Translations under genes and position numbers: made by a program
Shown: positions 1-32,000 of the stretch, piece after piece
Layout: each line of letters starts with the position of its first letter
How positions within the stretch are numbered: the stretch's first letter is position 1
The notes under the pieces: model-generated
Database searches by the model: none
Told to the model about the DNA's origin: nothing
Seen by the model: the letters and a program-made list of their open reading frames with translations, nothing else
Assembly: GCF_029338255.1 (NCBI RefSeq)
Contig: NZ_CP119787.1
Location: 2,587,631-2,619,630, forward strand
Direction: 5' to 3'
Origin: Haloarcula halobia
GTDB taxonomy: Archaea; Halobacteriota; Halobacteria; Halobacteriales; Haloarculaceae
DNA: 32,000 nt

Positions 1-44
1 TCACAGAACTCCCTGACCTCCGCATTCAACTCATCAAACTGCAT
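1..44 (-). CDS. Start of a CDS running off the left edge (N-term MQFDELNAEVREFCE...)
   Basis: Reverse complement gives an open frame from ATG at 44-42 to the window edge, preceded by a G-rich stretch. Very short, so weak. Confidence 0.35.
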   Translation of the reverse strand, partial: MQFDELNAEVREFC

Positions 45-277
45 ACGCCCCCCTTTACCGGACATTCATAAAGAAGTACGGCAGCACGAATCACGAAGAG
101 AAACCAAACACACAGCCACACCCGTCACTCGCTTCGCAGAATACACGGCTTCACATCGGAATCGTCCTCAACTGCGCGTGAGCTGCTGCACGAAATTGAA
201 TAGCACGTTGGCATGGAGAATGTCTTTCCAAATGGTAGTAAGTAGCTACAAGACTCTGGCCGTTAATCACCCGATTC

Positions 278-1558
278 GTGGAGGATTTAGAATCACGACT
301 AGAAGAGTTCGCAAATGCAATACACGGGTTGTCCACAGATGCTGCCCATCCGAAAACTGCATTCGAACTACTGGACATGGGGCGGTACGAAGACGCCTGG
401 CAGTCGTACCTTCGGTACTTTCTGGCCCCAGACCAACCACATCAATTCGAGGGTGAGTTTCTGAGTCGGTTCTTCGACCTTCTTGAGAGCAACGAGATGA
501 TCTCGTTTTCACCTCCGGAGACGGGTCTCCGGGCAAACCAGGGTGTCGAGGTCACAGCAGAGCGTCAATCTTCAGACGACAATCGACCCGATCTCATCAT
601 CACGAGTGGCTCAGAGTGGTTTCTCTGTATCGAACTGAAAGTGCATGCCTCTGAAGGCGGAGGAGAACAGCCTCAAACCACCCGGTATGCAAACGACGAT
701 TCCATTGTCCCGAACGGGGTCTCGACCTACGAAGACGGGGATTTCATTTACATCAAACCGACAGAAGCTGCGCCTTCGGTCTCGCCAGCGTTTTCTGACC
801 TCGCCTGGCGAGATGTTCAGTCGGTTGTCCAGGACACTCTGGCAAATTCGACGGGACACGCCCCAGCACGATCGCTCGCACAGCTCTCAGATTTCTCGAC
901 GCTCATCGATTCCCAACTAGCCATGACCGAGATAGACGAAGATACACGACAGCGTAAGGATCTCTACTTCGAATACCGCGACGAAATCACCGAGGCGCGA
1001 GACGCTATCGAAACGTTCGTCAAGACCATCCTTCAGCAAAACTGGGGACAGGCACTAGAGGAATCGTACCAGCCCAGCAACGACCACGAGATGGAGTGGC
1101 AGTACGACGATATCGGACAGGGATACGGTCAGGCCCGTGTTCCCCGGTGGGTGACAGCCAAATCTGGCTCAGAGAACCTTGACATACACTGGGAACACAA
1201 ACCAACGGAGGACGACTTCACGAAAGGACAGCTTCGATTCATCCTCGAACTTGAAGAGCCAGACCGCTCAACAATTACCAACAGTAGCGGTGAACGATAC
1301 CACCAGTTCCGAGACGACATCCTCGCCCAAATTGAAAGATCCGTTCAATCAATCGAGGACCCGCGATGGGAGGAATCAGATAAGAACCCAGGGCAGTCAC
1401 AGAAGAAGTTAGCTCGATTCGTATACGAGTATGAGCCTGGCGACGAGGACGGATACTACCAAAACCTCCAGTTCGCATTAGAGGACTCAGAACCGGTCAC
1501 CCGACTAGTGACGGAGATTCTGGAGGCACAAGATTACACGCAATACTCAAAGGAGTAA
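278..1558 (+). CDS. PD-(D/E)XK nuclease-superfamily protein, 426 aa
   Basis: Long ORF; motif RPDLIITSGSEWFLCIELKVHASEGGGEQPQTTRY matches D-x(n)-E-L-K with a downstream Q..RY, typical of PDDEXK_4-like proteins. Confidence 0.75.
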   Translation: MEDLESRLEEFANAIHGLSTDAAHPKTAFELLDMGRYEDAWQSYLRYFLAPDQPHQFEGEFLSRFFDLLESNEMISFSPPETGLRANQGVEVTAERQSSDDNRPDLIITSGSEWFLCIELKVHASEGGGEQPQTTRYANDDSIVPNGVSTYEDGDFIYIKPTEAAPSVSPAFSDLAWRDVQSVVQDTLANSTGHAPARSLAQLSDFSTLIDSQLAMTEIDEDTRQRKDLYFEYRDEITEARDAIETFVKTILQQNWGQALEESYQPSNDHEMEWQYDDIGQGYGQARVPRWVTAKSGSENLDIHWEHKPTEDDFTKGQLRFILELEEPDRSTITNSSGERYHQFRDDILAQIERSVQSIEDPRWEESDKNPGQSQKKLARFVYEYEPGDEDGYYQNLQFALEDSEPVTRLVTEILEAQDYTQYSKE

Positions 1559-1644
1559 ACAAATATCATCGGCGATGCAGAATCTGAAGGTCACAGTGAC
1601 GCGGCATCCCACCGACTTAGGTACTGCACTGTCATAAGACATGC

Positions 1645-2112
1645 ATGAACTTGTGGCTCGTGCCTGTAGACGAACCGTCGTTTCAGCGAACACTTGCCGA
1701 ACCAATCGACCTGTCGGACTGGGACGACCGACCAGACTCATTTCCTGATCGCGCCCGTGTTTGGGGCGTCCGGACTGATCCGGAACAGGGTTCTTGGAAG
1801 CGAAACCGCCGGAATCTCGAACGGATGGAGCGCGGCGACCCGATCCTGATCTACCGTAACTCGGAGAGCCAGTATACGGGGACCGGGCGTGTCGGTCCGA
1901 TGGCGCACACCGAACACGTCCGCGACGAGTATTGGGACGGTGGCCCGGCACTCGATGTCTACGTCGTGGAGGGCTACGACGACTCGGTCGATGTCGAACC
2001 GGAGACAGTCAATCGATTGCTCGGCTACGAGGAATCATTCTGGCCACAGGGACTCTGGCGGGTAAGTGACGACCGTCCGACGGAACGAGTTGTTCGTAAG
2101 TTCGACATCTGA
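1645..2112 (+). CDS. EVE/PUA-like domain protein, 155 aa
   Basis: WGVRTDPEQGSWKRNRRNLERMERGDPILIYRNSESQYTGTGRVG resembles the EVE/PUA-like fold pattern (W-x-V, GD-x-ILIY, G-x-G-RVG). Confidence 0.6.
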   Translation: MNLWLVPVDEPSFQRTLAEPIDLSDWDDRPDSFPDRARVWGVRTDPEQGSWKRNRRNLERMERGDPILIYRNSESQYTGTGRVGPMAHTEHVRDEYWDGGPALDVYVVEGYDDSVDVEPETVNRLLGYEESFWPQGLWRVSDDRPTERVVRKFDI

Positions 2113-2162
2113 ATTGGCGGTAGTAAAAACCTTAACAACGGGTCGGCTACCTGTTCGAATAA

Positions 2163-3380
2163 ATGTCGAGGTCGTCTCAGCCGCTCTTCTCAGACAATCA
2201 TCTCTCCGAACACGAGCGAAGCCAACGCAAGAAAATGCGGCAGGAGATCGAACAGCTCTCCTCTGCTGAACTGGATAACAGCACGGACTCTCTCGCCCTC
2301 ATCTTCGCCTCCAAATACACGCCGACTCCGATCCGGCTTCACGAACCGAAAACGGAGGATGTCGGCCAAGTCAAGAAAACCATCGAACGCCTCGGACCTT
2401 CACGGAACCTTCCCGGCGGCGGCAAGGTTACCAAGAAAGTTCAACGCCTGAAATTGAAAGTGCCGTACAGCGGCGAGAAACATCTTCTCTTGAAGCGACC
2501 GAAGAGAACCACTCATCCGTTGCCAACATACGACGAGCTCACTCAGAGCCAGATAGTTTACAACGTTGATTACGAGGTCAAAGGGAAAGACGCGGACGAG
2601 ATCAAGAAAACGATCGACAGCGAGATATCCAAGTGGGAGGAGCGGCTGGAGCGCGAGGTCGAACACTTGAACCGGGATATCCGGAAGATGCAGGAAGACT
2701 TCGAGAACCGTGCCCGACGCCACATCGAAACTCACCGGGAGAACATGGAGGCGAAGGAAGAGGCCCTAGACGAGCTCGGGATCTCAACCGAATCCGTGGA
2801 CGAAGGTTTCGTCGAACCAGAAAAAAAGAAGGACCTTGAGCTCCCCGATCTCGAAGGCGAGGCGGAGCAGCGGCAGCGGATCCGGGATCGGACTTTCGTC
2901 GACATCCTGGACATCATCAACGGCATGAGGGTGAACATCGAACGGTCAAAGAACCGGCTCCGAGAACTCGACGAGGAGTCACTCCGCGACATCTTCCTCG
3001 GAGCAATTGACTCGCACTACGGCTCGGCGACCGGTGAAAGCTTCAACCGCGGTGGGAAGACGGACATCCTTCTCCGCCACGATAGTGTGAACCTATTCAT
3101 CGCGGAGTGCAAGTTCTGGCAGGGGAAATCCCATTTCCAAGACGCGGTTGACCAGCTGCTCGGCAACCTGACCGTTGACGACGGCCACGCCGCTCTCCTT
3201 GTCTTTTCTAATAGAGGGGACGTGGTCCAGGTTCGTAACCGGATTGAGGAAGCTATCGAAGCCCACGAGAACTTTGAGACGGATCTGACGCGGTTTGAGG
3301 ACCACGAAGTCTACCGGTTCCAGGCTCCTTCGGGTTCCGAGGTAAAAGTCGCGGTGAAGGTCGTCGATCTTGGGGCCTGA
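2163..3380 (+). CDS. Coiled-coil protein with C-terminal restriction-endonuclease-like (PD-(D/E)XK) domain, 405 aa
   Basis: Long charged coiled coil (KKTIDSEISKWEERLEREVEHLNRDIRKMQEDFENRARRH) followed by KTDILLRHDSVNLFIAECKFWQGKSHFQDAVDQLLGNLT (D...E-C-K...Q). Confidence 0.7.
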   Translation: MSRSSQPLFSDNHLSEHERSQRKKMRQEIEQLSSAELDNSTDSLALIFASKYTPTPIRLHEPKTEDVGQVKKTIERLGPSRNLPGGGKVTKKVQRLKLKVPYSGEKHLLLKRPKRTTHPLPTYDELTQSQIVYNVDYEVKGKDADEIKKTIDSEISKWEERLEREVEHLNRDIRKMQEDFENRARRHIETHRENMEAKEEALDELGISTESVDEGFVEPEKKKDLELPDLEGEAEQRQRIRDRTFVDILDIINGMRVNIERSKNRLRELDEESLRDIFLGAIDSHYGSATGESFNRGGKTDILLRHDSVNLFIAECKFWQGKSHFQDAVDQLLGNLTVDDGHAALLVFSNRGDVVQVRNRIEEAIEAHENFETDLTRFEDHEVYRFQAPSGSEVKVAVKVVDLGA

Positions 3381-3445
3381 CAAGCCTTGATCTTTAAAAA
3401 CGATTTCTCCCCATTCTCTCTTAACCTGCGAGGTCGCCCTCTTGG

Positions 3446-3697
3446 ATGGATCACACCGATATCTCAGAGCGGGATATAGAGTTCGAGTTCTGGAACGGCC
3501 TGTACTTCCTTCTCGTAGGATTCCCGGCAGCACAATGTCGATCTACGGTTCTAACCACGGCAATTTCAGAGGCTATGGAACCGATGAGCTACATTATCGA
3601 GGCCGCGATCATCCTCAACGCACTCACCGTCATAGTCGTCGTCTGGGGGATTGGCGTGAGAGCGTACCGATACCTAGCTTTGACCCTTCATCTCTAA
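3446..3697 (+). CDS. Small predicted membrane protein, 83 aa
   Basis: Short ORF with two hydrophobic segments (LYFLLVGFPAAQC; IILNALTVIVVVWGIGV). Preferred over the overlapping frame-1 reading. Confidence 0.4.
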   Translation: MDHTDISERDIEFEFWNGLYFLLVGFPAAQCRSTVLTTAISEAMEPMSYIIEAAIILNALTVIVVVWGIGVRAYRYLALTLHL

Positions 3698-3756
3698 CCA
3701 ATTTCCGCCTTGAAGACAGCCGGCGAGAATTTTCTATCCGCAAAATTGATACTTGC

Positions 3757-4318
3757 ATGCTATGTGGTACCACTAACGTGCCCAGTCTCGAACAGATCAA
3801 GCAGAAAGGTGGGGTGGGTCTTGGAGCCCTATACCTTGTTTCGCTCCTGATAGCTGGGTACTACCTCGATGCATCCACTTTTGATCGAAGCGTGTCCGCC
3901 GGAATCATCGCAGTTATCCCGCCATTCATGGTCTGGGGAGCGGCGAAACAGTTCTACAAGAAGTGGGCGAAAATATTCGCCACGGAGAAAGTCGCCGAAG
4001 CCTTCGTCCGGATCAAGTTTCACCAGGGCTCGAAGAGATTCTACAACGAGTACAGCGAGGAGCTTCCAGGAAGAACTGGATGACCTTGACGAGAAGTTCT
4101 TCAACCAGATAGTCAACATTCTCTCAGGGATAGTCATCACCGCCGCGATCCCTGTATCCGCAGTACTCGAATTCGGTGAATTCGGGTACACCGGGATAGT
4201 CGCAGGCTTCGGACTGGCAGCCGTGTTCGGCTACGGCCTCAGCATAGCCTCGTACAGGAAAATGAACGAAGTCCTCGAATACTCAACACAAGTAGCAAAG
4301 GTGACAGATGAGGCTTGA
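3757..4318 (+). pseudogene. Membrane protein split by an apparent +1 frameshift (frame 1 about 3757..4083, frame 2 about 4050..4318)
   Basis: Frame 1 gives MLCGTTNVPSLEQIKQ...TM...KFHQGSKRFYNEYSEELPGRTG*. Frame 2 continues with QEELDDLDEKFFNQIVNILSGIVITAAIPVSAVLEFG...KVTDEA* and overlaps the start of the 4308 gene. Residues upstream of the join in frame 2 are Arg/Ser-rich and look out of frame. Confidence 0.55.
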
Positions 4319-6026
4319 TTCAATCGAAATCCGCGAGTTCTCGCAGCAAGATGAATATACCGCCGAAACACACCCTGAAAAAGAAGACGTCAACGGAGAC
4401 TCGCTGTTGATCAAAGGGACGAACCGTAGTGGGAAAACACTAACCTTCAACGCGCTTCGATACGCCGTTCTCGGCGAAACTGTCGGAATGTCTCCTGGCC
4501 GCGGCAACGAAGTCGAAATCGGGTTTACCGACGGGTCACGGTTCTTCCGCGGCCACCCAAGCGCGTGGTACGAAACAAGGGACAACGAGTTCGAGGCGGG
4601 CGAGGCTCAAACACAGCTCCGGGAAGATACAGGGCCAGAGAACATCTTGGAGAACTATTTCCTGAATTCCCGTATCGAGATGCTGCCGCTGGAGAACCTG
4701 TCGCGTCCGGAGCGGTTAGATTTGATCCGGAGCGTTACTGACCCTGAGCACCAGGTGCTTATCGAGCGGCACTCCAAGGCCTGGGATCAGCTTGACTGGT
4801 GGATCTCCGAGGAAGACGACGAGTTACGGAAAGTAGAGGAAAGCATCGATGAGGTCCGCAGCAAGATTCAGAGCTTTGAGTCGCAGGAACGACGTATGAA
4901 AACGGTTGTCACGATGGGTGAGTCCGGGCAGCTGGAGAAGATTCGACGCGTCCTCGATGAGCACCAGGAACTGGAAGAGGAACTGGATGACTTGTTTGCA
5001 CGGAAGGAAGGGATTCGGAAGCAGTTGGATCGGCTGCGGAACCGTCGTGACTACGCCGAGTCCTACAGGGCCGAGGTCAACGAATTGATCGCCGAGGCTG
5101 TAAGCGATTTCGTCTGCCCGGCGTGCAAGACATCGGTCACCAGTCGAAAGGCCGAGAACCGGATCGATGATAATCGCTGTCCGTTCTGTGCACGTAAGAA
5201 GTCGACCAGCGAACTCAGAGAGGAGCTAGAGGAGAAGCAGGAGGATACAGAAGGGGTGGCAGAGGAACTCCAAGAGGAGATTGACGAGTTGAAGGAGGAA
5301 CGTGAAGAAGTGCAACACGAGATCGAACGCCTCAAAGCCGAGCAACCGTCGTTGGAGGACTTGGATCCGAACGCTAAGCGTAAGCTGGATGATCACGACG
5401 GTGATATCAAGGCCGTTGTCGACGAAGCGGTGAACGCTCTGGAAGAGGTACGTGAAAAGCTGGAACACCGGCGGGAAGAGCTAGAACAATTGGAAGAACA
5501 ACGCGACGTCATCGAGGACCGACTTGAGTTCTTGAGAGAGTCGAGAAGATTTGCGGAGGAACGGTTAAGCGAACTTGAGGAGGACAGTTACAGGGCTGCG
5601 GTGAGAGAGTTCGCCGATGCATGGACCGAAGTCTTCCAAGAGTTGTCGCCGGAGATCGGCCAGCAGATCTGGGTCAGTAATGAGGGTGAAATATTCCTAC
5701 CGGGCTCACCAGCTGACCGACCGTACAACGGCGACGATCTCAGTGATTCGGAGCGGCAACTATTGAATATCTCCTTCGTGATCACGTTGCAGAACTTCGC
5801 CACCGACAGTGGCTTAGCTGCCGTCAACACGTTGGTTTTAGATGAGCCGTTCAACCATCTGGATCGGACCAGCACCAGCGACCTGCTCGGATACCTGTTA
5901 GAAGACGAGAACCGGCAGTACGTCTTCACATCGTCCGACGAGAACGTCTGGGATGTAATCCCCACCTCGCAGATTATGGAGTTGCAGCGGAACACGATTC
6001 AGAGCAAGCTCACAGACTTCCCCTGA
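4308..6026 (+). CDS. Rad50/SMC-like coiled-coil ABC ATPase, 572 aa
   Basis: Walker A IKGTNRSGKT; coiled coils flank CPAC...CPFC; signature-like LSDSERQLLNISFV; Walker B/D-loop NTLVLDEPFNHLDRTS. Confidence 0.85.
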   Translation: MRLDSIEIREFSQQDEYTAETHPEKEDVNGDSLLIKGTNRSGKTLTFNALRYAVLGETVGMSPGRGNEVEIGFTDGSRFFRGHPSAWYETRDNEFEAGEAQTQLREDTGPENILENYFLNSRIEMLPLENLSRPERLDLIRSVTDPEHQVLIERHSKAWDQLDWWISEEDDELRKVEESIDEVRSKIQSFESQERRMKTVVTMGESGQLEKIRRVLDEHQELEEELDDLFARKEGIRKQLDRLRNRRDYAESYRAEVNELIAEAVSDFVCPACKTSVTSRKAENRIDDNRCPFCARKKSTSELREELEEKQEDTEGVAEELQEEIDELKEEREEVQHEIERLKAEQPSLEDLDPNAKRKLDDHDGDIKAVVDEAVNALEEVREKLEHRREELEQLEEQRDVIEDRLEFLRESRRFAEERLSELEEDSYRAAVREFADAWTEVFQELSPEIGQQIWVSNEGEIFLPGSPADRPYNGDDLSDSERQLLNISFVITLQNFATDSGLAAVNTLVLDEPFNHLDRTSTSDLLGYLLEDENRQYVFTSSDENVWDVIPTSQIMELQRNTIQSKLTDFP

Positions 6027-6035
6027 TAACCAAAC

Positions 6036-6521
6036 ATGAGTGAAAAAGACCCCCGGCCGGACATCCCGATGCCGTTGGAAGAGGCGGCTCACCACCCGCA
6101 TCTCCTTCTCCTCGACGAGTTCGAGGGAGAAATCGACGGCCGGTTAAAGTACCATAAGTCGCTTTACCAGTACCGGAACGCGCAGGAACTGGACGAGACA
6201 GACTGGCCTTTCCGCAGCGAAGAACGAGGCCCGATGGACGAGGGCTTCACCGCCCTCATGGAGGAATACGAGAAACTGGGCCTGGTCGAAGTAGACGATG
6301 AAGAGGGGAAGATCTACATCTACCGGACGACCGAAACCGGGTCACGAGTCATACGAGGACTGCGACGCGGCCTGCGGAAGATCCGCGGTGAAGAGGCGGA
6401 GGACCGGGAGGAGACAGCAGAGCTGATCGCGGAGTTGAACATCGATAGAAGCGGGAATGAAATCGTGGAGGATGAGGATGTTCAGGAGGCGAAAGAGAAC
6501 CCGTACCAATCCGACGTCTGA
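6036..6521 (+). CDS. Small acidic protein, possibly winged-helix, 161 aa
   Basis: Starts 9 nt after the ATPase stop; DEGFTALMEEYEKLGLVEVDDEEGKIYIYRTTETGSRVIRGL resembles a wHTH wing/recognition segment. Confidence 0.6.
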   Translation: MSEKDPRPDIPMPLEEAAHHPHLLLLDEFEGEIDGRLKYHKSLYQYRNAQELDETDWPFRSEERGPMDEGFTALMEEYEKLGLVEVDDEEGKIYIYRTTETGSRVIRGLRRGLRKIRGEEAEDREETAELIAELNIDRSGNEIVEDEDVQEAKENPYQSDV

Positions 6522-6739
6522 ACGCGGATTTACCCCTCATCTCTATAGCAGGTTTACCGCTAAATATGCGCCTCAACTTTCAAAACAACTCCTGAGAGCC
6601 GCCTCGCCAGGAGACTTCGAATACCGCGCACGAATATGGCAAATGAACGCAACTCAGCAATCCGTCAACTGAAACTCACACACATGGTGTGCGTCTAGCA
6701 CACTCTGGACTCCACCAACCAGATCACCTCCGCCACGTC

Positions 6740-7864
6740 TCACCGAGCTTCGCGCAACACCCACGGCTTCGCATCCGGGTCGTATTCGCTGATTTTCCCG
6801 CTGTGACTGCGTGTCTCCGCGGCAAGCACGCCGATGTGCTTGAGTTGCTGGACGAAATTGAACAGCACGTTCGTTCGAATAATGTCCTTCCAGACGGCCT
6901 CCTCCTCGTAGATGCGGGACACTTGCCCTGCCTCGATCAGTTCCCGGGCCCGTGTTCGGCCTGCCCGCGTGCAGAACGTGTTCAGGAAGACGTTCGGGTA
7001 CTCGTGAACCAACCGACGAACCAAGTCCGGGAAGTGGATCCGCGGCCCCTCTTTCCGCAACGCGTCAAGTAACAACCGGAACTCCGGGTGTCGCTCGTAG
7101 CAGTTCCGAAGCAGAATAGCGAGCGGCTGGTGCTCCGCGACGACCGTCGAACGGCCGACCTCATCTTTGACTGCATCGAGCTCCTGGAGTGTCGATATCC
7201 CGTATCCGCGAAGCACTGTCGCTGCAAGTTCCCCCTGGTCAGTTAGCGAGAACCGATCAGTACCCTCCAACAGTCCAAGTGACAGCGCACTCCGCCGGGC
7301 CTGGGTGCCCGCGCCGAAGCCGTACTCAGCTTCGATCACATCCGCTAATTCATCGCCAGCCAGCGGGCCCTGCTGATCGACCGCGACGACCGGCGCGAGA
7401 TAATTCAGCGGTTGGGCAAGCGAAAGACTCGCAATATCACCGGAAATGTCACTCCGGCGCAGTCGAACCGACAATTGCCCCTCAATATCAACGACCTGCT
7501 CGTGGGACTCCGAGGTCGGTGGACTCGACCATCGCGTCACCCCATCGTCCGTCGCACCGATCACGCCGACACCTTTCGACCGGAGCAAATCAGTATGTTG
7601 CCCGACCGTGTCGGCAGCCGCCGCAAGATAGGAGACGTGCGCCCCCTGCTGGTACGTGAGTGCCTGCCCGATCCCGCGGAGTAACCCGTTCGATCCCTTC
7701 ACCTCGACGGCGAACACGCGATCAGCATGCGTAAACCCAAGCACATCCGGATACCGCCCACCAATCGTGATCTGGTGGGTCTCGCAACGGTTCAAAACAT
7801 CCGCGTACGTATCTTGATGCCACCCGGGCACATGGACGAGTGGCTGGTAGTCGCGTGTTTCCAA
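6740..7864 (-). CDS. PD-(D/E)XK-like protein, 374 aa
   Basis: GGRYPDVLGFTHADRVFAVEVKGSNGLLRGIGQALTYQQGAHVSYLAAA matches PD...E-x-K...Q motifs. Diverged paralog of 29822..31099. Confidence 0.65.
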   Translation of the reverse strand: METRDYQPLVHVPGWHQDTYADVLNRCETHQITIGGRYPDVLGFTHADRVFAVEVKGSNGLLRGIGQALTYQQGAHVSYLAAAADTVGQHTDLLRSKGVGVIGATDDGVTRWSSPPTSESHEQVVDIEGQLSVRLRRSDISGDIASLSLAQPLNYLAPVVAVDQQGPLAGDELADVIEAEYGFGAGTQARRSALSLGLLEGTDRFSLTDQGELAATVLRGYGISTLQELDAVKDEVGRSTVVAEHQPLAILLRNCYERHPEFRLLLDALRKEGPRIHFPDLVRRLVHEYPNVFLNTFCTRAGRTRARELIEAGQVSRIYEEEAVWKDIIRTNVLFNFVQQLKHIGVLAAETRSHSGKISEYDPDAKPWVLREAR

Positions 7865-7885
7865 GTCTATCCACTCATATTGTCC

Positions 7886-10800
7886 TCACAATATTTCTTC
7901 GAATTCGAATTCTGAGTCATATCCATCTCGAACAAACACATCGGGATCATCTGTCGGGCGTACGAACGTCTCCGCGATGATCTCCTCATACCTCCCAATA
8001 TCAATGACATCACCGAGATCAATGGCCTCTGAATGACCAAACCCACCCATATGCCCGTAGAAGTCGAGCCAAAGTGAGTGGTCGTCAAAGTCATCAGTAC
8101 TCTGGCTACTAGCTTGGAATAGTCCCTTCCCGCCAATAACAATCACTTTCCGCATCATTCGACTTGCTGCGACATTGAATCTGTTCGGGTCGAAAAGGAA
8201 GTCGGCCAGTCGATTGATGTAGCTTGGATCAGTACTTGTGGCCGCGACAATAATCAAATCCCTCTCGCGCCCTTGAAACTTCTCGACAGTATCGACCTTT
8301 ACCTCCTCAGGGACCTCATCAGAGGTGTTGAGTGCTTCTTTCTGCCGATTAAACGGTACAACAACCCCGACAGTAATTTCATTTTCCGGGTCCGTAGTGT
8401 CAGAGTGTTCGTCGACTACATCGTAATGAGAGACGATCTCCTCAATAAGCGACTGTTCGATCGGACTTCGCTTTTCGGCTGTTGAGTCCGTGTGTTCTAA
8501 TAATGATATGCGAGTCTCAGGTTCAAACACCGGCTCTAACGGCTCGGGTACGTCCCCCTGTGGAGTAGGGAATGGCGGGTGGTTGGCGCAACTGGTCAAC
8601 TCAATTCCGTCCTGCTGGTAGACGAGGTCTGTATGCATCTGTGCAGGCTCGTCGGGGAGTCGATATGTGTATGTGAGCTGGTGGAGCGGAATAGTGTCAT
8701 CTTCGTTCTCAAGGTCTGGCGGTTCTCGACGGATGTGTTCAAGGGTGTCTGGATCGATTTCTCCACGTAGGAAACGATGGAAGTTCAATGCCGATAGGAA
8801 GGGTGTGTTCAATTCGATTGGCCGCCGATCTTCTCTCTCCCATTCGTGTTGCTGGATCGGTTCCATCTGCCGATGGTCCCCTACTAATCCAATCTGACCG
8901 TCTTGGCGCAGGAAGGCTCCAACGAGGAGATACAACGGCAGATCCATCATACTGGCCTCGTCAACTAGGATCATATCTGCATACCTGGCATCACCGTTGC
9001 TCATAACCGTCTCCCCATCGCTATCTTCGGCGTACTCTGCCATCTTGTCGATAGCTCGATAGAGGGAGGCGGGTGTGCCAGCCATGATGAGTTGGTCTGT
9101 CTGCTCATCAGCCTCATCATTAATATAGGAGTCATACAGTTCCTCAAGCCGGTCGGCAGCATCGTCGTCACTGTAGTGGATATGTTCGACGGAATCTAGG
9201 TCAACGCCCTGTCCCTCACTAGAGCAAATCCGTACGATATCGAGATCATCAAACTCAGTATCGAGGTCGGCATGGAGTTCAGCTACACTCCGCAACGCTT
9301 CATCAACCGCATCGTGAGATAACGCCGAAATAAGACCAACAAACCGAGAATCCGACGTCTCGACAGTGGTAGCATGATGGACTCGACTAAGTAATGTCGG
9401 TGCAAGAGTGAATTTTGTTTTTCCCGTTCCAGGTGGACCCTGTAGAAGCATCACACCGCTGTTCGTGTCGGTTATAAACCCATGCTGATCTTCATTAGGC
9501 CCCGGCACAGCGCATTCCTCGTCGACATCAGCGTCGTCCTCTGAATCTGGATTATCGTCTAACTCACGAATGAGATCAATAAATGGTTCTAGAGCATCAG
9601 GGTCAGGGCCAGCGACTGAGAGGTCCTCCCGATCACCATTGAACACTTGAGCGAGCCGCTGATAGACGACGTTTTCATCGATGCGACCGGGTTCAAGGGC
9701 CGTCGCAGCACGAGATTGGGGAATCATATCTACACTGGGATCGAGCACATATTCGAGGGGATCGCCACTAAGCGACTCTTCTAAAGAAACGCCCCAATCG
9801 GAGGGATCATGATCGTCTGCAGTCATCCAGTCCTGGTGCTCGACACAATACATTTCGTCTGCAGTGTCACCTTGAGGCCAATCTCCGAGTACCGATCCTT
9901 CAATAGTCCCACTATCCAAATCGACGTCATCGACGATCGTCGTCGGATGGCGCTCGATGTATATTGGGTTATCCTGGTACACTTCTTCTGGTATCTCGCC
10001 AGTGTCGGTCAATTGGGTTAGCACGCACCACTCGTCAACCGAAAGCGGGTTCGGCGCGATACTGTCGTGGTGCTCTGGATCATACGGCTCACGGTTGTAG
10101 CGCAACAAGTCACCATCGATGTATGCATCATCGAAACCCGAGTCGTTTCTGTCGATTCGGGGCCGTGTATTCTCGAAAATAACGGCTTCGCCTGATGCAG
10201 CCCGTTCGATGAGTGGTTGCCGATAGTACGATTCTAACCGATTCTGTTCAGACCAGAACTCTAATTGCTGGTACTCACGAACCGCATCAGCCAACGAACG
10301 GGGCCGGAAGTGAATATCACGGAACGAGCCGGTTCGAAGTGGCTCCTTATCAACGAAAGCATCCTTGTTCCAAGTGCTCCGCTCGATATGGCGAATCGCG
10401 TACGAGAACTGCTGGGCAAGAAGCGTCACATCCTCTTCGGTGATGCGTTCAGAGTGGGTCGCAGAACGATAGAGGTAGTCTCGAACGAGATCAGGATCAT
10501 CGCTCACATCCGGATCTAACTCGTTATGAATTCCCCAGATATATTCTAAGGGTATCTGGTCAGCCTCACGGTTGGAAACTGGATACGCCCAACTCGCCAA
10601 ATTATGACTGTCTGGATCTACATTACGCGAGACCGCATGATCAAGTTCAATCCCGCCAGACGGGTTACCGTGACCTACGAGTCCATCGAAGAGCCCCCTC
10701 TCAAAGAGAGTGGTTAAATCGACTTCCTCACCATCCTCACGTGTTGCGATCCATTGGAACCAGCCACTGTCATCAGTCCACTGATCCGATGTGTTGCGCA

Positions 10801-12475
10801 TATACTGGGCAGTCGTTTGCAACAACCCCAATCCAGCAAAGCGGAAAGCGTACCGTTCCCGGAAGTCTTGCTGCAACACCGACACCATCTCTTGATCGAT
10901 TCCCGGCCGAAGCCCTAACAGCGTCCGGACAGCCTCTGAACCGTGAACATCGGGATGGCGACGCAATGCAGCAAGTAACGACTGGCGCTGGTGGTAACTA
11001 TAAAAATACAGGTGAGGGAACCCTTCTGATTCAGCTAAGCCTTCCGACCGCAAATCGGGTGCGACCTGAGCGATTGCCTCCCCAAGTTGTGCGAAAAATT
11101 CACGGAGAAGTTGTCGCTCCTGATAATCCTTGTCGTCAGGGTCGGTGTGGATGGCATCAATTATCTGGCTTACGTCTCTTCCTTCGTCGGACCTCGAATT
11201 CTCAACATAGGCATTCAGCAGCGTGACACGATCAAGCGCAGGGTCATGTTGAACAAAGAGATAAATCCGAATAAGCGCACCTGACGGATAGTCGGCCCCG
11301 CCCGGATAAGAGCGCCCATGCTCATCTCGCGGTAGGTTATACCCTGACCCTTGCAGGTGGTGCCCCCATAAGTCTGGGTCTGAACCATAGTCAGCGTCCA
11401 ATTCGGTCAGAAAATGATACGCGATCTGCGACCGCATCTGCAAATTAGTGAGGTCTGTTTGTTCCCGGACTGCCTCAACTAGCTCGTGATTTCGCGGAGT
11501 GAGTGCCCCCGCATCCGTGTGCGAGCTATCTGATCCCGGTTGGTCAAATAACAGTGCAAAATCTTCGAGGTCAGTAATCCCGCCATCTATCTCAATCCCT
11601 TCCAAAGCGTCCTGAGTACTGGGATCGAATCCAAGGAGTTCCAATCCTTTTGACTCAGCAGCACGCGTCATACAGACAGACTCATACTCACATCCCGAAC
11701 AACGCCGATCAATTCGATTCCGCGTCATATCGAACTCAGCGTCAAGTATCTGATCGAATTCATTCCCTGGACTAAGCTTCAATCTGAGTTTCCCCAGATA
11801 CCGGGAATAGTCGAAGTCTTCGACGCTACCCATCCCACCCCGGAAATCATTCTGCTGTGTAATGACCGTCGCAAAAATTCGATCGAGAGAGCACTCGACT
11901 CCTACGTCTGTCGCTACTTGGTTTACCAAACTCGCATATGCCGCTGCCTGATACGAATGAGGAACTTTCCGCTCGTCCGAGTTCTTCAACTCGGCGAGAA
12001 GGACTCGAATCGAATCCTGTTCTGCAGTCAGGAACACCAAGTCTGCAGTTCCAGAGACATCGTAGGCCCCGATCTCACCCGAAAGACTAGGTTGGTGGAC
12101 AACCATCACATCATCCTCAGGCCCGCGTGTCCCTGCCTCTCGAAGAAGGTCAGCTACGGCCGACTCGGGAATAGACCGGTCATCACCGATCGTCCGGTCG
12201 TATCCATCCCAATCACTCTCAGCAGGACCAATGAACTCGTACGTCGCCTCGTCTAAGGCGTCTAACTGCCGGTATTCGAAATCGACACCCTCTCCCATCA
12301 AAACAGGACTTTTTTCATCAGTATCCCACTGGCGGCTATGCAGTTCCACCTGCGCGTCGTCATCATACTTCCACGTCAAATACATCTGACAAGACTCTAC
12401 AGAGAAATACCGACCAATCGTACTCGGATTTAGTGTTGGGCGGGTAGTCGACATCTGCTCCTTCCATCGCACCAT
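7886..12475 (-). CDS. Cas4/RecB-like nuclease fused to Dna2/Upf1-like SF1 helicase, 1529 aa
   Basis: N-terminal nuclease-like part: TADLVFLTAEQDSIRVLLAELKNSDERKVPHSYQAAAY followed by CSGCEYESVC. Helicase: LLQGPPGTGKTKFTL, MILVDEASMMDLP, GLVGDHRQMEPI, VDTVEKFQGRERDLIIVAATS, RFNVAASRMMRKVIVIGG. The start may be the internal Met at about 12451 (MSTTRPT). Confidence 0.85.
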   Translation of the reverse strand: MVRWKEQMSTTRPTLNPSTIGRYFSVESCQMYLTWKYDDDAQVELHSRQWDTDEKSPVLMGEGVDFEYRQLDALDEATYEFIGPAESDWDGYDRTIGDDRSIPESAVADLLREAGTRGPEDDVMVVHQPSLSGEIGAYDVSGTADLVFLTAEQDSIRVLLAELKNSDERKVPHSYQAAAYASLVNQVATDVGVECSLDRIFATVITQQNDFRGGMGSVEDFDYSRYLGKLRLKLSPGNEFDQILDAEFDMTRNRIDRRCSGCEYESVCMTRAAESKGLELLGFDPSTQDALEGIEIDGGITDLEDFALLFDQPGSDSSHTDAGALTPRNHELVEAVREQTDLTNLQMRSQIAYHFLTELDADYGSDPDLWGHHLQGSGYNLPRDEHGRSYPGGADYPSGALIRIYLFVQHDPALDRVTLLNAYVENSRSDEGRDVSQIIDAIHTDPDDKDYQERQLLREFFAQLGEAIAQVAPDLRSEGLAESEGFPHLYFYSYHQRQSLLAALRRHPDVHGSEAVRTLLGLRPGIDQEMVSVLQQDFRERYAFRFAGLGLLQTTAQYMRNTSDQWTDDSGWFQWIATREDGEEVDLTTLFERGLFDGLVGHGNPSGGIELDHAVSRNVDPDSHNLASWAYPVSNREADQIPLEYIWGIHNELDPDVSDDPDLVRDYLYRSATHSERITEEDVTLLAQQFSYAIRHIERSTWNKDAFVDKEPLRTGSFRDIHFRPRSLADAVREYQQLEFWSEQNRLESYYRQPLIERAASGEAVIFENTRPRIDRNDSGFDDAYIDGDLLRYNREPYDPEHHDSIAPNPLSVDEWCVLTQLTDTGEIPEEVYQDNPIYIERHPTTIVDDVDLDSGTIEGSVLGDWPQGDTADEMYCVEHQDWMTADDHDPSDWGVSLEESLSGDPLEYVLDPSVDMIPQSRAATALEPGRIDENVVYQRLAQVFNGDREDLSVAGPDPDALEPFIDLIRELDDNPDSEDDADVDEECAVPGPNEDQHGFITDTNSGVMLLQGPPGTGKTKFTLAPTLLSRVHHATTVETSDSRFVGLISALSHDAVDEALRSVAELHADLDTEFDDLDIVRICSSEGQGVDLDSVEHIHYSDDDAADRLEELYDSYINDEADEQTDQLIMAGTPASLYRAIDKMAEYAEDSDGETVMSNGDARYADMILVDEASMMDLPLYLLVGAFLRQDGQIGLVGDHRQMEPIQQHEWEREDRRPIELNTPFLSALNFHRFLRGEIDPDTLEHIRREPPDLENEDDTIPLHQLTYTYRLPDEPAQMHTDLVYQQDGIELTSCANHPPFPTPQGDVPEPLEPVFEPETRISLLEHTDSTAEKRSPIEQSLIEEIVSHYDVVDEHSDTTDPENEITVGVVVPFNRQKEALNTSDEVPEEVKVDTVEKFQGRERDLIIVAATSTDPSYINRLADFLFDPNRFNVAASRMMRKVIVIGGKGLFQASSQSTDDFDDHSLWLDFYGHMGGFGHSEAIDLGDVIDIGRYEEIIAETFVRPTDDPDVFVRDGYDSEFEFEEIL

Positions 12476-12574
12476 TGAAATAAATAACCCCGGCTATTTT
12501 CGCTTTCTAGACTCCGGAACATTACGGATTACTAACTCCTCGTACTGTGTCTACTACTTGTGCTTATATCAAAA

Positions 12575-12600
12575 TTCCCGAATGTACAGACATCCGGGAA
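12575..12600 (-). terminator. Putative terminator or regulatory hairpin downstream of queC
   Basis: TTCCCGAATGTACAGACATCCGGGAA. On the minus transcript this forms an 11-bp stem (one G:U) with a 4-nt loop, followed by UUUU; it starts 37 nt past the queC stop. Confidence 0.5.
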
Positions 12601-12637
12601 GCAGCGTTACTCGATGTGATACGAGCCCTACCTTCCC

Positions 12638-13351
12638 TCACAGCTCAGCGTAATTCGGACGTTCCTTGTATTGAATAGGATCCTCGACGCCAGCTTCCTG
12701 GAAGGCTTTGAGGCGATAGGCACAGGCGTCACAGGTGCCACAGGCCGGGGCTTCTTCCCGGTAACAGCTCCACGTCAGTTCGTACGGGACATCCAGTTCG
12801 AGGCCGCGTTCCGCAATCGCTGTCTTCGTCCAGTCCACGAACGGCGCTACTAACTCGATCGATGTCTCCGGTTTCGTCCCCACGTCGATAACCTGCTGAA
12901 ACGCGTCAAAGAACTCGGGACGGCAGTCGGGATACCCGGAATAGTCCTCGCTGTGCGTTCCGATAAACACTGCACTGCAGTCATTGGCTTCGGCGTACGA
13001 AGTCGCCATTGACAGCAGGTTCGAGTTCCTGAACGGGACGTAACTCGACGGAATCTCATCGCTGCCGAGATCAACTTCCTCGACATCGATACTGTCGTCG
13101 GTCAGGCTGGAGGCACCGATCCTGGCCAAGTGGTCGGTCTCGATATGGAGAAAGTCAGCCACCTCCATATACTCGGCCAACTGTTGAGCACATGCAGACT
13201 CCTTGTCCGCTGTCTGCTGGCCGTAGGTCGTGTGGAGAAAATACAGGTTGTATCCTCGTCGCTGTGCCTCGAAGGCTGCCGTTGCACTATCCATTCCGCC
13301 CGATACCAAGACAACCGCACCGTCCCGCTCCTTCGTTTGTTCAGTCGTCAT
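12638..13351 (-). CDS. queC: 7-cyano-7-deazaguanine (preQ0) synthase QueC, 237 aa
   Basis: PP-loop VLVSGGMDSATAAFEA, Zn-binding CYREEAPACGTCDACAYRLKAFQEAG, adjacent to queE and queD. Confidence 0.95.
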   Translation of the reverse strand: MTTEQTKERDGAVVLVSGGMDSATAAFEAQRRGYNLYFLHTTYGQQTADKESACAQQLAEYMEVADFLHIETDHLARIGASSLTDDSIDVEEVDLGSDEIPSSYVPFRNSNLLSMATSYAEANDCSAVFIGTHSEDYSGYPDCRPEFFDAFQQVIDVGTKPETSIELVAPFVDWTKTAIAERGLELDVPYELTWSCYREEAPACGTCDACAYRLKAFQEAGVEDPIQYKERPNYAEL

Positions 13352-13360
13352 AGCTGTGTT

Positions 13361-14176
13361 CTATGTTTCTGGTGCGTCGTTCCAGAGGTCGACGTGGAGC
13401 CGTGGTGTATACTGGTAGCCGTGCTCCATAGCCACCTCCGCAGCCACTTCACGCGTTTCCGCCAATCGATCCCGGGTCGCTCCCTCCGGCATCAACAATA
13501 CGTCCGAATCCCGGATCGGAACACTGGCTGACTCCCGGAGGCGATCAACCAGCCGGTTGATCTCCGGCATATCGTCCCGGCCAGTCACCACGAACTTCAG
13601 CTGGAAGTCGTAGTTCTCCACCAACCGGCAGAGAGCGTCTATGTCTATCCGTCGATCCTTGTGCCGGTCCGCCCATTCGCCGTCGCCCTGTGGATCCTTC
13701 TCTTGGGTCGGCGTGCTGCTCGCCAGTTTTGGACTGATGCTCGCCAGGTCAATAGCGGTGTCTCGGTAGATGGTGCCGTTTGTTTCGACCGTTATATGAT
13801 AGCCGGCGGCACTGAGGCGTTCTATCAGGGTGACTATCTCATCGTGAATCATTGGCTCCCCGCCAGTCACCACGACATGGCCTGCTTCCCCGTGGTCGTT
13901 GACACGATCAACGATAGTGCCGACATCGAGCCAGGAGTGGGTTGGCTGCCAGCTGGTATGGTACGAATCACAGAACCAACACCGTAGATTGCACCCGCTG
14001 GTCCGAACGAAAACGGTCGGCATCCCCGCAAGCTTCCCCTCGCCCTGCAGCGAATAGAACAACTCATTAACCGGCAACCCCTCTTGGGCTTCCGTAGTGG
14101 TTACATCGTCATCGATCGTTTCGGCATCCGAGCTTACCGGCATCGCTCTACACCGGCCCTCCAGCAGCAAGTTCAC
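13361..14176 (-). CDS. queE: 7-carboxy-7-deazaguanine synthase QueE (radical SAM), 271 aa
   Basis: NELFYSLQGEGKLAGMPTVFVRTSGCNLRCWFCDSYHTSW, VVVTGGEPMIHDEIVTLIERL, VETNGT, SPKLASS. Confidence 0.95.
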   Translation of the reverse strand: MNLLLEGRCRAMPVSSDAETIDDDVTTTEAQEGLPVNELFYSLQGEGKLAGMPTVFVRTSGCNLRCWFCDSYHTSWQPTHSWLDVGTIVDRVNDHGEAGHVVVTGGEPMIHDEIVTLIERLSAAGYHITVETNGTIYRDTAIDLASISPKLASSTPTQEKDPQGDGEWADRHKDRRIDIDALCRLVENYDFQLKFVVTGRDDMPEINRLVDRLRESASVPIRDSDVLLMPEGATRDRLAETREVAAEVAMEHGYQYTPRLHVDLWNDAPET

Positions 14177-14615
14177 CAGTCTCCCGAACCTCGACTACGA
14201 TATCACTGACCGTGTCCGGCAACGTTTCTTTAAGCCGTCGTTCAAGAGTGATTCCCATCACTTCGGCTGTCGGTGGCTGATTGAGGACGATCAGAGCATC
14301 GCCGTCGCCACTGGCCTCAAAAGCCTCGATCAGTGGATCACCCTTCTCCACGAGAAATCGGTGATCCCACTCAGATAATACAGAAGTGATGTCTCCCTTG
14401 TCGATGACCCACCCTTCGCTGGTCAGAGTGCCAGTTATCGAGACGCTGACTTTGTAGTTATGCCCATGAGGACGGCTGCACTTGCCGTCATGGTGTAGAA
14501 TCCGGTGTCCTGTACTCAGGCGAATCGGCCGCTCACGTCCGACGTGTAAGGTTCGCTCAGTCTCGGAGAGATCCTTCGATGTGAAGAAGTACTCCTCAGA
14601 TAGGTCTTGGGCCAT
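14148..14615 (-). CDS. queD: 6-carboxy-tetrahydropterin synthase QueD, 155 aa
   Basis: LSTGHRILHHDGKCSRPHGHNYKVSVSITG (Zn His residues and catalytic Cys), WVIDKGDITSVLSEWDHRFLV, PPTAEVMGITLERRL. Confidence 0.93.
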   Translation of the reverse strand: MAQDLSEEYFFTSKDLSETERTLHVGRERPIRLSTGHRILHHDGKCSRPHGHNYKVSVSITGTLTSEGWVIDKGDITSVLSEWDHRFLVEKGDPLIEAFEASGDGDALIVLNQPPTAEVMGITLERRLKETLPDTVSDIVVEVRETGELAAGGPV

Positions 14616-14657
14616 ACTGCAATATTATCTGAGGCATACTTAACTTTGAACCACTTG

Positions 14658-14679
14658 CCGAAAGTTATGGTAACTTCGG
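14658..14679. promoter_or_regulatory. Near-perfect inverted repeat in the divergent queD / dpdA-like intergenic region
   Basis: CCGAAAGTTATGGTAACTTCGG: arms CCGAA(A)GTTA / TAACTTCGG with a single-nt bulge. Confidence 0.4.
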
Positions 14680-14755
14680 AAATGTGTCTGTGATGTGACG
14701 GTTTTGAGAACGAGAAGTTAATTGAGGGCAACGATAGAGTTACTACACAGGTCAT

Positions 14756-16660
14756 TTGATGTCGGCATTCAGGACTCTTGGAAAGGCTACATACGGCCGT
14801 CGAGGCGAAATAGACACGCCTGCCGGCCGTATCCAGACGCCCGAACTTCTGCCTGTGGTAAACCTAATCGGAGGAACGACAACAGAATCCGGTGGTATCT
14901 GGCGGTATACCCGTCGCCATCTCTTCGAGAGTGACAGCGTCCAGGGAATTATGTTTCAAGCGATGTCGTTTCTCGACTACAATCTCACCCCCGACAATTT
15001 GGAGGAGTGGCGTGAGAAGCCGCTCAAACAGCATTTCGAGGAGAGTGACGTTGAACCAGGGTTTGATCAACCGCTATTTATCGACTCGGGCGGATTTAAG
15101 CTGATGAACTCGACGAAGTTCGGACAGACGCCTGGCGAAGGCGGTAGTGAGAACGACTGGGATATTTACACGAATCCAGAGAGCATCTTGGACTTGCAGC
15201 TTGACTACGGCGCGGATATCATTGCCACGTTGGACTTTCCGATTCCACAGAACCTGAATAAGGAAGAAACCACTGAACGGATGGAGAAGAGTATCGATAA
15301 CGCGGTTGAGACTCTCCAGTTGCTCGACGAACGCGAACTGGAGGAGACGCCGTCGATGTATGTGGCCATACACGGCCACAACTACGAGGATGTCAACTGG
15401 TATGTCAGTCAATTTCTGGACCGCGCCGATGAACTTGATGAAGCCTTCGAGGGGTTCGCACTCGGTTCGCTCGTCCCTCTCAGTAGCTCCCCTGACACCT
15501 TGGTCGATATCGTCCAAGGGGCAAGAGACGCGATACCCGAGGACCGTTACGACGAAATCGCATTCCACGTCTTCGGCATAAGCGGAAGGCTGTGTCCTCT
15601 ACTATCTCTCCTCGGGGTAGATACGTTCGATTCGAGAAGCTATCAGTACGCAGCCCGGAACAAGAAATTCATCCACCCAGACACCTGGCAACGGATTAGC
15701 CTGGATCAGATTGATGACTGGGATGACTGGCCCTGTGACTGCCAGGCCTGTCAGAACATCCACTTAGACGATATGCGACACGCCCTGCTGGAATCCGAGG
15801 TCAGTAACAAGCCCATCGAAGGTGAACACGGGACTCATTTCAAGAGCGAATACTACGCGCAGATAGCTCATCATAACTTCGAGCTGTACAGCCGCCAGAT
15901 GCAACAAGTTCGTAACGCCATTGACGAGGGGCGTTTACTCGAACGTGTTGCCAACTTCGCTCAGGGAAAGAATATCGTAGAGAAGGGGTTGAAGCGGGCT
16001 CAACTACACAATCCTGAACTCCGTGAACAGCTTGCAGACATTGGTTATGAAGGGTTAGTTGCTGGACCGGATGACGAGACGTTCCAGACCAAGCTATCTA
16101 GCTTCCTCGAAGGGGTCGAGGACACGACACGCAAGAAACGGACCATATCGTTGAAGCACGGGCCAAATGACTTTGACATCCTCCAACGCAACGATTATCA
16201 GCCGCCGAGCGAGGCAGACGTACTGCTGATTCTACCCTGTAGCCAGGAGAAGCCGTATTCGGAATCACGGACACATCAGGCTGTCCTCTCCCGTCTTGAG
16301 GACTACCGTGAGCGATATCATAAGGTGTCCATCTCAGGGCTATACGGGCCGGTACCTGAGGACTTCGAGGAGGCCGACCCGGTGATGAGCTACGAATATG
16401 TATTGACGACTGCCGATGACGACCAAGTTGAACTTGTTGCGAACCGACTTGCTCGTTACCTGAACCGGTACGGTGAGCAATTTGACCAAATTATAGCCTA
16501 CACCACGAACAAAGCCTACCGACGTGCTATCGATACGGCATTCAACCGGTATGGCCGCGGTGAAATATACCCATCTGACCCGCGAGCTCTTCAGCTGACC
16601 GAGCATTTCCGTAATGAAAATATCGACGAGCTCGTTGGCCGATTTGCCAGTTCACAGTAA
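14756..16660 (+). CDS. DpdA-like TGT-family transglycosylase fused to a C-terminal ArcS-like (DUF5591-type) domain, 634 aa
   Basis: GRRGEIDTPAGRIQTPELLPVVNLIGG; PLFIDSGGF (D110); FGISGRLCPLLSLLGVDTFDSRSYQYAARN (D292); CDCQACQN...AHHNFELYSRQM zinc site; C-term ILPCSQEKPYSESRTH and GLYGPVPEDFEE. Confidence 0.88.
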   Translation: MMSAFRTLGKATYGRRGEIDTPAGRIQTPELLPVVNLIGGTTTESGGIWRYTRRHLFESDSVQGIMFQAMSFLDYNLTPDNLEEWREKPLKQHFEESDVEPGFDQPLFIDSGGFKLMNSTKFGQTPGEGGSENDWDIYTNPESILDLQLDYGADIIATLDFPIPQNLNKEETTERMEKSIDNAVETLQLLDERELEETPSMYVAIHGHNYEDVNWYVSQFLDRADELDEAFEGFALGSLVPLSSSPDTLVDIVQGARDAIPEDRYDEIAFHVFGISGRLCPLLSLLGVDTFDSRSYQYAARNKKFIHPDTWQRISLDQIDDWDDWPCDCQACQNIHLDDMRHALLESEVSNKPIEGEHGTHFKSEYYAQIAHHNFELYSRQMQQVRNAIDEGRLLERVANFAQGKNIVEKGLKRAQLHNPELREQLADIGYEGLVAGPDDETFQTKLSSFLEGVEDTTRKKRTISLKHGPNDFDILQRNDYQPPSEADVLLILPCSQEKPYSESRTHQAVLSRLEDYRERYHKVSISGLYGPVPEDFEEADPVMSYEYVLTTADDDQVELVANRLARYLNRYGEQFDQIIAYTTNKAYRRAIDTAFNRYGRGEIYPSDPRALQLTEHFRNENIDELVGRFASSQ

Positions 16661-16719
16661 TACGTAACCAACCATCCTGCAGACGTCTAGTGGTTATCCC
16701 CAAGAACTAAGGTCTCCTC

Positions 16720-17199
16720 ATGCGATCAGCAGAGTATATGACGTCGTTATTAGTCCAATCGTGTTCTGCAACGAAGGAACAGGTGGATACACCGGTTCCT
16801 GCTCTTGATTTGTACGATGGATACTTCTTCAGGATCATAAAGAAGGCATTGCGCACGGGTCGATTTCAGTCTGGAATTGACATTATGATTATATCTGCGG
16901 AGCACGGAGTTGTAGAACCTGATCAGGAAATCGAATATTATGACCGGCGGATGGACACAGAACGTGCTGACAAACTGAATGACCAAGTCGTCAGCGCTAT
17001 TGCCAGCAAAGTCACTACTAACGGGTATGACAAGGTATGGATCAATCTTGGAAAGGACTATCTTCCCGCTATCGATGGGGTTGAATCTGCCGTTGATGTA
17101 CCCGTTGACTATATCGAAGGCACCGGTATCGGAATGAAGGGAAAGCGGCTGAAGCACCTGGTTTCCAGTGGCCGTTCTATCCCGACGCACGGTGACTGA
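16720..17199 (+). CDS. DUF6884/YaaA-like protein, 159 aa
   Basis: LVQSCSATKEQVDTPVPALDLYDGYFFRIIKKAL...DIMIISAEHGVVEPDQEIEYYDRRM matches the DUF6884 pattern (SC..TK, pA..LY...F, ILSA.HG, P...YD). Confidence 0.7.
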   Translation: MRSAEYMTSLLVQSCSATKEQVDTPVPALDLYDGYFFRIIKKALRTGRFQSGIDIMIISAEHGVVEPDQEIEYYDRRMDTERADKLNDQVVSAIASKVTTNGYDKVWINLGKDYLPAIDGVESAVDVPVDYIEGTGIGMKGKRLKHLVSSGRSIPTHGD

Positions 17200-17203
17200 C
17201 ACT

Positions 17204-18451
17204 ATGGTTTCGTTTGATATTGTTGCAGAGGCGGGCGAGGCAAGACGTGGACAGCTCCGAATAAATGACCGGACTTTAGAGACTCCTCACCTATTCCCCG
17301 TCATCAACTTCTACGGCGGTGGTAATGAGGGTGCTCTGTTCGGTGGCGGCGTTCACCGCACGGTCAAGGAATTCCTAACTCACGATAACGAAATCACTGG
17401 TGGTGAAGACTATAGTGACCTTTTCCGCGGTGTGATGACGTCGATCTCCTCGCTGGCCGACTATGGCATTCGAGAGAAGAAACTGGACTGGTATCTCGGC
17501 AATGAAATCCGCGAGTGGGATTGTTTCAGCGACTATAATGGGATGATCTTCGCAGACTCCGGCGGCTACAAAATCCTGAAGCAGGGCGGTCTAGAAGGTC
17601 AGGACTTTGAGAAGGACATCGACCAGGATAAGGCGCTAGATATACAGCTGGCTCTTGGACCAGACATCGTGGTCAATCTGGACCACCCGATCCATCCGGA
17701 TGACGAGTTCGAGGAGCGGATCGAAAAGATGGAGCAGACAGCTGCCAACGCTGCTCGGTTCGCAGAGCGTCGTGACGAGGTTGACGGGGCCTGCTACCTC
17801 ACGGTGCATGGCTATTATGAAGCGATGCTCGAACGATCCTTCGACCTCATCGAGGACGAACTCTCAGAACCAATCCCCGAAGCGTTCGATGGGATTGCGT
17901 TGGGTAGCCTCGTCCCGCGAAAAGACAACGTCGAGATTCTCGTCGAAGCAGTATCTGATTGTAAACGGGAGATGCAACAGCGAGGTTACGAAGACCTCCC
18001 TCTACACGTATTAGGAATCTCGGGGAACGCAATGCCGCTACTCGTTGCTGTCGGGGCCGATACCTTCGATTCTGCCTCCTACCTACACCAAGCGATCAAC
18101 GGGAAGTATTGCGTCAACCTGTTCGAGACTGTTCCGATTGATGAAGCTAACTTCGACTCCTGTGAATGCCGCGTCTGTAACGACGACTTCCACCGAGCAC
18201 GTATGCGGAACGAGATGGAGGACCTGTATCAGAAGGATATCCTCGGCTCGGTGGCAGCGCATAATCTCGCGGTTCAGCAACGGGAGCTTCGCAAGTTTCG
18301 CCAATTGATCGCTGAGGGAGACAAAGAACGGGTTGCTGAGTATTTGGAGGAGGCAGTGAAGGATCAGAAAGGCTTCCGGAAGTTCGCCTACCAGCTAATT
18401 AACGAACGAATTAACCCATACTTCGAGGAAATAGACACAACCTATGCATAA
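17204..18451 (+). CDS. Second DpdA-like TGT-family transglycosylase, about 415 aa (ORF track start 17168; ATG at 17204 fits TGT N-termini better)
   Basis: MVSFDIVAEAGEARRGQLRI; MIFADSGGYK (D118 from 17204 start); GISGNAMPLLVAVGADTFDSASYLHQAINGKY (D289); CECRVCNDDF...VAAHNLAVQQ zinc site. Confidence 0.88.
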   Translation: MVSFDIVAEAGEARRGQLRINDRTLETPHLFPVINFYGGGNEGALFGGGVHRTVKEFLTHDNEITGGEDYSDLFRGVMTSISSLADYGIREKKLDWYLGNEIREWDCFSDYNGMIFADSGGYKILKQGGLEGQDFEKDIDQDKALDIQLALGPDIVVNLDHPIHPDDEFEERIEKMEQTAANAARFAERRDEVDGACYLTVHGYYEAMLERSFDLIEDELSEPIPEAFDGIALGSLVPRKDNVEILVEAVSDCKREMQQRGYEDLPLHVLGISGNAMPLLVAVGADTFDSASYLHQAINGKYCVNLFETVPIDEANFDSCECRVCNDDFHRARMRNEMEDLYQKDILGSVAAHNLAVQQRELRKFRQLIAEGDKERVAEYLEEAVKDQKGFRKFAYQLINERINPYFEEIDTTYA

Positions 18452-19979
18452 GACACCACAAGTCAACGAGGTCAACGAGTTCATCGAGATAGCTAGCGAC
18501 TTTGAAGATCCGTTAGAGGTCATTAGGGAAGCTCTGTCAAATTCCTACGATGCGAACGCAACGCAGGTCGACATCAATATTGAACAAGATGACGAGGGGC
18601 GGAACACCTTGGTCATCAAGGACAACGGCCACGGGATGGACGAAGATGACCTCTCGTCGTTCTTCGACCTCGGGAACTCGAACAAAAATGACGCTATCGG
18701 GTACAAAGGCCACGGCACCAAGATCTACTACAAGAGCGATAAGGTCCGTGTCGAGACCGTCAAGGACGGGACGCGGATCGAATCGGTGATGAACCAGCCG
18801 TGGGCGAAGCTGAACAACCGCGAACTCCCCACGTACTCCATCGACACGACAGACGTCGACGAGCCATCACGTACCCGGATCGAGGTACACGGTTTCCGTG
18901 CTGGCCAGGGGTTCGACCCAAAACAGCTCACCTACAACAAGATTGAGCATTATATCAAGTGGAAAACGATCGGCGGGTCGACGGCGTGGTACTTCAACGA
19001 CGACTTCCACGAGATGGAGATCAAAGTTGAGCTTTCACCCTCGATTGACGACACGCAGGATCCGATAGAGACCGATAACCGGTTGAAATTCCCGGCTGAA
19101 AACCTGGATCCGGACGGTGAGTTCGTGGCTGAAGAGATGTGTAAGCACTACCCACCACAGGAACTGACCGTCACGCTCGATGACAGCCGTGAATTGACGG
19201 TTGAGGTCGTCGGGATGGTCGGTGGTAAGGAAGCTCGGAACAAGCTGCCGACCTATGGGAAGCATTCCGCCCAATTCGGTATCTGGCTGGCGAAGGATCA
19301 CATCAAGGTCGAACGGTACAACGATGCTATCGGTGCGGACAACGAGTTCTTCCACTTCTTCTTCATCGCTAACTGCCAGGGTCTCGAACTCTCCGCGAAT
19401 CGAGAAAAGATCCGGAACAAATCCGGCGATGTCTACCAGGCCATCACGGACGAACTCGACCGGTTTATGACCAAAGTATGCCAAGATTCCTGGTACCAGA
19501 ACTATATCGAACGCCGCAAGCTGGAGGACAAGAAACGCAGCATCCAATCGCAGGAAAGTACGCTCGAAGAACGTCTCCAGCGGACCAGGGATGAAGGTGG
19601 ACTCTCACCATCAAATCCTGCGGAGGTCATTGCCGCCCTGGAACGATACAGTGCAAATGGAGCGCCGGAGACCGTCCGGATCGCAGACTTCCAAATGGAT
19701 GATGAAGTGAACGCGATCCTTGAGACCGACAACGGTTTCGAGAACGCTGCCCTCCACGTCAAGCTGAGTGATTTCTTCGAGGAAGAAGCTGCACTGTCAC
19801 ACATCGACCGGCTCATCTGCTGGAAACTCGGTGACTTAGATGCACTCACAAAGATTGAACGCTCCTCATACCTCGGAGAACCTATCCGGTTCGACTTCCA
19901 GAGCAGGGAGGTCCATTACGGCGGGGACACGAAGCGGACGATCCCAATCTTGGAGTTAGCCGATAGCGTCTCTTCGTAG
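18444..19979 (+). CDS. GHKL (MutL/Hsp90/MORC-like) ATPase, 511 aa
   Basis: VIREALSNSYDANATQVDINIE (N-box), LVIKDNGHGMDEDDLSSFFDLGNSNKND (G1), IGYKGHGTKIYYKSDKV (G2). Overlaps the upstream stop by 8 nt. Confidence 0.85.
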   Translation: MHKTPQVNEVNEFIEIASDFEDPLEVIREALSNSYDANATQVDINIEQDDEGRNTLVIKDNGHGMDEDDLSSFFDLGNSNKNDAIGYKGHGTKIYYKSDKVRVETVKDGTRIESVMNQPWAKLNNRELPTYSIDTTDVDEPSRTRIEVHGFRAGQGFDPKQLTYNKIEHYIKWKTIGGSTAWYFNDDFHEMEIKVELSPSIDDTQDPIETDNRLKFPAENLDPDGEFVAEEMCKHYPPQELTVTLDDSRELTVEVVGMVGGKEARNKLPTYGKHSAQFGIWLAKDHIKVERYNDAIGADNEFFHFFFIANCQGLELSANREKIRNKSGDVYQAITDELDRFMTKVCQDSWYQNYIERRKLEDKKRSIQSQESTLEERLQRTRDEGGLSPSNPAEVIAALERYSANGAPETVRIADFQMDDEVNAILETDNGFENAALHVKLSDFFEEEAALSHIDRLICWKLGDLDALTKIERSSYLGEPIRFDFQSREVHYGGDTKRTIPILELADSVSS

Positions 19980-19987
19980 ATCCTTGG

Positions 19988-21220
19988 TTAGAGGAACTCC
20001 TCAAGTTTGGCGCTGTCGCCAGCATGCCAGCTTCTTCGGGGCCGGATCTTCACAGGGACCATTTCCTCGCTGCTGTCGTTCATGACGTATGCGTAGCCGG
20101 GGTCTTTCGGGATGTTCTCCATATAGTGGCCAAGGGCATTCGTGTCGTGCAGTTCAGACACTTTGTCGCCAACCGCATCGGAGTCCTGTCCGGCTGTCAG
20201 CCGATGGATCACGACCGTGTCACACTGCGATAGAATCCTGCTGTCTAATGCGCCCGGCTGCTGGGTTGCCATGACGACTGAAAGACCTGGCCGCCGTCCC
20301 TGCCGAACCCACTCTACAAGCGGCTCTGTACTTGGGACAGTCTGACCCGATGGTGCGAACAGGTGTGCCTCATCGAGGAACAGCCAGACAAGGGGGAAAT
20401 CAATCTCTGAGTCGGCACCTCGAATCCGGGCAACTTCCTCACGGCTGCGCTCGAAGCTCCGCTCATTATATGCTTTCCGAGCAAGGATCCCAGTCAACAG
20501 AGTCCGCAGGTTCCACGGTAATGCACCCGCGCCACTCAGATCGAGGACAACGAATTCGCCTCCTTTCACGATCTCGTCGATAGTGTTACCCGTGGAACTG
20601 AAGACACCCCACGAATCAGCCTTCTCCAACCGTCGGAGCAGAGCCTCCTTGATGTTGGCACTCTCCTCAGACCGTTCGACGCGTTCGATAACGTCGTGAA
20701 GGCCGTAGTACTGCCCGAATTCCTCTTCGACTTCCTCAATAACTTGAGCTAATAATCCGGCCTGCGCTTGCGTCTCATCGATATCCAGCACATAGAACCA
20801 GTCGTCCAAGGTGAGTTCCGAGGGGTAGAGCTCGAACCCCTCGTGGAAATACTCACTCACATCCTCGTAGCGTTCCTCCAGTCCCGCTGGATAATACACG
20901 GTGATAGGGTACTCTTCAGGCGTCAAATCCCAGTCGCTCAACGCATCCTTGGACTGAGTCTCAACCTGCAAACTCCAATAGATCCCCATCGCATCGACCA
21001 CTAGACCCGACAGGTTGTCCTGCACCATCCTTGGCAGCGACATCAATTCCTCCATGAATACCCCGAGTGTGTGGGACTTGCCGGAGCCCCGCTTCCCACA
21101 CACGGTTACCATATGCGGGTTATTCAGGTCAATATGGACATCCTCCCGCAACTCGCCTTGAGATGAGAACTTCCGGCCGATGTATCCGGCCAGTTGCTCG
21201 TTATCGCCACCGATGATCAT
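19988..21220 (-). CDS. HerA/VirB4-like P-loop ATPase, 410 aa
   Basis: NPHMVTVCGKRGSGKSHTLGVFMEEL; PLVWLFLDEAHLFAPS; VEWVRQGRRPGLSVVMATQQPGALDSRILSQCDTVVIHRL. Confidence 0.85.
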   Translation of the reverse strand: MIIGGDNEQLAGYIGRKFSSQGELREDVHIDLNNPHMVTVCGKRGSGKSHTLGVFMEELMSLPRMVQDNLSGLVVDAMGIYWSLQVETQSKDALSDWDLTPEEYPITVYYPAGLEERYEDVSEYFHEGFELYPSELTLDDWFYVLDIDETQAQAGLLAQVIEEVEEEFGQYYGLHDVIERVERSEESANIKEALLRRLEKADSWGVFSSTGNTIDEIVKGGEFVVLDLSGAGALPWNLRTLLTGILARKAYNERSFERSREEVARIRGADSEIDFPLVWLFLDEAHLFAPSGQTVPSTEPLVEWVRQGRRPGLSVVMATQQPGALDSRILSQCDTVVIHRLTAGQDSDAVGDKVSELHDTNALGHYMENIPKDPGYAYVMNDSSEEMVPVKIRPRRSWHAGDSAKLEEFL

Positions 21221-24200
21221 TCTTCTTCACCTAGTTCACTTCGGACGCGTTGCTTAATTAGGGTTCGACGAAGGGACTGGATATCATCGTCCTCCCCGTT
21301 CAGGGCGTTAATGACCTGTTCAAAGTCCGAATCCGACAGCGCCATCAAGGAATCGTCAACATCCACTTCCTCCGTCTCAAGGATCGTATCGGGTGATTCT
21401 GATGCCCCATACCTGTCGAGCACCTCCGAGATCTCGTCCTCGTCGTAAGCCTCCTCTTCGATATGCTGCTTGATCTGGTTCCTCCACCTGTCCCACGGAT
21501 TCTTAAACTGGTCGTAGTCGAAGTCAGTAGCTGATTCGTCGAGGGCGTCCTCGCAGCTATCTAGCACCCGGTCACCTTGCCCAGACCACGAACTCCCCTC
21601 AGGAAGCCGGTCCTCCTGATTCTCCAAGTACTCGCGTTCCTCCTCTACCTGTTCCTCAAGCTCTTCGATTTCGTCCCCGATCTCCCCAATGAGGAACTCC
21701 TTATCAGACTCCAGATCCGCAACGTCATCGTCCGCCTCATAGTCTTCAACGTCAGGTATGATCTGTCGTCGATGCCGTTCGAGTTCAGATACAGTCGGGT
21801 CCAGATCCCGCCCATCATCACTGAATTCGGACAGCACGTCGCCAATTGACAGATCTTCGATTAAGTCTTCGACAGTGGTTCGGTCATAGTGGTCGTTGAC
21901 CGTCGAGACAACAGAGACATCGATATCATCGAGGTTCAGATCAGGATCGGTGCCCTTCAGTGAGGTGTAAGTCGATTCTAATTCCTCGACATCGTTCATC
22001 AACTCGTATACATCCTCAGCCGCTTCCAACTGCTCGACCAACTGCTCGACAGCCGGTGTAATCAGGAACAATACCTCGGTTTCCAGTTGTCCAAGGGGAC
22101 GCAACTCCGCGATATAGTTGGGAACTTTGGTGCCGCTGAAAGCAGGACTGCTTCCCAGAGTCCTGAGCCGCTGGTCGAGATTGCCATGTTCTACGGAGAG
22201 GTCCGTATCGCAGCGTTCTTCTAAGTCATCAAGCCGGCCAGCTGCTGGGATATCATCGACGTCTGTGTAGGCCTCGCGGAGTGATGCAAGCTCGTCAGTA
22301 TCAATGTCCTCTCCGCGGGCGCTCTTCAGCACCTGCTTCTCAACCGTTTTGCGGAGATTATCCTGGATCGTTTCCCATCTTGCTTCTTGATCGCTTTCAA
22401 CGCCGATGATCGTCTCGGTATCGTCGAGAATCCACTCCTCGGTGTAGTCCCCAATGACGAACAGGAGGAATATGAGTGCCCGAGTAACGCTGTCGATCTC
22501 CGTCGTCCCGAAAATGAGGTCATACACCTCGTCTTCGGTGACCTCATCATCCTCCAGCATTTCTTTCAAGTCGTCTATATTACTCTGGAAGTTGGCTGTA
22601 TAGTTATCAGTGATATCGCCATCATTCACGAAGGACTCGTTCTCCTCAAAGTCCTCAAGAGTATCACGGAGGTCATCACCAAACATCGGATCAAAGCTCA
22701 AATACGGATAATTAGGCATTATGGCCTCAGGGATGTCTGGGTCAGTGAATTCGAGCGAGTCCTCGTACTTCAGATGCTGCACAGCATAGGCGAGATTCAT
22801 TGCTTCCTTCCCGTTGTAGGTGCCGTCGTACCCCAACCGGTTGAGAACATAATCAGATCTGTATATCCCGGATAGACCGTCATTCAGGTTTACCGGCGAG
22901 AAGAGGTAGTTGGTTTGGGTAAGCATCCGGAGCTGGCCGTCAGGGAGCCGTTCCTCGCCTGGATTTTCTTCCTCAAGACCTCGGATCAGACAGAGTTTCG
23001 TCCAGAGCAGGTACCGGTCGAATTCAGACGAACTGGGGTACTCCGAACGAAGCGTTGAGAGTACCTCTTCGGTTTGATCCCGTTCCGTCTGATCATGCCG
23101 AATATCCGGGTTCAGGTCATTTTCTAGGTCCTCAGCAAGGTCTTCAGCTCGTTCATAGCGTTCAGATACCTCATACAGTGCAGCGACATCGTCGTCCTCG
23201 TCGGCCTCTGTGAGGCAGACGATGAACTCAAGGGCAGTTGGCGGGTCATCCGATGAATCGATCTGCAGTTCCTCCGGTGTCTCCTTGAAGCACAAATAGA
23301 CCTTGTCCGTGTAGCTCAGCTGGCCATCGACATCGAATTCGATGTAGCTTGAGCTATCCGCATCAAACGGGATGTCGAAGACTGTTCGGGCGTCATACCA
23401 TTCCCGATAGAGCTGAATCGGGCTGGTACTTCGCAAATCTTCATCAGTGATGACGTCGTTGATTTCTTCGGAGAGATTGACCTCGGAGTCTGGAGCAGCT
23501 TCTGCCGTTAGTTCACCTGAGTCAAATATCAGGCTACCGTCATCATCAATATCGAAGTAATCGGTTCTCGTGCTTGCGGTGTCGATCAGGTGAGTTAATT
23601 CCTCGTCACTGATGTCTATCGTATACTGGTCTGCGAGGTTTCCCAGCTGTTCGGAACTGTAGAGAGCGGGATTTTGACTCCGGTACAGAATTCCGTCTTC
23701 AGCTACCGCAAAAAGTAGCCGTTGTTGCGTGTATGTACAGTCATCAAAGTCTCCCTCAATACGCTCCTCAATGCTATCTCGTCCCGGGAGGTCATCGAGG
23801 TTCCCGCGATCCAACTCTCCCAGTTCATCACGCACCTCGTCGCCATACCGATACAGCATGTCGAGGTCGATAATACCGTCCTGATCCCATCGCTTGAAAT
23901 ACTCGTTCGCAATCAGTTTGAAGTCCCGGAATCCCCGAACAACGCGGTCTCCGCCTTCCTCCCTGTACCCCTCTGTGATCGATAAAGCGAAATTCAGGAA
24001 ATCCTCAGTGAAGGGATACACATAGGTCTCGTCATCGTCTGCATTCAGACGGGTTTCCCAGTCGTCCTTATCATAGTCTTGGAGCAGTGGAAGGGCGTAG
24101 CGGCGATATAGGTCGGCAAAGAGTTCCTTGCTCTCCTCCCGAGACAGGTCAATATTATACGCAATACTCTCTCTAACTCGATCGGTCAGGTCACTTCTTG

Positions 24201-25059
24201 CGTTCAGGATTTCCGGCCAGTCTTGGAGTGGGAGCGTATTTGCAATGAGAAGATATGGTGGATCCTCAACGTCTTCGAACCCCACCACGGACTTCCGAAT
24301 CATTTTGCGCACAATCGCCCGGAGTTTCAGTTCTTCATCAGTCACCGGCCCGATATCGAATGCCTGCTCAAACTCATCCAGGCAGATAACCGGATATCGG
24401 CCTGTCTCCTCTTTATAAAGCCGAGTGAACCACGTAAGTGTCTCGTGGATATCTCCTGTAGTCAGCTCCTTCACAATCATTGCGACATCAGCAACCGTTG
24501 AAGGATCGTCAAACACCTCCTCCAGGCGATCCTGCTGTGAGGACGGCAACGCCTGAAGATCGCTCACCGTGAGATTCGCCTTCTTCTGTTGGAACTCATC
24601 AACTAGGTCACCTTCGGACAGCCCATCAGCAGGGGACACCAGTCCCTCAAAAACCCGTCCGAGCATCCGATTCGGGCTGTCACAGTCCTCAAGGCTAACC
24701 TCAACTGGATCAATAGGAGTCTCTCCATAGGTGAATTGATCATATTCCACCTGTTCACCATCCTTCGTAAATTCCTTCGATTGGCTGCACAGGTCAACCA
24801 GATTGTTCATCAGCACCGTCTTGCCGGAACCGTATGCTCCGTGCAGGACAACCCCCGGACTCTGTTTATCGGAAAGGCCAGAGTGGATCCCCCGGATGAT
24901 AGCATCCCGCTTGTCGGTGAGGATAAAACCAGAGTCTGACTCGATAAAGTCCCGGAAATTAGGATGTTCGTCCGTAGCAAGGGTTTCGCAATCTCGCTCG
25001 AATCCCTTGATGGTCTGTGCCTCAAGGAGCGTGACGATGTGCGTTTGTGCTTGATCCAT
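21217..25059 (-). CDS. Very large P-loop ATPase, BrxC/PglY/DpdH-like by size and context, 1280 aa
   Basis: Walker A GVVLHGAYGSGKTVLMNNL; Walker B YPVICLDEFEQAFDIG; C-terminal acidic coiled coil EIGDEIEELEEQVEEEREYLENQEDR; overlaps herA-like start. Confidence 0.75.
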   Translation of the reverse strand: MDQAQTHIVTLLEAQTIKGFERDCETLATDEHPNFRDFIESDSGFILTDKRDAIIRGIHSGLSDKQSPGVVLHGAYGSGKTVLMNNLVDLCSQSKEFTKDGEQVEYDQFTYGETPIDPVEVSLEDCDSPNRMLGRVFEGLVSPADGLSEGDLVDEFQQKKANLTVSDLQALPSSQQDRLEEVFDDPSTVADVAMIVKELTTGDIHETLTWFTRLYKEETGRYPVICLDEFEQAFDIGPVTDEELKLRAIVRKMIRKSVVGFEDVEDPPYLLIANTLPLQDWPEILNARSDLTDRVRESIAYNIDLSREESKELFADLYRRYALPLLQDYDKDDWETRLNADDDETYVYPFTEDFLNFALSITEGYREEGGDRVVRGFRDFKLIANEYFKRWDQDGIIDLDMLYRYGDEVRDELGELDRGNLDDLPGRDSIEERIEGDFDDCTYTQQRLLFAVAEDGILYRSQNPALYSSEQLGNLADQYTIDISDEELTHLIDTASTRTDYFDIDDDGSLIFDSGELTAEAAPDSEVNLSEEINDVITDEDLRSTSPIQLYREWYDARTVFDIPFDADSSSYIEFDVDGQLSYTDKVYLCFKETPEELQIDSSDDPPTALEFIVCLTEADEDDDVAALYEVSERYERAEDLAEDLENDLNPDIRHDQTERDQTEEVLSTLRSEYPSSSEFDRYLLWTKLCLIRGLEEENPGEERLPDGQLRMLTQTNYLFSPVNLNDGLSGIYRSDYVLNRLGYDGTYNGKEAMNLAYAVQHLKYEDSLEFTDPDIPEAIMPNYPYLSFDPMFGDDLRDTLEDFEENESFVNDGDITDNYTANFQSNIDDLKEMLEDDEVTEDEVYDLIFGTTEIDSVTRALIFLLFVIGDYTEEWILDDTETIIGVESDQEARWETIQDNLRKTVEKQVLKSARGEDIDTDELASLREAYTDVDDIPAAGRLDDLEERCDTDLSVEHGNLDQRLRTLGSSPAFSGTKVPNYIAELRPLGQLETEVLFLITPAVEQLVEQLEAAEDVYELMNDVEELESTYTSLKGTDPDLNLDDIDVSVVSTVNDHYDRTTVEDLIEDLSIGDVLSEFSDDGRDLDPTVSELERHRRQIIPDVEDYEADDDVADLESDKEFLIGEIGDEIEELEEQVEEEREYLENQEDRLPEGSSWSGQGDRVLDSCEDALDESATDFDYDQFKNPWDRWRNQIKQHIEEEAYDEDEISEVLDRYGASESPDTILETEEVDVDDSLMALSDSDFEQVINALNGEDDDIQSLRRTLIKQRVRSELGEEE

Positions 25060-25066
25060 AGTATCT

Positions 25067-25381
25067 TTATGTAGAAGGGCGGACTCGGAAGCGCATTAGT
25101 CCGGATTTGATGTATGATTCCTCGGGGACAACATAAACACGGCGACCAGCGACGTGCTCTTTAAGTGGACGTGTCATCAGGACGATTTTATCTCCCTCCC
25201 CATCATCTTCATCATCTGGACCGACGAACGCGATATCGAAGTCGCCGGAGAGACGGAACTGGAGCTCGTAGACGAATTCGAATACAGATCCCTGGGCAGC
25301 TTTGGCGTCCCCTGCTGTTACGATAACGAGTCTATTCCAGGGTTTGTTCAACTCGTCCATTACGGGTGCTACAAGCGCCAT
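25067..25381 (-). CDS. Orphan small protein, 104 aa
   Basis: In-operon ORF with 6-nt and 7-nt gaps to its neighbours; no recognised motif. Confidence 0.65.
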   Translation of the reverse strand: MALVAPVMDELNKPWNRLVIVTAGDAKAAQGSVFEFVYELQFRLSGDFDIAFVGPDDEDDGEGDKIVLMTRPLKEHVAGRRVYVVPEESYIKSGLMRFRVRPST

Positions 25382-25387
25382 GAGAGG

Positions 25388-26197
25388 TCAGTCGACTACC
25401 TCCATAATTTTCCTGCCGTGGTACCTACGGGTTGAAATATGTCCACCGTCCTCTAATTCACCTAACACTTCATCGATGCGTGATGAATCCCAGTCAAAAT
25501 CCATTTTCAGGATATGTTCAAGATCCGAATACGGCATATGGCGGTCATTCTCTTCGAGAATCTGTAACACGATCTCTTCGTCATTCTGTCGGAAGTAGAG
25601 GTACTGCGTGGGGTCGATTTTCCATCGCCGGCCCTCCTTTTTCAGTATTCCCAGGTCATTGAGAATGCCGCCGATCGTCCCTGCGGTGTTCGAATTCCCC
25701 TTTGCATCGAATTTCATCATGTCATTGATCGCATTTCCTCGGTTGGTGCCGAGATCGTAATTCCGCTCTGCAATTCGTTTGTCGACACCTTTGATGGCTC
25801 TCCAGAAATATACGAAGTTGTCCCGGGATTTCTCGACTAGGAGTCGGAAGGCAGCGACATCCTGAGGTGAGGCCTCAACGAGGTCACGCCCTTCCTCGGT
25901 GAGATAGATCCCGTCCTCACGTTGTTCGATGACTTCTACGGAGCCGGCGTATCCGGGCAGCGTGAAGGTGAACCACTCGTCCAGCGGATGACTGAATAGA
26001 TTGTTGTCGCGTTCTTCGTTGATGGTCTCCATCTGTTCACGGAGCTCTTCTTCAGTGATACCGGGATTTCTGGAGACTAAGCGGACAAACCGCTGTAGAC
26101 CTTCGATAACCCGTTGGTTCCCTAACTGGGGGAGAGCGAGATCCAGGTCCTCTTTCTTTGCCGCTGCTCCGACAGCCTCGTCAGTACTGTCACTCAT
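25388..26197 (-). CDS. Probable winged-helix protein of BREX/Dpd-type operon, 269 aa
   Basis: LVSRNPGITEEELREQM, AGTIGGILNDLGILKKEGRRWKIDP, MPYSDLEHILKMDFDWDSSRIDEVLGELEDGGHISTRRYHGRKIMEVV look like tandem wHTH units. Start overlaps the upstream stop (ATGA-type). Confidence 0.65.
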   Translation of the reverse strand: MSDSTDEAVGAAAKKEDLDLALPQLGNQRVIEGLQRFVRLVSRNPGITEEELREQMETINEERDNNLFSHPLDEWFTFTLPGYAGSVEVIEQREDGIYLTEEGRDLVEASPQDVAAFRLLVEKSRDNFVYFWRAIKGVDKRIAERNYDLGTNRGNAINDMMKFDAKGNSNTAGTIGGILNDLGILKKEGRRWKIDPTQYLYFRQNDEEIVLQILEENDRHMPYSDLEHILKMDFDWDSSRIDEVLGELEDGGHISTRRYHGRKIMEVVD

Positions 26198-28992
26198 GAT
26201 TGTAGTTCAAATTCTAAGCGGACACCACATAATTCTCCAAGTGACGTCCCGCCGTGGTGGCCGTGGTCGGTTGCCCGTGGTCCCTTAACCGCATACCGTG
26301 ACAGCGTCCCGATCGTTGGCGAATCAAATATTGCCTCGCCCGAAGGTAGATCAACGTCAATACCGGGCTGCTGTTCCAGTCGTGTCATCGTGTCGTTTTC
26401 GACACTACTCGTCCATCCGTACATGTACTTTGACCCAGAGTTTAGATAGGGCTTAACCCGGACTGCCTCCGCGATTGTCTCATCTGAGAGTGTTTCGTCA
26501 TCCGAGATATAGCGACGTGCCTCATCAAATGGAATTGATCGGCCCGAGCCTGCGAGGCCAAGGGGGACACGGGTCGTATTGGATCTGGTTTTCCCCTCTA
26601 ACCGTTCGCAATTCAACTCGAATACCTCGTCCACATCCAAGGCTTCCGTCAGCATGGACGTATTGAACCGGTAGTCGGATCGGACAGAATCGATGATTTG
26701 CTCCCGCTCATACGTGGTGATTTTCCCGTGGTCCGATGCAACAACGAGAGATATGGATTCAGACTCAAATTCAGGTTCTGCATCTTCGTACGCATTCTCG
26801 ATAGCTGATTCAATATCTTCGTAGATCTGATCAATAAATCCCCCCAGCGCCTGGTAGTAGTTAGAGAACTCAGAGAAATCGAGCGCCGTGTGCAGGAAGG
26901 AATCGAAATCGCTGACGTATAATACGAAATCCGACTTCATCGCCTCTCGGGCTTCTGGCGGCCGGGACGGATCAGTGTACACCTCAATGCGTTGCCGAAG
27001 CGCGTTCTCTAGTTCACCAGTCAACTCTTCTCTCACATCACGGAGAGATGCCTGCGACCCGGTCAGATCTCGTGCCGTTGTCTGGCGAATATCCGCTATC
27101 TGCTCGGCAACTCGTGTAATGCCCCGTTCGGAAAGATGGGTGGACTGGATGAGCTCGAAACTGTGGGGGGTTGTCCGGTCGATGAAATCGAATGCATCGG
27201 AGCCATAGTCCTGATGGAGGTCATAGACATTGTCGCCCCGACGCGGCGCCCATCCATAGATTCCCGTCTCGGAGGCAGGAAGTCCAGAGAGAAGTGTTGC
27301 CATCGCAGAGGGTGTATACGAGGGAAGATTCGAATAGAGCACATCGACATCCGCAGGGTCTCTCCCCAAGGCATCCAACTGCTGAATCACCTCGAAGTCT
27401 ATCAGGCCGAAGCTATCAATAACCAGGAAGATGCGGACGTCGCTCTCCGACCCCGGTTCTAACAGATCTGCGATGTGGGGATGCTCGTTCGAGCTGACAA
27501 TTTCTGGATAGGATGAGACAACAAGGTCGGTAAACGCATCGTATTTCCGCACCAGCGTTGTCAGCAAATCCGACTCAGACGGAGCAGTCGGTGTCGATTC
27601 CAAGACGAACTCAGACCACCGACGAAGGAACTCAGGAAGATTCTCCAACGAGACTTCCATCGCCTGGATCTCTGCCGCTTCTTCCTCCAACTCAAGGTGA
27701 TCGAGCAGCCGGCCCCTCGCCTCATTCATCACGGTCAAGTGAGGATAGGCAACGACCTCCTCCGCTTCTAATTCCATTGCCGCCCGCCAATACGGTACAG
27801 CAATATCTATCCACTCCTCACCAGAGAGTTCCTGGTTAACGGCTTCCCCACCAGAGATCATAACAAGCTCTGTAACGTGCTGGAGGAAACGCCCAAATCG
27901 ATCAAGGGCGTCCCGGGTCGGTCGCTCCCCCAGTTCGCCGCTCGCAAGTTGCTCGGCCTCGTCACCAAAGGTATCCTGAGCTGCGGCGAAACGCCGTGAT
28001 ATCTCGTCGTCGTCAGCCCCAGCAAACACGAGCCCAAAGTGGGACGCTAAAAGCTCTCCTGCATCAGAGGGATCAGCGTACCGTAACTCGATGTCATCGC
28101 CGCCGATCTCGTTGACCGCTGCCTGCAGCGTATCGATAAAGTCCCGGTCAACTGTTGTCGGGGCAAGATCCTCGATATTCCGTGAGGATTCCCGAGAAAT
28201 CACGGTTTCCAAAGCTAACCGCCGAAACGTCACAATCACCTCCTCCCCCAGCTGCCGAAGATGCAGTAAGACATCGCGCTTCCCCGTGCCTGTCGGGATA
28301 TCTTCGCCATAATGATCGACACACTGCACGGTGAAGACGTTCCGCTGCTGATTATCTTCCAGCCGATCAAACACCGTCTTCTCCTGGAGGTTCAGAACAC
28401 GCAGAAAGAACTCGGCTAATGGTTCAGGAGCGTCCGAGAGTTCATCGTACTGGATGTAAACATCCTCATAAACGTCTTCCTGCGTTCGCTGCAGTGCTCC
28501 AGTGTCGACCGTTTTCCCGACAGCACCGGCTACCACAAGCCGGGTCAGATACTCAGCCAACGACAAATCGTGTCTATCAAGCGAGGCATCGACTGTAGCC
28601 CCGTAGGCCTCTCGCTGAGCAACGTTCGAATCCTCAATCCCCAACCGCGCGAACTCCAAAAACGATGAGCCGACGACATCGTCTCGTCGATCGATGAAGG
28701 CGGGCGGACAAATAACAACTGCAGAGTTAGCGCCCGGCTCGCGGGCTATGAAATCGATCGCACTGTGTACTGTTTCTTCGAATTCTTGGAAGGTACGGGG
28801 ATAATGAAGACATCGCACGGAATCATCCGCGAGTTCTGTTAAAAACGTCCGGCCCAGCGGAACGGGGTGTGTAGATGGAACGTAGTACAGGATTCCGACC
28901 GTTTCAGTGATCTTTGAGCTGGTTTCGGTGAGGTTGGTAATACCGTCGAATTGGAGAGAGGGTTCAGCAGAATCCTCTAAATCCGTGATCAT
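26194..28992 (-). CDS. PglZ-like / alkaline-phosphatase-superfamily protein, 932 aa
   Basis: VRIFLVIDSFGLIDFEVI, NLPSYTPSAMATLLSGLPASETGIYGW, SDFDSFLHTALD, ISLVVASDHGKITTY, ATDHGHHGGTSLGELCG metal-site motifs. Confidence 0.75.
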   Translation of the reverse strand: MITDLEDSAEPSLQFDGITNLTETSSKITETVGILYYVPSTHPVPLGRTFLTELADDSVRCLHYPRTFQEFEETVHSAIDFIAREPGANSAVVICPPAFIDRRDDVVGSSFLEFARLGIEDSNVAQREAYGATVDASLDRHDLSLAEYLTRLVVAGAVGKTVDTGALQRTQEDVYEDVYIQYDELSDAPEPLAEFFLRVLNLQEKTVFDRLEDNQQRNVFTVQCVDHYGEDIPTGTGKRDVLLHLRQLGEEVIVTFRRLALETVISRESSRNIEDLAPTTVDRDFIDTLQAAVNEIGGDDIELRYADPSDAGELLASHFGLVFAGADDDEISRRFAAAQDTFGDEAEQLASGELGERPTRDALDRFGRFLQHVTELVMISGGEAVNQELSGEEWIDIAVPYWRAAMELEAEEVVAYPHLTVMNEARGRLLDHLELEEEAAEIQAMEVSLENLPEFLRRWSEFVLESTPTAPSESDLLTTLVRKYDAFTDLVVSSYPEIVSSNEHPHIADLLEPGSESDVRIFLVIDSFGLIDFEVIQQLDALGRDPADVDVLYSNLPSYTPSAMATLLSGLPASETGIYGWAPRRGDNVYDLHQDYGSDAFDFIDRTTPHSFELIQSTHLSERGITRVAEQIADIRQTTARDLTGSQASLRDVREELTGELENALRQRIEVYTDPSRPPEAREAMKSDFVLYVSDFDSFLHTALDFSEFSNYYQALGGFIDQIYEDIESAIENAYEDAEPEFESESISLVVASDHGKITTYEREQIIDSVRSDYRFNTSMLTEALDVDEVFELNCERLEGKTRSNTTRVPLGLAGSGRSIPFDEARRYISDDETLSDETIAEAVRVKPYLNSGSKYMYGWTSSVENDTMTRLEQQPGIDVDLPSGEAIFDSPTIGTLSRYAVKGPRATDHGHHGGTSLGELCGVRLEFELQS

Positions 28993-29066
28993 TGTCTAAT
29001 CCACTGACTGCCCGGCACTAAGTGTTTGCCCACCGCCTCTGTCAGGGATTAGACAATCTGTTTCAG

Positions 29067-29812
29067 GGGCACTATCTAGTTCTGAATCTCGGTAGCTGGC
29101 GTTCGTCCATCAGGCGCTTGATTGGGTCGATCCTGGTTGTAGTAGTGTCTGAACCGCCGCAATCACCGACGAGCTCTTGACTGACTGCCCCGCCAAAATG
29201 AATGAATGCGGTCAATTCGCATCGCCACGATCTGAAACCACTTTTTGATGTGGTTCCGCTCTGTGTAGTTGACCTGACCGCTCAACTCGTGGCAAGCAAA
29301 GGCAGTTAGATAGCCACCAATATCGACGAGAAACTCTTTGTCGGCGACATCCTGTTTCTCGGTGAGGCGATGCAGGAACACCGCCGCGGGGTCAGTCCCG
29401 CGGCGGCTGAACACGTCAACTTCGAGCAGCAGTTTCGAGTCCGTGTCGATGGCGGCGTAGAGCCACTGTTCCTCGCCATCTACTTCGATCTATTTCTCAT
29501 CGACTACGACCGTGACGGCGCTGCCATCAGCGGATCACACTGTTTTTTTTCGGTGTCGTTTTCTTCCAGTACTATATCATTTGGTGACAGCGATCGACAC
29601 CCACCCAGTCTAAGACAAATTCGACTTCAAGCAACGATAGCCTCATCGAGTGACTTCGCACCGCGAAACAGCGTACGGATGTCGGCGTGTACTCGTTTGC
29701 CCAAGTATCTTGATTCCCCACGTCTAAGCGTTCTCTGAGGAGGTCTGCGAGTTTCATGGACAGAACTCATTACGACCTCCTCGCTTCTCAATCCCTCAAC
29801 TAGACAGTGCCC
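29067..29812 (-). mobile_element. Degenerate IS6-family (ISH-type) insertion sequence, 746 bp
   Basis: Terminal inverted repeats GGGCACTATCTAGTT (29067-29081) and AACTAGACAGTGCCC (29798-29812), 14/15 matching. Interior encodes transposase fragments. Confidence 0.8.
29163..29757 (-). pseudogene. IS6-family transposase, disrupted
   Basis: N-terminal piece MKLADLLRERLDVGNQDTW...LDWVGVDRCHQMI* and C-terminal piece VFSRRGTDPAAVFLHRLTEKQDVADKEFLVDIGGYLTAFACHELSG...NHIKKWFQIVAMRIDRIHSFWRGSQSRARR* lie in different frames. Confidence 0.85.
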
Positions 29813-29821
29813 TTATGTCTA

Positions 29822-31099
29822 TTATGTAGTATTGCGAAGTGTCCAATAATCGGTGGCGGGTGTTAATCGATCTGTTGAACTCGCAGTCACATCCGAATGC
29901 AGAATGCCACTGTGACGAAGCATCATTTTAAATTGATATACTGTTGTACTCTGGTAGACATCGGCCGTTTTCAGCGCTTCAGGAGATAGAGAATCATCTT
30001 CTGAGAACACTTTTTCCCGAGCACCGCTACCTTGCCGGATGAATAGTTCAACCGTGTATGCGGGGCGCTTGTCGTACATAGACTGTACGAGTTTAGGCAG
30101 TGTTGGACCAGCTGTTGATTCTTCGATATTGGTACTGTCTGGCGTTTCCTTTTCGATGGTATCCACAAGGAATGGAGTTGCAGGATATTGGAACAATAGA
30201 TTTCTCGTAAACTCACCCCACCCTCTATGCTCTTCGATCAAATCTTCCTGTTTTCCTCGGCCACCCCAGTCATCCATTTCTTCAAGGGTATCCCCGACTG
30301 TGCCATGTGTTCTTAATGCAAATCGAATTACTTCTTTGCCCAAAGATGTGACTACTAATTCTCTACTGTGGTCACTTCTAACAAGTCCTAAAAATTTAGC
30401 ACCAGACTTGCCAGATTTGAACCCATGAACGATATTTGACTCAAACAACTCCTCGCTCCCTCTATCGCTTGCAATCACTAATGGAATCCCGAGATATGTC
30501 TTTGGATGATTGTAGTGGAATGATTGATCAGCGATTCGTTGTGCACCGGCTTGCCATCGGACAGCAGACGCGGTGTCATCTGTCGCTACCCCTTTTGGAA
30601 CGGGTGGTTCCCGAACAGCGACATCATTATCTGTTACTGCTAATAGACCAATATCTAATTCCCGGGCCAATTGACGGGTACGTCCAGTAATTGCAGTTGA
30701 GGGAACTGTCGCAATAGAAGCATTACTCTCAGATAGCCGGTCGTACGCCTGCAGAATTGCTTTTTTTACTGGCACTTGCGTACCAGTCCGCTGCTTGGTC
30801 TCTCCCTTCGCTTCTACAGCAATTACCGGAAGTGAATCTTGGGGAATGTCTAGGTGCTCTATGAACGCGGGCGGTGGCCCAGCAAATACCATATCGGGGT
30901 AGCCGGATCCAAGTGAGACATGGTTAAACGGTGAAAGAACATCCCGGATTTCAGGTTCGATTGACCCAACATTCTGCCATTCGTCTTTTCGAAACTGTGT
31001 GTCTACAGTTGCATAGCGAATTGTATCAGCTGTGGATGGAATCGCATCAGAAAGCATGAACTCTTTCGTACGGGCCAGCACTTTCGGTTCAGATAACAT
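29822..31099 (-). CDS. PD-(D/E)XK-like protein, 425 aa, diverged paralog of 6740..7864
   Basis: GSGYPDMVFAGPP...LPVIAVEAKGETKQRTG...KKAILQAYDRLSESNASIATVPS, plus the shared C-terminal MMLRHSGILHSD / W-x-LR pattern. Confidence 0.65.
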   Translation of the reverse strand: MLSEPKVLARTKEFMLSDAIPSTADTIRYATVDTQFRKDEWQNVGSIEPEIRDVLSPFNHVSLGSGYPDMVFAGPPPAFIEHLDIPQDSLPVIAVEAKGETKQRTGTQVPVKKAILQAYDRLSESNASIATVPSTAITGRTRQLARELDIGLLAVTDNDVAVREPPVPKGVATDDTASAVRWQAGAQRIADQSFHYNHPKTYLGIPLVIASDRGSEELFESNIVHGFKSGKSGAKFLGLVRSDHSRELVVTSLGKEVIRFALRTHGTVGDTLEEMDDWGGRGKQEDLIEEHRGWGEFTRNLLFQYPATPFLVDTIEKETPDSTNIEESTAGPTLPKLVQSMYDKRPAYTVELFIRQGSGAREKVFSEDDSLSPEALKTADVYQSTTVYQFKMMLRHSGILHSDVTASSTDRLTPATDYWTLRNTT

Positions 31100-31276
31100 T
31101 ACAGCACCTTTGGGTTGCTAAATGTGACCAAGTGTATTAGACCTACTGTCTATTATGAATATGTATAACTTATTATTTGCAACTAGTCGGCACTGAAGAA
31201 AATATGGATAAATTCTCCCTATCAGTGGTACAAGAGGGTTCTCAAGAACAGAGCCGGCAAATTTCGATTTAAGTAT

Positions 31277-31498
31277 TCAAGAGTTTCGTGACCCCCTCGG
31301 ATCCTCCACTAAGCGCCAGAGAGCTGTTGGTTCGTGAAGGTATTCGATATAATCTGCTGCGTGTAAGCGATCAAGCCTTTTTGTTACTGTCGGACGAGAT
31401 AATCCGGTGAAGTCTACCAGTGAACCAGTAGTTAGATTACCCTTTTCAACGAATTCGTCAATCACCCTCTCAGTGTTCTCATCGATCTTGAGTGGCAT
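31277..31498 (-). CDS. Small winged-helix DNA-binding protein, 73 aa
   Basis: LTTGSLVDFTGLSRPTVTKRLDRLHAADYIEYLHEPTALWRLV is a canonical archaeal wHTH pattern. Confidence 0.7.
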   Translation of the reverse strand: MPLKIDENTERVIDEFVEKGNLTTGSLVDFTGLSRPTVTKRLDRLHAADYIEYLHEPTALWRLVEDPRGSRNS

Positions 31499-31603
31499 TT
31501 GTTGGTATATATTTTTGCATCTCCATTATTCCCACCACATTAGATGTGTATTTACTATTAACCTTTACTATCCGTTAAGCATATAACTAAGGCCGCCATA
31601 GGA

Positions 31604-31697
31604 ATGAGTGAACACCCGGTCCCGTTGGGGTATTTGTACCAAAATACCCGCGTGTTGGATCACGCGGGCCGGGTTCCCACTCCAAAGGTAAGAACCC
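31604..31697 (+). promoter_or_regulatory. Structured leader with two overlapping hairpins upstream of the zinc-ribbon-like gene
   Basis: GGGTATTT (31628-35)/AAATACCC (31642-49) and CCCGCGTG (31647-54)/CACGCGGG (31661-68); TATAA at about 31583. Confidence 0.4.
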
Positions 31698-32000
31698 ATG
31701 CACGACATAGAGTTCGCTGGACAAGAGTCCGATGATCAGCTGATTAAAGATATAAGCCAAATAAAGTTGATTGCGCTCGGGGAAGGGGCCGCGGCTTGCG
31801 AAGCCTGCGGTGAAAAACTGCGGGAAGGCGCTCCGCTCGTTGCGTTCGCCTTCCGGCTGGCCGACCAGCCGACCTTCCAGTTCGGGCACGTGAAGTGCAC
31901 TGAGTGTCGGCACGAGCCAACGGAGTACTTTACGCTCGGCGTGCGCGAACTCGTGCTTGACGGCCGCGTCGGGACCTGTGCTGACCCTGCAACACAGTCG
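31698..32000 (+). CDS. Haloarchaeal zinc-ribbon-like protein, 3' end outside window
   Basis: Open frame MHDIEFAGQESDDQLIKDISQIKLIALGEGAAACEACGEKLREGAPLVAFAFRLADQPTFQFGHVKCTECRHEPTEYFTLG... with CxxC...CxxC; not in the ORF track because it has no stop in the window. Confidence 0.65.
   Translation, partial: MHDIEFAGQESDDQLIKDISQIKLIALGEGAAACEACGEKLREGAPLVAFAFRLADQPTFQFGHVKCTECRHEPTEYFTLGVRELVLDGRVGTCADPATQS

Follow-up and report, generated by a model that had tools for sequence, protein, structure and literature searches.

Whether a set of 7-deazaguanine genes and a BREX-like operon that face each other on the Haloarcula chromosome form one defence system, or are two systems that merely share an island, is the question raised by this locus. 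The window analysed here (32,000 nucleotides of Haloarcula halobia contig NZ_CP119787.1) has a low GC content over its whole length (0.47-0.59), and the genomic island lies in this GC-poor region as two convergent operons, the stop codons of the HerA and GHKL genes being separated by 8 bp. Every gene listed in the initial annotation was recovered at its coordinates, and the absence of a DNA methyltransferase that it had noted held in a Pfam scan of 22 large, largely non-overlapping window ORFs. Its boundaries (12638-28992) were too narrow, because three flanking genes, described below, probably belong to the island as well. The reading that we favour, and consider reasonably likely, is a composite restriction-modification-type antiviral island that joins putative deazaguanine DNA marking to a BREX-like restriction operon.

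The genes for the supply of the modified base lie together on the minus strand. QueC, the synthase of 7-cyano-7-deazaguanine (preQ0; 12638..13351), matched Pfam QueC at 5.4e-73 and passed TIGR00364 with 183.6 bits (cutoff 150.3). The neighbouring QueE-like radical SAM protein (7-carboxy-7-deazaguanine synthase; 13361..14176) matched Radical_SAM at 5.9e-16 in Pfam, and its best NCBIfam matches were all QueE families, each under its cutoff. QueD (6-carboxytetrahydropterin synthase; 14148..14615) matched PTPS (1.5e-18) and TIGR03367 QueD (1.8e-19). Together QueD, QueE and QueC would produce preQ0 from a GTP-derived pterin, with GTP cyclohydrolase provided by the host.

Downstream use of preQ0 is suggested by four genes on the plus strand. 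The first encodes a 634-aa ArcS-like protein (14756..16660) with TGT (7.5e-31) and DUF5591 (1.6e-19) domains in Pfam. It covers only positions 287-401 of the 575-position ArcS model, ends 39 residues further on and lacks the C2/PUA tRNA-binding domains. Its TGT domain keeps the catalytic DSGGFK and the Zn CxCxxC..H motifs, and the motif PCSQEKPYSESRTH at residues 494-507, within the DUF5591 domain, fits the ArcS signature PCX3KPYX2SX2H (PMC5699537). The stand-alone TGT-family transglycosylase (17204..18451; Pfam TGT 1e-30) has 415 aa from the called ATG at 17204, or 427 aa from the mechanical ORF start, a GTG at 17168; its DSGGYK, LDHP and DTFDS motifs and its Zn site (C320/C322/C325/H353) are invariant. 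Its matches to DpdA were weak (PADLOC 3.5e-6; NCBIfam 26.8 bits, cutoff 200), and it scored 124 bits against arcTGT (cutoff 350), while the ArcS-like protein scored 127 bits against an equivalog cutoff of 440. The two DpdA/TGT-like proteins of the initial annotation are thus present, and, falling below the arcTGT, ArcS and Tgt equivalog cutoffs and lacking C2/PUA domains, they are not canonical tRNA enzymes.

Between these two genes lies that of the DUF6884 protein (16720..17199), also anticipated by the initial annotation, which matched Pfam DUF6884 at 1.6e-14 and, in PADLOC, PDC-M57A (4e-11) and DpdC (1e-4). It carries CSATK and ISAEHG motifs, and its homologs have precomputed PF03883 matches, in keeping with the described relationship between DUF6884 and YaaA (PMC11701544); with its YaaA/DUF328-like fold it may be a DpdC analog whose substrate is a flipped-out base. 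The fourth gene (18444..19979) overlaps that of the stand-alone TGT by 8 bp and is always found 3' of it. Its product proved to be the GHKL ATPase that had been proposed (HATPase_c_3, 9e-16), of the MutL/MORC type according to the best profile matches in the PDB (MutL, 4e-7; MORC2, 1e-4), with invariant Bergerat motifs. We propose, purely by analogy with DpdB, that it may be the ATPase partner of the transglycosylase.

On these sequence grounds the modification genes probably replace guanine by a 7-deazaguanine in DNA. The stand-alone TGT, a candidate DpdA-like DNA guanine/preQ0 exchanger, would swap guanine in double-stranded DNA for preQ0, and the GHKL ATPase, translationally coupled to it, would give ATP-dependent DNA handling in the manner of the bacterial DpdB. 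Next, the nitrile of the preQ0 now in the DNA would be converted by two proteins: the DUF6884 protein, which has a DpdC-like fold and a CxxxK motif, and the ArcS-like one, for which action on DNA-borne preQ0 is predicted from its ArcS catalytic motif and missing PUA domain. This would leave an amide or amidine as the mark, namely dADG, dG+ or a derivative related to them.

The convergent operon, on the minus strand, comprises five tightly packed genes whose neighbours overlap by 4 bp or are separated by gaps of 6-7 bp. Its first product, of 932 aa (26194..28992), had been called PglZ-like, a name to which Pfam lent little, since its best match there was Phosphodiest (4.8e-8) and PglZ reached only E = 0.095, but which the family profile and motifs support. 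The best PDB match of the profile was the PglZ domain of PorX (7e-5), with which the D/T/DHG/HGG catalytic motifs are collinear; D526, T560, D754-H755 and H913 are invariant, and distant family members attain the PglZ gathering score. The C-terminal alkaline-phosphatase-superfamily domain spans residues ~520-930 and the N-terminal ~520 aa have no recognised fold; the AF2 model (pLDDT 34) was not usable. Only 19 representatives of this protein were found among 1.84 billion proteins. These weak profile matches suggest a PglZ-type phosphodiesterase, a candidate nuclease/phosphodiesterase effector; PglZ of BREX is a metal-dependent nuclease (PMC12205998).

The second gene (25388..26197) encodes a 269-aa protein conserved within the operon, which agrees with the initial label of wHTH-like through a weak C-terminal winged-helix match (DUF7343, E = 0.0025). 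It is followed by a conserved 104-aa protein (25067..25381), which lies between the wHTH and ATPase genes in all family loci and had no match in the databases searched, Pfam, PADLOC and NCBIfam among them. The fourth product, a 1280-aa AAA+ ATPase (21217..25059), gave only weak P-loop matches in Pfam; it has 19 clusters of full-length homologs, and its Walker A (G74-T81) and Walker B (D228-E229) motifs are invariant. Its AF2 model (pLDDT 82) had Acinetobacter BrxC (9zdx_A, 7.4e-5) as top Foldseek match, by a marginal lead over ORC2 and ORC1 of the ORC/Cdc6 group, with a target-normalised TM-score of 0.38. This structural likeness, which lies in the N-terminal half, agrees with the BREX-like ATPase proposed initially, and on such weak matches we describe the modelled protein as BrxC/ORC-like. 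The last gene (19988..21220) encodes a HerA/FtsK-type ATPase (Pfam DUF87 2.9e-12; PADLOC mad8 3e-24 and several HerA models) with the Walker A motif GKRGSGKS and 74-75% identity across family loci. We infer a self/non-self logic in which the five products would form a BREX-like complex recognising unmarked DNA: DNA sensing would fall to the BrxC/ORC-like ATPase together with the wHTH protein, translocation to HerA, and nicking or degradation to the PglZ-type metallo-phosphodiesterase.

Three further minus-strand genes flank the two operons. Hel1529 (7886..12475), encoded on the queC strand 163 bp downstream of that gene, combines a PD-(D/E)XK nuclease and an SF1 helicase (AAA_11/AAA_12 in Pfam) in one protein and matched MkoA (2.7e-31) and DpdJ (3e-12) in PADLOC; lying just outside the range considered at first, it corrects the earlier statement that no Dpd helicases were recognised here. 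In a Haladaptatus plasmid locus (L052) a homolog over its full length (35% identity, E = 0) is convergent to the GHKL gene, and in Halorubrum glutamatedens (L002) a partial one lies near the five-gene operon. Hel1529 probably acts with the modification module as a second restriction effector. Directly downstream is the gene of p374 (6740..7864), a possible accessory nuclease or reader that matched nothing in Pfam, NCBIfam or PADLOC but is a paralog of p425 (tblastn against the p425 region: 23% identity over 391 aa, E = 2e-7). Both are predicted to have a PD-(D/E)XK fold, and for p374 the YPD...VE(A/V)KG...QA motif is invariant. The p425 gene (29822..31099) shares its strand with the PglZ-like gene and lies 830 bp upstream of it; its product, with D69, E96, K98 and Q117 invariant, had no family or PDB matches. 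Homologs of p425 (36-69% identity) adjoin the ArcS-like gene in six loci (L029, L030, L033, L040-L042), and p425 is possibly part of the modification/restriction island. All three proteins would probably serve as additional or back-up effectors.

The bearing of these operons on each other was sought in their neighbourhoods in other genomes. Independent occurrence without co-occurrence bias, which the initial annotation had named as refuting its reading, fails from the side of the PglZ operon: of 13 independent genomic contexts, 12 have the five-gene operon beside both a GHKL gene and a TGT-family gene (L001, which is the window, L003/L004, L005/L006, L007/L025, L009, L016/17/19/22, L026, L049, L053, L054 and L055/56, and probably L057). 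This linkage spans at least six gene arrangements and holds even where the PglZ-like protein is only 23% identical, and in minimal variants the operon stands beside just a GHKL gene and an ArcS-like TGT. The two operons are thus genuinely linked. From the TGT side, all metagenome loci of sufficient length had the triad in the one order DUF6884-TGT-GHKL. This triad usually comes with the ArcS-like protein and queCDE, yet only 6 of 39 TGT-side loci contained the five-gene operon; most of the longer ones carried a Dpd/DISARM-like helicase and DpdK-like PLD set in its place, the helicases paired with the triad elsewhere in haloarchaea being DpdJ/DruE-like. An exclusive pairing of module and operon is thus not borne out, and the modification module is independent of the operon. 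As the triad occurs with either the operon or the helicase/PLD set, gene content suggests that a single marking module can be combined with alternative restriction modules, which fits a restriction-modification design.

The same observations could mean that two independent systems, a Dpd-like deazaguanine restriction-modification system and a modification-independent HerA "capture" operon, settled side by side in a defence island, the restriction parts of the former being Hel1529, p374 and p425 here and helicase/PLD sets elsewhere. The many TGT-side loci in which the module has its own helicase/PLD partners would be expected on this account, as would the Hel1529 homolog again beside GHKL in L052 and the Halorubrum operon with no TGT within 10 kb; furthermore, the clades of the operon do not track those of the TGT, which is unexpected if the restriction part must match a sequence-specific mark. 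We nevertheless consider it unlikely, because random defence-island linkage would not be kept through the rearrangement and divergence seen in the 12 contexts, nor in minimal loci from which the rest of the module is absent.

Less probable again is that the modification shields a mobile element (plasmid, provirus or island) from host restriction, or that a TGT effector removes bases of an invader. Related loci do occur on plasmids (L004, L051, L052), the window is low in GC, and phage DpdA systems serve anti-restriction (PMC6884629); however, neither 2.9 million IMG/VR contigs nor 50,697 phage genomes yielded a relative of the stand-alone TGT, the module is flanked by restriction-type nucleases, helicases and ATPases rather than replication or structural genes, and the window locus is found on chromosomal-scale contigs (911 kb and 3.35 Mb). 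That the TGT proteins are ordinary tRNA archaeosine-pathway paralogs (arcTGT, ArcS, QueCDE) lying by chance beside a defence operon seems to us highly improbable. The arcTGT and ArcS models are their top NCBIfam matches, the ArcS catalytic motif is exact and PGAP labels homologs "tRNA-guanine transglycosylase", but both proteins score far under the equivalog cutoffs and lack the C-terminal tRNA-binding domains, the TGT gene always lies between the DUF6884 gene and a DNA-type GHKL ATPase gene, and TGT loci sit in low-GC islands and plasmids surrounded by defence genes.

The composite island that we favour has a published counterpart. The suggestion that its gene set was new has been overtaken by BREX-Related Capture (BRC), a system put forward in January 2026 on the basis of sequence analysis (Nucleic Acids Res 2026; PMC12839542), which already combines PglZ, a BrxC-like ATPase, HerA and TGT with STAND, DUF4007 and GNAT genes and includes haloarchaeal members. 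At least one BRC-type locus contains queCDE and TGT, and the HerA of such a locus is 35% identical to that of the window (E = 4e-63). The 269-aa wHTH protein does not resemble the 282-aa protein that occupies the DUF4007 position in BRC locus L050, the 104-aa protein aligned with the BRC STAND/BrxB-like alignment at a probability of 0.6% (hhalign), and no BrxA, BrxB or STAND equivalent was demonstrated at the window locus. Because the window lacks STAND and GNAT, matches none of the BRC-related Pfam models tried and adds GHKL, DUF6884 and ArcS-like genes, we regard it as a sister variant of BRC rather than a member, and its DUF6884-TGT-GHKL triad as analogous to DpdC-DpdA-DpdB of the bacterial Dpd system.

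Every gene that the initial annotation had assigned to a 7-deazaguanine modification module and to a convergent BREX-like operon was found in the window. QueC scored above its curated equivalog cutoff, and the expected family matches were obtained for QueE and QueD. The ArcS-like protein, a 634-aa chain joining a TGT domain to DUF5591, retained the TGT catalytic and Zn motifs and carried at residues 494-507 an exact copy (PCSQEKPYSESRTH) of the ArcS signature PCX3KPYX2SX2H (PMC5699537); because the chain ends 39 residues past DUF5591, it lacks the C2/PUA tRNA-binding part of ArcS. The stand-alone TGT (415 aa) contained the invariant DSGGYK, LDHP, and DTFDS motifs together with the CxCxxC..H Zn site and scored far below the equivalog cutoffs for arcTGT, Tgt, and DpdA. 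A viral origin for this TGT was rejected, as there were no matches in IMG/VR or INPHARED. Its gene overlapped by 8 bp that of a MutL/MORC-like GHKL ATPase. The apparent lack of a DNA methyltransferase was borne out by a Pfam scan of 22 large, largely non-overlapping window ORFs, in which none was found; neither methyltransferase nor PAPS reductase domains were present in these ORFs or in the related loci examined. No tRNA genes or Rfam families were detected in the window, and its GC content was 0.47-0.59, values that are low for a Haloarcula chromosome and suggest an acquired island.

The effector operon, convergent to the module on the (-) strand, consists of five genes whose neighbors either overlap by 4 bp or stand 6-7 bp apart. 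None of its proteins matched BREX models in Pfam, NCBIfam, or PADLOC. HerA gave the only related match, to PADLOC mad8 (3e-24, near full length), along with several PADLOC HerA models and Pfam DUF87. For the 1280-aa ATPase, 19 full-length homolog clusters were recovered at 31-37% identity apart from a closer group at 79-97%; the Walker A and DE motifs were invariant in them, and the protein had no match to BrxC/PglY-type models (DUF499, DUF6079, BrxC_BrxD) in Pfam, NCBIfam, or PADLOC. When an AF2 model of residues 1-1200 (pLDDT 82) was compared with the PDB using Foldseek, the top match was the Acinetobacter BrxC ATPase 9zdx_A (E = 7.4e-5 over 585 columns), and archaeal and eukaryotic ORC/Cdc6 proteins followed at a small margin, with a target-normalised TM-score of 0.38. 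Since the structural matches were BrxC and then ORC/Cdc6, the modelled protein appears to be an ORC/Cdc6-type AAA+ protein in the style of BrxC, a placement that carries a small margin over ORC and low TM-scores.

With just 19 representatives in 1.84 billion proteins, the 932-aa PglZ-like family was extremely rare, and the AF2 model of the window member, built on an alignment of 5 close homologs, reached a pLDDT of only 34. Its C-terminal domain matched Pfam Phosphodiest and scored 13 bits against PglZ PF08665 (E = 0.095; cutoff, 25 bits). Three results point to a probable PglZ-type identity for this domain. Two distant family members in the same operon context, P0036 and P0040, reached the PglZ gathering score (25.0 and 26.6 bits, respectively), and the best PDB sequence for a broadened family profile was the PglZ domain of PorX (7e-5), to which the metal-binding Asp, Thr, DHG, and HGG motifs aligned in order. 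The invariant residues T560 and H913 sit in the Thr and HGG motifs and, judged by motif position rather than by a direct BREX PglZ alignment, would correspond to T272/H500 of PorX and T538/H741 of BREX PglZ, which are needed for metal-dependent nuclease activity (PMC12205998). Of the remaining two proteins, wHTH269 showed a weak winged-helix match only, p104 had no database matches and no P-loop/Walker A motif, and profiles of both retrieved nothing from Pfam or the PDB. Apart from the PorX hit, PDB sequence and profile searches with the PglZ-like protein, the ATPase, p104, wHTH269, and p425 (a protein encoded upstream of the operon) returned nothing useful, and plasmid searches with the ATPase and P0040 gave no match.

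Starting from the ATPase, linkage between operon and module was surveyed in the genomes of three species and in nine metagenome contig sets. The effector operon lay beside a GHKL gene and a TGT-family gene in 12 of 13 contexts, in at least six arrangements, a frequency far above what the clustering of defence islands would give. The order TGT-DUF6884-ArcS plus queDEC upstream of the PglZ-like gene was found in Halorussus halobius (L003) and on a Halorubrum xinjiangense plasmid (L004), and with extra genes inserted in L005 and L006. In L007, GHKL-TGT-DUF6884 diverged from the operon; in L009, HerA was followed by queCED and ArcS-DUF6884-TGT-GHKL; in L053, which belongs to the window's own clade, DUF6884-TGT-GHKL-ArcS placed the ArcS-like gene tail-to-tail with HerA; L054 had still another gene order; and the L057 contig was cut inside a gene at the GHKL position. 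HerA was adjoined only by GHKL and the ArcS-like TGT in L055, L056, and the very distant L049, whose PglZ-like protein was 23% identical. The sole context without a TGT inside 10 kb was Halorubrum glutamatedens (L002); its GHKL-like gene was rejected as a remnant of the DUF6884-TGT-GHKL triad, being of a different family with an alignment limited to the Bergerat motif region. Gene anatomy and linkage are what the analysis shows, and these 12 contexts lend strong comparative-genomic support to the functional pairing of the two operons that had been proposed. Two of the minimal variants (L049, 10158-13336; L055, 9814-13267) carry GHKL and the ArcS-like TGT+DUF5591 by HerA but neither a stand-alone TGT nor DUF6884, so the ArcS-like protein, with its TGT catalytic motifs kept, may carry out both "insert and convert" steps on its own. 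A Schlafen AlbA_2-domain protein of 447-453 aa was encoded beside the PglZ operon in L005 (3873-5216), L006 (3462-4805), and L002 (17254-18615) and was absent from the window.

From the TGT side, 39 metagenome loci were surveyed. DUF6884-TGT-GHKL formed an invariant, co-oriented triad in all loci long enough to show gene order, usually close to the ArcS-like gene and queCDE. The PglZ operon was present in only 6 of these loci, and in about 17 its place was taken by another recurring set comprising a 1370-1576-aa DEAD/Helicase_C/MZB helicase (PADLOC DruE, BrxHI, DpdJ), a DpdK-like PLD protein (1e-11), a ResIII helicase, a 970-aa AAA/STAND protein, and several unknowns. A complete annotated example was located on the Haladaptatus sp. 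YSMS36 plasmid NZ_CP119784.1 (282-29430; L052). This locus, a complete haloarchaeal Dpd-like island whose "archaeal Dpd" architecture recurs in the ~17 metagenome loci, encodes two large DEAD helicases, a PLD protein, DUF6884-TGT-GHKL, a homolog of the window helicase Hel1529, and two ArcS-like proteins, for which the PGAP labels name only tRNA-guanine transglycosylases, helicases, and hypotheticals. Because the triad occurs with the PglZ operon in some loci and with the helicase/PLD set in others, the marking module appears to be common to the loci and the restriction modules interchangeable (PglZ/HerA, Dpd/DISARM-like helicase plus PLD, or nuclease-helicase).

Divergence was uneven across the operon. 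Relative to the other clade, the PglZ-like protein, wHTH269, p104, and the ATPase were 33-40% identical and HerA was 74-75% identical, and the same rank order of identities was repeated inside the other clade. On the strength of both comparisons, the four upstream proteins appear to change in concert and at a much higher rate than the HerA motor. This contrast between 21217-28992 and the HerA gene (19988-21220) points to replacement of a cassette or to diversifying selection acting on the sensing/effector parts. The Que, ArcS-like, and DUF6884 proteins were 68-86% identical to those of the window in loci with the window-type module (L003, L005, L009, L016), and the TGT and GHKL proteins of L007 and L026 fell in a second clade, sharing 48-54% identity with those of the window. 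PglZ-operon clades did not follow TGT clades, L003-type operons being paired with both TGT types, which argues that the effector need not match a TGT-specific sequence motif.

The island probably extends beyond the two operons. On the queC strand, Hel1529 (7886-12475) combines a PD-(D/E)XK domain with an SF1 helicase; L052 has a full-length homolog (35% identity, E = 0) oriented convergently with GHKL, and a partial homolog lay near the operon in L002. The initial annotation, which covered 12638-28992, had recognized neither Dpd helicases nor a PLD nuclease; no PLD was indeed found in the window, but Hel1529, just outside that range, weakly matches DpdJ (3e-12). Upstream of the PglZ-like gene, p425 (29822-31099) has homologs adjoining the ArcS-like gene in six other loci and is a paralog of p374 (6740-7864; 23% identity, E = 2e-7), the two sharing an invariant PD...ExK...Q nuclease-type motif and having no Pfam, NCBIfam, PADLOC, or PDB match. 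Because relatives of these three proteins recur with the module or pair as paralogs, the island spans at least 6740-31099, and p374 and p425 bracket the whole of it. A 122-aa ORF at 29370-29738 (+), between p425 and the PglZ-like gene, was uncalled in the source annotation and had no matches; it is probably not a real gene, in which case 830 bp of intergenic DNA precede the operon. Six co-oriented genes at 278-6521 (+) look like a separate defence system: p426 (PDDEXK_4 nuclease, 5.9e-8), p155 (weak EVE-domain match, 0.023), p405, p213, p572 (archaea-specific SMC-related protein, 7.5e-23), and p161. In metagenome locus L024, queD is adjoined by a homolog of p155 (58% identity), and L005 contains one of p426.

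These observations are probably best explained by a restriction-modification-type model, for which we infer that DNA is the substrate, what the product is, and in which direction the system discriminates. QueDEC would make preQ0, which the TGT would put into DNA with the assistance of the GHKL ATPase, and DUF6884 and/or the ArcS-like enzyme would then convert the inserted base; in phages, homologs of ArcS have been linked to dG+, dPreQ0, and dADG in DNA (PMC6884629). A complex of the BrxC-like ATPase, wHTH269, and p104 would sense unmarked DNA, which HerA would translocate and the PglZ-type nuclease would cut, with Hel1529, p374, and p425 as probable further effectors. Restriction of unmarked DNA is favored because a host that both wrote the mark and attacked DNA carrying it would destroy itself. 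We regard it as a tentative proposal, with slightly less than an even chance of being right, that haloarchaea write a 7-deazaguanine derivative into their own chromosomal or plasmid DNA by means of DUF6884, TGT, and GHKL, and that a highly diverged PglZ/BrxC-like/HerA machine reads the mark. The derivative could be 2'-deoxyarchaeosine, and the triad would be a previously unrecognized one in which DUF6884 acts as modifier and GHKL takes the role of DpdB. No open-access paper describing the triad or 7-deazaguanine in cellular archaeal DNA was found. If the proposal is true, the window would hold the first BREX-type system to recognize an exchanged base in place of methylation or phosphorothioation, and 7-deazaguanine (perhaps archaeosine itself) would be placed in the DNA of cellular archaea for the first time; on confirmation, base exchange would become a third self-marking chemistry for BREX-type immunity. 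With its GHKL ATPase, the triad offers a testable candidate explanation of how a DpdA-type enzyme could do without DpdB, and its occurrence with at least two unrelated restriction sets provides natural swaps that could show how modified-base readers evolve. No BREX model in Pfam, PADLOC, or NCBIfam detects the effector proteins, and this lineage is therefore missed by current defence finders and probably also by the survey of the BREX-Related Capture (BRC) system.

Several known systems were weighed as alternative homes for the locus. An assignment to the tRNA archaeosine pathway, which calls for full-length equivalog matches that take in the C-terminal C2/PUA tRNA-binding domains, was rejected: the arcTGT model, whose cutoff is 350 bits, gave 124.5 and 114.9, and the ArcS model gave 127 bits against 440 and covered only positions 287-401 of 575. 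MADS (mad1-8) is likewise a multi-gene, modification-based defence, and mad8 was the best PADLOC match of the window HerA; however, MADS uses an N6-adenine methyltransferase and is defined by mad6, mad7, and mad8 all being present together with that N6-methyltransferase. Membership was rejected, as mad8 alone (3e-24) matched and no other mad model hit any operon protein.

Dpd, the bacterial system encoded by dpdA-K and reportedly described by Thiaville in 2016 and Gedara in 2023, resembles the window in coupling preQ0 synthesis genes to a TGT-family transglycosylase (whose DNA substrate is predicted in the window), in the obligatory ATPase partner and YaaA/DUF328-fold modifier, and in the adjoining helicase/nuclease genes; sister loci of haloarchaea in which this triad occurs also carry DpdJ/DruE-like helicases and the DpdK-like PLD (1e-11). 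The ATPase partner in the window is, however, a MutL/MORC-type GHKL protein and not the ParB-like DpdB, and no ParB-like protein was found there. The modifier is DUF6884, not DUF328, to which (and to DpdC) it is only distantly related (PADLOC 1e-4; PF03883 matches in homologs), an ArcS-like enzyme is added, and the main restriction set is PglZ/BrxC-like/HerA. Against DpdA, the window TGT scored 26.8 bits (NCBIfam equivalog cutoff, 200) and 3.5e-6 in PADLOC, with fold and catalytic residues conserved. With BREX/Pgl (types 1-6), the window would share a probable PglZ-type phosphodiesterase paired with a large candidate BrxC-like AAA+ ATPase, small DNA-binding proteins, and the restriction-modification-like logic with a non-cleaving "exclusion" style core. 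The gene order wHTH, small protein, ATPase resembles brxA-brxB-brxC. In BREX type 4, the methylase is replaced by other chemistry (phosphorothioation). The window differs in lacking the PglX methyltransferase and the PAPS reductase, in having no detectable BrxA, BrxB, or BrxL, in the presence of the HerA ATPase, and in proteins that do not reach the thresholds of the Pfam PglZ and BrxC models.

BRC is one of the closest relatives. The initial annotation knew of no described system with this exact gene set, yet the concept had been anticipated in January 2026 in Nucleic Acids Res, where BRC was defined by comparative genomics, a computational description only, as PglZ, DUF6079 (BrxC-like), an active STAND NTPase, DUF4007, HerA/FtsK, GNAT, and TGT in 45 taxa including haloarchaea, with 7-deazaguanine self-marking proposed by the authors (PMC12839542). 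In the part of the BRC supplement consulted, Haloarcula, Halorussus halobius, Halorubrum xinjiangense, and Halorubrum glutamatedens were not among the haloarchaeal taxa named. A GNAT sequence from the supplement, used as query, led to a BRC-type locus (L050) on the Haloplanus sp. HW8-1 plasmid NZ_CP098519.1 (3025-15865), ordered queCED, TGT (326 aa), a 282-aa protein, STAND (138 aa), a BrxC_BrxD ATPase (1363 aa), a 380-aa protein, HerA, GNAT, and a QueF-like gene; the 380-aa PglZ-type protein has no Pfam match at E <= 0.01.

Like BRC, which has haloarchaeal members, the window unites in one locus a probable PglZ-type domain, a large BrxC/ORC-like ATPase, HerA/FtsK, and a TGT-family enzyme. QueC/E/D of L050 were 65-72% identical to those of the window; HerA, universal in BRC, was 35% identical (E = 4e-63); and hhalign aligned the 380-aa protein, at a probability of 85%, to the part of the window family that holds the PglZ-type motif. 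The window nevertheless lacks the P-loop STAND (BrxB-like), GNAT, and QueF-like genes, and DUF4007, DUF6079, and BrxC_BrxD were undetected in it. The STAND component of BRC is an active NTPase and BrxB homolog of ~140-170 aa with a P-loop; p104 was rejected for this role at the sequence level, having no Walker A motif and an hhalign probability of 0.6% against the BRC STAND alignment. Sequence homology of the ATPase to the BRC ATPase and homology of wHTH269 to DUF4007 were similarly unsupported (hhalign against the L050 counterparts, 11.5% and 0.3%). The ATPase, wHTH269, and the small protein show no detectable similarity to their L050 counterparts; for the ATPase, resemblance to BrxC is confined to the fold. 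TGT and GNAT modification genes are present in a subset of BRC loci, and the window TGT falls in another subfamily than the L050 TGT (~27-31% local identity; E = 9e-5 for the 31% match). The window further adds the GHKL ATPase, DUF6884, the ArcS-like protein, and the 932-aa PglZ-like protein, and it has another gene order. Because STAND, DUF6079, and DUF4007 are unmatched while the Que proteins, HerA, and the PglZ motif are related, the window is best placed as a sister lineage built on the BRC plan and not as a member by the defining parts of BRC.

Follow-up and report, generated by a model that had tools for sequence, protein, structure and literature searches.

A transglycosylase-DUF5591 fusion protein in a mobile haloarchaeal preQ0 cassette is a candidate bifunctional 7-deazaguanine DNA-modification enzyme

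The fusion gene, its cassette and its flanks

We analysed a 32,000-nucleotide stretch of Haloarcula halobia DNA, referred to as the window. It holds a gene whose product joins a tRNA-guanine transglycosylase (TGT) domain to a DUF5591 domain (Table 1). The reading frame has a TTG start codon at 14756 and, directly after it, an ATG at 14759; the RefSeq protein WP_276410811.1, 100% identical to the fusion over 633 aa, starts at the ATG. Motif positions below follow the 634-aa numbering. Pfam TGT matched residues 14-403 and covered profile positions 3-353 of 357 (E 7.5e-31), and Pfam DUF5591 matched residues 479-604 (E 1.6e-19). The open reading frame and the two-domain architecture had both been proposed in a preliminary description of this DNA, and both are real: the 633/634-aa frame is intact and has its identical RefSeq counterpart. 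A fusion artefact or a pseudogene was ruled out by the intact frame together with full-length conservation in >300 database proteins.

The genes for the fusion, a DUF6884 protein, a second TGT (TGT2) and a GHKL ATPase are co-directional and tightly packed. QueD and the fusion gene are divergent with a 143-bp intergenic region between them, and the cassette runs QueC-QueE-QueD, then fusion, DUF6884, TGT2 and GHKL ATPase. By blastn, the segment from QueC to the ATPase gene was shared with Halorussus sp. AFM4 (L001, 88.0% identity) and Halorubrum sp. CBA1125 (L002, 86.7% identity); beyond 12696..19902, blastn detected no similarity to these two loci, and the flanks are unrelated. One copy of the fusion gene, in Halorubrum (L030), is plasmid-borne. 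The GC content of the window is 53%, and Haloarcula chromosomes typically have about 60% or more. No tRNA genes were found in the window.

Table 1. Positions of genes, domains and motifs in the window
Feature	Position	Strand	Details
PD-(D/E)XK + SF1 helicase	7886..12475	-	1529 aa; Pfam AAA_11, AAA_12, PDDEXK_1; candidate restriction component
QueC (preQ0 synthase)	12638..13351	-	Pfam QueC E 5e-73
Shared 7.2-kb cassette, QueC to GHKL ATPase	12696..19902	.	blastn
QueE-like radical SAM enzyme (CDG synthase family)	13361..14176	-	Pfam Radical_SAM E 6e-16; between QueD and QueC
QueD (CPH4 synthase family)	14148..14615	-	Pfam PTPS E 1.5e-18
TGT-DUF5591 fusion gene	14759..16660	+	633 aa from ATG 14759; 634 aa from TTG 14756
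Complete TGT catalytic domain	14795..15964	+	Residues 14-403
DSGGF with D110	15083-15097
DTFDS with D289/D292	15620-15634
CDCQAC Zn knuckle	15734-15751
Linker	15965..16189	+	Residues 404-478; first part helical, 437-467 predicted disordered
DUF5591/ArcS-C1 core domain	16190..16657	+	Residues 479-634
PCSQEKPYSESRTH	16235-16276
SGLYGPVPEDFEE	16334-16372
DUF6884 protein	16720..17199	+	159 aa; CSATK and ISAEHG motifs; Pfam E 1.6e-14
Second TGT (TGT2)	17168..18451	+	427 aa from GTG 17168; Pfam TGT E 1e-30
GHKL-type ATPase (HATPase_c_3)	18444..19979	+	511 aa; Pfam E 9e-16; start overlaps TGT2 end
BREX/BRC-like arm	19988..28992	-	Four genes flanking the cassette
HerA-like	19988-21220	-	Pfam DUF87/HerA_C
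AAA ATPase	21217-25059	-	1280 aa; Pfam AAA_16/22 (weak)
wHTH protein	25388-26197	-	269 aa; part of the BREX/BRC-like arm
PglZ-like phosphodiesterase-fold protein	26194-28992	-	Pfam Phosphodiest

The cassette has flanking genes on both sides. On the QueC side, the 1529-aa protein matched the PADLOC models MkoA (E 3e-31) and DpdJ (E 3e-12), and its C-terminus is DpdJ-like. On the other side lies the BREX/BRC-like arm, which gave a PADLOC match to mad8 (E 3e-24). A tblastn search with published haloarchaeal sequences of the BRC STAND NTPase and GNAT proteins found nothing in the window, and DUF6079 and DUF4007 had no Pfam match.

Domain composition and lineage of the fusion protein

The TGT domain carries DSGGF (110-114), TLD (158-160, with D160), GSLVP (237-241), DTFDS (289-293), CDCQAC (327-332) and HHN (372-374, with H373). 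In alignments with PDB sequences, D110 and D292 correspond to the catalytic Asp pair of arcTGT and bTGT, and the zinc site is intact, as the preliminary description had claimed for both features. We compared 46 full-length archaeal and bacterial homologues and found the motifs of the fusion to be invariant or almost invariant. Zn-knuckle spacing differs among them (CxCxxC or Cx4Cxx[C/H/R]); its third Cys is substituted in two homologues (L021 and L023), and the knuckle is missing in one (P0080).

The same description had called this domain DpdA-like, and this label proved wrong. The DpdA HMMs (PADLOC; NCBIfam NF041059) did not match the fusion at E<=1e-3, and a tblastn search of 50,697 phage records with the TGT domain returned no recognised phage DpdA, giving three 'tgt'-type matches at 23% identity. 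The best models were those of arcTGT and ArcS. By sequence, the best PDB match was arcTGT 1iq8 (phmmer E 4e-15), with bTGT also matched; by fold, arcTGT (E 4e-21) and bTGT were the top Foldseek matches (E 1e-19 to 1e-21). The fusion shares with arcTGT (TgtA, TIGR00432) the catalytic Asp pair, the Zn site and the placing of a C1-position domain after the catalytic domain. It differs in that its C1 position is occupied by an ArcS-type catalytic core and that C2 and PUA are absent; in the base pocket, IHG replaces IQG (the Gln-equivalent) and GSLVP replaces GGVVP. Its score on the TIGR00432 model was 114.9 bits against a cutoff of 350.

For the C-terminal half, the preliminary description had recognised an ArcS-like segment and suggested comparing its structure with DUF5591/ArcS. 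This segment is the DUF5591 domain, and its motifs are PCSQEKPYSESRTH at 494-507 and SGLYGPVPEDFEE at 527-539, the SGLYGPVPE motif being included. The former is the PC-x3-KPY-x2-S-x2-H motif, which is intact and conserved in the 46 homologues. The AF2 model of residues 460-634 had a pLDDT of 86, and its sole significant PDB match was AF0587/2q07 (Foldseek E 7.8e-7, prob 1.00), which phmmer likewise paired with the C-domain (E 6e-9). AF0587/2q07 is an archaeal DUF5591-matching protein deposited as function unknown. Among viral models, the C-domain matched that of Vibrio phage nt-1 ArcS2 (Foldseek E 4e-6), and three phage matches for the DUF5591 domain were found, all of them weak. Linker residues 437-467 had AF2 pLDDT < 50, and with this disordered linker and a pTM of 0.67 the model leaves the relative geometry of the two domains undefined.

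We then compared the fusion with canonical ArcS (TgtA2; NF040592/NF053620), the euryarchaeal enzyme. Both have the C1/DUF5591 core with PC-x3-KPY-x2-S-x2-H and G-x-VP-x-E, and the chemistry expected of both is the addition of an amine onto the nitrile of preQ0 already in a polynucleotide. The C-domain covers positions 287-401 of the NCBIfam ArcS model. The fusion aligns colinearly with a canonical ArcS (P0209) from its Zn site to C1 inclusive, residues 318-606 pairing with ArcS residues 198-442 (E 2e-19), and therefore the order TGT-linker-C1 is inherited from the arcTGT/ArcS lineage. Instead of being a recent joining of DpdA to ArcS2, the protein thus has the ArcS layout with C2-PUA missing. 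Pfam found neither TGT_C2 nor PUA in the fusion, whose chain stops about 30 residues past DUF5591, whereas PUA was present in 4/4 canonical ArcS representatives and TGT_C2 too in 2/4. Conversely, canonical ArcS covers only TGT profile positions ~200-350 whereas the fusion covers the whole profile; the DSGGF/TLD half of this profile was undetected in canonical ArcS. Upstream of GxDxFD, the N-domains of canonical ArcS align unreliably with the fusion in MAFFT, and the statement is confined to the profile match, leaving aside the first catalytic Asp of ArcS. On the ArcS models, the fusion reached 127 bits where the cutoff is 440, and 68 bits where it is 600 (NF040592/NF053620), other members of the fusion family scored 102-125 bits, and canonical ArcS representatives scored 314-801 bits. 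Further differences from ArcS are its occurrence in bacteria and its linkage to defence genes rather than to RaSEA. As judged from its sequence, the fusion is a predicted arcTGT/ArcS-lineage protein with intact catalytic residues, being neither canonical ArcS nor DpdA.

A haloarchaeal clade at ~48% identity was considered as housekeeping ArcS and rejected: its members have no PUA, reach ~125 bits with the ArcS model and have the DUF6884, TGT2 and GHKL genes alongside.

The adjacent DUF6884 protein matched the PADLOC models DpdC (E 1e-4) and PDC-M57A (E 4e-11). Comparison with the DUF5591 domain by hhalign gave a probability of 74% (E 2.8e-5) with the motifs in register, and Foldseek linked the two as well. 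On these profiles and models, the DUF6884 protein is a putative distant paralogue of the C-domain of the fusion, and DpdC/YaaA-like. This predicts a common fold and CxxxK site for ArcS-C1, DUF6884 and the DpdC/YaaA-type nitrile-processing enzymes. In the GHKL ATPase, the N-box, G1 and G2 motifs are conserved in 30 orthologues.

TGT2 shares 29% identity with the TGT domain of the fusion (E 2e-48) and matched arcTGT 1iq8 with E 8e-23; its start is more likely ATG 17204 than GTG 17168. It carries DSGGY, NLD, GSLVP, DTFDS, CECRVC and HN, and the catalytic motifs are conserved in 30 orthologues. Because most haloarchaeal loci encode a second, equally intact TGT, the TGT domain of the fusion might serve there as a base-binding module only. 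TGT2 (17204-18451) would then be the functional DpdA and the fusion an ArcS-like converter whose TGT domain merely holds the flipped preQ0. TGT2 has kept all catalytic motifs and occurs in 29/33 haloarchaeal loci, and of both TGTs it is the one that matches DpdA models, albeit weakly (24-27 bits against a cutoff of 200). Canonical ArcS likewise has a TGT-derived N-domain beside C1, which keeps GxDxFD and is itself thought to be a base holder. However, the match of the fused domain spans the complete TGT profile, with DSGGF and TLD, the half left undetected in ArcS, and D110, D160, D289 and D292 are invariant in 46/46 members. Moreover, no other TGT lies within 10 kb of the fusion in L014, L027, L029 or any of the 13 bacterial loci. 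We regard this division of tasks as rather unlikely and favour a fused TGT domain that is itself catalytic.

Distribution of the fusion and relation to known DNA-modification systems

The fusion has a patchy distribution and was found in just 33 haloarchaeal species representatives. The same full-length architecture, at 34-37% identity, occurs in Nostoc, Coleofasciculus, Microseira, Poribacteria, Anaerolineae and Chloroflexia. DUF6884, TGT2 and the GHKL ATPase accompany it in 29 of the 33 haloarchaeal loci; the preliminary description, correct about the gene itself, had taken it alone, and in this respect it did not hold. QueCDE are present in 12 of the 33 loci (QueE orthologues occur in 12 related loci) and a PD-(D/E)xK-like protein in 10; a DEAD/ResIII helicase, PLD and HNH proteins are partners at other loci. 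In bacteria, DUF262 (GmrSD_N family) proteins, which we take to be ParB-like, and HEPN proteins come after the fusion gene in 6/13 loci, these being cyanobacterial. Fusion-family loci consistently lie among restriction-like genes for nucleases, helicases, HerA, PglZ-like, DUF262 and HEPN proteins.

We asked whether such a protein could be an RNA enzyme, namely an accessory paralogue of arcTGT/ArcS producing archaeosine, or some variant of it, in tRNA or other RNA, with QueCDE as a spare preQ0 pathway. The tRNA transglycosylases are the top matches of the TGT domain by sequence and by structure, and the record of WP_276410811.1 is titled 'MULTISPECIES: tRNA-guanine transglycosylase [Haloarcula]'; both speak against a DNA substrate. 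Furthermore, ArcS from T. kodakarensis accepts minimal substrates and does not need the tRNA shape (PMC11298593), and thus the missing PUA alone does not exclude RNA. On the other hand, both C2 and PUA are absent, and the scores are far under both equivalog cutoffs (ArcS 440, arcTGT 350). The setting among restriction-like genes is consistent, and the cassette has been exchanged between genera, is plasmid-borne in one case and lies in a window of lower GC content than is general for Haloarcula chromosomes. The family also occurs in cyanobacteria, Chloroflexi and Poribacteria, and we know of no archaeosine in the tRNA of these or other bacteria. Taken together, we consider an RNA enzyme highly improbable. 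The genomic context points to DNA, not tRNA, as the substrate, because C2 and PUA are lacking, the loci are defence islands, the QueCDE cassette is mobile, the family occurs in bacteria and the fusion is sometimes the sole TGT.

A close experimental parallel is Vibrio phage nt-1, in which co-expression of DpdA2 with a DUF5591-only ArcS2 gave dG+ in plasmid DNA, although at just 4-7 dG+ per 10^6 nt (PMC10516641). Like the fusion, this pair combines a transglycosylase with a DUF5591 core and has no tRNA-binding domains. In contrast to it, the fusion is one polypeptide encoded on cellular chromosomes and a plasmid, and its TGT part is not DpdA2; the phage system is without the second TGT, the DUF6884 protein and the GHKL ATPase of the cassette.

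The Dpd system of Salmonella Montevideo (DpdA/DpdB/DpdC with DpdD-K; PMC10164549) is likewise a preQ0-based DNA modification island. In both it and the cassette, a TGT-family inserter is joined by a helper ATPase and a nitrile converter, with helicase and nuclease genes nearby, and the window has the make-up of a Dpd-type island, with a TGT-family gene, QueCDE, a DpdC-like DUF6884 protein, a DpdJ/MkoA-like helicase and PD-(D/E)xK-like proteins. Unlike in Dpd, however, no ParB-like DpdB is found in the window, where a conserved GHKL ATPase takes that position, the preQ0 genes lie inside the cassette, and the fusion has no DpdA HMM match. The fusion also has an extra ArcS-type domain, and its predicted end product is thus other than dADG.

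A recent paper on BRC systems (NAR 2026; PMC12839542) proposed 7-deazaguanine marking in place of methylation, with haloarchaea among the carriers. As in the BRC systems with TGT/GNAT modifiers described there, the window has HerA-like, large AAA ATPase, wHTH and PglZ-like genes beside a TGT-family modifier. That paper reports no DpdB/DpdC homologues, and DUF5591, DUF6884 and the GHKL ATPase are unmentioned in it (PMC12839542). Unlike BRC systems, the cassette also pairs with quite different restriction partners.

A proposed insert-and-convert mechanism

Considering these results, we think it fairly probable that the fusion, as a member of the arcTGT/ArcS lineage, is a bifunctional enzyme for 7-deazaguanine modification of DNA. 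That DNA is the substrate, the sequence of the reactions, their product, the part of the ATPase and any tie to restriction are inferred from sequence, models and gene context, the tie to restriction from gene adjacency only. QueD, QueE and QueC would make preQ0, with the GTP cyclohydrolase step supplied by the host. The TGT domain, alone or as a heterodimer with TGT2, would swap guanine in double-stranded DNA for preQ0, with Asp292 forming the covalent intermediate and Asp110 serving as acid/base; the GHKL ATPase probably helps the TGT, as the ParB-like ATPase DpdB does for DpdA. The tethered DUF5591 domain would then attack the 7-cyano group of the inserted base through its CxxxK(PY) / S-x-x-H / SGxYGPVP site, as in ArcS. 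Addition of ammonia or of the Gln nitrogen would give dG+, and addition of L-lysine a preQ0-Lys adduct. Conversion of the nitrile would make the exchange irreversible and give a distinctive self-mark, which the neighbouring nuclease, helicase and BREX-like proteins may read, sparing host DNA and attacking unmodified invaders. The DUF6884 protein probably processes the same nitrile in another way, for example by hydration to dADG.

Insertion before conversion would fit, by analogy, the published ArcS and nt-1 data. We weighed against it that the C-domain might act first on a free nucleoside, nucleotide or preQ0, or might have amidohydrolase activity, with dADG or dCDG as the product. Whether conversion comes before or after insertion is unsettled for Gat-QueC phages (PMC6884629), but free preQ0 base is no substrate of ArcS (PMC11298593), and preQ0 is what every DpdA tested to date inserts (PMC10516641). 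As for the product, STSV-2 has DpdA and ArcS, yet its DNA carries dCDG, not dG+ (PMC10516641), a drift of phage ArcS toward amidohydrolase chemistry has been suggested (PMC6884629), and the C-domain is related to the DUF6884/YaaA/DpdC-type fold. However, PC-x3-KPY-x2-S-x2-H is intact in the fusion, while nt-1 ArcS2 has a more degenerate motif and still yields dG+ (PMC10516641), and the adjacent gene already supplies a distinct DpdC-like protein. A reversed order or such a product is, in our estimation, quite improbable; insertion of preQ0 followed by amine addition is preferred.

Euryarchaeal ArcS requires RaSEA for G+, and no linked partner is present here, which speaks against the proposed mechanism. 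The preliminary description had assumed a RaSEA partner, but this falls outside the conserved neighbourhood: besides QueE, no conserved radical-SAM neighbour was found among the annotated clusters at 46 loci. The lysine adduct prevents the reverse TGT reaction (PMC11298593). A C-domain that has retained lysine transfer as in euryarchaeal ArcS would, provided that RaSEA does not act on DNA, leave a preQ0-lysine adduct as the mark; such an amino-acid-bearing 7-deazaguanine has so far been seen in no DNA.

The most likely role of the fusion is to mark the DNA of the cell itself with a 7-deazaguanine of the archaeosine type. So far, the host-encoded 7-deazaguanine DNA marks are dPreQ0 and dADG only, both from the bacterial Dpd system; a 2025 review gives ADG as the only host-dependent modification of this kind, and dG+ is known from phage DNA only. 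Within the searchable literature, we found no report of an archaeosine-type mark in the DNA of cellular genomes. A bolder proposal, which we put forward tentatively and with some doubt, is that haloarchaeal and cyanobacterial genomes carry an archaeosine-type base, written by one bifunctional enzyme, as a self-mark for restriction or BREX-like systems. If true, it would be a third, archaeosine-type self-mark in cellular DNA, found in Archaea and Bacteria, and a one-protein insert-and-lock solution that can move as a 1.9-kb gene. It would also naturally connect DNA epigenetics with the machinery that makes archaeosine in tRNA (arcTGT/ArcS), and would be relevant to transformation barriers in haloarchaeal genetics and to sequencing artefacts in carrier genomes. 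With the DpdC-like paralogue and the second TGT, two marks, or strand- or site-specific marks, might arise from one cassette.

Domain composition and placement of the fusion protein

The open reading frame of the TGT-DUF5591 fusion protein (hereafter the fusion) is intact, and its start region carries a TTG at 14756 and an ATG directly after it at 14759. The RefSeq protein WP_276410811.1 ('MULTISPECIES: tRNA-guanine transglycosylase [Haloarcula]'), which is 100% identical to the fusion, is 633 residues long, which makes the ATG the probable start; residue numbers follow the 634-residue scheme of the preliminary description. Pfam searches placed a complete TGT domain (E 7.5e-31) between residues 14 and 403, where it spans profile positions 3-353 of 357, and DUF5591 at residues 479-604 (E 1.6e-19), and every motif quoted in that description was found and assigned a position. 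In the PDB search, the N-terminal part matched arcTGT, the archaeosine tRNA-guanine transglycosylase (1iq8, E 4e-15), and bacterial TGTs aligned as well, with D110 and D292 falling on the catalytic Asp pair of these enzymes. The C-terminal part matched AF0587 (2q07, E 6e-9). The AF2 model of the full-length fusion (pLDDT 79.9) gave arcTGT and bTGT as the best structural matches. The model of residues 460-634 (pLDDT 86, pTM 0.84) gave one significant PDB match, again 2q07 (E 7.8e-7, prob 1.00), and among viral models it matched the DUF5591 protein of Vibrio phage nt-1 (E 4e-6). The preliminary description had predicted an ArcS-like C-terminal domain and had named a structural mismatch with ArcS as grounds for giving this up; the matches to 2q07 and the nt-1 protein therefore leave the prediction standing, and the fusion joins a TGT to an ArcS-like domain.

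Features of the window and motifs of the fusion protein
Feature	Position	Strand	Remarks
Motif DSGGF	residues 110-114		fusion
Motif DTFDS	residues 289-293		fusion
Motif CDCQAC	residues 327-332		fusion, with H373
Motif PCSQEKPYSESRTH	residues 494-507		fusion
Motif SGLYGPVPEDFEE	residues 527-539		fusion
PD-(D/E)xK-like paralogue 1	6740-7864	-	YPD...x...[V/A]E[V/A]KG signature; no Pfam match
Left flank, 1529-aa protein	7886-12475	-	N-terminal PD-(D/E)XK nuclease and SF1 helicase
Fusion	14756/14759-16660	+	first of four co-directional, tightly packed genes
DUF6884 protein	16720-17199	+	directly after fusion
TGT2 (second TGT paralogue)	17168/17204-18451	+	all catalytic motifs intact
GHKL ATPase (HATPase_c_3)	18444-19979	+	end overlap with TGT2; ATP-binding boxes intact
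Right flank, BREX/BRC-like arm	19988-28992	-	HerA-like, 1280-aa AAA ATPase, wHTH, PglZ-like
83-aa ORF	29163-29414	-	between PglZ-like and PD-(D/E)xK-like genes
PD-(D/E)xK-like paralogue 2	29822-31099	-	YPD...x...[V/A]E[V/A]KG signature; no Pfam match

Canonical archaeosine synthase (ArcS) proteins were retrieved with the C-terminal domain as the query, and four representatives were domain-scanned. Their TGT match was confined to profile positions ~200-350, whereas that of the fusion is complete, and their DUF5591 domain lies mid-protein (E 1e-37 to 1e-62). All four carried a C-terminal PUA domain and two also TGT_C2, whereas the fusion has neither. The NCBIfam ArcS models scored canonical ArcS at 314-801 bits, the fusion at 127 and other members of its family at 102-125 (cutoff 440), and the arcTGT model gave the fusion 115 bits against a cutoff of 350. 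The earlier label 'DpdA-like' was not borne out: no DpdA model of NCBIfam or PADLOC matched the fusion, and tblastn against 50,697 phage records recovered no recognised phage DpdA. BLASTP aligned residues 318-606 of the fusion colinearly with residues 198-442 of canonical ArcS (E 2e-19), a span that runs from the Zn region through a helical linker to C1, indicating that the domain order reflects the arcTGT/ArcS lineage. On account of this colinearity, the idea that a DpdA and a phage-type ArcS2 had recently been joined was rejected. Three peculiarities distinguish the fusion: a complete TGT half with intact catalytic residues, an ArcS catalytic core in the C1 position, and the absence of the tRNA-binding C2 and PUA domains.

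Distribution and conservation of the family

A database search identified the full TGT-DUF5591 architecture in more than 300 proteins. When the C-terminal domain was searched against a 50%-clustered library, about two thirds of the top ~85 matches ended proteins of 600-740 aa, the remainder being shorter proteins or fragments, and matches to canonical ArcS were confined to E 1e-11 to 1e-7. Scanning a single genome of each species yielded 46 full-length fusion loci, 33 of them in haloarchaea, where a close clade (81-97% identity) spans Halorussus, Halorubrum (including a plasmid) and Natronosalvus, and a second clade (47-50% identity) is scattered across many genera. The 13 bacterial loci (34-37% identity over residues ~12-630) belong to Nostoc, Coleofasciculus, Microseira, Microcoleus, Poribacteria, Anaerolineae and Chloroflexia. 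Archaeosine is not known to occur in bacterial tRNA, so the presence of the fusion in bacteria strongly argues against a tRNA-archaeosine role. More generally, a tRNA or RNA enzyme is unlikely in view of architecture, model scores, distribution and genomic context, and we consider it quite probable that the fusion acts on DNA.

The TGT-half motifs DSGGF, TLD, HG, GSLVP, D(T/S)FD(S/C) and the HN histidine were kept in all 46 members, as were PC(S/A)xxKPYxxS(R/H)(T/S)(H/Q) and SG(L/M)(Y/F)GxVP in the C-terminal domain. The Zn cysteines were present in 44 of the 46, the third Cys being replaced at loci L021 and L023. Among the 'catalytic' features of the fused TGT domain, this Zn knuckle varied most; depending on the clade it reads CxCxxC or Cx4Cxx[C/H/R] with long insertions, and it was absent in the homologous protein P0080. 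In the fusion TGT and TGT2 alike, an invariant His (IHG) takes the place of the Gln that TGTs have in the base pocket. In two metagenomic proteins, P0133 (880 aa) and P0129 (481 aa), a tandem pair of DUF5591 domains comes after the TGT; the second is probably non-catalytic because its motif Cys and Lys are lost (LLLMPSPGRLPYADAGDQ). A different TGT-HerA two-gene unit occurs in ~12 genomes of Methanofastidiosa and relatives (L047-L060; e.g. L049 7517-11029), where a 346-aa TGT without DUF5591, 27% identical to the fusion TGT domain, is divergent from an 808-aa HerA-MarR protein.

In the searchable literature, which leaves key papers outside its scope, we found DUF5591 mentioned by a single work, a phage study (preprint and PMC), and neither a cellular TGT-DUF5591 protein, of which a prior description is possible, nor 7-deazaguanine DNA marking in haloarchaea. 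A 2025 review names no host-dependent 7-deazaguanine mark other than ADG. Kin already known are Dpd-type deazaguanine restriction-modification and phage DpdA/ArcS2 synthesis of dG+.

The mobile cassette and a proposed pathway

The fusion gene is linked to preQ0 synthesis genes and to those of an ATPase and a DpdC-like protein. QueD, QueE and QueC are divergent from it, the first beginning 143 bp upstream, and QueCDE lies within 10 kb of the fusion in 12 of the 33 haloarchaeal loci. The DUF6884 protein, TGT2 and the ATPase stand beside it in 29 of the 33, in varying order and orientation. TGT2 shares 29% identity with the fused TGT domain (E 2e-48), and its orthologues keep DSGG(Y/F), NLD, G(S/G)LVP, D(T/S)FDS, CxCxxC and HN; in the ATPase, the N, G1 and G2 boxes of GHKL proteins are retained. 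In blastn, the block from QueC through the ATPase (12696-19902) was 88.0% nucleotide-identical to the locus of Halorussus sp. AFM4 (L001) and 86.7% to that of Halorubrum sp. CBA1125 (L002); nothing similar was found beyond it in either locus, the flanks being unrelated. Because the similarity stops at this block, the 7.2-kb unit is a self-contained cassette that has moved between genera and come to lie next to differing restriction modules. Haloarcula chromosomes have roughly 60% GC or higher; the window, at about 53% (range 47-59%), is low by comparison, which fits a large defence island that was acquired.

The DUF6884 protein and the DUF5591 domain of the fusion seem to be distant paralogues. 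Profile-profile alignment of the two families by hhalign gave prob 74% and E 2.8e-5 over 108 columns, with LLxxPCSxxK/LLVQSCSxxK, SGxYG/SAEHG, YEY/YDR and KxYR/KxY in register. Among phage proteins, the C-terminal domain model also matched some annotated as YaaA (E 2.9e-5) or as DUF6884 (E 4e-4 to 1.2e-3), and the DUF6884 ORF weakly matched PADLOC DpdC (E 1e-4). According to its Pfam curators, DUF6884 has a YaaA-like 'cantaloupe' fold, carries CxxxK and LSAxxG motifs, and is predicted to form a DNA cleft for base flipping (PMC11701544), and DpdC is a DUF328/YaaA-family enzyme converting preQ0-DNA to ADG-DNA (PMC12839542, PMC10164549). The cassette would therefore hold two related nitrile-type domains, a pairing that suggests an ArcS-C1/DUF6884/YaaA-DpdC superfamily.

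We propose that QueDEC would supply preQ0, which the TGT domain would exchange for G in dsDNA, with D292 as the nucleophile and D110 as the acid/base by analogy with TGT and DpdA. The co-occurrence of TGT2 suggests a possible heterodimer, in which the fused TGT may pair with it as QTRT1 does with QTRT2, and the GHKL protein suggests a possible DpdB-like helper of a different fold, which would provide an ATP-dependent step as DpdB does for DpdA (PMC10164549). The tethered ArcS core would afterwards add an amine to the nitrile. Alternatively, TGT2 could be the inserter and the fusion a converter only, which is plausible where both exist; however, the catalytic residues of the fused domain are invariant, and the fusion is the sole TGT in L014, L027, L029 and all 13 bacterial loci. 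Insertion followed by conversion within the fusion, and the rationale for this order, find support by analogy in published work: the free preQ0 base is not a substrate of T. kodakarensis ArcS, which nevertheless accepts even a nucleoside 5'-phosphate (PMC11298593), and in E. coli, nt-1 DpdA2 and the DUF5591-only ArcS2 together yield dG+ in plasmid DNA with no RaSEA present (PMC10516641). Moreover, arcTGT is unable to remove the lysine adduct again (PMC11298593), so tethering the converter to the inserter would make DNA marking irreversible. The reverse order, with conversion before insertion, or hydrolytic chemistry is conceivable, and we lean towards the full bifunctional insert-then-convert model. 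The product may be dG+, a lysine adduct or another base; in STSV-2, DpdA and ArcS gene content was an unreliable predictor of dG+ (PMC10516641). No RaSEA-like radical-SAM enzyme was identifiable among those conserved neighbour clusters that were annotated.

Flanking defence genes and other contexts

The cassette is associated with nucleases and helicases. The window encodes two PD-(D/E)xK-like paralogues whose orthologues directly adjoin the fusion or ATPase gene in 10 of the 33 haloarchaeal loci, and the two are candidates for the cognate restriction nuclease. On the left, the C-terminal part of the 1529-aa protein matched the MkoA, MkoC and DpdJ models, and this protein is likely the effector helicase-nuclease of that flank. 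On the right, the HerA-like protein matched PADLOC mad8 (E 3e-24), and the wHTH and PglZ-like (Phosphodiest) proteins have 269 and 932 aa. This arm resembles the BREX-related capture (BRC) systems described in 2026, in a paper that notes TGT or GNAT modifiers, reports no DpdB/DpdC homologues and makes no mention of DUF5591 or DUF6884 (PMC12839542). Neither the STAND NTPase nor the GNAT of the published haloarchaeal BRC systems was found in the window.

At related loci, DEAD/ResIII helicases accompanied by a small PLD protein were among the neighbours, as were HNH proteins, STAND ATPases and MrfA-type helicases, and in one Poribacteria genome a PLD-SNF2 helicase precedes the fusion. In six cyanobacterial loci (L034, L036 and four more), genes for a DUF262 (GmrSD_N) protein and for a RiboL-PSP/MAE_28990 HEPN protein come after that of the fusion, and the three make up a compact cassette (e.g. 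L036 9932-13811). The DUF262 family is ParB-like, and its member here is a possible DpdB analogue. Within the window, the 83-aa ORF may be the C-terminal fragment of an IS6-type haloarchaeal transposase, and the ORFs at 278-6521 code for a PDDEXK_4 protein and for several proteins that match no domain significantly.
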